Of a stretch of 64,000 nucleotides of DNA, positions 1 to 64,000 are shown piece by piece. The notes under the pieces are model-generated. The model did not search any database. It was not told where the DNA came from and saw nothing but the letters and a program-made list of their open reading frames with translations. Both the position numbers and the translations under genes were made by a program. Where the stretch lies: positions 62,001 to 126,000 of the forward strand of contig NIVC01002956.1 of NCBI GenBank assembly GCA_002269645.1. The letters run 5' to 3'. The DNA is from Macrostomum lignano. Its lineage: Eukaryota. Numbering within the stretch: the stretch's first letter is position 1; each line of letters begins with the position of its first letter.

Positions 1-507
1 AGCAACAACAGCAACAACTCGGTCGTGTGGTACCCCTTGACCGATGCGGAAATCGATGCGGCCTTCGAAGCTGCCTATGCAGCTGAAGATGCCGACCTGA
101 TGGCGACTGCAGCCGATCTTGCCGCCACCGAATCAAACCAGCCAACGGCTAACGATGACGAAGAAGACGTCTTCTTCGACGCGGAACTTCTGGCTGCCTG
201 CAGCGCTGCTGAGGCGGCTGCTACGGCGGCGCCGGAAGTGCTACCTGTCGTGCTCGCGCCAGCGACCCAGGCCGAATCGAACGCAGCCGCGGACGATGAA
301 TGCGTCATCACGAAGGTGTCAAACGTCGTGGTGCCTTCCAGCAGTGATGAAGATGACTCGTTCAACGAAGGAAGCTCGGTCGCGGCTACTATCAAGCTGG
401 AACTCTTCGCCGACGAGGAGGCCTTCACCAGTGCCCCGACAGCGCTGCAGCCGAAGCGTCAACGGCTGGAGTCCGCTGCTGCTAACCCATCGGTTGTGCC
501 GATGTAG
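1..507 (+). CDS. 3' end of an acidic low-complexity ORF (open from the window edge), basic NLS-like PKRQRL near the C-terminus; function unknown
   Basis: Frame open from base 1 to TAG at 505-507; D/E/A-rich; abuts the (GGC)n run that precedes the YR domain. Confidence 0.4.
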   Translation, partial: SNNSNNSVVWYPLTDAEIDAAFEAAYAAEDADLMATAADLAATESNQPTANDDEEDVFFDAELLAACSAAEAAATAAPEVLPVVLAPATQAESNAAADDECVITKVSNVVVPSSSDEDDSFNEGSSVAATIKLELFADEEAFTSAPTALQPKRQRLESAAANPSVVPM

Positions 508-509
508 CG

Positions 510-1534
510 GCGGCGGCGGCAGCAGCGGCGGCGGCGGCGGCGGCGGCGGCGGTGACGGCGACGAGTCTGGCGATATCGAGGTTGACGAAGATGACGAAGA
601 CGATGACGAAACTGTCGCGGCGCTGAGCGGCAGCGGCGGTGTCCGCCTTAACGCTGAGGAGGTCCAGCTGCGCAATCGGTTTGCGCTGCATGCCACGGTA
701 CAACATCCTCTGCGCATCCAGCCATGGTGCGGCCTTCGCCTGGCCTATTTGGAGCCAAACAGCATCTATAGGCGGGACAATGATAGGCTTTGCCACAAGA
801 AACGCCAGTCTGTCGGTTGCAGCGTGCTCTGTCTGCCAACTTCTTTTGTCGAGATGCTCCGCAAGTGGCGTCGAGGCGCGAGCTTCGGCAACTGCGCCTA
901 TGATGACGAGGTCTTTGTATTTTGCACCCGCAATGGCACGCGTATGTCTCCGTCGACATTCAGCCACGCTGTGGAATCCGGAGTAGCTGGCATCCTACAT
1001 CGGGAAGGCGTCGGGCCAACTGTGTTCCGCAGCTCGACGCAGGACGTCGTCATGGCGAACAACCCTGATCTAATACAGCAGATGGCGGCGCTGTATGAGA
1101 CTTCGACAACCATGATTATGCGACACTACGCACCGAACGCTGTGCTCGCCAGTCGTACAGAAATGCAGGTCACCGTCAGCGGAATGATTGAGCAGCGGGC
1201 AGCATCAACGTCCCAGAAGCAGCAGCAGCAGCAGCAGCGGGAGCTGATCGCCGCTCGGGTCTCGCAGGAGCTGCCGACTCAGCAGCGGCAGCAGCCAATG
1301 TCGCAGAAGCGGCAGCAACAGCAGCGGCATTCGGAGGTGGTTGCAGTGCCGCAACTCGCGTCGAAACGGCGGGCTGCTGTGGACGCCACGCGCTCCTTGT
1401 TGCTGTCCAGTGCAGCGGCGGCGGCTGCGGCGGAGTTCGACTGGTCCGATGCGGCGGCGGCGACGTCCGGCTGCAAAGCCAGACGCAACGGCAGTAAGAA
1501 ACCTAAATTGTGCCGCGTGTCGGCCTCTGTCTAA
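510..1534 (+). CDS. Tyrosine recombinase-like catalytic domain (YR copy 1; Crypton/PLV-type), N-terminal half apparently missing
   Basis: Motif order HPLRIQPW (box I Arg) ... HKK ... VFVFCTRNGTRMS ... GPTVFRSS (box II x-x-x-R) ... LYETSTTMIMRHY (nucleophile Tyr); a paralogue is present at 14312-19535. Confidence 0.7.
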
Positions 1535-1884
1535 TAAGCGACTTTTTGCGACAGGCATGTGTCTGACCTTTGGAAGCCGTCTCCTTTTATGTATGTGTCG
1601 TTGCTGTTTCTCTCCCTATGTTTCATTGCACGCTCGATGTGACACTGTGGTGGTTGCACTACGCGTGGTGCAGGTTGTGTTTGCTCCCTCTTTGTCTAGA
1701 TAGTTGGCTATTTATTTTGTTGTAACATCCGCGTTCAGCATCATATACCCCTACGCCTATTATCCACACAGGCTATCAGCTATTGACTGATTGTATAGCT
1801 ACAATCTATTGGCCATAAATAGCTGCCAGTCCCCGATTCTTGCTGTTTTTACGCTCTATAGCTAGTGTGTACTTAATTACCACA

Positions 1885-1942
1885 GGCAGATTTGAAATTG
1901 CTGCTTGGCACCTCCGGTGCCAAGCACAATTTCTTATCTGCC
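1885..1942. repeat. Hairpin: ~26-bp imperfect inverted repeat with 5-nt loop (ctccg), built from the shared GTGCCAAGCACAATTTC motif
   Basis: aggcagatttgaaattgctgcttggcac (1885-1911) pairs with gtgccaagcacaatttcttatctgcct (from 1917). Confidence 0.85.
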
Positions 1943-2070
1943 TCGCCTCACCTCAGCCGCCTACTAATTCTAGTTATAGTACACTGTAGTAGTTGTAGTG
2001 TGCACCTACTTTTGTTCTTTTAACACTCTAGTAGCAATAGTAGCTGTAGTGCTAGCACAATCACGGCAAG

Positions 2071-2183
2071 GTGCCTAACACAATTCCCCTAAATTAATAG
2101 CCGGTGAGTAGTGCTGTCTGTCAGACAATACAGTTGTGCTGCGCTTAGCTACGCGTATATTTAACGGGAATTGTGCTGGGCAC
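2071..2183. repeat. Second inverted pair of the same motif
   Basis: gtgcctaacacaattccc (2071-2088) vs gggaattgtgctgggcac (2166-2183); 16/18 complementary. Confidence 0.8.
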
Positions 2184-2425
2184 TGTGCCGCGATTGTGCT
2201 ATCTCCCATCCCATTGTGTGCTTCTGTTATCTGCTCTAATTGAATGTCTATATTTATATATACAACGTTTACATTGTTATATTAGCTACTGTGTCATATG
2301 TCTCGCTCGCTTTTTTTATTATAGCAGCCACATTATGCAATGCAATAATCTTATAGTCTATAGTGTTTCTATACAGTCTTTTATAGCGTGCCCGCATATA
2401 CTCACCGCATCCCGCGATTACACGG

Positions 2426-2538
2426 CTGCCCGCTTTGCCTCCTTTTTCCGGATACAATGTACAGTCTACGACTGCCCAAATATACACTGTGTATGCCCGA
2501 ATTTACAACAGCGGGGCAAGTTTATTGACAAATTTTTT
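2426..2538. repeat. Conserved right-end block of YR unit 1
   Basis: ctgcccgct...tacactgtgtatgcccgaatttaca...gacaaatttttt is homologous to 20242-20377 (direct) and to 14125-14218 (inverted, 24/25 in the core). Confidence 0.75.
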
Positions 2539-2539
2539 C

Positions 2540-5268
2540 TATTCTTATTTTTTCTTAGAATTTTTTCTTGTAATGCTCACACCCATTCCCGCCGGGAAAA
2601 GTTTCTAAAGTACCACAGAGTTTCTACATAGACTTCACTTATACTTATTGACTGCCTGCGCGTAGAGTTTGCACAGAGATTTTCTGTTTCAAGCAAATAT
2701 ACATACATAGATTCAGACGCCAGTTTCGACTCTGATACTTCGTCGAGTCAGTATTCCACCGCTGATGAAACTTTCGAATGGTCTGAGGACGATGAGATGG
2801 ACATCGCTGAGAACAACGAGCAAGCCGGTGGGTGGCACATGGTTCAACCGAATGAGGACAACAGGCCATCAGCCCTACCCGATTTTCTCGGAACACCTGG
2901 CATCCGACCAGACTGGCAGCCTCCACCAACTGCTGATGGAAACGAAATGCTTTCCTAAAGCTTTTTTTTCAGACCAGTTGTTCGAAGACCTCAGCAATTG
3001 GACTAATGCTAAGGCTTGGAGAATTTTCAAGAAGCCGAAACAGAGGCTGCACTGCCGAAGCAAGTGTTGAAATGGCGGGACTCAACGACGGATGAAGTTC
3101 GTTAGTTGGAATCGTGCTTTTGATGGGTGTCGACAAGAAGCCGGAAATCGCCAACTACTGGTCAACCGATCCAGCGTTTCATTGCTCCCTTCTGGCCAAG
3201 CCATTCTCGCTCTCAAGAGACCGCTTCAAGCAGCTGCTGTCCTGCCTGCGTTTTTACAACTGCGCTGAGGCTTTAGGAGATGGCCCTCTGGCAAAGATGG
3301 AGCCCTTTCTGCACAGCGTAAAGCATCTGTGCAGCAACAATTACATGCCACGGCAGTGACTGTCGGTTGATGAGACACTCGTTTTGTACAAGGGCAGAGT
3401 TGCTTTTAAACAGTACATTCCAACAAAGAAAAGTAAATACGGAATTAAAATGTATTGTATCTGTGAGAGTGAGAGTGCGTACTTATGGAACTTCGTCGTC
3501 CACACATTCCCTGAGGTCAATAATCAGTTCGGTGAAGGCCTCGGGTGTCAGGACTTGACGATGAGTGAGAAGGTTGTTGCAGAACTGTGCCGCAGTTTGC
3601 TTAATCTTGGACACCACGTCTTGACCGACAGTTGGTTTAAGTCTCAGCGGCTGGCTACTTGGCTGTTGCAGCATGATACGCTGCTAACCGGAACAGTACG
3701 GAAAAACCGCGGTATCCCAGCTGAACTGCAAGCTGCCAACCTACATCCGAGTTCATCTGCATTCGCTCGCTCAGGGAACCTACTGGCTTGCAAATTTGTC
3801 GACAGGAAGCAGAGCGGCATAAAAACTGTGTATCTGCTAGATACAGCAGGAAAAGCTTATTGCATCCAGGTCCATCGTACCCGTCGTGGAGGTGCCGTGC
3901 AGGTGGTGCCGAAGCCTGTAAGTGTGTTAGCATACTGTGCCAGCATGGGTGGTGTTGACCATCTGGACGCTTCAATGCACCCTTACCTAGCCAATCGTAA
4001 GAGCATGCGCTGGTTCCACAAGCTTGGGTTCCACCTTTTCCTGATGCTTGTGAGAAATGCCTGGGTCATCTTCAAGCAATCGGGCGGCACAAAGACCTTC
4101 TTGCAGTTTATAAGGCTCGCAGTCAAATATCTGTTGGAGGACACTGGTGTTGCCAGGCGACGCGGTCGAATGCCAGATGGAGCAGCTGCCGGTGCTGTAG
4201 CAATGGAGCTGCTGCTCATTCTCCAAGCAAAGCTCCCAGACACAGGGACCAGGCTCGGCCACGCAAACGATGCCGAGTATGCTATGCGGCTGGCCAAGTG
4301 AAGAAGACAGTGTTTGTATGCGAAGCTTGCCCGGGAACGCCAGCACTCTGCCTTGGTGCTTGCTTCATGCAATTTCAAACCAATTAGGTCTGACGCCTGG
4401 CGATGTGTATTAGACAGTATAGAAAATATTGTAGTATCCACCCTTTCCGCAAATTTGCCTTTCTATTTTGACTTCATTTTGAATTGGTGCCACCACAGCC
4501 CCTGGTTACAGATAGTCCAGAAATTGTCCTGGTTACAGAAACTACTAATATGAGACGTAGGAATCAGAAAACAGTAGAAGAGGGTAGGGTCATGAGCACA
4601 GGGGTAGAGGTGAGGGAATTACAATAGGAAGGGGCGGATTCGCACAGTGATAACCGCAGGCGCAGAGACGGGGGAGGCAGGGGGTGTTAGAGATGGCGAG
4701 GATTCGCAATCAATCCAGGGACCCGGTCTCTCAGCTCCTAGACCTCAGTCCTAGCACCAAGGCCCCTTGAAATAAAATAATATATTTGTTGCATTATCGT
4801 GGATAGAAATTACATTATTCCGTATTAATTTGGAGTTATAATAAATTTAGATGCTTGTTGTTTTGTATTACCTGTTTCTTTCCAGTTTTCTAAAAGTTTT
4901 CTAAAATCAACTCTACAGAAAATGACGTGACAGCGTGACAATTGTGACAGCTTCCCTCCATTTTTGACCACTCCAGTTAAAAAAATGACCCCACTTCACT
5001 ATGTTCTAATATAATTTAAGTCGTTAACTTTTAAACAAAGAAAAATATATGAGTAATTGAAATTACTTTGTTTTGTTACAGTCTATCTTTTCTAAGTGCG
5101 TTTTCACTATCTTATTGGCCACTACTTGACCCGATTTCGGGCCACATCAGTCCAGAACGGGTGTGCTAATTTTGCTGGTTTTTTGGCCATAGATATAAAA
5201 AAATTCCCCGTTGGCTTTGGGTGTTGAGCCATGACCCGAATTTGGGCCATCCGTCAGCTCATGGTTAA
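2540..5268 (+). mobile_element. piggyBac-family DNA transposon, defective; right end ...TGG|TTAA at 5264-5268, left TIR not found
   Basis: Contains the transposase remnant; subterminal palindromic repeats gacccgatttcggg (~5129) and gacccgaatttggg (~5233); TTAA at 5265-5268. The left boundary is approximate. Confidence 0.65.
2710..4387 (+). pseudogene. piggyBac transposase pseudogene (stops and frameshifts)
   Basis: SRDRFKQLL, SVDETLVLYKG, KYGIK, TDSWF, GTVRKNR, MGGVDHLD; the C-terminal Cys-rich domain RCRVC...VCEAC...LCLGACF is in another frame, ending at TAG 4385-4387; in-frame TGA at 3357-3359. Confidence 0.92.
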
Positions 5269-5311
5269 TGGGATAGCGCATTTCATATTAGGGACTATAA
5301 CTAGTCTTTAG

Positions 5312-5365
5312 TTATACATTAATATACAATGTATTAATGTATAAATAATGTATTAATATACATTA
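5312..5365. repeat. AT-rich palindromes: perfect 13-bp arms with 7-nt spacer, followed by an 8-bp-arm palindrome
   Basis: ttatacattaata-tacaatg-tattaatgtataa (5312-5344); taatgtat-taat-atacatta (5346-5365). Confidence 0.85.
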
Positions 5366-5493
5366 AGTTTATAGGTTAATGTATATAAACTTAAGCTTCC
5401 CCCTTCTAGTAGAAGCAGAGCAGCAGTCTTTATGGTTAGATCGCAGAAGAATAGCGCATCGTCTCACACAGTTCCAGCAGCAGCATCGTGAGC

Positions 5494-7945
5494 ATGTTCG
5501 ACGACGACGACGACGAGATAATGTTAAGTGTGGAAGAGCAGCTCGAGCTCGAAGAACAAGTTGCTGCTGAAGAGCGGCAGGCGGAGCAACTGCAGATGGA
5601 AGCTGCCGCTGCTGTTGCTACTTGTCATGAGGAGGAGTTGGAAGCTGCCGCTGCTGTTGCTACTTGTCATGAGAAGGAGTTGGAAACTGCCGCTGCTGTT
5701 ACTACTTTTCATGAGGAGCAGCAACCCAGTCGCCGGCGGATGCTATTAGAAGATGTCAGCACGCCGCAGACGAGCAGCGCAACGCCCTCTCGGCGCATCA
5801 TAGCCAATGAGACGCCGGAACCAAGCCAGCAGCGCGGCTTGCTTAACAAGCTGCCGCGATTAATTGTCTACAGCAGCGGTAGCGACGACGAACAGCAGCA
5901 GCATCCTGCTGACCACGTCGCCGGCTGCGGCGACCAGCCGCCGACTCTGCAGTTTATTCCGAAGGCGTCGCCCTCATTCCATACTACTGACTCTGCTGCC
6001 GCTGCTGCTCAAGCGTCACCGAAGCCGCACCTTCTACGGCAGCCTAGGATCGGCCCGTGCGGCATCGGCGCGCCCTGGCGCTTCACCACTCGCCCTGCTG
6101 CTCCTACTGCTGCCTTCCGATTCATGACGCCGACAGCCTCACCGAGACCTCGGTCGAGCCGCCCGCCGACGACGTTCTACCCGAGAGGTAGGTTACGTGC
6201 ATTTCGCGCTCACACTTTTGCTCATGCTACATTCTCTCATATTACAGTAGTATCATTTTCACATTGTTGTTTCCCGACGACACAGGAGCCACCGCCGCAG
6301 CCGTACCGCAGTCGAGTGCTACGCAGCGCGAGCGGGCTTTGGCCTCTGGCTACGAGCTGGCGGCCAGGGAGATGGAGGCGACAGCTAAATATAACCTCGC
6401 AGAGACGACCTGCCCGGCCGGCGAGATCCCACTGTTCCACGAAGAGGGGGAGGAACGGCAGCAGCAGCCGGCTAGCACCTCGCCGAAGGGAACGAGCTCG
6501 CGCCTTCTGGCATCGTCCGTGTCGCTGCATCCCAGCGACACCATACCAAACGACATAATGTTTTCGGCTAATGCGAGCCGGCGTTCGCATCGTGCAATGT
6601 CGGTGATTCAGCTGTACTACGTCAAGAACGCGCCCCAGATGAAGCTGATGATCAACGGCACCTGGAGCGGCGACTTCGCGACACAGTTTGCCATAGGTGA
6701 GTGAGTGAGTGTTTGCGTCGTTTCACAAGTGTCTGAAAAACTCATAACAATTATCTTCTACGTAGAACATGCGATTTTAAGAAACTCTTTAACCCATCCC
6801 CCAACGCCACCACAACAAACAACAACTACTACTACTGTATGTAATAAGGCCTGGCAGATAACGAATTTATGCTGACTCCCGCGCACATGACTGACGCGTA
6901 CGCCCCGACTCCATCTTGCCCTGTGGACAAGACACGATCGCTGTTGATATTTTTGCGATCCAATGCCATGCACAATTCCTTCTTCGCGTCTGGCTCCAGC
7001 CTGCACACCTTTGCGGTGCAGGGATGGACATGCGCCGAGATCAGGAGCGTGCGCTCAGCAGCTGCCGAAATATGACGGGTGACCATGCACGACCCCACAG
7101 CCGCCATCACCGAAATCGACGACGCTTGTCTGTCCCGCGTTGTCCAACTGTACAGATGGGCTATGTCATATCCGCTGGGGAGTATGGCACCGCGACCAGA
7201 CGACCCCCATCTCGTCTGCGGTAATCCACTGCTTTTGAAGCAGACCATGGATTACTTTACAACGGTGCAACAGATGCGCAGAATTCGTGCCGAAGAGCAC
7301 GGCGTGTCACTGCTCCCCAGCACCATTGTCTGGCCGAGTATGTGCGGGGCATGTCACCCTCTGCCTGTACAATGCATGCAGGTGCCTCCACGCGGCGACA
7401 CAGCCGCTTCAAATACGGATCAGCCGGGGTGCAGCAATGTGGCAACACACCGCATCGCGCTAGGTGGAAGCTGCGCGATTCAGCAGGCAATCTGCACAGC
7501 GATGCGGCAGACTGTAGTTGTGCCCTCAATCCTGTACCTATGGGGTGCCAGTGGAGTGGGCAAATCAGCAATGGTGGGCCTGCATTTTGGTCGTGAGACC
7601 GTATTCACTCCGAACCTTGACGAGGGTTTTGCCTTCGACGGTCTGCGCCTGGGCATTCATAGGTGTCTGTTCTTTGATGAGCTAAGCGTCTCGCAGGCCT
7701 CCTCGCAGCAGCTGCTTCTGCTGCTCAATCGCGATAAATTTACCATCAACGCCAAGCACAAGGCCCTCATTCTGACTGAATGGAGCGGCCCGGTGATGCT
7801 CGCTGGCCATGTCCCTCCCGCCGATCTGCCCATAGACTTTGTCAGGCGGGTCAACTCCGGCGGCCAGTGTATTCACGTGAAGCACGACATATTCCGGTGC
7901 ACCGGCTGCCAGCTGCAGGATGATGCTCGCGCAGAGTCTGATTAG
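5494..7945 (+). pseudogene. Three-exon gene encoding an acidic N-terminus plus a CRESS-virus Rep-like SF3 helicase; one in-frame TGA (7073-7075). Exons 5494-6187, 6286-6696, 6849-7945
   Basis: Walker A LYLWGASGVGKS, AFDG, Walker B CLFFDE, B' LLLLLNRDKFTINAKHK, motif-C-like WSGPVMLAGHVPP, Arg finger FVRRV; two phase-1 GT-AG introns (gtaggt at 6188, gtgagt at 6697) join three ORFs in frame. Confidence 0.75.
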
Positions 7946-8346
7946 AGCTTGATTAGCTGGATTGATGAACAACGGGGCAGATAAACGATGACGCACTGCT
8001 TTCCCTGCCCTTAAATATTCCCAAATCCCGATTCCCCTCCTAGCAATCAAGCCGGCCTTATATGCATTAGTAGTGGATTTTGTTGTTGTTGCTAGGCTGC
8101 TCACATAGTGCAGGATGCGCCGTAGAACGCAGGTAAACACAAAGCTAGGTAATATTACTCGTGCGTCAGCAACGCAACAAAGTTCACATTTGGCCGTTCA
8201 AGTTCCAACAATTTCGTGTTACAGCTATTATACGAGCCACTGCAGGGACAGTAAAAATTCAACTATTCTGCAGCTTTATGTGCACCTTTTGCTGCTTTAG
8301 CAGGCGCGAGCATTAGAGCCTTAACGCTACTGTAACTAAGGATAAA

Positions 8347-8445
8347 GTGCCAGACAAAACATCGGAAAAGTGCTACATTCATTTTCATACATTTCCGTAA
8401 GGCGTGTTGGCACAGTAGCACTATCGCGAAATTGTGCTTAGCAAC
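8347..8445. repeat. Inverted pair of the shared ~30-bp motif downstream of the Rep-like gene
   Basis: gtgccagacaaaacatcggaaaagtgctac (8347-8376) and gtagcactatcgcgaaattgtgcttagcaac (8415-8445); each about 23/30 identical to copies at 19990 and 19851. Confidence 0.75.
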
Positions 8446-8853
8446 ATTCCCATAAAAAGATAAATGGCACATCCAAGCCATGCAGAGGCGATTAGTAGCT
8501 GTAACAGTTATACTTTCCCTTTGTTTTTGTGTGTTTTTTAGTTATCGCTTTTAAAGGAAGGAATAGCACCAGTTCGTCTTGTTTCATACTTAAAGGGGTA
8601 TTTTTGGGGCATTTCCATTCTCGTGGGTTTCTATATTGCAATATTGTTGTTGTCTGCAGTTTTGTTGTGGCTAATGTGCCGCGTATATACAATTTTACAG
8701 TCTCAATACCGGCGGTAGTAAGTATTAATCTCGTTGCAATTTTCGACACCCTCTTTTTGAAATATATGAAACAAGCAATCTACATCTCCTTTTGAAAACC
8801 ACCTTTTGGAACTACTAAACTGTATACTTTGAGTATCGATTCAATACTTCGTT

Positions 8854-9040
8854 GTAGACTCACTCAGCTAGCGTGCTGCTTTTAGGGGGGGGGGTTAACC
8901 ATAAACTATAGACCCCGGACCGTCCCTCTTCTCTACTTCGTTAGACACACTCAGTGTACTGTTTTAGTAGGGGGGGGGTTTAAACCATAGACTATGCATC
9001 GATCGCAGACTCTAGACCCAGACCGTTCCCCTCCTCAACC
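8854..9040. repeat. Imperfect tandem duplication of ~85-95 bp with poly-G
   Basis: agac(t/a)cactcag...ttt..gggggggg.ttaaccata.actat...agacc.c.gaccgt.ccct occurs twice. Confidence 0.7.
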
Positions 9041-9226
9041 ACTGCAGTTCATTCTTAAAGAGGTCCAGCATTTCTGTACCCCGCCCGCTGCAAGCAACCA
9101 ACAACTCGTATAATCCACATAATTTCTGCGGCTTTAGCAGGCGCGAACATTAGAGCCTTTGACTTAACTTAACTTAACTTTAACTTAAGGATAAAGTGCC
9201 ACATTCATATCCATACATTTCCGCAA

Positions 9227-9273
9227 ATGTTCAGCTTTCTGCGCCTCCTCTTTGGCGACGACGCCGCAGCTGA

Positions 9274-9317
<44 letters not shown>

Positions 9318-12300
9318 CGAAGATAAGCTGGGCGATGCGGGCGATCTGCTCTTCGCACGAGCGTCCTTTGCGGAAACCGGCTTGGACTTTGCTGAGAGTG
9401 CCCTTGGATTCCAGCAGGAAGTTCAGCCTTTGGTGCACCAGCCGTTCCGCGACCTTGGCAATGCAGCTGGTGAGGGCGACAGGGCGATACGAACCCGGGT
9501 CGTCAGCCGGTTTGCCGCGTTTCGGGATCGGAATGATAATCGCCCTGCGCCACTGGTGGGGGCAGTGTCCGCTGAGCCAGGCCTTGTTGATCAGGTCAAG
9601 TAGTCGCTGCTCGGTCCGTTCGGGGAGACGCTTGAGCATCTCGTTGGACACTCCGTCCGGGCCGGGGCTCTTCCTGGATTTCAGCGACCTCAGGGCCTGC
9701 TTAAGTTCCACGGCGGAGAAGGCGCCACAGATCTGTTGTTTGTGGTCGGGCTCGCAGCAGCGCGCTTTGATGGCGGCATAGGCGCATCTGTTGACCCCGC
9801 GGTCCGACCTCCTGCGCTCCACGCGAGACACGTCCGCGTACAGGGTGCAGAAGGCATCCGCTTTCTCCTTGTCCGTGACCGCAGTCCTCTGCCGGCGGTA
9901 TCTGGTCTCATCGGCCGGGATGGCAAGGGCCGCGTTGGGGGGAGGCGGCGGGGGTTCGCCCCTCATCGCCCGGGCCAGACCGAAAAGGTCGCTGTTGACG
10001 GACAACTCCGCGACTCGTTCGTCCCAGAAGCGGAGCTTCTCGGCCTTGATCGGGCTGGAAGAGACTCCCGCGCTTAGAGCGATCCTCTGTTTACTCGACT
10101 TCAGCAGAGCCTACGACAAGGTGTGGCGGAAGTCTCTGATCTGCAAGCTCGAGAAGCTGGGAGTCCCCGCCTGCGTCCTGCGCTGGATCAACAGCTTTCT
10201 CAGCGACAGGAGAGCGCGCGTCCGATTCGGCAATAGCCTCAGCAGAGAGCGCATCTTCCGGGAAGGCCTGCCCCAAGGCTCGGTGATCGCCCCTCTGCTT
10301 TGGCTGGTCTACGTCAACGACCTGCCAACTGCCATCGCGGAAGCATCGCCGGAAGCCGAGATCAGTCTGTATGCCGACGACTCGGCCATCCTGGCGCGCC
10401 ATACGGACCTCGAAAGCTGCGGGCACATCGTGCAACCGGCTCTGGACTCCGTGGCCCGCTGGTGCGACCAGAACAAGGTCGTGCTCAGCACCGGGAAGTG
10501 CAGTTACAGCACTTTCACGCTGAGCCCCAACGAGAACCGCGGCAAGACCAGAGTCGAACTCAACATCGGCGGCAGCGAGCTTCGTTTCGAGCCCAACCCG
10601 GTCTTCCTCGGCGTCAAATTCGACGACCACCTCGGGTTCGCGGAGCACGCCAATGATACCCGCCGCCGCATGGCTGCCAGAAGACGCCCACTGCAGGCCA
10701 TCGCACACCGGCAAACGGGTGCGACGCAGAGCATCCTCCGCACCGTTTACGTTGCCACTATCCGAGCTGTGGCGGACTACGGCAGCGGCGTATGGCTCGC
10801 GGGAGCGGCACCGAGCACCAGGCTCCTAGTCGAGCGCCAGCAGAACGCATGCGCGCGCCTGATTACTGGCTGCATATCCACGGCCCGCACTGAAAATCTC
10901 CTTAGCATCGCCGAGCTGCCGCCCCTCAGCCACGTGGCCATCGAACGCGCGTGCACGCTGAGGGAGCGGATGGCTCGCCTCCCGGACGGATCGCCATCGC
11001 AGAGCATCGCGACAGCGGTCAACACCCCGCGCCTCAAAAATCGCGCCTTCGAAGCCGCCAACCGGCCGAACCAGGCCGAGGGGGTCAATCAGCGCCTCCC
11101 GGACAGGGACCTTGACGTCCGACGTCGCTTCCGCGGCTGCTGGAGGCGCGCGGCGCGGGAGCTAGAATGTTGCGAGGTACTGGACAGGACGCCCCGGGCC
11201 CACCGACCCCTTGGCCCCCCACCGTGGGAAGTGGCCGAGGCCGGCCGCGTCCAGTTCGATGTCTCGCTCAGCAAGGTTATCAGCCGCGACATGCCGGCGG
11301 CCATGAAAGCCAACATAGCCAGGCAAATCGTCGGCCCACTGGAGACCTCCGGACACGTCATCTGGACGGACGGATCCGCGGCTGGCGGTTTCACGAACGG
11401 AGGCGGTGCGGCGATCGCCCAGTGGCTTCCGGACAACGACGCCCGCCTCGTCGCGGCTGGCGCGCTCTGCAGCAGCTTTACCACAGAACTCTGCGCCATC
11501 AGGGAGGCCTTAGACATCGCCTACCACCCGGCGCCGCCCACGGGCGCTATAACTATCGCCACGGACAGCCTCAGCGCCATCCAGGCGCTCAGCGCCGGAC
11601 CCCTGTGCCAGCAAAACTCAGTTGCCGCGGACTGCTGGAGTAAACTCCTCAACCTGATCGCCATGGACCGCCCTGTTCACTTCGCTTGGGTGCCATCCCA
11701 CTGCGGGGTCGCCGGCAACGAGGCGGCCGACCGCGCCGCCGCCAACGCGGCCGGGCTCGACCAACAGGCGGTGCCGATCGAGCTTGACGCGGCAAGGGCA
11801 GCCGCTCGTCGCTCTCGCAGAAAGCTGGACGCCAGAATCCTGCCGCCGAGACTGCAGCCGCCGACGAGCCTCCCTAGACGTCTCCAGGTCCTGGTCAACC
11901 AGCTCCGGTCCGGCGCCAGCACCATCAACTTTAGCACCAGACACCGCCTGGGCTTGGAACAGTCCCCCGCCTGCCCCGATTGCGGCGCGGAGGACTCGGC
12001 TGAACATCTGCTCCTCCACTGCCCCCGCGGTGACCACTTCCGGAGAAGAAGCGGCCTGGCCCCGAGCGACCTGATGGGGTCCCCGGAGGCCATCGTCAGA
12101 CTATTACGCAGCATGGGGCGGCTCCCCTCGGGGTCCACGCCCCCCTCCAGATCGGCCTAGCCGGAACGGAGGCGCCCCGAAGAAGAAGAAGAAGAAGAAG
12201 AAGAAGCAGCAGCATCCACCAGCGAGCACGAGTCTGAAGCAGCTGCTCCACCAATCGCCGCCGCCGCTGAACAGGTATATTCGGCTAGTTTCTGTTGGCC

Positions 12301-12885
12301 ACCAATACCAGCTGCTGGCGTGCCTTGTAGCCAGCGTAACAGCCCGCTGATTTCGCCGCCGAACAGGTCGGCGGTAATAATGATTCCAACAACAGGTGAG
12401 CACGCCTTTGCCTGGAAATAATTGTGCGTGCGTGCGTGTGCGGGACAATTTTATATTCGTGCGCTCTTTCCACGTATCAGAACCTATATATATTGTTTCC
12501 TCGTCTAATAAACTCAACAATAGGCAAAACAGCAGTGCCTGCTGCTACGGATGCTGCCTCCTCGGCTACAGCTGCTGCAGGTGCATCCGCCGCCAGCGCC
12601 GATGCCAGCAACAGCAGCAGCAGCAGCAAGAAGCGAGTGTGTCCTGCAGATGGATGTTCCGTTATCATGCGAATGGATGCACTTAAACGCCACTTTACGG
12701 CGAAGCATGCTGCCTGGTGCCTGGCTCGCCCCGTGAGCGCCAATGTAAAGGACACGGCTGCCGGCTGGTCTACAAAGCAGCGCGTGGACTGGCACTGGCG
12801 CAGCCTGATCCTTAGAAGTGAGCAGACCATCAGCTCGAAGAAGCATGCAAGAACCGAAACGTATTGCGAGCAATGCGCGTTGTAG
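9227..12885 (+). pseudogene. Small two-exon C2H2 zinc-finger gene disrupted by a LINE in its poly-Ala (CAG) tract. Exon 1: 9227-9316 + 12206-12395; exon 2: 12524-12885
   Basis: ATG 9227 MFSFLRLLFGDDAAADP(A)n resumes after the LINE as AAASTSEHESE...; phase-1 GT(12396)-AG(12523) intron; CPADGCSVIMRMDALKRHFTAKH zinc finger. Confidence 0.65.
9317..12205 (+). mobile_element. Non-LTR retrotransposon (I-group, RT + RNase H + CCHC), 5'-truncated with a twin-priming inversion: 9317-10050 inverted, 10051-12205 forward, (GAA)n tail
   Basis: Minus strand has KSPGPDG, YRPVALTS, QAGFRKGRS...QLIF; plus strand continues GLEETPALRAILCLLDFSRAYDKV, GLPQGS, YADD, RNase H WTDGS/TDS/WVPSHCG, CPDC..EDSAEHLLLHC; tail at 12179-12205; CAG runs on both flanks. 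Confidence 0.93.
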
Positions 12886-13029
12886 TGTGAGCATCTTTTA
12901 CGATAGCCTTGTATTCTATTAGTTAGGTTTTGCATTATTGTTATTGAATTATTATTTTGCTTTAGTTTAGTCATACGTTTTTGGTGTACTTTTTCCTTGT
13001 TAGTTAGAATCAATTTTGCGTAAACAGGC

Positions 13030-13260
13030 TAGACGTCAGACGCCATTTGTGACTCAGCGGAGGGTTGAGTTTGTCTGCGAACCCCAGCTTTGTGCGGCCA
13101 GCCAATCAGAACCGGCCTGGACCCTGGCACGCGGCAAGTTTCAATTCTACCCGGCGCCGCGGGCACAGTGCAATTCGGCTTAAGCAAGCGGCCGGCCAGA
13201 CGACCACCACCCGGCTTGAGGGGGTTTTGAGGGGTTGCGACTCTGACTATATATGAAAGT
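13030..13260 (+). promoter_or_regulatory. Cluster of Pol II promoter-like motifs
   Basis: agacgtca (CRE-like), cgccattt (YY1-like), tgactca (AP-1), ccaatcag (CCAAT), tatatatgaaag (TATA-like) within ~230 bp. Confidence 0.35.
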
Positions 13261-14124
13261 GTGTTTTGGCAATCGGATCTCGCCTTCTTCTCGCTCCCTT
13301 TCCCCGGTTTTGTCTTGTCCAGTTCCCGGCCGGTGGCCCGATTTCTCCTCTCTTGTTGGTTCGCGCTTTGAGGCGCCTGAATTCATCACCCCCGGTCCAT
13401 ATTTTTTTGTTCCCGCCCAACCGCAGTAGTCTTGTGGCGTAACGTCTACGGCAAATTTCTGTCTGAAGTCGTCGCTATCAAGCGCGGTTAGATAGAGACT
13501 GTCGGATCTGATCAAGTACGCGGCCTCGACCCCGAGGGCCTCAGTGTTACACTGAAGGGCAGTGCCGATAGAATTTAGTCGGTACTCCGTTGAACGGTCG
13601 GTTCGGCAGGGCTCTCGTTTGAGTGTAGGTTCTGGCTTAGGCCAGGGGTTAGGAGTCTTCTCCGTGGTCGTGTTCGGTGCCTCCTTCTTCTTCTTCAAGC
13701 TGAGATCCGCTTGTCAGTGCGTAATATAATCATTATTATTAATCGTTACTATTCGTTATCATCAGTCTAATTATCTGCGCCGCGAAATTGCTTGAATCCT
13801 GTAACTTGAGTAATCAAATTAAATCGTCTAGCCAATTATCAGTTGTATCATATAGGATTATCACTCTCTAAATCTTTTGGTTTGTGTTCCCTCGTGTTCT
13901 TTCTTTTCTTGTACTGTACCTGCGGCTATTGGAGAAAGACTGGTAGGACTCGCCGACCGGCGATAGGCGATTAGGATTAATAGCTTTAAAATCTCCAAAC
14001 GCTCCAAGTAGGTTTGTCTAGGGCCTAAATAATTGCTTACCGTGCATGCTATTATCTAATTGCCTATTTATCACAGCGTGCTGGTTTAGGGATAGCGACA
14101 AGCACCAGGTGAGCAGTTGCGACG

Positions 14125-14236
14125 TGTAAATTCGGGCATACACTGTGTACCTGCGGGCTGCCATAGACGCATATTGACTCGGAATCGGGATAAGGAGCAG
14201 TCGTGTATTAGCGGGCAGTTGTGTATTAGCGAGCAG
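14125..14236. repeat. Left inverted end block upstream of YR copy 2
   Basis: tgtaaattcgggcatacactgtgta (14125-14149) is the reverse complement of 2483-2507 (24/25); gtgtattagcgggcag (14203-14218) is the reverse complement of 20242-20257 (15/16), with a second tandem copy at 14221. Confidence 0.8.
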
Positions 14237-14311
14237 CTGTGTTAGGGCCATATACTACTCAGCATATAGCCATTCTATCCTTTAATAACTCGACAGGCCA
14301 AGCACCGAAAG

Positions 14312-15282
14312 ATGGAATCCGCCGCCGCCGCAGCCAAAGCAACACCAGCGTCTGCCGACCCGCCGCCAAACGAGGCGTCCGCCATCTCCGCCGCCACTGG
14401 CATCGACGCTGCCACCGCTGCTGCCGAAAAGAAGAAACGCGGCTCCCTGTCCGCGCCATTCAGACCCGATTCGCCAGCCGTGCTGCAGCTAAGAGTGCTG
14501 AGATCGCTATACTACGACCCTTCGACAGGTGTTCACGATCAAAACATCGACGGCTTTGAGGAGAAGTGGAAAGCAATCGCCGACCTGGTACTATCAAGCT
14601 TTGAGAAGATGGCGAAAGTACCATATTCGGCCTCCACAGCCGTGGACGGTGAAAATTACGACTGCAGCGATGACCAAGATGCCGCAGCGACTCTTCCGCC
14701 GCCGCCGCCGCCGCCGCCGCCGCAGCCAATAGCTGAGGCTTCTGCATGCTCGGAGTCGCCGACTACTCAGCCGCAGCCTCCAAGAGACTTTCTATTCTGT
14801 CTGGCTGACCCAAATGCCGCCGCAGACGCTCTACGCCAGACTAGTAGCAGCATCGGCACGGTCGCTGATTAAATGTATGCGCTTTATTATTCTCTACATC
14901 GAAGACGATCCCGGGCATCGCCTGCTGGTTATTCGGCGTCTTCGCCTACCAGCCGATATCGCCGACAATCTGGAGGAGCGCTGTTTGCTATTTAAAAAGC
15001 GCCTGCGAGTGCTCCGGATGCAACACGACTTTTATCGTAAGCTTGACGCCCCTGAACACCACGCGAAAAAGCAGAAAAAGCTGCTGACCAGCGAAGAATG
15101 GCGCCTCGTGCTTGCCGACTACAGCAAGCTCGTAGAGCAATTCGGTTACGGCGGTAGCAGTTCTCGTGCTCGACTACTGGGGAGCGCCGCAGACCAAGTC
15201 GTTAGGGCTGCTGCAGACGAAATTGGCGATGCCGCCGCCGCCGCCGCCGCCGCCGCAGCCGACGATGACGCAAATGCTTCAG

Positions 15283-15316
<34 letters not shown>

Positions 15317-18300
15317 TAGCGGTAACACCAGCGCAGACGACGGCGAGGACACCGACGACGATGCTTTGTCCGCGTCGCAGCAGTCGATGATCCAGCTGCG
15401 CAATAGATTTGCTCTCCACGCCACTGTGCATCATCCGATACCAACACTAGAGGAGAGGAGCTTCTGGCCCTCATCTCTAACACAAACCTCATGCTCTGCA
15501 ACCGCGGCAGCACTCCTACCTTTAATAATGGCAGATGGACCGAGGTCCTCGACGCCACACTCGTTACCCCAAGACTCTTTGACAGAGTTGAGGAGTGGAG
15601 AGTCTGGTCTGAGGAGCCCTCCCTGTCTGACCACTGCTTTATCGCCTTTAACATCGCGGATACTAAAACCCAGTCTCCGATCACTTGGAGACGCAATATC
15701 CGCAACACTGATTGGGCGGCCTACAAGGCTGCCCTTGATCTGCACCTGCAGGAACTCACGGACTTACGTCCGATTGAGACCTGCGAGGATGTGGATCATA
15801 TGGCTGAGACGCTGACAGGTTGCATTATTGCAGCCTACGAAGCGGCTTGTCCTGCTCGCGCCTACAAAGGCAAGACCTCGGCGCCGTGGTGGAACCCGGA
15901 CCTGGGGAAACTCAGGCGGAAGGCCAAAAGCCTTCATCGCCGTGTCATGAAGACCGGAAACCCGGAGGACATGGAGCTTTTCCGGCAAGCCTCCCGCAAT
16001 TTCAAATCTGAAGTGCGCAAGGCCAAGGAATGTAAGTGGCGCCAATTCTGCAATGAATTGGATCAAGACAGACCTACTTCTAGGCTTGTCAAGGCCCTTA
16101 CAATGGACAAAATGTCCAAATTAGCCATGATAAAAAAGATGATGGCTCTCTTACTAAAGACCCTGAAGAAGTGCTTCAGCATATGCTTAGCACATTCTTC
16201 CCGAGGGTACCTACTGCTAGACCGGAGTCCAACCATTCGATGGATGGAGCCACCCTAGCGGCGGGCATTGTCACTGAAGACCTAATCGCTCGTGCGGTCA
16301 GAACCTTCAAACCCTTCAAATCTCCTGGACCTGATGGTATCTACCCTGTTCTCCTTCGTGAAGCAGCCAAGATACCCTCGTTCCTGAGACTCACCCGCAA
16401 TCTTATGCGGGCCTCTATCCAGCTGGGATACGTTCCCAAATGCTGGACTGAAGCTCGGGTAGTCTTTATTCCCAAACCTGGGAAGGGTGACTACCAAAGC
16501 GTCAAGGCCTTCCGGCCTATTAGCTTAACGTCAGCAATGCTTAAGCTCACTGAGAGGCTTATTCTCTGGCGGCTGCTCTCCTGCGAGCTGACAGCGATGC
16601 CCCTCAGCAATAATCAGCACGCCTTCCGTACCGGGAGGTCGACTGACAGCGCCCTGCATGCGATTGTCGAGAAGATTGAACGGGCGGTACTGGGTGACGG
16701 TTACGCCCTGGCTCTCTTTCTTGACATTGTTGGCGCCTTCGACAACGTTATCTTTGAAGCGTTTCAGAGGCCCTTCAAAATCGCAAAGCTCATGCTACCC
16801 TCATACGGTGGATCATGTACATGATCTCCAACCGTACGGTCACTGCCCAACTTCTTGGGCAAACTGCCTCCACAGAGTCTGTAAGGGTGGACCCCAAGGC
16901 GGAGTCCTCACCCCGACGCTCTGGAACCTGGTCATGGACGCTCTTCTGAGTGACTCCCGACCCGACCCCGTCTTCAAAGTCGGGTATGCTGATGACGTCA
17001 CGGCCATTGTGGCAGGACCGTCTCCCAGCACGCTCAGGGATCTGATGCAGAGCTTTATCCGCAAAGCAGAATCCTGGGCCAATGACAATGGTCTGGAACT
17101 CTCTGAGCCCAAAACCGTTGCCATTATGTTTACCAGCAGACTACGCTGGAACATACGTCCTCTGCAGCTCTACGGCAGAGATATTGCCTTCGCGCACCAG
17201 ACCAGATGTCTCGGGGTCACACTTGACCACCGGCTCAACTGGTCCTACCACGTGAAAGCAAAAGCCAAGCGTGCCTCAGCCATCCTGGCCCAGCTCCGAC
17301 GAGCACTTGGCACTTCTTGGGGTCTATCCCCAAAGCGGCTTTGGTGGATCTATACTTCCGTAGTTAGACCTGCCATTACGTACGCCTCGGTTGTCTGGGT
17401 TAGCGCTACCCAGGTCAAAAGCCATGCAGACCTGCTCAACACGATCCAAGGCAGAGCGTGTAGGCTCATCTGCAACGCCACCAGGTCCACGCCCTTTGCT
17501 GGCATGGGGGCCTTCCTTAATCTACCGCCTCTTGACCTCTTCGTCAGGGGTGAGGCGGCTAGAACGACGCGGCGTCTAATTGATGCCGGCGTCAAATTCA
17601 TTTACATGAGAGCACCTGCTAAGCGGAACCTTGTCCCGCATAGCGACCTGAGCCTCAACTTTCTCAACGAGTGTCAGGCCAATCGCGTCTTCACCGATCG
17701 CATTGCCTCAACGCTCAACCTGAGACAGCGCTACTCCGTAGCTATCGACTCGCGCGATAACATCAATGACCAATGGAACCTTGGTGAGCTTCATTGTTAC
17801 ACCGACGGTTCTAAGCAGTCAGCCAACACCGGCTTTGGTGTTGGAATCTTTCTGAACGGGAAGGTCATCGCTACCCACGCTCAATACACTGGGGTCAACT
17901 CCAGTGATTTTCAAAATGAAGTTCTGGCCATCAGCTCCTGCACTGCAGAGCTTCTCGCCACTGGCGTTACTGGTAAGAACATCATTTTCCATTCGGACAG
18001 CCAAGCCGCCTTGCACGCCATCAGTGGCTGCAGTACCAACTCTGCAACAGTCCTCGACTGTATCAAACTCCTCAACGTGTTGGGTTCCACCAACAAAATT
18101 ACCCTTAAGTGGGTTCCGGGGCATGTGGGGATCCGAGGAAATGAGTTGGCTGACACCCTTGCAAAAGTTGGTGCCTCCGGCTCCTCTCTCGGTCCCGAAC
18201 CCCTTGTCCCGATTCCTGGCTGTGTCATCGACTCGCGCATCAAAGCGTGGATCAGGACCCAGCACCGCTCGACTTGGGCGAACTGCACTACCTGCAGGCA

Positions 18301-19535
18301 ATCCAGAGGCGCTGTCCCTCAGCCCTCTCACCAGCTCCGGAAGCTCCTCTTGCGCCTCTCGCGCAGAGACATCCGGGCTGCCACCATGAACCTCTCTGGT
18401 CACGGCTGCTTCTCCAGGCACCAGCACCTGCAGGGCAACGCCACCAACGCCACCTGTAGTTTCTGCAACTCAGGTGACGAAACCGCTGAGCATTTCGTCA
18501 GCATCTGTCCCGCCTTCACGCGGGCCAGACTCACTTACCTCGGGCCACACACATCTATTACTGAAGCGTGCAAACCCGAAAACTTTAATCAGCTCATGCG
18601 CTACCTTCGGGCCACCCGCAGGGCTGAACTCTCCTTTCCAGAGAGCACTATAGCTGCTGGCGACACTGGGGGACCTCCCTGGGCGGCGCCAACCCTCCGT
18701 CCATAGCGACGCGTCGGCTGTTCAGGGACTAGCGGAATGGGCGCCCGCGCCTTCCCGCTGTGTCCCCTCCGGGACAGCCCTGCAGCTGCAGCGTCCTCTG
18801 CCTGCCGACGTCCTTTGTTAACCTGCTGCTCAAGTGGCGACACAGCGCGGGCTTCGGCGCCAGCCCAGATGGCGGCGACGTTTTTGTGTTTTGCACACGA
18901 AACGGAACCAAAATGTCGTTCCGTTGCAGTGTTGGGTCGCCACGGCGTCGGTCCAAACGTGTTCCGCAGCTCAACACAGGACGTTGTCATGTCCAACAAC
19001 CCGGACCTAATAAATTAGATGGCGTCACTGTATGAGACATCGCCGGCAATGATCATGCGGCACTACGCGTCGAACGCTCTGTTGGCATCTCGCTCCGACA
19101 TGCAAGCCGTCGTCCAGGGTATGATTGAGCAGCGGGCCTCAACATCGGTAGCATCGCTGCGGCGCCAGCGGCTGTGGACGAGGCGCCGCCGAATGCTGCT
19201 GAACCTTGGCAGCAGCAAAGCCGGGAAAGACGGCAGCGAAAAATAGCGCCGGCAGTGGTGGCGACGGCGGCGCTTACAGCCCATCGCAGCCGATTACGTC
19301 AACAGAGCGACAGCTCCAGGAGGCCACTAAACGAAAGGCGCTAGTGATGCCGCCGCAACTCACATCTAAACGGAAAGCTGCGGCCAACGCGACGTGCACC
19401 TTGATGCGACTGGACGACAACGACTATGATGACGCGGCGGAGAGCAGCATGGCGGCTACTGCAGCGACGTCTGACGTCAGAGTCAGATGCAGCGGCCGTA
19501 AGAGAGTTAAATTGTGCACGCCAGCTTCTGTTTGA
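14312..19535 (+). pseudogene. Tyrosine recombinase-like gene (YR copy 2) with N-terminal region, split by a LINE, frameshifted
   Basis: QLRNRFALHATVHHPI | LINE | CSVLCLPTSFVNLLLKWR...VFVFCTRNGTKMS; GPNVFRSSTQDVVMSNNPDL*MASLYETSPAMIMRHY; C-terminal PQLTSKRKAA...KLCTPASV aligns with copy 1; frameshifts near 14870 and 18920, TAG at 19016-19018. Confidence 0.8.
15441..18786 (+). mobile_element. Non-LTR retrotransposon (APE-RT-RNaseH-CCHC, LOA/I-group-like), 5'-truncated inside the endonuclease, two frameshifts; 3' boundary uncertain
   Basis: NTRGEELL..NRGSTPTF..LSDH; KSPGPDG, FRPISLTS, QHAFRTGRST, LDIVGAFD, PQGGVLTPTLW, YADD, YTDGSK, SDSQAAL, KWVPGHVGIRGNELAD, CSFCNSGDETAEHFVSIC. Confidence 0.92.
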
Positions 19536-19748
19536 GACATAGCTACTTTGTGCATGTAGCGGCATAGGGAACTGTTTATATATTAGCTCTATATGCCATA
19601 TAGATACTAGCTACTTTTGATTGAGTACCTACTAATCAGTCCGCAGCGCGACCCCTTCGCTAGCCTGTAAGCCAAATGTTAACGAACTAAAATACTAGCA
19701 TTGGTGTATTATAGCACTCAGATATGAAAAGAAATAGCTGACTCGAAA

Positions 19749-20020
19749 GTGCCAAGCACAATTTCGAGTGCTTGCTTGCTAGCAATTATTCCATCTATGT
19801 ATTACATTAAATTGCGTGTACGAGTTACTTGTGCTTATTCATGTACATAGGTAGCACTATTTCGGAATTGTTCTAGGCACATTTCCTATTAAATTATATT
19901 AATTGGAATGAAAACTCTGCAATTGTTTCTATGATATGGCTGGCTGCTGCCGCCGCCGCCGCCGTCCGTGTTTTATCTTTTAGGGAGAAGTGCCTAACAT
20001 AATTTCGAAATAGTGCTACC
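19749..20020. repeat. Three copies (forward, reverse, forward) of the shared motif downstream of YR copy 2
   Basis: gtgccaagcacaatttcg (19749), gtagcactatttcggaattgttctaggcac (19851-19880), gtgcctaacataatttcgaaatagtgctacc (19990-20020). Confidence 0.85.
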
Positions 20021-20237
20021 TGTGTCAATCATATTTATATATATTTATTATTAATGTTTCCGCTTCGCTTGTTCAAGTATATAAAATGGTTTCATTATCT
20101 ACTAGCTAACCAATCGTTGTTTTATCTGTTGTTGTTTGCTGCATCCCTATTTTTACAATTTACTATTCTTTAGGATTAATGTCAGAAGCTAAACAGGCCA
20201 GTATATTTATCTTACCCTCTCTATACACCTTTATATA

Positions 20238-20377
20238 TACACTGCCCGCTTATACACACTGTTTATTGTTTTTAATGAACATCATAAAGTTAGGCCAGTA
20301 CAGTTGCCTAACTCCGCAAATACACTGTGTCTGTCCGATTATACACGGCTTTAACAAGTGTATAGACAATTTTTTTG
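20238..20377. repeat. Conserved right-end block of YR unit 2
   Basis: tacagt...caaatacactgtgtctgtccgattatacac...acaagtgtatagacaattttttt aligns with 2460-2538; similarity stops at the T-run. Confidence 0.75.
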
Positions 20378-21121
20378 TTTGATCGACTGTTGCGGCGAAT
20401 CGGCATCCATCGCTGGCAGTGGATCTTTACCGAAGCTGGCCATGGCAAGGGTGCTGCTGACGGTGTGGGAGCGGCCATTAAGCGGCGGTGCGACAACCGG
20501 GTGTCCACAGGTGAGCAGAGGCAGGTGGTCACGGTGCAGGACATGATGGAGGCGATGATGATCGGTGGCAGTGACGAAGAGAAGAAGATTTTGCTTTTCG
20601 AGGTTACAACCAGTGACATCGAAGAGTTTGGAAATGTGCTGCAGATGGTGAACCTGTCTACGATGCCGGGCATTGCCAACTGCCACCACGTCTGCCGAGT
20701 TGATGAAAACGGCATCTTGTATCGGGAGCTGGCCTGTCTCTGCACAGAAGCTACTGATTGCTGTCGGTGCCACAACGCAAAGCTGTGGCAACCACTGGCT
20801 TTGCCACCGATGCCGAGACAGACAGTGCTGTCGGTGAAAGATGCAGTTGGTGCTGCAGGGTGTTCAACTGGAAAACGTGTCAGGGGTCGAGAACGAGGTC
20901 GTGATCATAGTAAGTCGGGGGCTGATGTCGAGCGCTGCAGTTCTACCATCTGTATTCAACCTGCAAGTTCGAGAATCCAGTGGATTCAATGTGATGGCTG
21001 TGATGCTTGGCATCATTGTGAATGTGCTGGCTTTCCACCAAATAGCAACCTGCCACAAAACTATTATTGCTCACCTGATTGCGCCTTCGACATCACACAG
21101 GCTGAGATGAGGGAACTTTGA
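20375..21121 (+). pseudogene. 5'-truncated transposase-like C-terminal fragment with a C-terminal PHD finger
   Basis: WQWIFTEAGHGKGAADGVGAAIKR motif, common in metazoan DNA-transposon proteins (family not assigned); CSSTIC...WIQCDGCDAWHHCECAG...YYCSPDC PHD; no ATG, begins at the YR2 end block. Confidence 0.65.
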
Positions 21122-24100
21122 ATATTAACGAACTCAACTCACATGGGAATCAATTTTTAGTTTTCAATGCTATTTATTTTATTACGAGCGAAGCATCGAT
21201 CCAGTGACTTAGGTTATTAGGCAGTTTTTCTTTGACTTGGGCTTGAAAGACACCACTTGGTTTTTAATGAAGACACCACACGTAAATTTTTAAAACTTTA
21301 TGCATCACACACTAACTGTAATCGGAAAGGTCTTAATCTCTTCCGGTACTTGAAAACCGCACCGAACTGGATAACATGCATGGGCGGGTGGGGAGAAAAA
21401 CGATTTTGGAATCAATGTGACAGCAATGCGATGTACATGAAAGATCAGAGCAGACAAGGGGTGAAGAGGAGGGAAAGAAATTGTCTTCAACCAGTCTGCA
21501 GTCAGTCAGTTTGTCCTCCAGTCGGGGCAGTACAGAAGCTCAGCGCTTACGGTCTCACAAAAAACTAAGTCTGGTATTGGGTTATACCGGTAGATCCCAG
21601 TCAGCCGGCCGTCTGTTGTGACCACAGCTGACCTCCTTAACCCTCTATGGATATGCCATTGCAGTGAGGTCAAGGTCCACATGCTAAAGCACGCGCCCCT
21701 TAGTGTTTACAGATCCATGCTAAAGAAAGTCACGGCTACAAGGAAGCACCCAAAGAAACTCCTATCTATAACTACGGCAAAAATTTTGGGGGTGTAGGCA
21801 TCAAACAGTTCTAAGACCCTACAGTGCTTCATGTACAGTTTATAAGTTATCCAAGACGACCGGCTTCACTACGCGAGATGCCCCAAATGCCAAATTCTCA
21901 CATAAAAAAATCTAAAACAATGTAGGAGTCAAAAACACACAATACTTAAAATATAATTTATAGCATATAATCAAAATAGCTACTGTAGTCTTCTATGCAT
22001 AGAGTGGATCGATTCCTGGATCTCGTGCAGGTCTTTTGAAGGACAGTCAATCAATTCATATAGTGTATTATTGATGCTGAAGTAAACTTAATTTTCTGGA
22101 TTCTCTTTAAAACCTGTCTTCAAATCTGAAGTGAAATAAAGCTCATTATATTAGCTCCATATTAAATAAGCTAACGAAGTACTTTTAATGTCTTTTTGAA
22201 GCATCTAAATAATATATATATGAATATTCAATGTCTATTGAAGCTATGCACAGACTTCTCAGAAGTGTCGAAGTCCTAATAGGTACTTTCAAATCAGTGG
22301 TTTGTTTCATACTTTTGTATCAAGGAATTGGATTTGAATATGTGCTTCATTTTACAAATAAGATTCTTTCCACTGATGTTTGTTAATTTTTCATCTTTAA
22401 ATTTAGCTTATTAAAACTAAATGGCGAATGGTTGAACTTCAAAGAAATTTTTTTAATTATTTGCATACAAAAAATTTCCAATTTTATATCGACTTGTTCC
22501 ATTCATTTCATTTACATCCATTCTTGTTTCATTTACATATTCTGAATTTTTAAGAACTTGAAGACAAACAGGTTAACAAGACTGATGTAAAAGAATTTTT
22601 TTCTTCGAAGTTAAAAACGTGTGGTGTAACTATTTTTAAATAGTAAAACAAAAGCGAATACAACTATTAAAGTTGTTTACCTTTGTAACTTGAAAAAAAA
22701 TAAATGGACAGATATATTACTTTTTAATGTTTTATATGCAATTTAATCAGATATTCTAAAACAACGACATAGTCGTTTATAGACCCTTAAGTCTTAACAG
22801 TAAAATAAACAAACACGCCTTTTTATTGAATATTCAAGGATTTTGTGGTTTAATAAACCTATATCTGTTGTGGTGCCAGAAATGAAAATTTTAAAGCCAA
22901 AAAAGTAATATTTTATGCTGTATATATTTTTTTTCATAAATTCCAGCCAAGATTTGAGAACTACCCATTTACCCCCCGTTTAACGTTCAATTCAAATAGT
23001 ACATGTAGTCTATCCTCGAGCCAAGATGATGTGGTGACTGGACTATAACAAACAATTTAGCTGCTGGTGCATGCTCAAGTGTTAATTCGTTCACTCGTTT
23101 CATATTTTAGACTTCACTCTACTATTCTACAAATAGAAAGAATCGAATTGAAGCAGAAAAATAATTTAACGAAAGATTGTATAAGCTCAAGCCAGTATTG
23201 TTTTTTCTGAACTTGAAAAGTAGCTCATATTAAATTTAAATATAGCTCGTTCTCGTACGCGGAAATTACGAATAATTTGCGCAGCTCAAACATACTAATA
23301 CTAAATAATAGTAGTAGTAAGATACTTACCTATCGGAAGAACACGGCCTAAGTTTCAATAGAAACTCGATTTCTCAGGCTGCGCTCCGAGAGTCGGGTGG
23401 GGCTTTATTATCTAAACAGACCAGACCCCCAATTCAGTCAACCCCCAAGCCCCAACCCCTGCAGACGGCCCCGACGGATCACAGCCAATCAAAGAAGCGG
23501 ACGGGGTTAATTTAAACAACACGGTTTGGCTTTGGGTGAAATTTAATCGATAAAGCGAGTGAGAGGGCTCAACAATAAAACTTAAATTAAGAGCTTCTTA
23601 CTCTTGTTTTTTCACACCCCGAGCCAGCTGATTTGTAATTATTTGTCTGGCCCCCATTGGAATGGAAATAGAATGGGCCTTCACTAAAACTCGAAGTGGT
23701 AAACAAAACCAGCATAGCATAACCAGCCACAGCAGCCAAGCCCAGATAAGACTTTTCTAGCGCTTGCCTGAAAATTTCTGACTGCAATTTGCAACCAGTT
23801 TTTGTGAAACACTTCCGATTGCGAATTTGCATTGCCTCCCGATGAGCTATCAAGATTAAGAGGCACTACTTCCAGTAGTTATTGTCGTGAATGTGCTTTA
23901 TAAAATATGCTTCTTTGCTAAAAGCTTATTACTAATCAATTATTGGCTTGAGTTGAATGGGAATTGGGAACGCATGAAAATGGAAAGTTAAAGCAAATTT
24001 AGTTTCGCCTATTAAATAAAATTCAAGTAAAAATTACTATCAGGAGAGAAACGCTGACAATCCGTAATGGTAGCTAAACTCAACGCAAAGCTTGCAGCGG

Positions 24101-24526
24101 AAAATTTTGAACAGGCCAGTTAAAACGCAACAAATAATAAGCCGGATTAATTTTCAAATTATAATAAATCCGGAACTAACAAAGCTTTGCTGAATTTTCT
24201 AAATTCCCTCGATTTTTTTATTTAGTTCGTAACTGCGTAGTTGCTGCAATAATCTCTCAATGCGGAACGAAACCTTATTGCATTTAGACTAGAGGAATTT
24301 CCGGGGTTTAAATTTAACTTGTCTGATAAAATAATCACTTACGAGCGTACTTGCAGTTCCACTGATGCGATACATGGCTATAACCCTATTAAATTTGCAC
24401 TTCCGGTGAATTCCTATGTGATCGAAGTGTCGCAGTTTAATTTTTAACCCCTTATTTTGTAAATTTAGGACTACAAATTTCTACTTCAAGCCAAGGGGAG
24501 CAACAAAATTCTATGGATGGGGAATT

Positions 24527-25278
24527 GCCCAGTTCTCGACAGGGGATTGCTAACTTCTAGACAGGGGATTGCTAACTTCTAGACAGGGGATTGCTAACTT
24601 CTAGACAGGGGATTGCCAACTTCTAGACAGGGGAGTGCCAACTTCTAGACAGGGGATTGCTAACTTCTAGACAGGGGAGTGCCAACTTCTAGACAGGGGA
24701 GTGCCAACTTCTAGACAGGGGATTGCCAACTTCTAGACAGGGGAGTGCTAACTTCTAGACAGGGGATTGCTAACTTCTAGACAGAGGAGTGCCAACTTCT
24801 AGACAGGGGAGTGCCAACTTCTAGACAGGGGATTGCCAACTTCTAGACAGGGGAGTGCCAACTTCTAGACAGGGGATTGCCAACTTCTAGACAGGGGAGT
24901 GCCAACTTCTAGACAGGGGAGTGCCAACTTCTAGACAGGGGAGTGCCAACTTCTAGACAGGGGAGTGCCAACTTCTAGACAGGGGATTGCCAACTTCTAG
25001 ACAGGGAGTGCCAACTTCTAGACAGGGGAGTGCCAACTTCTAGACAGAGGAGTGCCAACTTCTAGACAGGGGAGTGCCAACTTCTAGACAGAGGAGTGCC
25101 AACTTCTAGACAGGGGAGTGCCAACTTCTAGACAGGGAGTGCCAACTTCTAGACAGGGGAGTGCCAACTTCTAGACAGGGAGTGCCAACTTCTAGACAGA
25201 GGAGTGCCAACTTCTAGACAGGGGAGTGCCAACTTCTAGACAGGGAGTGCCAACTTCTAGACAGGGGAGTGCCAACTA
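24527..25278. repeat. 22-bp minisatellite (~34 copies)
   Basis: Unit aacttctagacaggggagtgcc. Confidence 0.95.
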
Positions 25279-26220
25279 AGTTTTAAGTTAGTTGCGCTAA
25301 GTTTTTTTGACGGACAAAGTTTTACACGAGCGCGAAAATTAACTAAAGTCTTGACGAATTAAAACAAATTCAGCCCTAGATTAACCGCCCAAAATGACCT
25401 TGAAACGGACTTCCAATTAAAATAAATATTAGTTCCATTAACAGACACATTAAGCACCCATTGTAGGGGTAAAAATTGACCTAAAAACGGCAATGGAATT
25501 TGGCCAACAAGTGGCCCCAGTCGGTGACTCCACACAGTGTGCTTGTTGACTCTGCAGTATTGACTCTATGCCAGCTGATCAAATGGAAAGCAATTTAACT
25601 CGATTTTTATACACTAAGGTTTCAGCTGCGGGTGACCGGCGGCCGCTTCTCTCCCTCCCGGCCCTGCTCCCAACTTTTCAACAATACAGTTTTCTTCAGC
25701 GAAAGCTTAATAGTGAGTCTACAATGTATTGGTTAGTTGTGTTATTATTTAATTTCACACAAATTGTAAGAGCACTGCTCAAAATTCAGAATGAAGAAGT
25801 AGTTATTTCATAGAATGCATGCAACTGCAAGTTTATATAATTATGGCGCTGTATTTTTAGCGCCACTGAGCTTAATTTATTGAAATACTAAATCTAAATT
25901 TGGTAATTTGGTATTTTTTCGGAAATAACAAAATTTTATTTGTTTTCGACTAAAATGTTGTACAAATAATTGTTATTTTCATTCTAAATGGATAAACAGA
26001 AAGTTTAATTTGGTCTTTGTTATAATTTACGTACTGCTATTTAATTTTTATGTCATACTCGTACGACTGAGTTGACATGTGGTGATATTGAATCAAGAAG
26101 TTGATTGCCCTTTTCCAATTAATAAATAGAGTTTTTTATTTAGCGAGGCTATAAATACATGCATTTCTTGTTTCGTTTATTTTTTTTTTTTTCGTACACA
26201 GAATCAAAATCTAGTAGGCG

Positions 26221-26515
26221 GAAAGGAGAGAGAGGCAGAGAGGAGGGAGAGAAACAGAGAGGAGGGAGAGAAACAGAGAGGAGGGAGAGAGGCAGAGAGG
26301 AGGGAGAGAAACAGAGAGGAGGGAGAGAGGCAGAGAGGAGGGAGAGAAGCAGAGAGGAGGGAGAGAGGCAGAGAGGAGGAGAGAGGCAGAGAGGAGGGAG
26401 AGAAGCAGAGAGGAGGGAGAGAAGCAGAGAGGAGGGAGAGAGGCAGAGAGGAGGGAGAGAGGCAGAGAAGAGAGCAGAGAGAAACAGAGAGAGAGAGGCG
26501 GAGAGAAAAGAAGGG
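26221..26515. repeat. GA-rich ~19-bp tandem repeat
   Basis: Unit gagagaggcagagaggagg. Confidence 0.9.
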
Positions 26516-26591
26516 GAGTCTGAGACTATACAGGAAAGAATATACAGACAGAGTGAGTAGATATACCCAAGCGGCTGCAGTGGAGCAAGGA

Positions 26592-26838
26592 GCACAGATG
26601 AGCAGCACATAATGCGGGTCAGCTAGCTGACAAAGGCTGGAAGACACCTGGGCACAGATGAGCAGCACATAATGCGGGTCAGCTAGCTGACAAAGGCTGG
26701 AAGACACCTGGGCACAGATGAGCAGCACATAATGCGGGTCAGCTAGCTGACAAAGGCTGGAAGACACCTGGGCACAGATGAGCAGCACATAATGCGGGTC
26801 AGCTAGCTGACAAAGGCTGGAAGACACCTGGGCACAGA
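26592..26838. repeat. 60-bp tandem repeat, 4 identical copies
   Basis: gcacagatgagcagcacataatgcgggtcagctagctgacaaaggctggaagacacctgg, no spacers. Confidence 0.95.
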
Positions 26839-26918
26839 TATAACCGAAGCAAACGGTGCAACTGAACAAAGCAATATAGCAGTAGTGTGTTTAGAAGTAG
26901 GCGAATTTCGAATCGAGT

Positions 26919-30203
<3,285 letters not shown>

Positions 30204-30484
30204 GGCTGAGCCGGCTGTGGGTGAAAACTGCGAGATGTCTTGTCCGCTCTCCTGCAGTAGGGGGATTTTTTCCCATTTGCTAACTGAATATGGAGCAGAG
30301 GAGCTGAAATTGCAGGTGGGGGCAACGGTGGGCCAAGCGAGCCAATGCGGTGCGGCTGGAATCTCTGGGACTGGCGTGCGGTCTGGGGATTTCTTTGAGG
30401 GCCAACTTTCAGGCTGGCCCTCGGATGATTCCACAGCAATAACAAAACCAATTACATGTTGAATCACTGTTTTAGAATTTACAG

Positions 30485-30770
30485 TCTACAGGCATACAGT
30501 AGATTTGAGTAAAAATCTACAGGCATACAGTAGATTTTGTGAGAATCTACAGACATACAGTAGATTTGTGTGAATATCTACAGGCATACAGTAGATTCGT
30601 GTGAGAATCTACAGGCATACAGTAGATTCGTGTGAGAATCTACAGGCTTACAGTAGATTTGAGTAAAAATCTACAGGCATACAGTAGATTCGTGTGAGAA
30701 TCTACAGGCATACAGTAGATTTGTGTGAGAATCTACAGACATAAAGTATAGATTTGTGTGAAAATCTACC
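30485..30770. repeat. ~30-bp tandem repeat with an internal tctac/gtaga hairpin
   Basis: Unit tctacaggcatacagtagatt(t/c)gtgtgagaa. Confidence 0.9.
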
Positions 30771-31646
30771 GGCAAACACCGCATGTCTGCATTATACAAG
30801 CTCGTACAGTTATCGACAGGATCGACAGGACATCGATCTGAGTGTACATTGCACAGGTTATGCCGAACAGGGGAGCGCAGTACTTGAAGAACATATACAG
30901 GAGTCCCATTGAGACAAAAGGAAAATCAGGCAGTCAGAAATCTCTTTTTTTGCTTTTCCGATTAAGAGCACAAATATTATAACAAATCTGGAATATCAGT
31001 TAAACAAAGCGAACAAAAACGCTGCCCAAGTCAGGCGGCGCGGATGTTACTGGAGATGGGGAGGGGGTAAATGATGGAGGATCATAAACTGGGCGGGGGA
31101 AATCTTCATTAAGGAATGGGATATCAAGGTGTGCCCGGGCGAGGTGTCGGGGATATAAGGGAAAACAGATAATATTTATATTGATAATAAATAACACTGG
31201 GCGCGAACCCGCCTCCACCATAGCTGCTGCTCCCAGATCTGCCGGCATCAATTTCAGCCTTATCGCAATCTGTATGTGCCGGGAAAGTCATCTATCAGGG
31301 ATGGGATCTACCCGCTGCTGACCGAGGCCCCGCGGTTGCCGCTGCTGTTGAAGGCTCTGTGCGATCACTCCACAGATCCGCGTCTGTTGTGCAGCCACAA
31401 TGCCATCAATCCGAGTGCAGTTAAGACTCGACTGCCGCGGTCCCATGCCTTGAAAATATTCAGGAGCTTGAGAAAAGAACTTCAGAAGCCAACTTTAGAA
31501 ACTTCAGAACAGAACTGCAGTTGAACTTGAGTAATTTTAGAGCAGAGCTTTAGAGTAACAATCAAATCAACTAAATATAGTGAAGGGGTCAAGGGTTGTA
31601 GTTGTAGCCAGCGGAGCGGTGGCGCCCAAATAGCTGGCAAAAGTAT

Positions 31647-31990
31647 ATGCTGGCGCCCCTGGTGCTGGCGCCCCTGTCGCTGGTGCCCCTGTCGCTGGCG
31701 CCCCTGGTGCTGGCGCCCCTGGTGCTGGCGCCCCTGGTGCTGGCGCCCCTGGTGCTGGCGCCCCTGGTGCTTGCGCCCCTGGTTCTTGCGCCCCTGGTGC
31801 TGGCGCCCCTGGTGCTGGCGCCCCTGGTGCTTGCTCCCCTGGTGCTTGCGCCCCTGGTGCTTGCGCCCCTGTCGCTGGCGCCCCTGTCGCTGGCGCCCCT
31901 GTCGCTGGCGCCCCTTGGTGCTGGCGCCCCTGGTGCTGGCGCCCCTGGTGCTGGCGCCCCTGGTGCTGGCGCCCCTGGTGCTGGCGCGCT
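31647..31990. repeat. 15-bp GC-rich minisatellite
   Basis: Unit ggcgcccctggtgct. Confidence 0.95.
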
Positions 31991-32088
31991 AGATCACCGG
32001 TGAAAGACCAACCTGTCCAGCTCAGGTCACAGGTGAGAGAACAACCTGTCCAGCTCAGGTCACAGGTGAGAGAACAACCTGTCCAGCT

Positions 32089-32291
32089 CAGGGACTACTC
32101 GAACACCGGGACGGGAAACTTGGAATTCTTTACGAGGCTGGTCTTTTAGCAGCAGTAGAAAATAACCATAGACAACAAAGTAACACAGCATCGCTCTATG
32201 AAAATAAGCCAGCCAGCCTCGTCTTAGCTGCTAAAAGACCAGCCTCGTAAAAAATTTCTAGTTTCCCGTCCCGGTGTTTGAGTAGTCCCTG
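32089..32291. mobile_element. hAT-like MITE, 203 bp, ~65-bp TIRs, 8-bp TSD
   Basis: cagggactactc(g/a)aacaccgggacgggaaact... TIRs; TSD gtccagct at 32081-32088 and 32292-32299. Confidence 0.9.
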
Positions 32292-33239
32292 GTCCAGCTC
32301 AGGTCAGAGGTGAGAGACCAAGTATAAGAGTATTCTAGCCAGCCAATAAGTATCGAAAATAAAATTTTGTGACAGATCCAGCTGGATAGGTCATACGTAT
32401 CCGAAAGTCCAGATACTTAGACAGAATTCCACGCAACATTCAAGGAAGCCAAAATTGTATGGCCCTTTCGGCAGGCACAGCAATCCTGTTCAACTCCTTC
32501 TGTCTTCGGGCCAGCAGCCCCCTTATCTTCATTCCGTCCGGCTATCCTATGAAAGACGCTGGCATCGCCCGCATGCCGCAGGATAGTTTATAATTCGCCT
32601 CAGCGAAGCGCGTCAACATTCCAATCCGCGAGGGTGTCGGTCGCAAAACTTTTTTGTTTTCAAAAACACTCCAGACCGCAGACTGTCCTACTGGCAGGGG
32701 GGATCAGATTCAAAACAAACACCGAACACTGGGGAGGGTCAAGAAGTGCTGCAGTTTTTTAAACATTCACTTTTGGCTGTGAAGTCAAGGAGACCGCGCG
32801 GCTATCCAGCATCTGGAGTGCTGCTCTCACTTCTTGGCGACAATCGCTAAAGATATTATAAGCTCCCCACTGTAGTAGCTGAAGTATCCTAAATAAAGCT
32901 TTTACAACTTAATTGCATGCTAACTCACGAGTTGTCTCACTTGTTAATTCACTGGTTGTCGGGGAGTTACGAGCAACTTAAAATGTCGAAAAATCGTGTC
33001 GAAGATAATTGCCGAAGGTTATGTGTGTAAAACGGTAAAAGTATTCGCTACGCTAGCTTGTACGCGTCTATAGTCCGCAATGCGCCCTGGCTTGTTTATT
33101 TACTCGCACAAGTCAGTGTGAAACTGCTGTAAAGCTTTGCTGATTCGGGAGCGAATCAGTTTATTGGGCAACAGGCTCGTGTTTTCCGCCTGGCGTCTTT
33201 GCACTGCTTCAAAGCTACATGTACCTGCGTAACTGTCCA

Positions 33240-33835
33240 CAGGTGAGAGTTAAGAGACTAACCTGTCTAGCTAGGTCACAGGTGAGAGACTAACCTGTCC
33301 AGCTCAGGTCATAGGTGAGAGACCAACCTGTCCAGCTCAGGTCACAGGTGAGAGACTAACCTGTCCAGCTCAGGTCATAGGTGAGAGACTAACCTGTCCA
33401 GCTCAGGTCATAGGTGAGACCAACCTGTCCAGCTCAGGTCACAGGTGAGAGACTAACCTGTCCAGCTCAGGTCATAGGTGAGACCAACCTGTCCAGCTCA
33501 GGTCACAGGTGAGAGACTAACCTGTCCAGCTCAGGTCACAGGTGAGAGACTAACCTGTCCAGCTCAGGTCACAGGTGAGAGACCATCCTGTCCAGCTCAG
33601 GTCACAGGTGAGACCATCCTGTCCAGCTCAGGTCACAGGTGAGACTAACCTGTCCAGCTCAGGTCACAGGTGAGAGACTAACCTGTCCAGCTCAGGTCAT
33701 AGGTGAGCCCAACCTGTCCAGCTCAGGTCATAGGTGAGACCAACCTGTCCAGCTCAGGTCACGGGTGAGAGACTAGCCTGTCCATCTCAGGTCACAGGTG
33801 AAAATAAAATGTCCATCTCAGGTCACAGGTGAGAC
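33240..33835. repeat. 31-33-bp minisatellite (a few copies also at 32005-32320)
   Basis: Unit acctgtccagctcaggtcacaggtgagagacta. Confidence 0.92.
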
Positions 33836-35689
33836 CAAGTATAAGAGTATTCTAGCCAGCTGAGATGCGGACAAATAAAAATTACTAAAAAAGACTCTGT
33901 GCATCGCATCAAACTGTTTAAAGCGAGAAAAGCCGAGCTTAAAACCCGAAACAGCTGGTTGGTTAACAAAAAGCAGCAAGGCGGTGCGATTAAATATCAA
34001 TTTATTTTTTATAACAAAAACAGTGCGAAAAATAACAATTTTGTAACGCAAAGCGAGCAAAAATTGCTTTTGAAATTGCAAAGCTGGATAGCGCAGAAAT
34101 TCAATAAGCAGCATTTTTGAACGCTGTGAGAGCTGCACTAGGGCAGTGATTGGCTTCTGGTTGAATTTCGGGAGCGCGGAATTCCCAACGATTTTGACTA
34201 CTCTTAGTAACATTGAGAGTGCAGTAACTAAGGAAGTATGTAATTCTAAGACAGCTCTTTCCAGGCCAAACAACTTCAGCTAGTGTTTAATAAGCTTAAC
34301 AAAACTTCAAAATCGAAAAGGAAAATATGATAAAAATAAGATCTAGTAGCACCTGATTATTGGTTAATTGAGCACTTATTCGCAAAGTTTGAGTTAGCGC
34401 AAAACTAATAAAAAGACTGTATGTATATATTTGGGAATATTAAAAGCAATTTGCAGCAAAAAAGTTCAATTTTGCTGAGCATCAAATCGAAACAAAAAAT
34501 GCTTTGGTGTAGGAACTGAGAATTATCAACCAATGGGATGTTAAAAAATATGCAACTCAAAGGCTAGGAGAACAAAACAGGATAACATTGCACGCTTTTC
34601 AACAAAATCAGAGGCTTATATTGATTATGTAATTAACAAAAATATGAATAAAAACCAATATAGATAGATATAGGTAGATATATAGAAATCGTATAAAGGC
34701 AGCACAATGTGACCGGCAGAATGCCGCACAAACAGTAACAAAATAACGCGCATTATAACAAACTGCAACCCGACTCTGCCCAAAAACAGACAATGCTCAC
34801 ATTCCAGCTGAAATCTTCTCGGTCAGCAGTCAGCACCACACAGGTACTAAAATAGCTAGATAGGCCGCTCAGCAAATTTGCGTGTCAGTCAGCTACTCTT
34901 TCAGTTCAGTAGAAAGTGAAACAGGCACGTTTTCATTTATTCTAAGACAAAACCAATGAATAATTGAACAAAACTGCACACTGACGCAAGATCAAAATCA
35001 ACCATATCAAAGATTTGCCCATTCACAAAAGTACATTATCTCCTCTTGTTGCAAGTCTCATTCGTCGTTTATATTTATTTATCCAAGTTTAATTGGTTCA
35101 ATTGTGAACACCCATGCACTGGGTTAGTTCTTCTTATCTTTTATCAATTAGCGCGTGCCGAAAGAGTCAACCGAAACTGATTGCCTCTCACCCCGTTAGC
35201 TGAAGCCCTCCCGCCGGGACTTTCCGCATATAACCTCTACCCCAGCCACGCCGCCCGATTTTTATTGCCTTCCCCTGTGTGCCCCGTCTAAATCTGGCAT
35301 GTACATTCAAGCGGCGCGGCTAATGTACATTACCGCTAAATCAATAACAAGCTGTTTACGTCTGAAAGCTTGGCTTCTTGTCTTATAAGTCATTTCAACT
35401 GCCTTTTGTTGGAAGCTTTATGCATTCCTCTTTGCCACTGAAAGTAGAAGAGCTGTTTTACTAAGCAAGTGGCCAATCTAGTTATTTCAGTCTGTGATGA
35501 GTCCTGGATAAAATGGGGATCAAAAACAAAAAAAACAGCAAAAACACAAACAACAACAAGTGCCCAAGCGATGACAAAACGTGTGCAAAATTAGAGAGAT
35601 GGGAAAGTTTAAAACAGCACAACAACCGCAAAGAACAAAAACCTGGTCTGTGGGGAGAGACGGCGCACAACAGAGAATGCTTAACCGAC

Positions 35690-38600
35690 TCACTGCTGCT
35701 CAATAGCCGGCTGCTGTTGCTGTTGCTGCTGCAGACTGCTGCATCTGTAGATGTAGATCCGGTAGTCCTTACTAGCCAGCACAATAGACCCGTCGTCAAG
35801 CAGGTCGATGTCGAAGCACTGGGCGTGCTTAATCCTCGACTCCAGAGCCTGCACTAGCTGGCCCTGCGGGTTGAACACTGTCACATTGAAGTTGTTATGA
35901 TTGTCCGCCACCACTATGTTGCCGTCGGACCGGACCGCCACACCGATAGGGTAGTTGGTGACCCCGCTCATGCCGATCTGGCCCAAGTACACTCCGTGGT
36001 AATTAAATACTCGAATGCAGTGGGCTCGGTTGTCGCTGATGTAAATCCTATAGTTGCCGTCCACAGCAATGCTGTTGGGGAACTGCAGCCGGCTGCACTT
36101 GAAAGTCTTCAGAACAACTCCGCTGGAGTCGAAAATCACCACGCGCATTATCTTGCACTCGATGCAGATCACCCGCCCGTCCCGGTCGACGCACACGCCG
36201 CGCGGATGCTGCAGCACATCCGAGCCGAACTTGCGAATGAATTCGCCGAGGCGGGTGTACACCTGCGCAAGTTTGGAGTCAGGTATGGCCAGGCTTATCG
36301 TTACTGGCTGCGCGTAATCAGTGTCTACCCTGCTATCCCCTCAGTGTCTACCCTGCTATCCCCTCAGTGTCTACCCTGCTATCCCCTCAGTGTCTACCCT
36401 GCTATCCCCTCAGTGTCTACCCTGCTATCCCTCAGTGTCTACCCTGCTATCCCCTCAGTGTCTACCCTGCAATCCCCTCAGTGTCTACCCTGCTATCCCT
36501 CAGTGTTTGACCTGCTATTACGTCAGTTTCTGCCCTGCTACCCCCAGTGCCGTTCAATCAGCGCTCACCTGAACCTGATGCGTAGGCGAGCGCTCCGTGA
36601 CCACAATATTGCCGGTGGCTCGGTGCACAGCCACCCTATTAGGATAGGTGAACTGGCCCTCCCGCCGGCCGTTCTCGCCAAAGTGGAAGCGCAGCTGGCC
36701 AGTGACGCTGAACACCTGAATCCGGTGATTGTTTGTGTCCGCCACGATTATCTCCTGCTGGGCGTTCACGGCCACGCCGCTGGGCTCCGTGAACTGGCCG
36801 TCAGTGAGGCCGAACTCTCCGAATTTCCTGCCGGTAAGAGGAAAAAAAGCATTTGCTTAAACACTTGTGGGGAAGCAGGGAGAGAAGGAAAGGCAGGAAG
36901 GAGTGAGGGGGGCATACATGCTCAACCTCCAAAATTCAGTCGGCCGTGCGACTTAGTTTTAACAAAGAATGCGACGTAGTTTTTGGCCAAAGATGCGACT
37001 TACATGTAAAAGAAATCCTAAAGCAAAATAAACGCTACTTTGGGTAAACGGCAGGAGTAACTATGACTGTCTTATTGAGGCACAATCGCTCGTTAGCTAC
37101 TTAGTTATACTTGGTATTTATTCAGATGGGCATTTTTGCGACTTACCTTGGTTGGCCGCCAAATCGGTCGGCTAGATTGGCCGACTGTTGCGCATGTATG
37201 GAGGGGGAGGGAAGGAGTGAGGAGGGAAGGAGTGAGGGCGGGAATGAAGGGGTGAGAGCGGGAGGGAAGGAGTGAGGGCGGGAATGAAGGGGTGAGAGCG
37301 GGAGGGAAGGAGTGAGGGCGGGAAGGAAGGAAAAACCACTCACATGTGGTACTGAATCCTGGCCCTAGCAACCAGCGGAGCGGACGGCGAGGTGCCGCCG
37401 CCGATGTGCGACCGAAGCAGAGCCTCGGCCAGCTGCAAATCGATAATGCCGCCGCCTCCGCCACCGCCAGCAGCTTGGCCAATCAGCAGCTGCTGCTGTT
37501 GCTGCTGCTGAGGCTGCTGCTCTACCAGGCTCTGCTCCACCGAGCCTGGCGACACCGCCGAAGGCAAGTCCGCAACCGCGGCGCCGCCATTCATCGCAGC
37601 TGGGCCGCCGCAGTCGCCGCCGTGGGACCAGTAGACAGCGCCGCCACTGCCGCCTCGGCTCTTTTGCCTCTGCCGCTGCTGCTTTTGCTGCTCCTCTGCT
37701 GCTAGTAGAAGCGGAACCGAATTCTCCTTGTCTGTGCAACCGGACTGCACCGGCCAGCCGGTGAGAGAGGCCGAGGCAGCGGCAGCGGCCGGAATCGCAG
37801 AGTCTTCGACGACAGCCGCTGTCTGCGAGCGCTGCTGCTGCGGCTGCGGGTGCTGGTGATGGCGACCTTCGCCGATAGCACCAAGGGGGTTGCCCGGACG
37901 GCCAGAGGCGGTGGATGCAGCGGCGGCCTTAATTGGGAGGTAAATTGGGGCAGCATAGCAATATCCTATAGGATAGCAATAGCAATGTTCTGAGGAAATC
38001 CTCCTCACACAGATAATCTCACTTCTCACACTGATAATCTTTCTTTCACACCATATAATCTTCTTCTCACACTGATAATCTTCCTTCTCACACTGATTGT
38101 CTGCTTTCTCACACTGATAATCTTCCTTCTCACACTGATAATCTTCCTTCTCACACTGATAATCTTCCTTTCACACCATATAATCTTCTTCTCACACAGA
38201 TAATCTTCCTTCTCACACCGATAATCTTCCTTCTCACACTGATAATCTTCCTTTCACACCATATAATCTTCTCTACTCAAACAGATAATCTGAGCAGAAT
38301 GATTACAGCGCCACTAGTCACCTGTACCTGGTCGGGTCCAACAACGCTGCCCATGAGGCCCAGGGCGTGAGCCACAATGGACGGCGGCGGCAGGTAGGTG
38401 ATGCACTGGGCCGGGTCGCGGTCCAGCTCCGGGTAGCGGTGCTGCAGCACGGCGTCCAGCGACGGCTCCAAAGCGGCGTGCAGCATCGCCCTCTCGGCCG
38501 GGGCGGAGTGGGGGCCACAGTGCGCGTGCATCAGGGTGTAGTGCCTGGCCAGCAGCTGCATATCCTGACGCAGTTGGCGCCTGGAGCGCTGTAGTCCCGC

Positions 38601-41057
38601 GCCATAGTCAGCGGCACATTTGTTGAGCTCCTGGGTGAGCTGCTGACGACGGTCTGCGATGGCGGCCTGTGGGATTCATCGGAAATATTCCATCTCACTA
38701 TTATATGGATCCCACTCACGATAGGTACATCCCAATCCTCAATAGACATATCCCCACTCCTCACTAGATACATCCCATTCCTCACTAGATACATCCCATT
38801 CCTCACTAGATACATCCCATTCCTCACTAGATACATCCCACTCCTCACTAGATACATCCCACTCCTCACTAGATATATCCCACTCCTCACTAGATATATC
38901 CCACTCCTCACTAGATACATGTACATCCCACTCCTCACTAGATACATCCCACTCCTCACTAGATACATCCCATTCCTCACTAGATACATCCCACTCCTCA
39001 CTAGATACATCCCACTCCTCACTAGATACATCCCACTCCTCACTAGATACATCCCACTCCTCACTAGATACATCCCACTCCTCACTAGATACATCCCACT
39101 CCTCACTAGATACATCCCACTCCTCACTAGATACATCCCACTCCTCACTAGATACATCCCACTCCTCACTAGATATAACCCCAATACTCACTAGATATAT
39201 CCCACTCTTCACTGGATAATACCCTATTCCTCAGTCGCACAGCAGCAGGAGTCCCACCTGATAATCCTGATAGCTGCGTTCGATCCGCTCGGCCACCAGT
39301 CGGCAAGACTCGGCCAACTTGGCCTCCCACTCTGGCAAGGTGTCCAGGGCTCGCTGTACCCAGTCTAGGCGGGTCTTGGCAGCGTGGCCGGCCGTCTCTA
39401 GCAGGGCGGCTTCGCGCTGCAGCATCGCCTGCGTCAGCTGCTTGATGGGGTGGCCGCGGTGCTCGCCGGCCAGGCACTCGTCGCAAACCGGCCGGGCGCA
39501 GTGAGCGCAGAAGAATGTCAGCGACTAACGGAAGGATTGGCAGATAGAATAGCGAGACTGACATGGCAGGAGAGACTGATATAACTAAGACGTGAGATTG
39601 ACATGGGAAGAGGTGAGATTGACATGGGAACTGGCGAGATTGATATGGGAACTGGCGAGATTGATATGGGAATAGGTGAGATTGACATGGGAACTGGCGA
39701 GATTGATATGGGAACTGGCGAGATTGATATGGGAATAGGTGAGATTAACATGGGAACTGGCGAGATTGATATGGGAACTGGCGAGATTGATATGGGAACT
39801 GGCGAGATTGATATGGGCATAGGTGAGATTAACATGGGAACTGGCGAGATTGATATGGGAACTGGCGAGATTGACATGGGAATAGGTGAGATTAACATGG
39901 GAACTGGCGAGATTGATATGGGAACTGGCGAGATTGATATGGGAATAGGTGAGATTGACATGGGAACTGGCGAGATTGATATGGGAACTGGCGAGATTGA
40001 TATGGGAATAGGTGAGATTAACATGGGAACTGGCGAGATTGATATGGAAACTGGCGAGATTGATATGGGAACTGGCGAGATTGATATGGGAATAGGTGAG
40101 ATTAACATGGGAACTGGTGAGATTGATATGGAAACTGTGAGATTGATATGGGAACTGTGAGATTGATATGGGAATAGATGGGAATAGGTGAGACTGACAT
40201 GGAAAGAGGTGAGATTGATGTGAAGATATGAGACTGATATGGGAACTGGCGAGATTAATATGGGAAGAGGTGAGATTGACATGGTAATAGGTGAGATTGA
40301 CATGGTAATAGGTGAGATTGAGATGGGAAGAGGTGAGATTGACATGAAAAGAGGTGAGATTAACATGGGAACTGGCGAGATTGACTGAGAAGCAAAGTGG
40401 AATGGACTCAAGCCATGCTCAACCAGACATCATTGACCCCCAACTTACCTGCTGCCGGTGCTCGCTGCAGGGCACGGCTGGCTGCCCATCGGGAGCCGAA
40501 GACCCAGGCGCCAGTCCCAGGTAGCGCTCACCAGCAAAATTGCACAGCAGTTTAGCGACGGGCACCTCCTGGGCGTCCGGGCAACGCCGACAGCGATAGG
40601 CCGCGCCGCCGGACAGGATGTCCACAGCCAGGCCGGACTCCAGGCACCTGTCGCAGTAGTGATGGCCGCACGGCAGAATCCGGGTCCGCCTGCGGAGACC
40701 GCAATGGCCGCAGCTGACGGCCCAGCGGAGCATCTCCTCCGGGCTGCAGCAGGCTGCCAGACCGTCGGCGTCGTCGACAGCGGCTTCTTCGGCGTCGGAC
40801 TGCGGCGCAGGCGTCGGCGAGTAGGTGAACCCGGATGCCAGGGCGTTGGCCGGAGCGGCGGCAGTGGCGCGGGAACTGGCGGGACTGCAGCTGGCGGTGG
40901 TGACGCCGGCGCGGCCGCTGCCGCCGCTGTTGCTGTCGACGCTGCTGCCGCTGCCGTGGCCGACACCGATAGTCAGCATCGGGCTAGGCGTCATCGGGCC
41001 GATGGCGGTGACCGAGTACGGGCGACTCTGAGCTTCCTGGAATGCCGGCGAGTACAC
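35690..41057 (-). CDS. brat: Brain tumor (Brat/NCL-1)-like TRIM-NHL protein with RING, B-box, coiled coil and NHL repeats. Exons ~41057-40449, 39524-39258, 38666-38328 (or 38322), 37927-37344, 36827-36569, 36262-35690; 5' start uncertain
   Basis: Spliced QYHM|KFGEFG..GQFTEPSGVAVNAQ..VADTNNHRIQ..YPNRVAV..TERSPTHQ..LQHPRGV..ECKIMRV..SDNRAHC..TNYPIGV..ADNHNNFN..KHAQCFD..LASKDYRIYIY matches the Brat NHL domain; intron phases are compatible. Confidence 0.9.
36318..36500. repeat. 23-bp minisatellite in a brat intron
   Basis: Unit ccctcagtgtctaccctgctatc. Confidence 0.9.
38010..38275. repeat. ~21-bp minisatellite in a brat intron
   Basis: Unit ataatcttccttctcacactg. Confidence 0.9.
38735..39215. 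repeat. 21-bp minisatellite in a brat intron
   Basis: Unit catcccactcctcactagata. Confidence 0.95.
39560..40385. repeat. 21-bp minisatellite in a brat intron
   Basis: Unit gagattgatatgggaactggc. Confidence 0.95.
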
Positions 41058-41164
41058 GGGCTTAGGTGTGGTGTAGACTCAGGTGTGGGGTGTGGGGTAG
41101 ACTCAGGTGTGTAGTGAATACAGACTCGGGAATGTAGGGTATAATATAGACTTTGGTGTGTAGG

Positions 41165-41340
41165 GTAGACAGGATCCGGTATGTGGGGTGGACAGGATCC
41201 GGCATGTGGGATTGACAGGATCCGGTATGTGGGATAGACAGGATCCGGTATGTGGGATAGACAGGATCCGGTATGTGGGATTGACAGGATCCGGTATGTG
41301 GGATTGACAGGATCCGGTATATGGGGTAAGACAGGATGGG
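41165..41340. repeat. 23-bp minisatellite
   Basis: Unit tccggtatgtgggatagacagga. Confidence 0.9.
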
Positions 41341-41657
41341 ATCTATAGCGACATTCGCAGAGATATACATTATAGTTTACACTTAAGAAGGAAATTCTAG
41401 GCAAATATTTTAAAAGGAAATCTTATATACTAAAACTAAGATTGATCCCAAATCAGTAAAAAATTACAAAAAAACACATGGAAACAATTCTACCCCTTCC
41501 GAAAGAAGATAAACACAAAGAGCCTAAAAAATGTCAATACTTCTGCGCCGTGAACAATGGAAATGATCAATAACAATGACTTTATTTGGAAATTAATGAT
41601 GCTAAGTTTATACACCATATATACTACTCATCGACTACTTAGTAATAGCTTAGTAAG

Positions 41658-44600
41658 TCAAGGCAGATTATCGAAGCTGATCAAGTCCGCGGCTGCCGGG
41701 CTCTGCAGAGCCCCCTCCTTGTCAGCTTGATCCGTCTTAGCGTCCACCGGAATATACCAGGCTTCAACTGGCAGGTCGCTGCCCACATTCTCGTCCAGCT
41801 CGGACAGGCTGTTTCGCCGTGGCCGGTTGCTGTCCAAACTGTCCGGGAAATCGTCATCAAAGCAGCAGATGCTGACGGACCGCCTCAGGTGTGGCTGCAG
41901 CAGCGGACGGGCCGACGGATCGGCCGGGACGGATGGGGACGGCAGGAGGCTGTCGGCTTCGGTGGCAGCGGCAGCGCTGGCAGCGGGTTGGCAGCCGGAG
42001 AGCCACCAGCGCCATTCCAGGTAGCGCCAGGCGCGCGTTCGAGATAAGCGAGTCTGCGATTCAGCAAGAGGGGTGGCTGACTGTCTGCGTCTCACTCCAC
42101 TCACCCATCTATCTATCAGGATCTCACTCCACTCTCTCAACCATTTATCAGGATCTCACTTCACTCTCTCAACCATTTATCAGGATCTCACTTCACTCTC
42201 TCAACCATTTATCAGGATCTCACTTCACTCTCTCATCCATCTATCAGGATCTCACTCCACTCACCCATCTATCTATCAGGATCTCACTCCACTCTCTCAA
42301 CCATTTATCAGGATCTCACTTCACTCTCTCAACCATTTATCAGGATCTCACTCCACTCTCTCAACCATTTATCAGGATCTCACTCCACTCACCCATCTAT
42401 CTATCAGGATCTCACTCCACTCTCCCATCTATCTATCAGGATCTCACTCCACTCTCTCATCTATCTATCAGGATCTCACTCCACTCACCCATCTATCTAT
42501 CAGGATCTCACTCCACTCACCCATCTATCTATCAGGATCTCACTCCACTCTCTCAACCATTTATCAAGATCTCACTTCACTCTCTCATCCATCTATCAGG
42601 ATCTCACTCCACTCTCTCAACCATTTATCAGGATCTCACTCCACTCTCTCAACCATTTATCAGGATCTCACTCCACTCACCCATCTATCTATCAGGATCT
42701 CACTCCACTCTCTCAACCATTTATCAAGATCTCACTTCACTCTCTCATCCATTTATCAGGATCTCACTCCACTCTCTCAACCATTTATCAGGATCTCACT
42801 CCACTCTCTCAACCATCTATCAGGATCTCACTCCACTCTCTCAACCATTTATCAAGATCTCACTTCACTCTCTCATCCATCTATCAGGATCTCACTCCAC
42901 TCTCTCAACCATCTATCAAGATCTCACTCCACTCTCTCAACCATTTATCAGGATCTCACTCCACTCTCTCAACCATTTATCAGGATCTCACTCCACTCTC
43001 TCAACCATTTATCAGGATCTCACTCCACTCTCTCAACCATTTATCAGGATCTCACTCCACTCTCTCAACCATTTATCAGGATCTCACTCCACTCTCTCAT
43101 CCATTTATCAGGATCTCACTCCACTCTCTCAACCATTTATCAGGATCTCACTCCACTCTCTCAACCATTTATCAGGATCTCATTCCACTCTCTCAACCAT
43201 TTATCAGGATCTCACTCCACTCTCTCATCTATCTATCAGGATCTCACTCCACTCTCTCAACCATTTATCAAGATCTCACTTCACTCTCTCAACCATTTAT
43301 CAGGATCTCATTCCACTCTCTCATCCATCTATCAGGATCTCATTCCACTCTCTCAACCATTTATCAGGATCTCACTCCACTCTCTCATCCATCTATCAAG
43401 ATCTCGCTCCACTCTCTCATCCATCTATCAAGATCTCACTCCACTCTCTCAACCATTTATCAGGATCTCACTCCACTCTCTCAACCATTTATCAGGATCT
43501 CACTCCACTCTCTCAACCATTTATCAGGATCTCACTCCACTCTCTCAACCATTTATCAGGATCTCACTCCACTCTCTCAACCATCTATCAGGATCTCACT
43601 CCACTCTCTCAACCATTTATCAGGATCTCACTCCACTCTCTCAACCATTTATCAGGATCTCACTCCACTCTCTCAACCATTTATCAGGATCTCACTCCAC
43701 TCTCTCAACCATTTATCAGGATCTCACTCCACTCTCTCAACCATTTATCAGGATCTCACTCCACTCTCTCAACCATTTATCAGGATCTCACTCCACTCTC
43801 TCAACCATCTATCAGGATCTCACTCCACTCTCTCAACCATTTATCAGGATCTCACTCCACTCTCTCAACCATTTATCAGGATCTCACTCCACTCTCTCAA
43901 CCATTTATCAAGATCTCACTTCACTCTCTCAACCATTTATCAAGATCTCACTCCACTCTCTCATCCATCTATCAGGATCTCATTCCACTCTCTCAACCAT
44001 TTATCAGGATCTCACTCCACTCTCTCAACCATTTATCAGGATCTCACTCCACTCTCTCATCCATCTATCAGGATCTCATTCCACTCTCTCAACCATTTAT
44101 CAGGATCTCACTCCACTCTCTCATCCATCTATCAGGATCTCATTCCACTCTCTCAACCATTTATCAGGATCTCACTCCACTCTCTCATCCATCTATCAGG
44201 ATCTCATTCCACTCTCTCAACCATTTATCAGGATCTCACTCCACTCTCTCATCCATCTATCAGGATCTCACTCCACTCTCTCAACCATCTATCAGGATCT
44301 CACTCCACTCTCTCAACCATTTATCAGGATCTCACTCCACTCTCTCAACCATCTATCAGGATCTCACTCCACTCTCTCAACCATTTATCAGGATCTCACT
44401 CCACTCTCTCATCCATCTATCAGGATCTCATTCCACTCTCTCAACCATCTATCAGGATCTCACTCCACTCTCTCAACCATTTATCAGGATCTCACTCCAC
44501 TCTCTCAACCATTTATCAGGATCTCACTCCACTCTCTCAACCATTTATCAGGATCTCACTCCACTCTCTCAACCATCTATCAGGATCTCACTCCACTCTC

Positions 44601-47600
44601 TCAACCATTTATCAGGATCTCACTCCACTCTCTCAACCATTTATCAGGATCTCACTCCACTCTCTCATCCATCTATCAGGATCTCACTCCACTCTCTCAA
44701 CCATCTATCAGGATCTCACTCCACTCTCTCAACCATTTATCAGGATCTCACTCCACTCTCTCAACCATCTATCAGGATCTCACTCCACTCTTTCAACCAT
44801 TTATCAGGATCTCACTCCACTCTCTCATCCATCTATCAGGATCTCATTCCACTCTCTCAACCATCTATCAGGATCTCACTCCACTCTCTCAACCATTTAT
44901 CAGGATCTCACTCCACTCTCTCAACCATCTATCAGGATCTCACTCCACTCTCTCAACCATTTATCAGGATCTCACTCCACTCTCTCAACCATTTATCAGG
45001 ATCTCACTCCACTCTCTCATCCATCTATCAAGATCTCGCTCCACTCTCTCATCCATCTATCAGGATCTCACTCCACTCTCTCAACCATTTATCAGGATCT
45101 CACTCCACTCTCTCAACCATTTATCAGGATCTCACTCCACTCTCTCAACCATTTATCAGGATCTCACTCCACTCTCTCAACCATTTATCAGGATCTCACT
45201 CCACTCTCTCAACCATTTATCAGGATCTCACTCCACTCTCTCAACCATTTATCAGGATCTCACTCCACTCTCTCAACCATCTATCAGGATCTCACTCCAC
45301 TCTCTCAACCATTTATCAGGATCTCACTCCACTCTCTCAACCATTTATCAGGATCTCACTCCACTCTCTCATCCATCTATCAAGATCTCGCTCCACTCTC
45401 TCATCCATCTATCAGGATCTCACTCCACTCTCTCAACCATTTATCAGGATCTCACTCCACTCTCTCAACCATTTATCAGGATCTCACTCCACTCTCTCAA
45501 CCATTTATCAGGATCTCACTCCACTCTCTCAACCATTTATCAGGATCTCACTCCACTCTCTCAACCATTTATCAAGATCTCACTTCACTCTCTCATCCAT
45601 CTATCAGGATCTCACTCCACTCTCCCATCTATCTATCAGGATCTCGCTCCACTCTCTCAACCATTTATCAAGATCTCACTTCACTCTCTCATCCATCTAT
45701 CAGGATCTCACTCCACTCTCCCATCTATCTATCAGGATCTCGCTCCACTCTCTCAACCATTTATCAGGATCTCACTTCACTCTCTCATCCATCTATCAGG
45801 ATCTCACTCCACTCACCCATCTATCTATCAGGATCTCACTCCACTCACCCATCTATCTATCAGGATCTCACTCCACTCTCTCAACCATTTATCAGGATCT
45901 CACTCCACTCTCTCAACCATTTATCAAGATCTCACTTCACTCTCTCATCCATCTATCAGGATCTCACTCCACTCTCCCATCTATCTATCAGGATCTCGCT
46001 CCACTCTCTCAACCATTTATCAAGATCTCACTTCACTCTCTCATCCATCTATCAGGATCTCACTCCACTCTCCCATCTATCTATCAGGATCTCGCTCCAC
46101 TCTCTCAACCATTTATCAAGATCTCACTTCACTCTCTCATCCATCTATCAGGATCTCACTCCACTCTCCCATCTATCTATCAGGATCTCGCTCCACTCTC
46201 TCAACCATTTATCAAGATTTCACTTCACTCTCTCATCCATCTATCAGGATCTCACTCCACTCTCTCATCTATCCATCAGGATCTCGCTCCACTCTCTCAA
46301 CCATTTATCAAGATCTCACTTCACTCTCTCATCCATCTATCAGGATCTCACTCCACTCTCCCATCTATCTATCAGGATCTCGCTCCACTCTCTCAACCAT
46401 TTATCAAGATCTCACTTCACTCTCTCATCCATCTATCAGGATCTCACTCCACTCTCCCATCTATCTATCAGGATCTCGCTCCACTCTCTCAACCATTTAT
46501 CAAGATCTCACTTCACTCTCTCATCCATCTATCAGGATCTCACTCCACTCTCCCATCTATCTATCAGGATCTCGCTCCACTCTCTCAACCATTTATCAAG
46601 ATCTCACTTCACTCTCTCATCCATCTATCAGGATCTCACTCCACTCTCTCAACCATTTATCAGGATCTCACTCCACTCTCTCAACCATTTATCAGGATCT
46701 CACTCCACTCTCTCAACCATTTATCAGGATCTCACTCCACTCTCTCAACCATTTATCAGGATCTCACTTCACTCTCTCAACCATTTATCAGGATCTCACT
46801 TCACTCTCTCATCCATCTATCAGGATCTCACTCCACTCTCCCATCTATCTATCAGGATCTCACTCCACTCTCTCAACCATTTATCAGGATCTCACTTCAC
46901 TCTCTCATCCATCTATCAGGATCTCACTCCACTCTCCCATCTATCTATCAGGATCTCACTCCACTCTCTCAACCATTTATCAGGATCTCACTTCACTCTC
47001 TCATCCATCTATCAGGATCTCACTCCACTCTCTCAACCATTTATCAGGATCTCACTTCACTCTCTCATCTATCTATCAGGATCTCACTCCACTCTCTCAT
47101 CTATCCATCAGGATCTCTCTCCACTCTCTGATCGATAAAACTTAGAAAACTCGGGAAATACTTGGATGAATCTAATTATACCGATTTACATAACTCTCTT
47201 CTTTTCTAGCGGAAAGATCTTACCCGAACCAAGCTGAAAGCTGATACCCTTTCTGGGAAACAAAGCAGCATTCGCACCGCAGCAAACAAAATTTAAATTA
47301 TTCAATGCAGCGGTTTCTAACAAAGATACATGTAGTAACCATTTGTACTAGACGCAGTATCCTAATCTCGAAACTAGGAAGCTTACCTTGTCAGCCAAGG
47401 CGGACGCGTCCGAGCCCAGACAGGTGAGTAGCGAGCCGTCAGTCACCTGAGTTTAGGAATAAGCAAAGGTGTAGCTTGCATTATTTTGTCAAAAATCTGC
47501 GACTTTAGACAGTGGCGATAAACTAAAGGATTGGAGGAGGGACTTTGTAGCACCAACTGAAGGATTGAGGGAGGGGCATTGTGGCGCCAACTGAAGGATT

Positions 47601-49017
47601 GAGGGAGGGGCATTGCGGCACCAACTGAAGGATTGAGGGAGGGGCATTGTGGCACCAACTGAAGGATTGAGGGAGGGGCATTGCGGCACCAACTGAAAGA
47701 TTGGGGGAGGGGCATTGTGGCACCAACTGAAGGATTGAGGGAGGGGCATTGTGGCGCCAACTGAAGGATTGAGGGAGGGGCATTGTGGCGCCAACTGAAG
47801 GATTGAGGGAGGGGCATTGTGGCGCCAACTGAAGGATTGAGGGAGGGGCATTGTGGCACCAACTGAAGGATTGAGGGAGGGGCATTGCGGCACCAACTGA
47901 AAGATTGGGGGAGGGGCATTGTGGCACCAACTGAAGGATTGAGGGGCATTGTGGCGCCAACTGGGATTGAGGGAGGGGCATTGTGGCGCCAACTGAAGGA
48001 TTGAGGGAGGGGCATTGTGGCACCAACTGAAGGATTGAGGGAGGGGCATTGTGGCGCCAACTGAAGGATTGAGGGAGGCACCAACTGAAGGATTGAGGGA
48101 GGCACCAACTGAAGGATTGAGGGAGGCACCAACTGAAGGATTGAGGGAGGCACCAACTGAAGGATTGAGGGAGGCACCAACTGAAGGATTGAGGGAGGCA
48201 CCAACTAAAGGATTGAGGGAGGGGCATTGTGGCGCCAACTGAAGGATTGAGGGAGGGGCATTGTGGCGCCAACTGAAGGATTGAGGGAGGCACCAACTGA
48301 AGGATTGAGGGAGGCACCAACTGAAGGATTGAGGGAGGCACCAACTGAAGGATTGAGGGAGGCACCAACTGAAGGATTGAGGGAGGCACCAACTGAAGGA
48401 TTGAGGGAGGCACCAACTGAAGGATTGAGGGAGGGGCATTGTGGCGCCAACTGAAGGATTGAGGGAGGCACCAACTGAAGGATTGAGGGAGGCACCAACT
48501 GAAGGATTGAGGGAGGCACCAACTGAAGGATTGAGGGAGGCACCAACTGAAGGATTGAGGGAGGCACCAACTGAAGGATTGAGGGAGGCACCAACTGAAG
48601 GATTGAGGGAGGGGCATTGTGGCGCCAACTGAAGGATTGAGGGAGGCACCAACTGAAGGATTGAGGGAGGCACCAACTGAAGGATTGAGGGAGGCACCAA
48701 CTGAAGGATTGAGGGAGGCACCAACTGAAGGATTGAGGGAGGCACCAACTGAAGGATTGAGGGAGGCACCAACTGAAGGATTGAGGGAGGCACCAACTGA
48801 AGGCCCAAGGTATCAGGGACCGTCAATTGCTTTAATTACCCAGAAGCACTGAACTGCTCACCCTTCGATTCTTGCAGGGAATCTGGCCACCGTCGCAAGC
48901 TGCCGGCGCCTCATCATCCCATTCGCTGACGCTGGCAGCAGACTTTGGCGCGGTCGCCACAGCTGCTGCTCCCTTTCGTCGGATTCGACCCTTGAAGTAG
49001 CTCCAAGTGGACTTCAT
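41658..49017 (-). CDS. Unknown ~203-aa protein; exons 49017-48862, 47446-47387, 42053-41658
   Basis: Three segments (156, 60, 396 nt) joined by phase-0 GT-AG introns without stops: MKSTWSYFKGRIRRK...NRR|VTDGSLLTCLGSDASALADK|TRLSRTRAWRYLEWRWWLSGCQP...DLISFDNLP*. Confidence 0.65.
42080..47130. repeat. ~5-kb 32-bp satellite array (~155 copies) in an intron
   Basis: Unit ttatcaggatctcactccactctctcaaccat with variants. Confidence 0.98.
47525..48805. repeat. Composite 34-bp/24-bp array with a 178-bp higher-order period
   Basis: caactgaaggattgagggaggggcattgtggcgc and caactgaaggattgagggaggcac; ORF-track offsets 48263/48441/48619. Confidence 0.95.
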
Positions 49018-50149
49018 TCTATTCACAAGTCTTTCAAAACCGTAGCTCCGTGTTCTGCTTCAGTGATCGACTGTGCACTTAAGACTCAGTATTGTCTGCT
49101 TTATGCTTTAACCGGCTCCATGCTCACATACAGACAACCAATGCTCTGCTGACATTGCAGTCCCAGGCCGCATGAGCTGCGGGGGTTTCTCTCTCTCTCT
49201 CTCTCTCAAACCGATACTTTGAGACGAATTTAGCAGATCGCCGTGGCTGAGCAGTTAGGGAAAATCGATAAATTTAGCTAGCCAGAGACAGTGGTCTCAT
49301 AACTATGGGCAAAACGGAAACTCACTATTCTCAGAAATCGATTAAAATTCACTCGAACAGCAGCAACTGGACATTGGTTGACTGAACTTGCACCGGCTTA
49401 GCCAGTACTCTCTAGTGTCTGTAAATAGCCTGTTTTGCATACTGGTAACCTGGTAACAGTGGTAAGCACATGTGGAAGGAGGGCATAGATAAAAGATGCA
49501 ATATGCTAACATAATAATCCCTCAATTATCACATAAATAAACACTGTGACATGAGCACAGATTGCATATGATATTATATATTGTACATGAGCACACCATG
49601 CAACAATTACATTACAACTAACTATATGAAGACTCATTGAGATGGAATTCACTCATAACCCTACAACTATCACAGTATCTAGATCTAGGAACTTGGAAAT
49701 TCTACCAGATGCTTATAGCCTTATCCTACTTGCTTGTTAAACACAGCTCAAGGCCAGAACCAGATTATCGCTATAATAGTTGCATACACTCCTCAACTTT
49801 GCCAGGTATATGAGCAACATTGCTTACCATTCAGATCCATGCATTTACTGAAATTAGCATTTTGGGCAAGCAATTTACATCAACAATGAAGTCATAGGCT
49901 GGCACTAGGGACTAAAGCAGAAAGTGGAGCACACTTACCTGACTGACACTTTATTCCCTGTTGAGCTCTTGCACCAAGAGGCACTATTAGTGCTAATCTA
50001 TGCTTTTTTAGTTGGCTGAGGAGCTAAGACTTAGGGCATAAGATTAGATTTGCATGGGTGCTGGCATATTCTGGCCTGCTAAGGAACAAGGCAGCCAATA
50101 TAGCTAGTAAAGCCAATCAACTTCCCTAAAAGGATGTCAAAATCATTGT

Positions 50150-50560
50150 AAGAGTGATCTGTACTATAGACTATAGACACTACAGACTAACTCTAAGCTA
50201 TATCACAAGAGTACCAATAGAAGAGGCAATAGAGGAAGCAAGGCTATGTTTAGTTCCAGAGCTAAAGCTATTAGCTTTTACCACTTAATATCTAGGCATT
50301 CCCTGGAGCTTGCATCTCTGTGCCCTATTTGCAAGATCAATGAGGCCTTAGAGAGATGCAGACATTGCAATGAGAAGGCAGAAACTATTGAGCATATTTG
50401 CTATTGTGTAGTAACCTTTTAGGCTAGAGCCAGACATGCCATTATGGAGCTATTTAATATTTAGACTAATAAATAGGGCACTGGCATTTAGGTCCTAGTT
50501 TAAAGAATATTTACCCTTAAGCTCTGATGGATGAACTTGGCAACAACAATAATAACAAGC
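50150..50560 (+). pseudogene. Highly decayed non-LTR retrotransposon C-terminal relic
   Basis: CRHCNEKAETIEHICYC zinc-knuckle-like translation at ~50358-50410; surrounding frames riddled with TAG/TAA. Confidence 0.45.
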
Positions 50561-50772
50561 AATAGCAGCAATAATTGAACTAAGAATAGGCCTAATATAT
50601 AAATCATTTTATGAAGTAAATAACTAATATTTTGTTGCTTTTATAGCATAATGTTTATTTTAGATTTTAAATTCTATTTTTTATTTCCAACAGCAATTAT
50701 ATAATTATACTACAGTTTCATAGTCACTTTTTGAGCTTTTGTCTTTACTTGTTTGACTAGTAGATGATGAAA

Positions 50773-51136
50773 GGAAGGCCGTAGCCCAGCGGTAGTGCAG
50801 CTGCTCTAGTGTGCCACGACCCAGGCTTGATTCCAAGTGCAGTCACATTCATTTAGGGCTGAATTGGAATTTTGGCTTGGCTCGCTTGTGCAATTAACGG
50901 CCTTGAGAGCCAACCCCCCAAGGTGCAATGAAGTGTACATGCCTAACAATTGATAAAGTTAGGGCCGCTGTACACTCCTATGTGAGTGTGTGCCTGTGTA
51001 ACGTATCCGCGCGCTTATATGCCTGCTCAGGGGAGTCGGCGGAATGGGCAGTAATGCCTCTCGCCGGTTGTGTGCCTATGTTGCTTAAAGTGCACCAGGG
51101 TGCACACAACCCCCTGCCTCTAGATTAAAAAAAAAA
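50773..51136 (+). mobile_element. tRNA-derived SINE with poly(A) tail and 12-bp TSD
   Basis: A-box-like tagcccagcgg, B-box-like ggcttgattcc; A10 tail; TSD tagatgatgaaa at 50761-50772 and 51137-51148. Confidence 0.85.
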
Positions 51137-51367
51137 TAGATGATGAAATGATAACAAAACTCATTGAATACATTTGGCTTTATTGGTAGATAACAAAGTG
51201 ACCAACTAAGTAATAGATAACAAATTGTTCAGATAACAAAGTGGCAAATAACAGTGTCTAAGAACTCAGAACTACAAATAAAAGTGATAGGCCTATCTAT
51301 AATTAAATGGAGGAAAGGGAGGAAATTACAAATATATATTATTATTCAACTAACATGTTTTGCTTAG

Positions 51368-51659
51368 GCAATGGCTAGAGTTCTAGCACTGGAACCCATT
51401 TTCTAACTGCTATAGATCTGGCAGTGGTATTCCAGTAGTGTAATTTATGGGTAGGCCTATAATATAGCAGAAACATTTTACTTTTTAATGGGTGGTTTAC
51501 ATTGAGATTTTGTTCAAGATAAGATCAAAATGAAATGATAAGATTCAAATCAAGATACTTCTATGTTCAAGACTTCATTAGTAAATAATTGCCTGTAGAA
51601 GATTGCCGGATCCATAGCCATTAGAAAATGGGTTCCAGTGCCAGAAATCTAGCCATTAC
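51368..51659. mobile_element. MITE with ~55-bp TIRs, probable 3-bp TSD (tag)
   Basis: g(c/t)aatggctaga.ttct(a/g)gcactggaacccattttctaa..gctat(a/g)gatc(t/c)ggca on both arms. Confidence 0.75.
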
Positions 51660-53757
51660 TAGGCCTATTTTGTTTAAGCATCTTCAAGTTGTTGAAAATT
51701 TTACTTAGCATTTATCAAAATTGTAATAGTGTTATAGTGTATAGCCTAATGTTAGGCAAAACATGTCATTTGAATAAGAAAAAAATGCTCCAGATTTCCT
51801 TCTTTCTATTAATCCTCATCAAGCAAAGCATGTTGTTCTGCCAGAATATTTATAATTGCCTAATTTTTTGAAATTCTACATCAACTATGCCTATAATCCA
51901 TGCCATGCATATCTGCCATATAGAATATTTATCAAGGAAACCAACTTCATAGAATCATAGACATAGGCCCTTTAGCTTGTTTTAAATGTTGGTGCATAAA
52001 AATAAGTTTATAGTCATAGTCATACTAGTAACTAGTCATAGTTATAGTCACTCACTCAGTCACTGTCATTATAAATATTTTATATACTCTATAGGCTACT
52101 GAGTTTAACTTTAAGTCAAGTCAAGATGCCAATCGACATCGACTCAATGTCCAATGAATGAAACTGGAAAGTAAAACACAAACTAGGCTAGGCCTAGGCC
52201 TAGTGACATTAACATTACTTTAAATATAAAAGTGAAAATTTTAAGTGAATACTGATTGGGTACTTCGAAACACTCTCCAAGAGCTACAAAAATCAAGATC
52301 AGATATCATCAGATAATAAAAATTTAGTTGATGACTTTGACTTACCGTTTTATGGGAGAGACAATTGCCGGGTGATTGCGGCGGCGGATCGATCGAGAAC
52401 TATCATTACTCAGACTCAGACTATTCTATCAAATTAGTCAATAAAGGCTTTGTCAAAAACAATAATTAAATGATCTGTTTTATCTGAAACAACTAAGCAT
52501 TTATCTTGCAGTAGTAGGTCTAACATTTGTTATTTCCGTCTCACGAAGCCACGTGCAGCAATTTTAGATTTATTTCTACATTACCGAGGCGGTATACGGC
52601 TCGGCTCGGCTTAGCTAAAAATCTGAAGTAATTTACTTATATTTATAGGATAAATGAAAGGAAAGGTAAATTAATTCAATTTTTATGCAATTTTCATTTC
52701 TGTCAGTGTGTTAATGTCGAAGCAAGGGAACGCAAAGACTTACTAGGTATCAGTTCATTAAGAACCTCAATAGGCGATCTTCCAGTTTGTTTCGATATTA
52801 TTTTCAAGTTTCGATATTCGATATTCGATATTTTTTCAAGGTTGAATCGTTACCACAACATAGTGCCTCTAAACACTAGATAGAGCAGTTGATAGAGAAG
52901 TATAAATGGAGCAGTAGCTAGAGTGGTAGATAGAGCGATAGGGCAGTAAAAGTAGTGATAGATGGAGCAGTAGATCGAACAGTAGATAGAGTAGTAGATA
53001 GAACTAGAGCATTTTCTAATACCATTTCCCATCCATTTTCGCCACAGATATCATTTTCTACCATGGCACTATATATTGTGGCACCAATTCAAATATAAAT
53101 ATCTAGGCCTATTGTAGTATTGACATTTATAATGCCTATGGCAATATAAAATCTAGATATCAACATAGACATCATAAAAAATTATTGCTTTGATATCAAT
53201 TTTTAGGTAATAGAGCTTTCTTTTTATATTAATTTTCATAAACTAGTAGGTGCCTATCTATAGAGTATAGCTAAAGCCTAAAACTTATAGCTTAGCTAGC
53301 TAGGTTTATACTTTTTATTACTTTGGTATCAAAAGAATGGTAAGGCAACCAGAAATTTGTTGAGGGTAGGCAGATTTTGGAGGGTAAAGACCAAAAAAGG
53401 GTAGAAAAAGAGTGGCTCTATATTTTGGTAAAAGTTTGCTTGGTCTCCCCTTTGATTTTTTTCAGGTCTTTGCCTATAAGGGTAACTATCTACATTTTAT
53501 CCCATGGTTGTACTACTGCAAAAGAAGTAAAAGAGTTCTAGGAATAGTTAAAAAACTACTTGCTATTAGACCTCTATACTCTATAGTCTAAACCATAACT
53601 TTCATATATGGTTATTATATATCTCATTTTATATTAAAGTTTCTATTTAAGCATATTGCATTCCAATCAAAAGTTTGATTTAACTTTTTATAGCTATATT
53701 TATATCAACTACATTTAAGTCAAATGGTAATATAAAAGGACTTGATAAAAAGTTAAT

Positions 53758-54546
53758 GGGCTCATTCCATATAAGATGGACATATTTGGAAAATAGAAAA
53801 AAGTCAATATTTTTGCTTGCCACTGCCTGATTAGCCAATTTTTTTACCAAATGTTTTTTATGTGTAACATCTACAATCTAAGAATAAATGAATGATAAAA
53901 TGTTAGATTAGTATGTTATCAAGTGGCAAAAAGTAATTTTTGTAAAAATTTGGACAGTTTTTTAAGCAAAAGACATCATTAAGTTTGTGAACCTTTTAAA
54001 AACAAATAGAAAGCTTTGGAAGGTTGAAACAAACTATAGATAAAAGTATAGTACTTGCATCATCAGATAAAAGTATTGATGAACAAATAATCAATTATAT
54101 TTTTAATATATTGGTACCTCTAAGTTACTGAATTGACAGAACAAAATATGTTACGACCAGAATGTTACGACCATAAGGCTGCCTTTTCTTTTGTATCTTT
54201 GTTGCCTTTTTGAGTTTATATATTCTACAAAAAGAGTATGATTTCTGAAGATGTTCTTAGTCGAATTTTAAAAAAATTATTGCAAAATATCAAAAATGAA
54301 AAATGTTATAAGACTTTTACCTTTTAGTTTCTATCTGTCAAAAATCCTGTCGTTACGACCAGAAGTGCCATTCAAGGTTTAATAGCATCTATATTAATGA
54401 TGATATCTACATGAAACTCTATAAAAATATTCTTGACAAAAAAATCTTTCATTTAAAATATTGGTTTAGTGTATTCTATTATTAGATTTCATTTTATAAG
54501 TAAAAATAGCCTGTCATGTTACGACCATAATTATATGGAATTGCCC
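53758..54546. mobile_element. Non-autonomous TIR element (GGGC..TTCCATATAA ends, 3-bp TSD aat; Harbinger-like)
   Basis: gggctcattccatataa ... ttatatggaattgccc; aat on both flanks; four internal gttacgacca repeats. Confidence 0.65.
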
Positions 54547-55064
54547 AATGTGGTTTGATGAACATTAAGCCAAGGCCTATATTCTTCTAATCTAAGTATA
54601 GGAAAAAATGACATTAGTCTAGAATTAGCCAGTTTTATGTATTTTATTTTTTAAGTATAGTATCTCTTATCTTTTACTTTTAGATTTCTTAATCTCTAAA
54701 GTTCTTAAGCTAGTATGCTATTTTTCTTTTAGACCTAGGGGCTATTATCCTCTTAGAACAATGTAGTCTAAGGTTAAACCATACTTTTATACTTTTGAAA
54801 GTTTTTTATCTAGATGTTAGGTATTATATTGCACTTAAAGTCAAATTTTGAGGTGTCATTTTTTAATTTGGATAATATCACATGAAAAGAATTAAACTTT
54901 TTACCTAGGATTTGATTTTAAAGCTATAATGTTAAATGTTTGTCTAAAAGTTCAAGGCATTATTTGGACAATTCTAATGTCAATGGAATCACTTTGCATA
55001 AAGCCTAGTCTTTAGGCTAGATTATGACTTCCAAAGCCATTAGGCTAGGTCACTATACTTCTAG

Positions 55065-55612
55065 ACCCTTAGGCCATTGCCATTCTCCTAGACCCTTAGA
55101 CTAGGCCATTGTCATCCCCACAGACACAGACCCTTTAGACTAGGCCATTGTCACCCTCCTAGTTCCTCAGGCTGGGCCATTGTCACCCTCCCAGATCCTC
55201 AGAGTAGGTTATTGTCACCCTCATAGATCCTCAGACCTGGCCATTGTCACCCTCCCAGATCCTCAGACCAGTCCATTGTCACTCTCTCAGATCCTCAAAC
55301 CAGGCCATTGTCACTCTCAGATCCTCAGACCAGACCATTGCACCCTCCCAGATCCTCAGATCAGGCCATCACTCTCTCAGATCTTCAAACCAGACCATTG
55401 TCACCCTCCTAGATCCTCAGACCAGGCCATTGTCACCCTCCTAGATCCTCAGACCAGGCCATTGTCACCCTCCTAGATCCTCAGACCAGGCCATTGTCAC
55501 CCTCTCAGATCCTCAGACCAGGCCATTGTCACCCTCTCAGATCCTCAGACCAGGCCATTGTCACCCTCTCAGATCCTCAGACCAGGCCATTGTCACCCTC
55601 CCAGATCCTCAG
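55065..55612. repeat. 32-bp minisatellite
   Basis: Unit cctctcagatcctcagaccaggccattgtcac. Confidence 0.92.
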
Positions 55613-55736
55613 GTTGAGCCACCTGATGAATTCAATTTTTTTTAGTAATCAGAGATGATTTTGGCATGCGGCTGCTCAATTCCCCAAATTCGACTCGGAC
55701 TGACAGGAGCCAAAAGCGCCAGCCAGCAGACAGTCC

Positions 55737-58700
55737 ATGTCGCTGCCGTCCATGTCTGAGCGGCCTGAGGCGCCTCCTTCACCGCGCACAGCTCCGCCGC
55801 GTCTGTCAATGCTGGCCTGCTTTCTAATTGGCAGCTTCGCCCTGGGCTCCTGGATCGACATCAATGGCGTGTTCAACCAGCTGCCGCTGATGGTGAAGAG
55901 CCTGCCGGAGGGCTGGTCGCTGCCGTCCTACCTGGCCGTGATTGTGCAGCTGGGCAACATCGGCCCGGCCGCCTTCCTGTTGGCCAGTCGGCTTAGCCGC
56001 GGCAAATTCACTGACCGAGCAGGCGTGTTCGTCATCAATGCGACTGGCGCCGTGGCTTTGCTTGTGCTCGCCTTCGTCTGGCCAATCACCATCGACGGTC
56101 GCAGCCTTCCACTCATGCTGGTAGTGCTGACCCTGTCCCTGGTAGACTGCTCCTCCTCTGTTGTCTATCTCAGCTACATGTCCGCCTATCCCACCGCGTA
56201 TTTGAGCGCCCTGTACGTTGGCGAAGGAGTTGGCGGACTGATCCCAGGGCTGCTGGCATTGATACAGGTGAGTCCATTGACTGGGTCTTGCCGTGATGGT
56301 CTGAGTGAGAGCGGAGAGGCAGATTCAAGAACTGGGGAGAGCGGAGAGGCAGATTCAAGAACTGGGGAGAGCGGAGAGGCAGATTCAAGAACTGGGGAGA
56401 GTGGAGAGGCAGATTAAGGGATTGGGGAAAGCGGAGAGGCAGATTCAAGCACTGGGGAGAGAGCGGAGAGGCAGATTCAAGCGCTGAGGGAGAGCGGAGA
56501 GGCAGATTCAAGCGCTGAGGCAGAGCGGAGAGGCAGATTCAAGCGCTGAGGCAGAGCGGAGAGGCAGATTCAAGCGCTGAGGCAGAGCGGAGAGGCAGAT
56601 TCAAGCGCTGAGGCAGAGCGGAGAGGCAGATTCAAGCGCTGAGGCAGAGCGGAGAGGCAGATTTAAGCGCTGAGGGAGAGCAGAGAGGCAGATTCAAGCA
56701 CTGGGAGAGAGCGGAGAGGCAGATTCAAGCGCTGAGGGAGAGCGGAGAGGCAGATTCAAGCGCTGAGGCAGAGCAGAGAGGCAGATTCAAGCGCTGAGGG
56801 AGAGCGGAGAGACAGATTCAAGCGCTGAGGCAGAGCGGAGAGGCAGATTCAAGCGCTGAGGCAGAGCAGAGAGGCAGATTCAAGCGCTGAGGGAGAGCGG
56901 AGAGACAGATTCAAGCGCTGAGGCAGAGCGGAGAGGCAGATTCAAGCGCTGAGGGAGAGCGGAGAGGCAGATTCAAGCGCTGAGGCAGAGCGGAGAGGCA
57001 GATTCAAGCGCTGAGGGAGAGCAGAGAGGCAGATTCAAGCACTGGGAGAGAACGGAGAGGCAGATTCAAGCACTGGGAGAGAGCGGAGAGGCAGATTCAA
57101 GCACTGGGAGAGAGCGGAGAGGCAGATTCAAGCACTGAGGGAGAGCGGAGAGGCAGATTCAAGCACTGGGAGAGAGCGGAGAGGCAGATTCAGGTCTATC
57201 AAGTTTGCTAACAGGGAATTTGCTAGCCGAAGCTTGCTAGTAGCTGTCAGTGGCAGTACGAGCTATATATTTATACTCGGACGAATCAAAGCGGCTGACT
57301 CACTTGTCGATATGAAAACAAACAGCAAATAAGAGAACAATGCAGCAAATTCGGCTAGCAGATTTCCTGCTAGCAGATTTCGGCAGGCAAATTTCTCGCT
57401 AACAAACTTCGGCTAGCAAATCTCATACTCCCTGCAGATTCAAGTGCGTCAGTATGAGCCTCATAAGTTTATGTATCCAAAAAAGCATTCCACGTGAAGT
57501 ATTTGGTGTGCTTGATGCTAAGAAAAATTACTGTATTATAATGCTTCGCACTTCGCAGCTTATAGAAAGCGGACTGCAGGTCAATCGGCACTGCTATTAT
57601 GCAGCACTCAGCGGTTAAAGATAAGAATCGCTACAGTCTGGCCTTGCTGTACAATGAAAAGTCATATGGTCATTGTATTTAGTCAAGCTTTTTCTTGTAG
57701 GCCATAAATATGTTGGCGAAAGTGCGCAGTTCAACGGCTAAGAACCAAGGCCCCATCGGCATAAGCCATGGCGCACAGGTGCGGCAGCGTATAAGTGCCG
57801 CCTTATCGTTATCGAACAGTAATTACTACAAAAAATTTCAACACAATGAACACACGAAATTGCAATTATATTTTCGATGAAAGCAGAAACTGAGGGTGGA
57901 CACCTTCGCTCGCTTTTTGGTTGGTGGGTCTACTTAACCAAATCAACTCCTTCTCACACTGCTCAATATTGCTACTTATAGTAGGCTACTTTGCACTCTA
58001 CTTCTCATCCTACCTACTCTTATACCTAGGTTTCTAATTCTATGCATGTCGGTGCTTAAAAGATAAGCTTGTCTTAAGCTTGAGTCTCAAGCTTGTCTTA
58101 AGCTTGTATTGCTCAGGAAACTTTTCTGCCGATATGTATCGTTTTTTGATACTTGCAAAAACAGTTTTTTGATACTTGCATATTAAAAAGGCCTTTACAA
58201 AGTTACCATAAATAGCCCAGAACCGACTGGGTGATAAACTGCTTCAATGTTGAAGCATTAGAACGCCGATATTTTCTTAGAAAGCCGACCTATTTATCAT
58301 TCCCAGGGATCTGGCGGCGCCCCAGAGTGCATCAACGGCACGCATCCGGAGTACGCGCCGCCCCGCTACTCTGTGGGCGCATTCTACGGCCTGCTGTGCG
58401 GCATGCTCTGCTACAGCCTGCTGGCCTTCTGGCTGCTCACCGCCTGGCCGTTTAAGCTGGCTAATAGGCCGCCATTGAAGACTGAGCAGCAGCTGGCCGC
58501 CTCCGCAGCCCAGGTGGGTGGCTTATCTCAGGTTTAATCGGCGTTTAGACAATGAAAAGTAGGAGGATGAGAAACTACTGAGGAGAACTTTATAATATCA
58601 GAAACATTTTCCCGAGCTTTATCCGGGTACATCACGAACCGAAGTAATTTCCGGTTGAGCTACCGGATGTAGTTGACCCTGCGGTAATTTGACTCCAAGA

Positions 58701-59334
58701 CTGTGCTTGCAGCGATTCAACCCCCCCCATTCAGGTATCCCCTCAGCCCGATGCCAGCCATCGCAACACCCCGGACGAGACCACCAGCCTTCGGCAGCCT
58801 CGCCGAAGCGGCAGCGCACCCAATCGCGCCTTCTTGCTCTGCCTGGTGGCCCTGCTGAACGCCTGGGGCACCGGCCTGCTGCCCTCGTTGCAGTCCTACT
58901 CTGCCCTGCCATACGGCTACAGCGCCTACCACCTGGCCGTGACCCTGGCCAACCTGGCCAACCCCCTGGCCTGCTTTGCCACCTTTGCCTGGCGGGCCCG
59001 GACTGCCCGCAGCCTGCTGGCTCTGGTGGCCGCCGGCTGTCTGGCCAGCGGCTACGTCACCACGCTGGCCGCCATGTCACCGACGCCGCCTCTGCTGCAC
59101 GGCGGCCTTGGCGCCGCCCTCATGATCATCGGCTGGACAGCCGCGTCGGGGCTGTTCAGCTTCGCCAAGGCCTGCATCGCTGCCAGCGTCAGCGAGGGCG
59201 GTAGCAGCGGCGAGGGCCGACGCTGGCTGCGTCTGACTGGCGTCGCCACGCAGGCTGGCGCGGCAGTCGGCGCGGTGGTTGGCTTCCTGCTCAGCGTGGT
59301 GTTCGGCGTGCTTAAGGATGCGCCGCCCTGCTAG
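55737..59334 (+). CDS. SLC52A: Riboflavin transporter, SLC52 family; exons 55737-56267, 58307-58513, 58735-59334
   Basis: LGSWIDINGVFNQLPLMVKSLPEGWSLPSYLAVIVQLGNIGP; CSSSVVYLSYM; GLIPGLLALIQ|G; GLLPSLQSYSALPYGYSAYHLAVTLANLANPLACF; all introns phase-0 GT-AG. Confidence 0.92.
56305..57192. repeat. 30-31-bp minisatellite in SLC52 intron 1
   Basis: Unit gagcggagaggcagattcaagcgctgaggca. Confidence 0.95.
57191..57434. mobile_element. Possible small MITE at the end of the array
   Basis: cagg...tttgctagccgaag inverted arms; flanked by cagatt on both sides. Confidence 0.5.
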
Positions 59335-59732
59335 CAGGTTGTTGAGTAAATGTATCGCTAGAGCATCCGCAAGATACCGGCTGAAACCAGGCTGCTGCTG
59401 TCTGCCCTGTCATCTCTGAGAACCGCCTTGAATTCTCGTTCAAATCAAACCTTATCTTAATCTGTTAAATATGAGCTAGCTTTGCTTGCAATCCATTGCT
59501 TTTTTTCTATTTATTTTCTTAGAACTGTTTAGAAAAACCCTTACTCACCTACTAGCCGTTGTTAGTAGCTGATTGCGCGCATAAAATCGCAAATAGTTCA
59601 ATAATTATTTGATTTGATTTTTAAAGCTTTTTTTACATAGTCAATCAATAATTCTATTATTTGCTTTCAGAATTCTCTGGTGCTGTATCGCTGTTGATTT
59701 TTCTCTAACTTGACTGCTTCCGTCCATTTTAA

Positions 59733-59845
59733 GATGTATTGTATCTAGATGAGATGTATTGTATCTAGATGAGATGTATTGTATCTAGATGAGATGTATT
59801 GTATCTAGATGAGATGTATTGTATCTAGATGAGATGTATTGTATC
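59733..59845. repeat. 20-bp tandem repeat
   Basis: Unit gtatctagatgagatgtatt. Confidence 0.9.
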
Positions 59846-60196
59846 GCTGCTTGGATTAGAAATATATATGCATGAATGTGTCAGGATTCTGCTTGTATAT
59901 GACTATCAGTAAATTTTGTACTTTTTCTGGGACACTCTTCCACAGTGGTATGCAATATATTTGGCCGACACGCACAGACTAGCTGTTCTCAGCAGGGTTC
60001 CCTCCTACTCTTACGAGATGCTTCTCTTGTAAGATTTAGTTTATCCCAGCTTTTATTCCTAGGCAGCATCCCGCCTGCTTCATCAATAATTTTATGGCCG
60101 GACTGGGATTTTCGGTTGCCAGTTTTTGTAGCGCATCCGCGGTAGTGCAAAGCTGTGTAGAAAATGCAGATTTTATGTGCACAGATTGCAGCTGGG

Positions 60197-60904
60197 CTAC
60201 TCGAATCGAGTGCAGGCCGGGTTGACCAGAACTGATGCTGGTGACTCGGCCGGGACCGGATTCGGGTGGCGGTTCCGCTGGTGTCCGGGTGAATTCCGGG
60301 TTTTGTTGGAATTCGAATTCGGATTTGGATTCAAATTAGAAGTAGAATTCGGATTCGGGCTGGCGACGGCCGTCATGAGAGGCAGCTGGGCGGCCAGCCG
60401 CCTGTGCAGTCGCAGGCTGACCAGCCGCAGGCGGCAGGCCACGGCTTGGGCGGCCAGCAGCAGCCCCAGGGCGCCGAACAGCAACAGTGGCGTGCCGATC
60501 AGCCAGTCGAGATTGGCAGACGCGTCCAGCTGCCCGATGTCATCCAGCCGGGGGTCCCTCGCCCTGGCCAGGCCGTAGGTGAGGCCGCCGATCAGCGCTG
60601 CGGCTGCGAGAGCCAACAGGCATCGGCGGAGTCGAACCCAGGCCATCAAGCTGGGCTGCAACTGACAGGCCAGGCCGAGTCGAACACGCTGAAGCTCGTC
60701 GGCGCAACCTGGTGCTGCCTCTAGCTGGGCGATGCGGCGAAGGTGATTGCTACAGTGTTCGAGAGACGGCGATGCCCGCTGCTTCTGTTGCAGCCTCGGA
60801 GAACGCGACGAAGGCCAGGCGAGGCAGCGAAGACGCGTCAGTGGTCGGCCGGCGTCGTCTGCCCATCCTATTCTTCCGTCAGTGGACTCTGTTCTACTTT
60901 CCAT
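60197..60904 (-). CDS. Hypothetical two-transmembrane protein
   Basis: GC-rich ORF in AT-rich flanks; hydrophobic segments CLLALAAAALIGGLTYGLA and WLIGTPLLLFGALGLLLAAQAVAC; ATG at 60904. Confidence 0.5.
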   Translation of the reverse strand: MESRTESTDGRIGWADDAGRPLTRLRCLAWPSSRSPRLQQKQRASPSLEHCSNHLRRIAQLEAAPGCADELQRVRLGLACQLQPSLMAWVRLRRCLLALAAAALIGGLTYGLARARDPRLDDIGQLDASANLDWLIGTPLLLFGALGLLLAAQAVACRLRLVSLRLHRRLAAQLPLMTAVASPNPNSTSNLNPNPNSNSNKTRNSPGHQRNRHPNPVPAESPASVLVNPACTRFE

Positions 60905-62429
60905 GGATTCTTTTATCCGAGGATTCAATTCCAACTACTGCTCTGCCAGTAGCTTCTGTTGGTTTGATTTCGTTCCGTCCGTGAACGTTATAAGTCTAAT
61001 TAAAGCTTACTTTTGTTCCTCCATGTAACATCACTGCTTTTTATATTATTACATCCGGACTTCTTCCAATGCCAGCAAATCAGAGAAACATCACATTGTG
61101 TGGCGATCCCATTTACAGTGTGTGTTGCTGCCGAATGCTCTGCGGGCCAATGAAATTCCAGCATAATGTCAGTTAGTTTTTCAGCCCATTAGCACGCAGT
61201 ACTGTCAAGACACTCAACGACTGCTTCAAGAAGGTAGGATTTTATTGTCAATAGAAAACTTGGTTTATTCCTACCTTTGGCTACCTTGTCAACACGGTAA
61301 AAACTTGTCTTTGAGATTAGCTTCATGAGGAATTAAAATGAAAAGTCAGGCGATGCTTAATCAAGAGAGACTGGGCAGAGCATGGCATGAAAAGTTGAGG
61401 GGGGGGTAAGAAATCTTGATCTATCTGGTTTAGTGTGATATCTGAATTGCAAGTTTATTGAAGAATTCATCCTCCCTTGGTAACTGCGTAGAGTTGTCAA
61501 TCTTGGTGGGTATGTCCAAAAACGAATACGGAAAAAACTCCTTTTTGCTGCAACGTTTTACACAAAGTACGAGCTGTGACATTATTTATTCTGTTTCAAC
61601 GTCTGCTTCTGTCGATTCGCGTAGGCCGTAGGGTATCTGCAGTGGCACCAACGGTACGGAACTGCGCCGGTGATCCCTACAAGACCACAAAGATGTTCCA
61701 GGTCGCAAACTCGCACGTTCCATTAGAAATGGTAAGAGTTGAAAAATATTGAATTTTGAATTTTACAACAAAAACAACAACAAAGCTTGAATTTTCATGG
61801 CTCGTTCGCCCTACAATCAACTCACAACAAATCACCCATCAATTACCACTTAGTATTTGCCATATGACACTCGTACCCAATTCTGGAGCGCCTGGTCTCA
61901 AAAAGTGAACTGCCTGACGGACGAACTGGTGAAGGAGTTCACAACTTTGCGAGTGCAGGCATGTTAATCTTTTTTATCAAATGAATTCTGCTCTGTAAAA
62001 GAGACCAAGATGTCTTTCCTTTTAAGCATCAGCAGAACAACCTCCGGGGACGTGGCCGGTGCAGAGGGTGTGTGGTATACGGTAATCCGGACGATTAGAA
62101 CAAATACTCACACACAATATATTTCACTTCTGTTACTTATTCTGCTTATACTCAAAGAATATACTGTTAGTGCTCTTGGATACCGATTACATGTACGTTC
62201 TGATGCTGCGTCAAAAATTGCGGATAATAAACATCAGAAGCCCTGTCTTTCGCCTTGGTTGAATAGAAATCGACTAGTGGGGGCGGCCGGCTGCGCCCGC
62301 CATTGGAGAGTTATGGGAGGTGGCAGGCTTGCGGCAAGGGTGAGCCAGAAGTGCGGAACTGTTGTAGTGAGGAAAAATCATTTGAAAATACATTAGAAGC
62401 CCCATTTCAAAGTTAAGTTAAGAGGGTGT

Positions 62430-62660
62430 GCAAAAAAGTCATACTACTGGGCAGTACGACTCGGCGCGGATGATGTGGCCTGCCAGCTGATGTCGCCGAC
62501 GGCGACGCGACAAGTCGCTTGGAGAAGGGCCAGGCCGGCGCCATACAGCACCACATTTATCGCTCGCTCGTCCGTCAGCGTCCAGGTCTCGGCGTAGAGT
62601 AGAGCAAGCCGCATTGAAATGCTCCATGACAGAGCGGCAGTCTCCAACAGTCAGCAAATG
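62430..62660 (-). pseudogene. Degenerate RTE-like LINE fragment
   Basis: LLYAETWTLT (cf. LLYGSETWTLT) and RRRRHQLAGHIIR in neighbouring frames. Confidence 0.55.
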
Positions 62661-63382
62661 AACGAATGCTTAGTGAGCTACATTGGCCGAATTGATAAGG
62701 ACTGAATATTCTACACGCCCGTGTCAGGCCATATGCAGCCATATCTCTCACGGTATCGAAATTGCACAAAACATTCTCCCATGTCGTGCTGGACGACTTT
62801 TCCTCTGGAAATTGGAGCGAAACTGAGCGGACAGGCCTTTTGACCCAGACTGCCTCCCTGAGGGATTGCAATTTGCAATTTTGCAATTTCAATTCAGGAT
62901 CTCTTCCTCTGTGTCAGGCTCAGACTGATTGCAATCCTGCATTGCCTTTGGCTCCACGTTTCTGGGGTTCTGAAATCGATAGATCAGAAAGATCCTATAT
63001 CCCTAAGCTTGGATTCCCTGCACTCAGGAGTATCCAAAATGAAATTAAACGCGCTTTTTAAGAATTCCCAACCGTTTTAGCGGTGGTCTCTGGGGAATCT
63101 CGAATCTTCGGCCCTAAGTGATCCTTTCCAAAATCGATTTAGCACCCTTTCTTAGACCTCCAAGATTAAAAGGAATCTTTTATTATATATAGGTTTTTCC
63201 AAGAAACAAAAAGTGTTCCACTTGTGCCTTTAGAATTGCAGTCTGTATTTACACAGGAAGTGTATTCTGTTCTGCGTTATTCTAATTAATATCTTGACAA
63301 CAATAAATAACATCAATATAATATTTCACCGAACGACACATTTTAAGGTGAAAGAGTAAAAACGTGCTAAACTTTAGGAGCA

Positions 63383-63680
63383 TCATTTTGTCGGCAGTCA
63401 AATTGTCGGCAGTCATTTTGTCGGCAGTCATTTTGTCGGCAGTCAAATTGTCGGCAGTCATTTTGTCGGCAGTCAAATTGTCGGCAGTCATTTTGTCGGC
63501 AGTCAAATTGTCGGCAGTCATTTTGTCGGCAGTCAAATTGTCGGCAGTCATTTTGTCCGCAATCAAATCGCCGCAGTCAAATTGTCGGCAGTCATTTTGT
63601 TGGCAGTCAATTGTCGGTCGGCAGTCATTTTGTCCGCTTGACCGCAGTCAATTGTCCGCAGTCATTTTGTCCGCTTGACC
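63383..63680. repeat. 15-bp minisatellite
   Basis: Unit ttttgtcggcagtca / aattgtcggcagtca. Confidence 0.92.
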
Positions 63681-64000
63681 GCAGTCAATTGTCCGCTTGA
63701 CCGCAGTCAATCGACCGAAAGCGTTGCGCCATGGTGACCACAGCGCTCTTGCGGATATTGCTTTTTTGGTCTATACCCGACATTTCTTAAATTTGATTGT
63801 TTGCAAAGTTTTTTTCTAAAATTACCCTGATTCATTTACTGTCAGTAGAGTGAGTTGCTCTTACATTCACTTGCTCTTTCGCGCGTAGCCTCACGACGGT
63901 CTCTAAAGGTGAACGCGAAAATGTGGTGATTCTTACCTGAGTTATTAAATTTCTTTGCTTAGATTTGAAAGTAAAACTCAGGTAAAGTTGCTCGCTTGGC

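What the first reader, a model, noticed from the sequence alone, without database searches (positions are those of the whole stretch)
1..20377. Candidate new animal mobile-element system: tyrosine recombinase + CRESS-Rep-like helicase + zinc finger, linked by shared cis motifs
Seen: all non-parasite genes are co-oriented (YR1, Rep-like SF3 gene, C2H2 gene, YR2). The same ~30-bp motif occurs downstream of YR1, the Rep-like gene and YR2, and homologous end blocks sit at 2426-2538 and 20238-20377. Removing the nested piggyBac and two LINEs from 2539-20377 leaves ~8.9 kb: Rep-like + ZnF + promoter-like + YR. Known: Cryptons use a YR alone, Helitrons pair a HUH endonuclease with a PIF1/SF1 helicase, and CRESS viruses lack integrases; I know no animal element combining a YR with a CRESS-type SF3 helicase. 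Inference: a circular, YR-integrating replicon in tandem copies, or a family of autonomous YR units plus cargo units sharing recognition sites.
Basis: partly seen in the sequence, partly recalled or inferred. Interest (0 to 1): 0.9.

Follow-up and report, generated by a model that had tools for sequence, protein, structure and literature searches.

The report
Recombinase transposons beside a virus-derived gene
In an animal (flatworm-like) genome, two old copies of a previously undescribed tyrosine-recombinase transposon flank a gene captured long ago from a small circular DNA virus; the same two genes are also neighbours in the flatworm Macrostomum lignano, so they may be linked, but they do not form the single self-replicating element first proposed.

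Summary
YR1 and YR2 are real, diverged coding copies (dN/dS 0.30). Their core gives weak, sole hits to tyrosine-recombinase models in three libraries. The "Rep-like" gene is a three-exon, 732-codon gene with one in-frame TGA. Its C-terminal half has an SF3 helicase fold, and its nearest nuclease-competent relatives are Rep proteins on 2.1-2.9 kb Rep+capsid-like contigs, two of them apparently circular. The shared motif and the end blocks are far above chance.

The mobile unit is therefore a roughly 3-kb YR-only element with inverted ends (14125-20377), and the Rep-like and zinc-finger genes lie outside it.
- The Rep-like protein has lost all three HUH nuclease motifs and the helicase motif C asparagine.
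- It shares an intron position and phase with its single M. lignano homologue.
- No homologue of the zinc-finger gene was found at the M. lignano locus.

One result favours a link. In the only related locus with long flanks (M. lignano), a YR-like ORF lies 4.2 kb from the Rep-like homologue.

Verdict: a new Crypton-like variant plus a Rep gene of viral origin (probably co-opted), possibly linked. The circular replicon is unsupported.

The parts
1..1534 (+). YR1 gene, 3' part. The window starts inside it, and the frame changes near 505 within a GGC repeat. The ORF is intact across the catalytic core (650-1198), and the C-terminal tail ends KLCRVSASV*.
   Evidence: The core alone hits Pfam PF00589 (E 0.008, residues 5-159 against profile 20-167 of 172), PHROG integrase phrog_1 (E 0.01) and NCBIfam XerC (E 0.05). 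Each is the only hit in its library.
1535..2410 (+). YR1 3' internal region with motif copies: the palindrome 1884-1943, GTGCC..CACAATT at 1917(+), 2071(+) and 2169(-), and an 8-6-8 site at 2179-2200.
2411..2538 (+). Right end block of the YR1 element. It holds a CCCGC..TACAC subterminal repeat (2411 onward), then the 26-mer ATACACTGTGTATGCCCGAATTTACA (2482-2507) with an ATACAC-T-GTGTAT core, then about 30 nt shared only with the YR2 right end.
   Evidence: Alignment A1. Smith-Waterman against shuffles gives z 9.6 and 9.8..
2539..5290 (+). piggyBac remnant with decayed transposase ORFs at about 2700-4301. Its ends are not defined: no TTAA+CCC left terminus was found.
   Evidence: Pfam DDE_Tnp_1_7, E 4e-34. 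Terminus search.
5494..7945 (+). Rep-like gene: exon 1 5494-6187, exon 2 6289-6696, exon 3 6849-7945, with both introns in phase 1. It has 732 codons and one in-frame TGA at 7073-7075, which aligns with Arg in the relative on L005. Walker A is at 7544-7567 and Walker B at 7670-7681.
   Evidence: AF2 model pLDDT 78. Foldseek finds SF3 helicases and CRESS Reps. Exhaustive HMMER gave 15 hits.
8272..8464 (.). Module in the Rep-like 3' flank that is homologous to the YR 3' regions. 8407-8464 matches the reverse complement of 19972-20028, 19851-19921, and the reverse complement of 2160-2208. The match of 8272-8359 to 1991-2083 is borderline. It contains the perfect palindrome AGCACTAT-CGCGAA-ATTGTGCT at 8417-8438.
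9227..12885 (+). Small gene with one C2H2-like pattern (exon 3 at 12523-12885). Exon 1 is split by a 5'-inverted LINE at about 9258-12210. This is an inferred gene model, and the gene is not part of the YR unit.
   Evidence: No homologue was found in L001. No Pfam family.
14125..14236 (-). Left end block of the YR2 element, which is an inverted copy of the right end blocks. The 26-mer is at 14125-14150, and two 17-mers (ACTGCCCGCTAATACAC-like) are at 14203-14236.
   Evidence: I1; z 9.8 against 2411-2507; z 6.2 against 20235-20261.
14312..19535 (+). YR2 pseudogene: N-terminal part 14312-15440, a nested LINE at about 15441-18720, then 18787-19535 with frameshifts, an in-frame stop (19016-19018) and an internal deletion that removes the Lys-bearing hairpin.
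19536..20234 (+). YR2 3' internal region: motif at 19749(+), an inverted pair at 19845-19886 / 19984-20025, and 8-6-8 sites at 19853-19874 and 19996-20017.
   Evidence: (I5).
20235..20377 (+). Right end block of the YR2 element: 17-mer at 20241-20257, 26-mer at 20320-20345, and an extension to 20377.

Best explanation
Two kinds of thing lie side by side.

(1) A lineage-specific, Crypton-like DNA transposon.
- It is about 3 kb without nested insertions and carries one gene for a divergent tyrosine recombinase. The inferred active-site residues are R-K-T-R-(Y/E)-Y, with both canonical His positions replaced.
- It is bounded by structured inverted ends of about 110 bp: two subterminal 17-mers plus a terminal 26-mer with an ATACAC-T-GTGTAT core.
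- Its 3' part carries several copies of a palindromic 8-6-8 site.
- YR2 (14125-20377) is a complete but dead copy. YR1 is a second, diverged copy whose left part lies outside the window.
- Inferred mechanism: the recombinase binds the terminal 26-mers and/or the internal palindromes, and excises and re-integrates the unit by strand exchange, as proposed for Cryptons.

(2) Between the two copies, a gene descended from the Rep of a small circular ssDNA (CRESS-type) virus.
- It has acquired introns and a long low-complexity N-terminus.
- It has lost the HUH nuclease motifs and the sensor-1 Asn but kept Walker A and B.
- It is therefore at most an NTP-binding, possibly DNA-binding, protein and not a replication initiator. 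In this window it carries one nonsense codon.

The link.
- The two genes are probably not neighbours by accident. The Rep-like 3' flank carries a solo copy of the transposon's internal palindromic module, and a YR-like ORF sits 4.2 kb from the Rep-like homologue in M. lignano.
- The most likely link is historical or through targeting: either an ancestral YR element carried or captured the Rep-derived gene, or YR elements home to the palindromic site next to it.
- The Rep-like and zinc-finger genes are not inside today's mobile unit.

Shown: homologies, boundaries, motif statistics, protein fold, loss of motifs. Inferred: recombinase activity, mobility, the role of the motifs, and the nature of the link.
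For: YR family:
- dN/dS 0.30 between the copies.
- Sole hits to tyrosine-recombinase models in three libraries.
- Homologue in M. lignano L001:14944-16647(-), E 4e-7, two colinear blocks. The best of 100,000 shuffles scored 12.8 bits against 25.7 observed.

Boundaries:
- Inverted end block at 14125-14236.
- No end block after the Rep-like gene.

Rep-like gene:
- HMMER hits to a flatworm/metagenome family and to HUH+S3H Reps.
- AF2 pLDDT 78.
- Foldseek top hits are E1, AAV Rep40, PCV2 Rep ATPase and CRESS Reps.
- The alignment shows loss of motifs I-III and of motif C.
- Intron position and phase are conserved with M. lignano.
- Single-member cluster PAA62424.1.
- The relatives sit on 2.1-2.9 kb contigs with capsid-like ORF2 and no YR; two of the four (L014, L015) show terminal redundancy consistent with circles.

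Shared module.
Against: - The recombinase assignment rests on sub-threshold profile hits (16 bits against a Pfam cut-off of 27).
- AF2 failed for the YR core (pLDDT 36).
- PDB profile searches and an hhalign comparison with lambda Int, P2 Int and Cre gave nothing.
- Both canonical His residues are replaced. The M. lignano homologue also lacks the first Arg, so the family may be non-catalytic.
- Only one element has both ends in view. No second complete copy, target-site duplication or empty site could be examined, so mobility is unproven.
- Co-occurrence rests on one outside locus, and the copy number of YR-like genes in M. lignano is unknown.
- No significant shared non-coding motif was found in M. 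lignano.
Confidence: 0.5

Rival explanations
1. Unrelated neighbours. This is a transposon-rich stretch where YR elements, a piggyBac and LINEs have piled up around a host gene of viral origin. The shared module after the Rep-like gene is the leftover of a third, mostly deleted YR copy, and the M. lignano adjacency is coincidence.
For: - Nested piggyBac and LINEs are present.
- The module in the Rep flank is a fragment with no terminal block.
- The Rep-like gene is single-copy with a conserved intron in M. lignano and sits among ordinary genes such as COG7 and EME1.
- Gene orientation differs between the two loci: co-directional here, convergent in L001.
- No motif is shared across species.
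Against: - Within the 20.8-kb locus fetched around the only M. lignano Rep-like gene recovered, a member of a family found nowhere else in these searches lies 4.2 kb away.
- The Rep-flank palindrome is the most perfect copy in the window.
- Two copies plus a fragment lie within 20 kb.
Confidence: 0.27
2. One composite mobile system. Autonomous YR units mobilise, or co-integrate with, a unit that carries the Rep-like gene and uses the same recognition sites. In the stronger form, this is a circular replicon integrated in tandem.
For: - The genes are co-oriented, and the Rep-like gene starts soon after the YR1 right end once the piggyBac is removed.
- The 3' module with an 8-6-8 palindrome is shared.
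- Rep-like and YR-like genes are neighbours in M. lignano.
- Precedents exist: bacterial Rep plasmids integrate site-specifically (PMC6668415), and a Rep-like gene sits inside a TIR transposon in Tuber (PMC3198968).
Against: - The inverted end block at 14125 closes the YR unit without the Rep-like gene.
- The Rep-like region has no end blocks.
- The nuclease motifs and sensor-1 are lost.
- The YR copies differ by dS 0.85, so they are not tandem units of one integration.
- No ZnF homologue was found in L001.
- The Rep-like gene is low-copy in M. lignano.
Confidence: 0.15
3. A co-opted host gene pair. Both the YR-like and the Rep-like gene are old exaptations from one integrated element, as DUF3504 genes are from Cryptons, kept as neighbours for a host function. 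The 'ends' and palindromes are then regulatory DNA.
For: - Catalytic residues are degenerate in both proteins, and more so in M. lignano: R to S in the YR-like ORF; HUH and motif C lost in the Rep-like protein.
- Both are open ORFs in M. lignano.
- Purifying selection acts on the YR gene.
- Kojima and Jurka document repeated Crypton domestication (PMC3212892).
Against: - YR2 is a LINE-disrupted pseudogene and the Rep-like gene has a stop codon here.
- Two diverged YR copies with inverted structured ends look like transposon copies.
- No Pfam DUF3504 hit.
Confidence: 0.08

Closest known systems
Crypton DNA transposons (tyrosine-recombinase-only elements; Goodwin 2003; Kojima and Jurka 2011, PMC3212892)
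   Same: A single gene for a tyrosine-recombinase-like protein, no reverse transcriptase, a few kb long, present in animals. Extra genes and domesticated derivatives are known for Cryptons.
   Different: Cryptons are described as having neither TIRs nor long direct repeats, only 4-6 bp terminal direct repeats (PMC3212892). This element has structured inverted ends of about 110 bp and internal palindromic sites. The canonical R-H-R-Y tetrad reads R-T-R-Y here. No sequence similarity to any database protein was detectable.
DIRS1-type retrotransposons and ciliate Tec elements (YR elements with inverted terminal repeats; from my own knowledge)
   Same: They combine a tyrosine recombinase with inverted terminal repeats.
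   Different: DIRS elements encode RT/RNase H and an internal complementary region. The only RT here belongs to a nested LINE. Tec elements are much larger, multi-gene and found in ciliates.
Rep of CRESS-DNA viruses (HUH nuclease + SF3 helicase) and endogenous Rep-like genes in eukaryotes (Liu et al. 2011, PMC3198968)
   Same: SF3 helicase fold with Walker A and B. The sequence links to HUH+S3H Reps on small Rep+capsid-like contigs, two apparently circular. Endogenised, conserved and expressed Rep-like genes are already known in many eukaryotes.
   Different: HUH motifs I-III and the motif C Asn are lost. The gene has introns and an N-terminal extension of about 350 residues. It is chromosomal, and no capsid remnant lies nearby.
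Papillomavirus E1 / polyomavirus large T (inactivated HUH-fold origin-binding domain + SF3 helicase; PMC6668415)
   Same: The architecture matches: a nuclease-dead HUH-derived N-domain followed by an SF3 ATPase. E1 is the top structural match.
   Different: E1 and LT keep a complete helicase active site. Here sensor-1 is replaced (AGH/ANV/AAV/SSV). The N-domain was not modelled, and no origin function has been shown.
Site-specifically integrated bacterial Rep plasmids (pCRESS; PMC6668415) and the geminivirus-like Rep inside a TIR transposon in Tuber melanosporum (PMC3198968)
   Same: These are precedents for a CRESS-type Rep travelling with an integration or transposition function.
   Different: They are bacterial, or use a DDE transposase in a fungus. 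Their Reps are intact or multi-copy. No animal example with a tyrosine recombinase turned up in the four literature searches run here.

Membership tests
Crypton | Encodes a tyrosine recombinase with the catalytic tetrad R-H-R-Y | tested here: inconclusive
   PF00589 E 0.008 (16.4 bits against a cut-off of 27.1), spanning nearly the whole profile. PHROG integrase E 0.01 and XerC E 0.05 are each the sole hit in their library. By manual alignment, R, K, the second R and Y are present, and both His positions are replaced (Thr; Tyr/Glu). AF2, PDB profile searches and hhalign gave no support.
Crypton | No reverse transcriptase or other transposase in the element | tested here: met
   Between the end blocks (14125-20377), the only other coding sequence is a nested LINE with endonuclease, RT and RNase H domains.
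Crypton | No TIRs; short (4-6 bp) terminal direct repeats (PMC3212892) | tested here: not met
   Inverted end blocks of about 110 bp lie at 14125-14236 and 20235-20345, with z 6.2-9.8. Short direct repeats could not be assessed from one complete copy.
Crypton | Multiple dispersed copies and evidence of mobility | not testable with these tools
   The source genome is not in any searchable collection. Only two copies and one fragment are visible in the window.
DIRS/Ngaro YR retrotransposons | RT/RNase H encoded together with the YR | tested here: not met
   The RT present is a LINE that interrupts the YR reading frame.
CRESS-DNA virus Rep | SF3 helicase domain with Walker A, Walker B and motif C | tested here: inconclusive
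   The fold is confirmed: pLDDT about 90 in the domain, PCV2 Rep ATPase TM 0.64, and CRESS Reps top the viral library. Walker A and B are present, but the motif C Asn is replaced by AGH.
CRESS-DNA virus Rep | HUH nuclease motifs I (FTLN-like), II (HUH/HUQ) and III (YxxK) | tested here: not met
   Aligned with HUH-bearing relatives: FFxT becomes YYVK; HLH becomes SLL; the Tyr position aligns with Arg/Trp in the nearest relatives (L005, P0005) and with the TGA codon in the window.
CRESS-DNA virus Rep | Encoded on a small circular genome with a capsid gene | tested here: not met
   The gene is chromosomal and spliced, with no ORF2/ORF3 remnant nearby. The relatives P0010, P0011, P0012 and P0015 do sit on 2.1-2.9 kb contigs, two of which show terminal redundancy.
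Helitron / Replitron | Active HUH Rep (Y2 + Pif1-type SF1 helicase, or Y1 without helicase) | tested here: not met
   The helicase is SF3, not SF1, and the HUH motifs are absent.
DUF3504 (domesticated Crypton YR) | Match to Pfam DUF3504 | tested here: not met
   The Pfam scan of the core at E up to 10 lists only PF00589.

The most novel reading that the evidence does not exclude
An animal integrative element built from a tyrosine recombinase plus an E1/large-T-like initiator. The initiator would be a CRESS-virus Rep whose nuclease domain became a DNA-binding domain. The 8-6-8 palindromes would serve as shared origin or recombination sites. The element would be ancestral to macrostomid flatworms and would still be traceable as a linked YR/Rep-like gene pair in two genomes.
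Probability: 0.12. Interest if true: 0.9.

Novelty: new variant of a known kind. Interest (0 to 1): 0.6.

Why it matters
If the YR unit is mobile, it widens the definition of Crypton-like transposons to forms with long structured inverted ends and a non-canonical active site, in a phylum where no such elements turned up in the searches run here.

The Rep-like family is a clear case of a viral replication protein being kept after losing every nuclease motif. This parallels the route proposed for papilloma- and polyomavirus initiators.

The repeated adjacency of the two genes gives a concrete, cheap test of whether a virus-derived ATPase and a recombinase travel or work together in animals. The test is a census of flatworm genomes.

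Tried and rejected
- Word-indexed protein searches with the helicase ORF, the YR1 C-terminal part and a YR1/YR2 core alignment found nothing. The first YR search was probably swamped by poly-Q/poly-A words.
- Exact look-ups of window ORFs found nothing, so the source genome is not in the collection.
- Viral-contig scans for both proteins found nothing.
- AF2 on the YR core with a 2-copy alignment gave pLDDT 36 and was unusable.
- PDB sequence and profile searches for the YR gave no hits.
- hhalign of the YR alignment against lambda Int, P2 Int and Cre gave probability 0.08. Both alignments are too shallow for this to be informative.
- tblastn of YR against L001 missed the homologue. Only the profile search with filters off found it. 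The reciprocal single-sequence phmmer also fails, so the match depends on the profile. Shuffle controls support it.
- BLASTP of the N-terminal parts of YR2 and the M. lignano ORF was not significant. Pfam on the M. lignano ORF gave nothing.
- A search for end blocks after the Rep-like gene found none.
- Searches for the motifs in related loci, and for cross-species non-coding similarity, were not significant.
- piggyBac termini were not found.
- Rfam found no RNA family in the window.
- tblastx of YR1 upstream sequence against YR2 upstream sequence gave only low-complexity matches.
- Rejected ideas: DIRS-like retroelement (the RT is a nested LINE); Helitron or Replitron (wrong helicase class, no HUH); MITE insertion as the source of the motifs (the order of the motif copies is conserved between two copies that differ by dS 0.85).

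Full report
CONTEXT
- The window is animal DNA. Outside the finding it holds a Forkhead gene, NHL and RING exons and an SLC52 riboflavin-transporter gene, separated by many minisatellites.
- None of the window's ORFs is in the 15-billion-protein collection. The source genome therefore could not be searched, and genome-wide tests were impossible.

THE TWO YR GENES
- YR1 runs from the window start to 1534. YR2 is in two pieces (14312-15440 and 18787-19535), separated by a LINE. It also has frameshifts, a stop codon and a deletion.
- The copies align over the core and share a C-terminal tail (…KLCxxxASV*). DNA identity is only 69-77%.
- Over 187 aligned codons, dS is 0.85 and dN/dS is 0.30. This is a real protein-coding family whose copies diverged long ago under selection, not a recent tandem duplication.
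- Whole-ORF Pfam scans found no integrase, and word-indexed searches found no relatives.
- The low-complexity-free core (650-1198) gives one hit per library, always a tyrosine recombinase:
  - Pfam PF00589, E 0.008, covering profile positions 20-167 of 172;
  - PHROG integrase, E 0.01;
  - NCBIfam XerC, E 0.05.
- By manual alignment the motifs read HPLR…HKK…TVFR…YETS…RHY. That gives R, K, R and Y present, with both histidines replaced, in both copies.
- AF2 failed. PDB profile searches and an hhalign comparison gave nothing.
- I rate the tyrosine-recombinase fold as likely (about 0.8) and catalytic competence as open.

ELEMENT BOUNDARIES
- A third copy lies in inverted orientation at 14125-14236, 75 bp upstream of the YR2 start codon. 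It scores z 9.8 against 2411-2507 and z 6.2 against 20235-20261.
- All three copies have the same internal order: one or two 17-mers (ACTGCCCGCTWATACAC), about 50 nt, then a 26-mer with an ATACAC-T-GTGTAT core.
- The simplest reading is a YR-only element with inverted ends at 14125-20377, about 3 kb once the LINE is removed. The Rep-like and zinc-finger genes lie outside it.
- Cryptons are described as lacking TIRs (PMC3212892), so this is a variant and not a textbook Crypton.

THE REP-LIKE GENE
- Gene model: exons 5494-6187, 6289-6696 and 6849-7945, both introns in phase 1, 732 codons, one in-frame TGA at 7073-7075.
- An exhaustive HMMER search with the last 288 residues found 15 proteins, in two groups.
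  - The closest group is P0001 of M. lignano (PAA62424.1, 39% identity) plus short metagenome and Logan contigs.
  - The second group is 370-440-residue proteins with an N-terminal HUH domain (Gemini_AL1, E 4e-5) and an SF3 helicase.
- With these sequences as the alignment, AF2 gave pLDDT 78, and about 90 in the ATPase domain.
- Foldseek returns only SF3 helicases from the PDB: E1, AAV Rep40, B19 NS1, PCV2 Rep ATPase (TM 0.64) and a vientovirus Rep. CRESS Reps top the viral library. 'CRESS-Rep-like SF3' is therefore correct.
- The HUH-bearing relatives sit on 2.1-2.9 kb contigs. Two of these have 30-nt terminal redundancy. Three of the four (L004, L014, L015) share a detectably homologous ORF2-type (putative capsid) protein; the L013 ORF2 has an Arg-rich N-terminus. 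L013 and L014 share an ORF3. None encodes a YR. They look like ordinary small Rep+capsid replicons.
- Aligned against them, the window protein and its close relatives have lost motif I (FFxT to YYVK), the HUH motif (HLH to SLL/VAI/SGY) and the catalytic Tyr. They have also lost the motif C Asn (SN to AGH, ANV, AAV or SSV). Walker A and B are nearly invariant.
- The TGA aligns with Arg in the L005 relative. A single C-to-T change (CGA to TGA) would account for it.
- The intron after '…F(A/I)I-G' has the same position and phase in M. lignano.
- This is an endogenised viral Rep that has become a spliced, low-copy cellular-type gene. That kind is known (PMC3198968), although this family has not been described.

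THE SHARED MOTIF
- The 15-mer occurs 8 times against 0.8 expected.
- The 8-mer AGCAC[AT]AT occurs 13 times in the window, 9 of them in the three 3' regions.
- The palindromic form AGCACWAT-N6-ATWGTGCT occurs 4 times against 0.08 expected. The perfect copy is behind the Rep-like gene.
- Homology around it extends to about 57 nt for the Rep flank against YR2 (z about 8.4 to 8.8), and about 50 nt against YR1. A further borderline match of about 90 nt keeps the same order.
- The motif copies keep their order relative to the stop codon and the end block in YR1 and YR2, even though the rest of the 3' region is unalignable. They are constrained parts of the element.
- An 8-6-8 inverted site is the format expected for a tyrosine-recombinase core site (PMC3212892). 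It would equally suit any dimeric DNA-binding protein. This point is inference.
- No end block follows the Rep-like gene.

CO-OCCURRENCE ELSEWHERE
- Only one related locus has long flanks: M. lignano L001 (20.8 kb).
- tblastn found no YR there. A YR1/YR2 profile run without filters finds a 568-residue open frame on the opposite strand at L001:14944-16647, 4.2 kb beyond the Rep-like stop codon.
- The hit has E 4e-7 and two colinear blocks covering the core. A Ser-rich acidic linker sits just before the first block, as in YR1 and YR2.
- The best of 100,000 composition-matched shuffles scores 12.8 bits against 25.7 observed.
- The reciprocal single-sequence search fails, and Pfam sees nothing in this ORF. 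It lacks the first Arg.
- Apart from this gene pair, the two loci share nothing.
- No homologue of the zinc-finger gene was found there, and no shared non-coding motif.
- The other Rep-like contigs are too short to be informative.

VERDICT
- The proposed unit (2539-20377) and the 'circular replicon' are not supported.
- The YR-only element with inverted ends is the best-supported mobile unit. The Rep-like gene is a nuclease-dead viral derivative.
- A non-random link between the two is plausible and testable. I put it at about even odds or slightly better.
- The zinc-finger gene is a bystander whose first exon is split by a 5'-inverted LINE.
- Novelty: a new variant of a known kind (a Crypton-like element with TIRs), plus a new member of a known kind (an endogenous Rep-derived gene).
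- The most novel reading still open is a YR plus E1/LT-like integrative element in animals. I give it about 0.12.

Noticed in passing
window 9205-12210: The LINE is 5'-inverted. The first part of the RT domain is on the minus strand (9205-10005) and the rest, with RNase H, is on the plus strand (9791-12160). This looks like twin priming. The LINE ends in a (GAA)n tail and splits exon 1 of the small zinc-finger gene.
   Followed up: partly
window 8287-8400 and 9124-9226: A block of about 110 nt is duplicated at 88-92% identity. The first copy directly precedes the palindromic module, and the second directly precedes the ATG of the zinc-finger gene. Its meaning is unknown.
   Followed up: partly
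window 20375-21121: An ORF with a GHGKGAADGVG motif and a PHD finger (Pfam E 6e-4) starts exactly where the YR2 right end block stops. It may be a truncated gene of another mobile element or the insertion target.
   Followed up: no
window 14862-15200: The N-terminal part of YR2 gives a weak Chromo_2 hit (E 0.003, below the cut-off). A chromodomain-like targeting module would be of interest for a transposon.
   Followed up: no
L004, L013, L014, L015 (Logan contigs, 2.1-2.9 kb): These are small replicons, two of them with 30-nt terminal redundancy. They encode an HUH+SF3 Rep. Three of the four (L004, L014, L015) share a homologous ORF2-type protein, presumably a capsid; the L013 ORF2 has an Arg-rich N-terminus. 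L013 and L014 share a third ORF. None of the ORFs has a Pfam match. This is an apparently uncharacterised CRESS-like virus group and the closest nuclease-competent relatives of the flatworm gene family.
   Followed up: partly
L005:1501-2862 (JGI metagenome 3300040801): An intronless, uninterrupted full-length ORF of the nuclease-dead Rep-like family (34% identity to the window by tblastn) lies on an environmental contig. The family therefore exists outside the two flatworm-like genomes.
   Followed up: partly
L001:11201-11922 (M. lignano): A 722-bp element with perfect 48-nt terminal inverted repeats encloses a Tc1/mariner-type HTH remnant. It lies between the Rep-like and YR-like genes, and a purine-rich microsatellite of about 1.5 kb follows at 12888-14430.
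   Followed up: no
window 24483-25277, 27625-28124, 33233-33838, 38694-39233, 39547-40385, 42090-47136, 47521-48803, 56301-57192: Dense minisatellite arrays lie between and inside host genes (Forkhead 26919-27515, NHL 35690-36262, SLC52 55737-56417). One is a 5-kb array with 32-nt steps that leaves a 1,700-codon open frame by chance.
   Followed up: no

Follow-up and report, generated by a model that had tools for sequence, protein, structure and literature searches.

Dyad-symmetric arms in inverted pairs behind recombinase-like genes: candidate binding or recombination sites of an orphan mobile element

Introduction

Several inverted sites lie near a recombinase gene both in the FLP/FRT repeats of the 2-micron plasmid and in the R64 shufflon with its recombinase Rci. 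Integron genes are each followed by an attC site, an imperfect inverted repeat whose structure is kept better than its sequence and whose ligand is a tyrosine recombinase. Subterminal repetitive regions are a feature of En/Spm (CACTA) and Ac/Ds. As for eukaryotic transposons mobilised by a tyrosine recombinase (YR), we know of essentially no DNA that the enzyme recognises. Typical core sites of tyrosine recombinases have arms of 11-13 bp and a centre of 6-8 bp (PMC3212892). Cryptons, which are eukaryotic DNA transposons encoding only a tyrosine recombinase, have short direct repeats at their termini and lack terminal inverted or long direct repeats, and those of animals are reported to lack terminal repeats, direct or inverted, as well as recognisable internal repeats (PMC3212892). 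Elements that HUH endonucleases mobilise generally carry hairpins and palindromes (PMC10288648).

In the 64-kb stretch of DNA analysed here (the window), short conserved arms lie next to two recombinase-like genes. They are like loxP, FRT and dif in that well-preserved arms hold two inverted 7-10-nt elements with a TTCGAA-type centre, adjoin a gene with weak recombinase signals and occur in inverted pairs; here, however, the elements are shorter, a third, partial half-site is present, there are 3-4 sites per unit, one catalytic His position appears unconserved and the host genome is of animal type. As in the 2-micron and R64 systems, several inverted sites cluster on one flank of the gene, no more than a few hundred bases from it, but the segments between them are 5-100 nt long, non-coding and unconserved. 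We saw no sign that these segments have been inverted; the spacers align in neither orientation. Imperfect inverted repeats behind several same-strand genes and a putative tyrosine-recombinase ligand recall attC, whereas in our locus conservation extends to the arm sequence itself, the host is a eukaryote, and only one non-recombinase gene carries a copy, a partial one. With En/Spm and Ac/Ds the locus shares short direct and inverted motif repeats within a few hundred bases of the end and two motif classes, the second of which forms arrays that face opposite ways on either side of the gene; unlike in those elements, no DDE transposase was found and the first motif class is at one side only. 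Finally, a single recombinase-like gene without a reverse transcriptase of its own, a unit of ~3 kb and an animal-type genome are Crypton-like, but this unit has a palindromic module in its interior as well as a 14-nt motif in inverted arrays. Neither Pfam nor three protein homolog searches revealed similarity to Crypton recombinases or DUF3504, and we rejected Crypton membership on the lack of recombinase similarity and on the inverted 14-nt arrays flanking the gene.

Results

Nine arms form three clusters

A motif of 30 nt had been reported from this window at ten positions, in inverted pairs behind the genes termed YR1 and YR2 and a 'Rep-like' gene. Each of the ten positions holds a copy. 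The repeated unit is an arm of ~36 nt (n = 9), found in three clusters with a common arm order, A (1886-2203), B (8340-8451) and C (19746-20021):

1884-1943, no strand assigned: cluster A, inverted pair 1; arms 1886-1913 (+) and 1916-1942 (-), strands as in the arm model; 26-bp stem, 3-5 nt loop
2051-2203, no strand assigned: cluster A, inverted pair 2; arms 2051-2088 (+) and 2166-2203 (-); spacer of ~77 nt
8340-8451, no strand assigned: cluster B; arms 8340-8376 (-) and 8415-8451 (+), 38 nt between them
9124-9228, plus strand: degenerate paralog of 8287-8402; holds the truncated copy at 9196 and lacks 23 nt of the arm
19746-20021, no strand assigned: cluster C; arms 19746-19779 (-), 19849-19886 (+) and 19983-20021 (-)

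The 30-nt pattern, with up to three mismatches, matched three times where none was expected, and a 15-nt core, with up to two mismatches, matched eight times (0.81 expected; at most 3 in any of 100 shuffles), with all but one of these inside clusters A-C. All seven exact matches of the half-site pattern GCACWATTYC (10 nt) fell within 1924-20016. When the nine arms were built into a profile and searched with nhmmer --max, the same arms and their own reverse-strand echoes were the only finds, the next match being 6964-6980 at E=0.85. Elsewhere in the window, over ~44 kb, the half-site scan and the profile search both gave zero arms. The recurrence of the motif in inverted pairs behind the YR genes is thus borne out, with enrichment and clustering far above chance. 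The truncated copy at 9196 is present as well, and can be described more closely as part of the degenerate paralog at 9124-9228, which is cut off by the start of a LINE. An ATG marks the end of this copy and may be the start codon of a downstream zinc-finger-like ORF.

Arm anatomy and folding

Most arms hold two inverted half-sites of 7-10 nt with a TTCGAA-type centre of ~6 nt between them, and a third, partial half-site. The 30-mer is therefore a composite of two inverted half-sites and a third partial one: its copies are real, and its composite nature explains why the copy at 2071, for example, was listed in a shifted register. Internal dyad symmetry is clear in 5/9 arms, and inverted half-sites abut at 19854-19873 (19854-19863 and 19864-19873), 19997-20016 and 8418-8437. 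Two inverted elements around a centre are the layout of a recombinase core site of the lox/FRT/dif type, and in the same five of nine arms this layout is clear. Moreover, the reverse-strand echoes of the profile fall at the same places as the arms, showing that the sequence is kept in both orientations.

Folding was far above shuffles in three of the four inverted pairs. The 26-bp-stem hairpin pointed out earlier was confirmed at 1884-1943 (-26.9 kcal/mol, z=-10), and the long inverted repeats 2053-2201 and 19845-20025 reached z=-6.1 and z=-6.9, respectively; the pair at 8347-8444, behind the 'Rep-like' ORF, folded no better than shuffles (z=-1.4). Partner arms are alike at 26/29 positions in pair 1 of cluster A, at 33/40 in pair 2, and at 32/40 in the last two arms of cluster C, which form a 42-nt inverted repeat with a ~96-nt spacer. 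The two arms of cluster B correspond in order to the middle two of clusters A and C, and they pair poorly (23/39). The loops and spacers between paired arms (3-5, 38, 77 and 96 nt) are unalignable. A search of Rfam gave no match.

The YR genes and their product

The modules lie 210-400 nt past the stop codons of three same-strand ORFs, two of them the YR genes:

119-1534, plus strand: 'YR1' ORF; C-terminal ~290 codons (from about 660) conserved with YR2
14312-19535, plus strand: 'YR2', a paralog of YR1, interrupted by a single non-LTR retrotransposon nested in it and further broken by one in-frame stop and three or more frameshifts
15491-18706, plus strand: ORFs belonging to the non-LTR retrotransposon nested in YR2; they encode endonuclease, reverse transcriptase and RNase H domains

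The upstream part of YR1 is of low complexity and the window begins there, so its annotated start is provisional; one of the frameshifts in YR2, in the unconserved N-terminal part, is uncertain. We considered whether the retrotransposon belongs to the YR unit and rejected this, as YR1 is continuous across the corresponding region. A DIRS/Ngaro-type retroelement was likewise rejected, since the only reverse transcriptase and RNase H in YR2 are those of the nested element, which come with an AP-endonuclease domain.

The YR gene product is probably a protein of the tyrosine-recombinase fold, judging from signals that are weak but concordant. The sole match in PHROGs was phrog_1 integrase (E=0.012, sub-threshold) and the sole match in NCBIfam was XerC (E=0.059), which scored 12.7 bits where the cut-off is 335. 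With hhalign, a comparison with XerC/XerD/Cre/lambda Int gave a probability of 54% (E=1.2e-4), the match running colinearly through the Arg-I helix and the Lys hairpin, and one with Cre alone gave no match; BLASTP against Cre was colinear at E=0.12. All of these matches are mutually colinear, every one of them is below curated thresholds, and Pfam gave no match even at E<=10. An AlphaFold2 model from the paralog alignment (pLDDT 34) was too poor for a fold search. No homologs of the protein were found among 1.8-5.8 billion proteins, nor did anything related turn up beyond the window, hence its orphan status. Candidates for Arg I, Lys, Arg II and Tyr could be mapped by extrapolating offsets from the XerC and hhalign matched ranges, together with inspection, outside the tool alignments; so mapped, Arg II and Tyr are 33 residues apart (32 in XerC). 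The His II position, mapped in the same way, is Thr and His/Trp III is not identifiable, and the protein may for this reason be inactive.

Conservation between loci

Judged by sequence comparison, clusters A and C are homologous and lie in the 3' non-coding DNA of two old paralogs descended from one gene. For YR1 against YR2, dS is about 1 (silent sites saturated) and dN/dS is 0.19. Nevertheless a core is identical at 17/17 positions (1917-1933 and 19749-19765), where 17 identical bases in a row are expected at ~1e-6 per position at such divergence. The sequence-only reading had described the surrounding 3' sequence as otherwise diverged, and correctly so: the spacers are unalignable between loci, and spacers and gaps between arms show likeness at shuffle level in either orientation. 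Partner arms within a locus are 80-90% alike, as against 54-64% for orthologous arms between loci, and six columns show joint change in both partner arms, a pattern that in this sample (2-3 loci, one window) gene conversion between arms could mimic. The inverted pairs of A and C occupy matching positions in two paralogous flanks, which argues against a MITE or foldback element. Nor does the other 44 kb of the window hold a copy such as a MITE would leave, and the sequence of clusters A and C has no target-site duplications around the inverted repeats.

A second motif delimits the unit

Inverted arrays of a second, 14-nt motif flank the YR-like gene and delimit a unit of about 3 kb, which has both of its sides inside the window in one copy only:

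2389-2508, plus strand: second-motif array, 4 copies, downstream of cluster A
14124-14235, minus strand: second-motif array, 4 copies, inverted; the YR2 start codon follows after about 80 nt
20243-20346, plus strand: second-motif array, 3 copies, downstream of cluster C

The array at 14124-14235 matches 2389-2507 at 71% over 119 nt. Homology between the two units stops near 2540, marking the right edge of the YR1 unit, and near 20378 in the YR2 unit. The arm sites are internal, 340-360 nt short of the right edge, and confined to one side of the gene. This is unlike the position expected for the crossover sites of an integrated element.

The 'Rep-like' ORF and cluster B

7079-7945, plus strand: 'Rep-like' ORF, P-loop NTPase-like; Walker A and Walker B by inspection

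The label 'Rep-like' is unsupported, only a generic Walker A/B being present. Upstream ORF segments (5488-6704) are in other frames, implying introns or breaks, and inspection of the three forward frames over 5400-8200 showed no HUH or catalytic Tyr motif. Pfam, PHROGs and NCBIfam held no Rep match; the matches below cut-off are generic P-loop ones (AAA_16, AFG1/ZapE, Hda and a transposition ATPase). By inspection, the Walker A-B spacing would fit an SF3 helicase. The AlphaFold2 model has a pLDDT of 33 and protein searches found no homologs. At the sequence level the proposed link of this gene to the YR genes is real, 8407-8464 and 19972-20028 sharing 78% identity over 59 nt, and cluster B arms are 68-72% like cluster C arms; the copy itself is partial and poorly pairing, and is not assignable to the 'Rep-like' ORF over the intergenic region or the downstream ORF. 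We infer that cluster B is a partial, decaying copy of the YR-unit module, with no evidence that the P-loop ORF uses it. Near the two best modules, A and C, there is no P-loop remnant.

Discussion

Our tentative preference is that an orphan YR-like mobile element uses the arms as binding sites or as core-type recombination sites. Of the earlier proposals, 'binding or recombination arms' appears to fit the anatomy best, because the arms are dyad-symmetric, their sequence is kept between genes with saturated silent sites, and a YR-like gene is their neighbour. The arms would be cis-acting, dyad-symmetric protein-binding sites grouped in a conserved ~300-bp module; this module would sit in the 3' non-coding part of a DNA unit of ~3 kb, so far uncharacterised, that moves or once moved. 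Their most likely ligand would be the unit's own protein, bound as dimers, and the inverted pairs could juxtapose two sites for synapsis, recombination or control of the element. If this is true, the arms are a concrete candidate for the recognition sequence of the recombinase of such a eukaryotic transposon, and an orphan family joins the catalogue of eukaryotic mobile elements; if it is wrong, what we describe is an ordinary block of conserved non-coding DNA from a decaying repeat, within a region rich in transposons. A bolder version, which we regard as most improbable, is a new kind of recombinase-encoding element in an animal-type genome with its own multi-site recombination module, possibly shared cassette-like with other genes, the P-loop ORF among them, as an address through which a single recombinase would handle several units; such inverted core-type sites by a gene would be likened to the yeast 2-micron plasmid and bacterial shufflons.

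Hairpins in a 3' UTR, sense or antisense, could instead act at the RNA level, in 3'-end formation, in stability or as dsRNA feeding small-RNA silencing, which we consider rather doubtful. The modules do lie 210-400 nt behind the stop codons of three same-strand ORFs, three of four inverted pairs fold far above shuffles and six columns co-vary between partner arms. Yet the idea of RNA 3' structures, advanced earlier, meets evidence on both sides, as the sequence itself, beyond pairing, is conserved and in both orientations. Cluster B keeps its sequence while its fold is lost, and the internal dyad symmetry of the arms is more than a long hairpin requires; arm mismatches have no clear G-U bias on either strand (our own count, few sites), and Rfam was without a match. 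It is unlikely that the arms have no present function and are the remains of an old foldback or palindromic insertion, kept alike by hairpin-templated repair or gene conversion and copied passively. Gene conversion would also make partner arms more alike than orthologous ones, the copies in cluster B and at 9124-9228 are visibly decaying, and YR2 is a broken gene; against this, the 17/17 core and the arm order have survived between paralogs whose silent sites are saturated, within-locus conversion between arms cannot account for conservation between loci, target-site duplications around the inverted repeats are lacking and the rest of the window has zero copies.

The binding or recombination reading has also to be set against two proposals that tie the arms to other proteins. 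An origin with hairpins and iterons recognised by the 'Rep-like' product, for rolling-circle replication or transposition, would account for the partial module behind the P-loop ORF, but we hold it to be extremely improbable. The replication iterons suggested earlier are unsupported: no HUH or catalytic Tyr motif was seen in the 5400-8200 frames, the only matches are generic P-loop ones, all below cut-offs, the ORF has neither homologs nor a usable structure model, loops and spacers are unconserved where a Rep origin would have a conserved loop, and both of the best modules are found behind recombinase-like genes, where no P-loop remnant is near. A cellular dimeric factor at promoter, insulator or silencer sites between genes is very unlikely, given that the host genes in the remaining 44 kb have no sites and that the unit's block of homology includes clusters A and C, although cluster B does lie between two ORFs and the 9124-9228 copy runs up to the ATG (possible start) of the zinc-finger-like ORF. 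A dispersed repeat in metagenome contigs of an unrelated eukaryote also contains the same 20-nt palindrome, but the number of metagenome matches is about the chance estimate for a degenerate 20-nt pattern in a collection of that size.

Recurrent arms in three clusters

The sequence-only reading had described a 30-nt motif recurring in inverted arrangements behind YR1 and YR2, two tyrosine-recombinase-like genes, and behind a 'Rep-like' ORF. The recurrence is real: three matches were found at three or fewer mismatches against none expected, and the 15-nt core gave eight matches at two or fewer mismatches against 0.81 expected. The 30-mer itself is not a single unit but a composite of half-sites, and for this reason some of the copies listed (e.g. 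2071) stood in a shifted register. The nine sites, hereafter arms, were aligned unmodified into a profile with which the window was searched, filters off. The profile recovers just the nine arms, plus weaker opposite-strand matches at the same places, which are echoes caused by the inverted half-sites within arms. The next-best site lies at 6964-6980 (E=0.85).

Arms found by the profile search (orientation on the profile model's strand)
Cluster A: 1886-1913, forward
Cluster A: 1916-1942, reverse
Cluster A: 2051-2088, forward, followed by a 77-nt spacer
Cluster A: 2166-2203, reverse
Cluster B: 8340-8376, reverse, followed by 38 nt
Cluster B: 8415-8451, forward
Cluster C: 19746-19779, reverse
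Cluster C: 19849-19886, forward, followed by a 96-nt spacer
Cluster C: 19983-20021, reverse

Arm order is common to the three clusters: A has four arms, B the middle two, and C is without the first, which has decayed. The best-kept arms consist of two abutting inverted half-sites with a centre of the TTCGAA or TTCGGA type (as at 19854-19863 and, on the opposite strand, 19864-19873), followed by a third, partial half-site. A 10-nt half-site pattern has seven exact matches in the window, all within 1924-20016 and none in the remaining ~44 kb. The hairpin with a 26-bp stem was confirmed (1884-1943, -26.9 kcal/mol, z=-10), as were long inverted repeats at 2053-2201 (z=-6.1) and 19845-20025 (z=-6.9); the pair at 8347-8444 folds no better than shuffled sequence (z=-1.4). 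On the minus strand, a half-site with one mismatch is also present within the final codons of each YR-like ORF (1504-1513 and 19508-19517), either as coding sequence that is conserved or as an additional site.

The YR-like genes and their unit

YR1 (ORF 119-1534) and YR2 (an interrupted gene, 14312-19535) are paralogs. With the gene pieces compared apart, pS is 0.56 and pN 0.17; since dS is ~1.0 and dN/dS 0.19, the YR-like gene is a real protein-coding gene present in two old copies. YR1 is uninterrupted over the conserved part. YR2 is interrupted in several ways. A single non-LTR retrotransposon is nested in it, whose ORFs (15491-18706) encode endonuclease, RT and RNase H; an exact look-up of the nested LINE's ORF returned no record. 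There are also three or more frameshifts, of which one is uncertain and falls in the unconserved N-terminal part, and one in-frame stop.

Between YR1 and YR2, the 3' flanks can be aligned only as islands, namely the arms, an array of a second, 14-nt motif (motif 2) and a short terminal stretch. Homology ends near 2540 and 20378, with unrelated sequence beyond on each side. Motif 2 has 11 matches in the window, all within three arrays.

Motif-2 arrays
2389-2508, plus strand
20243-20346, plus strand
14124-14235, minus strand, ~80 nt upstream of the YR2 start

From the point where flank homology stops and from the inverted motif-2 arrays, YR2 lies inside a ~3-kb unit (nested element excluded) bracketed by these arrays, and the arm module sits 340-360 nt inward of the unit's right edge. 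Elsewhere, a palindromic unit of 17-18 nt is present in two direct copies (5126-5143 and 5231-5248). They share an 8-nt core with motif 2 and lie 240-360 nt upstream of ORFs that come before the one at 7079-7945.

Constraint on the arms

An identical run of 17/17 bases joins 1917-1933 to 19749-19765; at the genes' silent-site divergence, 17 identical consecutive bases are expected about once per million positions. Spacers within pairs and gaps between pairs show no similarity across loci above that of shuffled sequence in either orientation, and an inversion of the spacers between loci was rejected on the same grounds. Conservation of the arms between loci calls for selection. Partner arms at the same locus are alike at 26/29, 33/40 and 32/40 positions, orthologous arms of A and C at 21-25/39, and in six columns both partner arms have changed jointly. 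This likeness within loci reflects either selection for symmetry or arm-to-arm conversion.

Identity of the YR-like protein

Neither Pfam nor a word-indexed protein search of 5.8 billion clusters gave a match or homolog for the YR-like domain, and DNA-level scans of metagenome and viral collections found no related loci. An exhaustive search of 1.84 billion representatives returned two matches; the one of the two that was examined (P0001) was rejected as a relative, being a spurious translated tandem repeat. AlphaFold2 models of the YR-like and P-loop proteins reached pLDDT 33-34, too poor for a fold search, and PDB sequence searches gave low-complexity or irrelevant matches only. The weak matches to the YR-like domain are nevertheless all to recombinases and are colinear. 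The sole PHROGs match is an integrase (E=0.012) and the sole NCBIfam match XerC (E=0.059); BLASTP aligned 118 residues with Cre, in a stretch that takes in both the Arg-I helix and the Lys hairpin (E=0.12), and hhalign, run against XerC, XerD, Cre and lambda Int aligned together, covered the same stretch (probability 54%, E=1.2e-4). When residue offsets were extrapolated from the colinear matches, candidates appeared for Arg I, Lys, Arg II and Tyr, and the second His position is Thr. The 'YR' label given on first reading draws weak, concordant support from these matches: the protein probably has a recombinase fold, and its activity as a recombinase is uncertain.

The P-loop ORF and cluster B

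The 'Rep-like' label found no support. In ORF 7079-7945 (plus strand) Walker A and B motifs were recognised by eye, database matches were to generic P-loop families only and all below cut-off, no HUH or Tyr motif was seen on inspection of the three forward frames and searches found no homologs; we therefore call it the P-loop ORF. The proposed link of this gene to the YR genes through the motif holds as sequence homology, which between the arms of clusters B and C extends past the motif (78% over 59 nt), but not as an assignment to the P-loop gene. Cluster B is partial and poorly paired, begins ~395 nt after the stop of the P-loop ORF, and has a degenerate paralog (9124-9228, matching 8287-8402) that abuts what may be the start of the following ORF. 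The copy listed as truncated at 9196 is real but belongs to this paralog, in which 23 nt of the arm are missing and at whose end a LINE begins. No remnant of the YR-like or P-loop gene was found elsewhere in the window, and the idea of a third recombinase copy, with cluster B for its tail, was rejected for want of a coding remnant.

Possible roles of the arms

The likeliest reading, judging from their layout, is that a dimeric protein would bind the arms as double-stranded DNA, the sites being set in inverted pairs. The obvious candidate ligand is the unit's own recombinase-like protein, which would bind them as a dimer. Clusters of sites beside a recombinase gene are common in prokaryotic and yeast systems. 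Recombinase core sites typically comprise two inverted elements flanking a ~6-nt centre (PMC3212892), a layout that the arms match. The arms are observed to be conserved, symmetric and adjacent to the gene; beyond that, we infer each step of the mechanism. Their position, internal and on one side only, argues against crossover sites of the integrated element, and a part in synapsis, in control or in recombining a free form is more plausible.

Less probably, the inverted pairs may act at the RNA level as hairpins. Three observations weaken this reading: arm sequence is conserved whichever way it is oriented, each arm has a dyad symmetry of its own, and cluster B retains the sequence without the fold. 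There was also no Rfam match. The 'replication iterons' first suggested, that is, arms as an origin of replication, find no support, no HUH or Tyr motif having been seen in the P-loop ORF. A MITE was rejected for this one window, where profile matches are confined to the clusters.

Placed among known elements, the module resembles clusters of recombinase core sites or the subterminal binding-site arrays of DNA transposons, and we class it with the cis-site modules of recombinase-type mobile elements. The YR-like element family is an orphan. A Crypton was rejected on the available tests, which found no similarity to Crypton recombinases or DUF3504; animal Cryptons are without inverted repeat arrays (PMC3212892), whereas the YR2 unit has them. 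A DIRS-like architecture was rejected too, the RT belonging to the nested LINE and nothing resembling an internal complementary region being found, and the unit is neither a Helitron nor a Replitron (PMC10288648).

The motif beyond the window

The 17-mer core has five single matches in viral contigs, judged consistent with chance for a 17-mer given the size of the collection, and the 20-nt arm palindrome occurs at 11 metagenome loci, by our estimate about the chance expectation. At five of the 11 (L007, L012, L013, L015 and L017) the palindrome lies in the middle of a dispersed repeat of ~100 bp from another eukaryote, rich in similar GCACAATTT-type motifs and carried on host-like contigs from three JGI metagenomes. 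TTAGGG-type repeats are present at one locus, and a VASt-domain exon at a second. Beyond the palindrome, the dispersed repeat and the window show no similarity in DNA or protein.

Genomic setting

G+C content is a mosaic across the window (32-66%), and the arm clusters are confined to its first 20 kb, which is rich in transposons. Domain matches identify three host-gene exons.

Host-gene exons
26919-27515, minus strand, Forkhead
35690-36262, minus strand, NHL-repeat
55737-56417, plus strand, SLC52 riboflavin transporter

Named relatives of the SLC52 exon are animal proteins, none more than 49% identical, and its top database match reaches only that value, which points to an animal of a sparsely sampled lineage. 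A search for tRNA genes found none.

The transposons are two non-LTR retrotransposons and the remnant of a piggyBac-type transposase. That remnant (2765-4301; DDE_Tnp_1_7, E=4e-34 over 3384-4301) lies immediately outside the YR1 unit, on its right. The 5' part of the retrotransposon at 9205-12206 is apparently inverted: the first RT motifs are in a minus-strand ORF (9205-10005), the remaining RT and the RNase H in a plus-strand ORF (9791-12160), with a (GAA)n tail at the end, the pattern expected under twin priming. Between this tail and the YR2 unit, ORF 12424-12885 has a C2H2-like zinc-finger pattern (C-x4-C ... H-x5-H) and may be the 'ZnF' gene of the first reading. ORF 20375-21121 begins at the exact point where homology of the YR2 unit stops, and shows a weak PHD-finger match and a glycine-rich GHGKG...DG motif, presumably one that occurs in transposase-like invertebrate proteins.

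Minisatellite arrays number more than a dozen. One, a 5-kb satellite at 42090-47129, has 157 copies of a 32-nt unit (92% matches), and its plus strand is strongly C-rich; at least 12 others, with periods of 15-64 nt, are spread over 24.5-57.2 kb. Inverted repeats at 32089-32291 (65-nt arms, 94%) and 51370-51657 (54-nt arms, 89%) bear no relation to the arm motif and may be small foldback elements.

Follow-up and report, generated by a model that had tools for sequence, protein, structure and literature searches.

A probable endogenous, long-resident and nuclease-dead gene derived from the Rep of a CRESS-like single-stranded DNA virus

Rep proteins initiate rolling-circle replication, and Rep-like insertions from circular single-stranded DNA (ssDNA) viruses are known in many eukaryotes. 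To our knowledge, well-documented cases in which such an insertion was retained over the long term as a spliced host gene are scarce. The helicase-only Rep isoforms of AAV are viral products that occur alongside the full-length Rep. Endogenous sequences resembling the Reps of circular ssDNA viruses have been described from eukaryotic genomes, some of them conserved and expressed, and co-option was suggested; introns and flatworms are not mentioned there (Liu et al., 2011, PMC3198968). Free CRESS replicons, for their part, can carry introns of about 100-200 nt in Rep (PMC4611678).

The locus described here lies in a window of 64 kb, by which we mean the whole stretch of DNA that was analysed. 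We consider it probable that it is a chromosomal gene derived from the Rep of an uncatalogued CRESS-like ssDNA virus lineage, and that it belongs to a small subfamily long resident in eukaryotic genomes (Table 1). An SLC52 exon, transposon ORFs and a satellite in the same window indicate a chromosomal context. With the elements of Liu et al. (2011) it shares its basic nature, that of a Rep homologue of viral origin which has become fixed in the chromosome of a host, and it is set apart from them by a splice junction held in common with a relative, by the systematic loss of nuclease residues and by additions specific to its subfamily. Like the circular molecules with intron-bearing Reps (PMC4611678), it has a Rep coding sequence split by short GT-AG introns; those replicons are episomal, whereas here the introns sit in a chromosomal gene and vary between host loci. 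A further parallel is AAV Rep40/Rep52 (1s9h, 9rm5), in which an SF3 ATPase is likewise joined to a helical region of the oligomerisation type and a working nuclease domain is missing. These helicase-only Reps are among the best sequence-profile and fold matches, at 9-12% identity to the model of the window protein, but the AAV isoforms keep the motif C Asn in the alignment and the window does not.

The nearest known proteins are the Reps of the Cressdnaviricota (HUH+SF3), namely uncatalogued Reps on the Logan contigs L002, L004 and L007; the solved examples that were matched are the PCV2 Rep ATPase (8xms) and the vientovirus Rep (9pqj/9pqq). What the window protein has in common with them is the order and spacing of the SF3 core motifs, the Arg finger, a helical linker (YRWA..DDPFVV in the Reps, RWAMSYP..DDPHLV in the window) and possibly an acidic motif at the N-terminus. 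It differs in the absence of detectable HUH motifs, in a His for Asn at sensor 1, in its Walker B (FFDE, against LFEEF in the Rep relatives), and in having a His/Cys motif, an N-terminal extension of about 360 codons, introns and a chromosomal site without a capsid gene.

Table 1. Features of the Rep-derived gene and their positions in the window; a slash marks a splice junction
Feature	Position	Strand	Basis or remark
Rep-derived gene, three exons and two introns	5494..7945	+	sequence, ORF list, C-terminal homology
Exon 1	5494-6187 (694 nt)	+	end ...GAG/GTAGGT
N-terminal acidic motif MFDDDDDEIML...	5494..5559	+	comparable openings in relatives
42-nt (14-codon) unit, three in-frame tandem copies in exon 1	5594..5719	+	repeat search and TRF, 93% matches
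Candidate intron 1	6188..6285 (98 nt, phase 1, GT..AG)	+	donor/acceptor consensus, GC
Exon 2	6286-6696 (411 nt)	+	opened by CAG/G (AG 6284-6285); end ...TAG/GTGAGT
Intron 2	6697..6848 (152 nt, phase 1, GT..AG)	+	donor, GC, junction in common with M. lignano L001
Rep-type linker RWAMSYP...DDPHLV	7154..7216	+	subfamily profile, AF2 helices
SF3 (AAA+) ATPase core	7466..7924	+	hhalign, AF2, Foldseek
Walker A GASGVGKS	7544-7567	+	alignment with relatives
Walker B CLFFDEL	7664-7684	+	alignment with relatives
B' FTINAKHK	7739-7762	+	alignment with relatives
Motif C-like VMLAGHVPP	7793-7819	+	His in place of the VSN Asn of full Reps
Arg finger DFVRRV	7835-7852	+	aligned with NRL of Reps, RR/QR of subfamily
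Subfamily-specific C-terminal His/Cys motif HDIFRCTGC	7883..7909	+	alignment with relatives

Judged from alignment and model, the C-terminal part is a real SF3 ATPase, with a putative ATP-driven hexameric helicase activity. An earlier, sequence-only reading of this DNA had proposed the SF3 motifs and an Arg finger, with the motif C Asn replaced; all of these were located and checked column by column in an alignment with relatives, and the replacement is a His. The G, K and E columns of Walker A and B are nearly invariant across the relatives, and the Lys of B' is kept in both groups, Reps and subfamily. The sensor-1 column reads VSN in the Reps, AGH in the window, P0001 and P0002, and Val in the other subfamily members. 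AF2 models the core with a pLDDT of about 90, and the top Foldseek matches of this model (E 8e-7 to 5e-5) are all SF3 helicases: papillomavirus E1, AAV Rep40, B19V NS1 and the PCV2 Rep ATPase (TM 0.64, rmsd 3.0), together with Cressdnaviricota Reps in BFVD. Ahead of the core, the linker sits in a helical region that resembles an oligomerisation domain (AF2 helices at about 7136-7297, pLDDT 83-92). It is matched at E 1.8e-8, among 1,692 six-frame pieces, by a subfamily profile built without the window, and at E 0.0012 when the Reps are included in the profile. The C-terminal His/Cys motif occurs in P0001, P0002, P0003, P0004 and P0013 as well as in the next ORF pieces of L005 and L003, and is absent from the full Reps in the alignment.

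Homology of this C-terminal part to the Reps of ssDNA viruses, also put forward from the sequence, was borne out by phmmer, hhalign, PDB profiles and fold matches alike. An exhaustive HMMER search brought together 15 relatives. In phmmer, over 1.84 billion proteins, the best match was a protein of M. lignano (E 4e-24), and Reps of 370-440 aa with HUH motifs were matched at E 2e-5 to 1e-3; hhalign against four full-length HUH+SF3 Reps gave a probability of 98.7% (E 1.5e-16), and the PDB profiles matched were those of Rep, Rep40/68 and NS1. Single-sequence profile searches of the individual pieces (Pfam, PHROGs, PDB) returned weak generic P-loop matches only. None of the curated Pfam models Viral_Rep, Gemini_AL1 and RNA_helicase was listed for any of the window's pieces, although values of E up to 10 were admitted. 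In a word-indexed homologue search the single sequence had no match and the subfamily profile had one, P0004; IMG/VR, scanned with the window ORF and with the Rep alignment, yielded no relatives, and an exact look-up of the terminal ORF of the window, with either start, found no record.

The virus-type relatives lie on contigs of 2.3-2.9 kb, on which Rep is followed by an overlapping ORF2 and then by ORF3. Two of these contigs, L004 and L007, are circularly permuted relative to each other, which is the sole hint of circularity; terminal overlap, another sign of it, was not found in the Rep contigs. Through these relatives, and only indirectly, the gene might be described as gemini/genomovirus-like. 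The window itself contains no match to a Pfam Rep family, the catalytic domain of Gemini_AL1 included, while the full-length relative P0015 reaches 24.0 bits with Gemini_AL1, exactly the cutoff, and 1l2m, a Rep catalytic domain of solved structure, was matched at E 0.0018 by a profile of the full-length relatives.

Closer to the window than these Reps is the subfamily found in eukaryote-like DNA. Its members, the M. lignano gene among them, have in common replaced HUH residues, His or Val instead of the motif C Asn, the C-terminal His/Cys motif and a long N-terminal extension; both HUH His, the Tyr and the Lys are replaced in every member where the region can be aligned. The M. lignano copy (L001) is located on a contig of 220 kb, near an EME1/MUS81-type gene. 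One change of frame (or an assembly indel) is present in this copy and one in L003, so several members may be decaying. L008, on the other hand, has a single uninterrupted ORF of 444 aa that runs from upstream of the second splice junction through the helicase, and L005 carries a different canonical intron, inside the helicase domain.

The gene model consists of three reading-frame pieces and two GT-AG gaps. Both gaps are AT-rich and their common phase places the three pieces in one frame, with one in-frame stop and no frameshift over about 730 codons, just as the sequence-only reading had described. The mere existence of such a link proves little, because many GT-AG pairs could make one (369 at the first junction and 55 at the second). 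What counts in favour of introns is the quality of the donors, the steps in GC content and the junction in common with M. lignano. Both donors are the top-scoring ones at their junction (7/9 of the donor consensus for intron 1 and 8/9 for intron 2), and both are located exactly where GC drops from about 0.60 to about 0.40. The exons have a GC content of 0.57-0.62 against 0.36-0.44 in the flanks, and the gaps are like the flanking DNA (0.42 in intron 1, against 0.60-0.62 in the adjoining exons, and 0.39 in intron 2). Intron 1 is a candidate, based on consensus and composition at this one locus. Intron 2 has a weak acceptor (AAG, with the AG that opens the frame of exon 3 at 6847-6848), and 9 nt further downstream there is another in-frame one (CAG), ending at 6857. 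Nonetheless, intron 2 has the same phase and splits the same Gly codon (G/GC) as the M. lignano intron at L001 7529-7606, and L008 has an unsplit GGC codon at this position, which confirms the junction.

From the presence of introns the sequence-only reading had concluded that the gene was long resident and no simple endogenised viral fragment. The second point stands, the gene being split by introns of the spliceosomal type. The first is right as a conclusion and weak as an argument, because free CRESS replicons can carry Rep introns too (PMC4611678). Better evidence for residence would be the junction common to M. lignano, the lineage-specific introns, and synonymous sites that are saturated where nonsynonymous ones are constrained. 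When the window, M. lignano and L008 are compared, pS is saturated at 0.82, which precludes a dN/dS ratio, and pN is 0.35-0.48. This appears to indicate constraint over most of the divergence, with the proviso that the window copy itself carries a stop.

Ahead of the Rep-like body, which appears to begin right after intron 2, at exon 3, the gene has an acidic, low-complexity extension (368 codons, against 358 in M. lignano). The acidic N-terminus of the sequence-only reading is thus present, and that it was fused to a Rep is doubtful. Similar openings are seen in the M. lignano ORF (..DSDDERI..), in the L008 ORF 452-991 (..DSDDELL..) and in two virus-type Reps, P0012 (..SDSDFEDV..) and P0015 (..SDSEDFV..), and for this reason the start of the acidic N-terminus may be ancestral. 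An acidic motif common to the relatives is suggestive, the pairwise comparison giving an E of only 0.13. Upstream of the linker, hhalign, BLASTP and HMMs made from the relatives only gave no significant match between the window and any relative. Their collinearity, the length of the extension and the common junction are the grounds for assigning exons 1 and 2 and the beginning of exon 3 to one gene with the rest. By eye, the region ahead of the linker can be aligned, without statistical support, and we claim nothing from it.

As the sequence-only reading had noted, canonical HUH motifs are absent: profiles of motifs I-III have no match anywhere in the locus. No HUH domain was found when the upstream pieces were aligned to Reps with hhalign, or when HMMs made from the relatives only were run, in two rounds, over every six-frame piece of the window, and a BLASTP comparison of the upstream pieces with P0005 and with the upstream ORFs of M. 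lignano lent it no support. Two segments of exon 2, LFHEEGE and LYYVK, had been taken to recall HUH motifs, but their position is wrong. Mapped in an alignment of the relatives only, motifs I-III fall between the conserved junction and the linker, that is, at the start of exon 3. In P0005, an uninterrupted relative, AF2 gives the 107 N-terminal residues a pLDDT below 50, and the region equivalent to the nuclease has no modelled fold.

Because of the in-frame stop, the sequence in its present form does not allow a full-length product; the SF3 part comes wholly after this stop and is itself uninterrupted. This copy was either recently disabled, or the stop is a polymorphism or assembly error, or the gene has been reduced to a helicase-only product; of the three, recent disablement is probably the right one. 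Recoding of the stop as selenocysteine is unsupported, with no SECIS element or other Rfam family at or above threshold, and splicing around it is unlikely, given that the donors of the 48 frame-keeping GT-AG pairs all score at most 5/9.

The stop also invites the reading that the whole locus is a dead viral fossil, a decaying endogenous element that never had a host function and whose "introns" are chance GT-AG pairs around AT-rich insertions. The frame changes in other members, the upstream pieces without detectable similarity, the hundreds of possible frame links and the neighbourhood rich in transposable elements all fit with it. We nevertheless regard this as unlikely. The break is a single one in the entire coding sequence; pN is far below the saturated pS in comparison with relatives of 38-53% identity; the nucleotide-binding motifs are all conserved across the subfamily; and chance pairs would hardly place top-scoring donors at sharp GC steps or reproduce the phase and codon of the M. 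lignano junction, confirmed by L008.

Less likely still, the gene could be a helicase-only gene made up of the C-terminal open stretch, with the upstream pieces unrelated to it. The M. lignano annotation PAA62424.1 is such a model, of 252 aa and starting within the linker, and in the window an ATG follows closely after the stop and the upstream pieces have no significant matches. However, the 444-aa ORF of L008 is continuous across the junction and has matches to the two upstream ORFs of M. lignano (E 2e-4 and 9e-13). In addition, homology to the subfamily profile has a sharp onset at the very first codon of the open stretch, as expected of an interrupted frame and not of a true start.

We give little credence to the recent integration of a virus whose Rep was already spliced, in which case the introns would be viral and uninformative on residence time. 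At 98 and 152 nt the gaps do fall within the size range of the Rep introns of free CRESS replicons (PMC4611678), yet the closest virus-type Reps are unspliced, and intron positions differ by locus, L008 being without the common intron and L005 having its own. All subfamily members that can be aligned have lost the nuclease residues and have an altered sensor 1, synonymous sites are saturated between host copies, and no capsid-like remnant was found near the locus.

No better placed is a Rep-encoding mobile element, whether a transposon or an integrated virus-like element. There are reports of gemini-like and parvo-like transposable elements from fungi and lower animals (PMC3198968), and a piggyBac fragment and reverse transcriptase (RT) fragments flank the locus; against this, the 64-kb window has no second copy of the gene, no terminal repeats bracketing the locus were found, the M. 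lignano protein is a singleton cluster, and nicking residues are absent in the relatives and undetectable in the window. An AT-rich hairpin upstream, considered as a viral origin, has a 14-bp stem of A and T only and a 5-nt loop, and is not origin-like. Finally, a non-viral cellular P-loop ATPase that merely resembles SF3 helicases is close to refuted: Pfam finds only weak generic P-loop matches (AAA_16, E 0.014; AFG1, E 0.043), but homology can be followed through the relatives to HUH+SF3 Reps, the linker of Rep type is conserved and the top fold matches are without exception SF3 helicases.

We thus return to an endogenous, long-resident and nuclease-dead gene derived from a Rep. In the course of events that we envisage, the Rep of a virus would have become a chromosomal gene, its HUH residues were presumably replaced while the ATPase motifs were kept, and a His/Cys motif was added. 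An intact protein of this kind could still bind nucleotide and would probably form rings through the linker. It should be unable to nick DNA, and therefore unable to start rolling-circle replication. Its most plausible role would be interference with related incoming Reps or their origins, or else an undefined host ATPase function. The former, a dominant-negative and virus-derived defence, is something that we infer and hold to be rather improbable. A broader and still tentative proposal, one that we consider less likely than not, would be an ancient domesticated family of nuclease-dead Reps in flatworms and other invertebrates. Its marks would be the common intron, the His or Val at sensor 1, the His/Cys module and a conserved acidic motif at the N-terminus inherited from the virus, and selection might have kept it for a host role such as the formation of mixed, inactive Rep rings that block related ssDNA viruses.

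The subfamily offers a compact test case for the fate of viral replication proteins in host genomes, with a junction common to two animal genomes, nicking residues lost and nucleotide-binding residues kept. Its viral sister lineage is absent from IMG/VR yet represented in sequencing data. Should the family turn out to be both expressed and conserved, it would show the conversion of a replication initiator into a non-replicative ATPase, and it would point to ssDNA viruses that infect, now or once, flatworm-like hosts. Otherwise, the locus would be a neat case of a virus-derived gene that was disabled recently.

The three-piece gene at 5494-7945 (+) is best read as an endogenous gene of long residence whose ancestor was the Rep of an uncatalogued ssDNA-virus lineage with a geminivirus-like nuclease domain. 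Read directly, the sequence holds three reading-frame pieces that fall into a single frame once both gaps are removed, broken by one in-frame stop and by no frameshift, as the sequence-only reading had described. The mere existence of such links is no evidence, since enumeration gives 369 stop-free GT-AG links at junction 1 and 55 at junction 2. The two canonical phase-1 introns are retained on the chosen donors, which score best at each junction (7/9 and 8/9), and on positions that match steps in GC content: the pieces have 57-62% GC and the gaps 39-42%, like the flanking DNA (36-44%). The acceptor of intron 2, AAG, is weak, and another in-frame acceptor lies 9 nt further downstream. All searches and models were run on the separate pieces, or on relatives, as they stand. 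An antisense ORF overlaps the gene at its 3' end and most likely arises as a side effect of the GC-rich coding sequence opposite it.

Features of the window and of the JGI metagenome contig L008
Feature	Position	Strand	Details
AT-only hairpin	5312-5344		14-bp stem, 5-nt loop, z = -6.5; upstream of start codon
18-nt motif, two copies	5127-5144, 5232-5249		TGACCCGAWTTBGGGCCA, partly palindromic; 0.01 expected by chance; upstream of start codon
Exon 1	5494-6187	+	donor GAG/GTAGGT
Intron 1 (candidate)		+	98 nt, phase 1; acceptor AG at 6284-6285 (CAG/G)
Exon 2	6286-6696	+	donor TAG/GTGAGT
Intron 2		+	152 nt, phase 1; acceptor AG at 6847-6848
Linker	7154-7216		RWAMSYP..DDPHLV
His/Cys motif	7883-7909		HD[IV]xxCxGxC
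Antisense ORF	7682-8140	-	152 codons
Direct repeats	8287-8351, 9124-9200		~840 nt apart; 36 nt at 92%, then 15 nt at 100% identity; downstream of gene
piggyBac-type transposase fragment	3384-4301	+	Pfam DDE_Tnp_1_7, E 4e-34; C-terminal part of model only
Non-LTR retrotransposon ORFs	9205-12160, 14312-18706		RVT_1 and RNase_H domains
Upstream piece of first retrotransposon	9205-10005	-
Satellite array, ~5 kb	42090-47129		32-nt unit TCTCACTCCACTCTCTCAACCATTTATCAGGA, ~157 copies, 92% matches
SLC52 riboflavin-transporter exon	55737-56417	+	Pfam E 2e-53
L008, open frame	1531-2865		444 aa; best-preserved subfamily member
L008, separate upstream ORF	452-991		acidic motif and Thr-rich run

The C-terminal part had been taken for a CRESS-Rep-like SF3 helicase, and this held, even though the proposed check by curated profiles returned no Rep family: Pfam matches were limited to AAA_16 (E 0.014) and AFG1 (E 0.043), both at the P-loop. 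PHROGs, PDB sequences and a word-indexed protein search yielded no match to this part. An exhaustive HMMER search of 1.84 billion representative proteins found 15 relatives in two groups. The terminal open stretch of the window aligned with four Reps from Walker A to motif C (hhalign probability 98.7%, E 1.5e-16), and at the sequence level the family profile found Rep, Rep40/68 and NS1 among PDB entries. An AlphaFold2 model built on the 15-sequence alignment had a mean pLDDT of 77.9 (about 90 in the ATPase core). Its best PDB fold matches were all SF3 helicases, namely BPV E1, AAV2 Rep40, B19V NS1, the PCV2 Rep ATPase (TM 0.64, rmsd 3.0 Å) and vientovirus Rep, and its best matches in a viral library were for the most part Cressdnaviricota Reps, with parvovirus NS1.

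Group A (P0001-P0008 and P0013) is the window's own subfamily and includes an uncharacterised M. lignano protein on a 220-kb contig (P0001). Aligned with the window, every member has retained Walker A, Walker B (FFDE), the B' Lys and the Arg finger. Where Reps have Asn in motif C, the residue is indeed replaced, as noted from the sequence: the window, P0001 and P0002 carry His there, the remaining members Val. The His/Cys motif closes every complete member and is absent from the Reps. The linker corresponds to YRWA..DDPFVV in Reps; a relatives-only profile found it in the window with E 1.8e-8 among 1,692 six-frame pieces (E 0.0012 with the Reps added).

Group B comprises the full Rep-like proteins P0010, P0011, P0012 and P0015 (370-440 aa) and P0009, a fragment of this type that covers 157 aa of helicase only. 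The full-length members have clear HUH motifs (FFITV, HLHAYLKF, KYITKED) ahead of an SF3 helicase with GPSNVGKS, LFEEF, the conserved Lys, VSN and NRL. Support for the label "gemini-like" is indirect and comes through these relatives: P0015 matches Gemini_AL1 at exactly the cutoff (24.0 bits), and the joint profile matches 1l2m, a solved catalytic domain of Rep (E 0.0018), as well as AAV Rep40/68. The window's own Pfam matches include no Rep family. Three of these Reps lie on Logan contigs of 2.3-2.9 kb (L002, L004 and L007; runs SRR14381426, SRR13494277 and ERR8081447), which encode Rep, an overlapping ORF2 and then ORF3 on a single strand. The ORF2 N-terminus is Arg/Lys-rich in L004 and L002. 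The terminal ORF3 of L004 has its homologue in the ORF that opens L007 (E 3e-6), which suggests circular permutation. IMG/VR scans found no relatives of these Reps, and Pfam gave no match for ORF2 or ORF3. These contigs are an uncatalogued lineage of small Rep-encoding replicons.

Support for the position of intron 2 comes from other contigs. In the M. lignano contig L001, an acidic, Q/S-rich ORF of 358 codons ends ...TTC ATC G/gtgagt and, after an intron of 78 nt (GC 0.42), the next ORF opens cag/GC CGT GCA AAG. In the window, a 368-codon extension ends ...GCC ATA G/gtgagt and resumes aag/GC CTG GCA GAT; the phase and the split Gly codon are identical. The L008 frame is continuous here, its GGC codon unsplit, thereby confirming the L001 junction and, by position, intron 2 of the window. 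Its uninterrupted ORF is 52% identical to P0001 (E 6e-77) and also matches the window (E 2e-38) and two M. lignano upstream ORFs (E 9e-13 and 2e-4). Elsewhere, L005 has another canonical intron within the helicase domain (CAA/gtgagt...tttcag/, 122 nt, GC 0.25), L006 carries linker and helicase on separate ORFs, L003 changes frame once towards its end, and L001 has one frame change or assembly indel between its upstream part and the annotated ORF. An acidic opening motif recurs (..DSDDERI.. in M. lignano, ..DSDDELL.. in L008, MFDDDDDEIM.. in the window); it resembles the N-termini of Reps P0012 and P0015, and pairwise statistics for the motif are weak (E 0.13).

That canonical HUH motifs are unrecognisable was borne out: upstream of the linker, the window has no significant match to any profile or relative. 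A further alignment took in relatives only: the L008 ORF, one M. lignano ORF, the L006 upstream ORF, P0005 and four Reps. In it, opposite Rep motifs I, II and III, both His, the Tyr and the Lys are replaced in every aligned subfamily member, so that the subfamily is nuclease-dead as judged by sequence. In an AlphaFold2 model of the uninterrupted relative P0005, the nuclease-equivalent region has pLDDT below 50. By collinearity, the Rep-like body would start directly 3' of intron 2. The exon-2 segments LFHEEGE and LYYVK, tentatively put forward as HUH remnants, therefore sit in the N-terminal extension, outside the nuclease-equivalent region, and are rejected.

Between the window, M. lignano and L008 sequences, pS is 0.82 (saturated) and non-synonymous differences are 0.35-0.48, a pattern that points to long divergence under protein-level constraint. 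As it stands, the window copy cannot yield a full-length product. Since about 730 codons contain just a single stop, any loss of function would be recent; alternatively, the stop could be a polymorphism or an error.

The window is animal DNA. Its SLC52 exon is at most 49% identical to the best database relatives. The retrotransposon at 9205-12160 appears rearranged, given its opposite-strand piece, and the satellite explains an extreme GC skew and a pair of spurious ORFs, each about 1,700 codons long. The direct repeats may mark the two ends of an unclassified repeat. Neither the partly palindromic motifs nor the AT hairpin resembles a viral replication origin. The gene occurs just once within the 64 kb and no terminal repeats bracket it; no capsid remnant was found near it, an Rfam scan gave no match, and an exact database look-up of the terminal ORF returned no record.

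Rep-like insertions, some conserved and expressed, have been described across eukaryotes (PMC3198968), so the kind is known; that paper makes no mention of introns. Long residence had been argued from the introns. Long residence remains best supported, but the argument falls short, since free CRESS replicons can carry spliced Reps (PMC4611678) and introns alone prove no residence. A literature search found no paper on this subfamily. What is new is that four features come together: species share a junction, other introns are specific to single lineages, nuclease residues have been lost systematically, and the subfamily has additions of its own. The gene keeps the linker as well as an SF3 core of nucleotide-binding type whose sensor 1 is altered, and it has gained the His/Cys tail and introns; nicking motifs are undetectable in it, and the catalytic residues are replaced in every alignable subfamily relative. 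Such a protein could bind ATP and oligomerise, and would be unable to start rolling-circle replication. Purely by inference, it might act against viruses in a dominant-negative way or serve the host as an ATPase in some other role.
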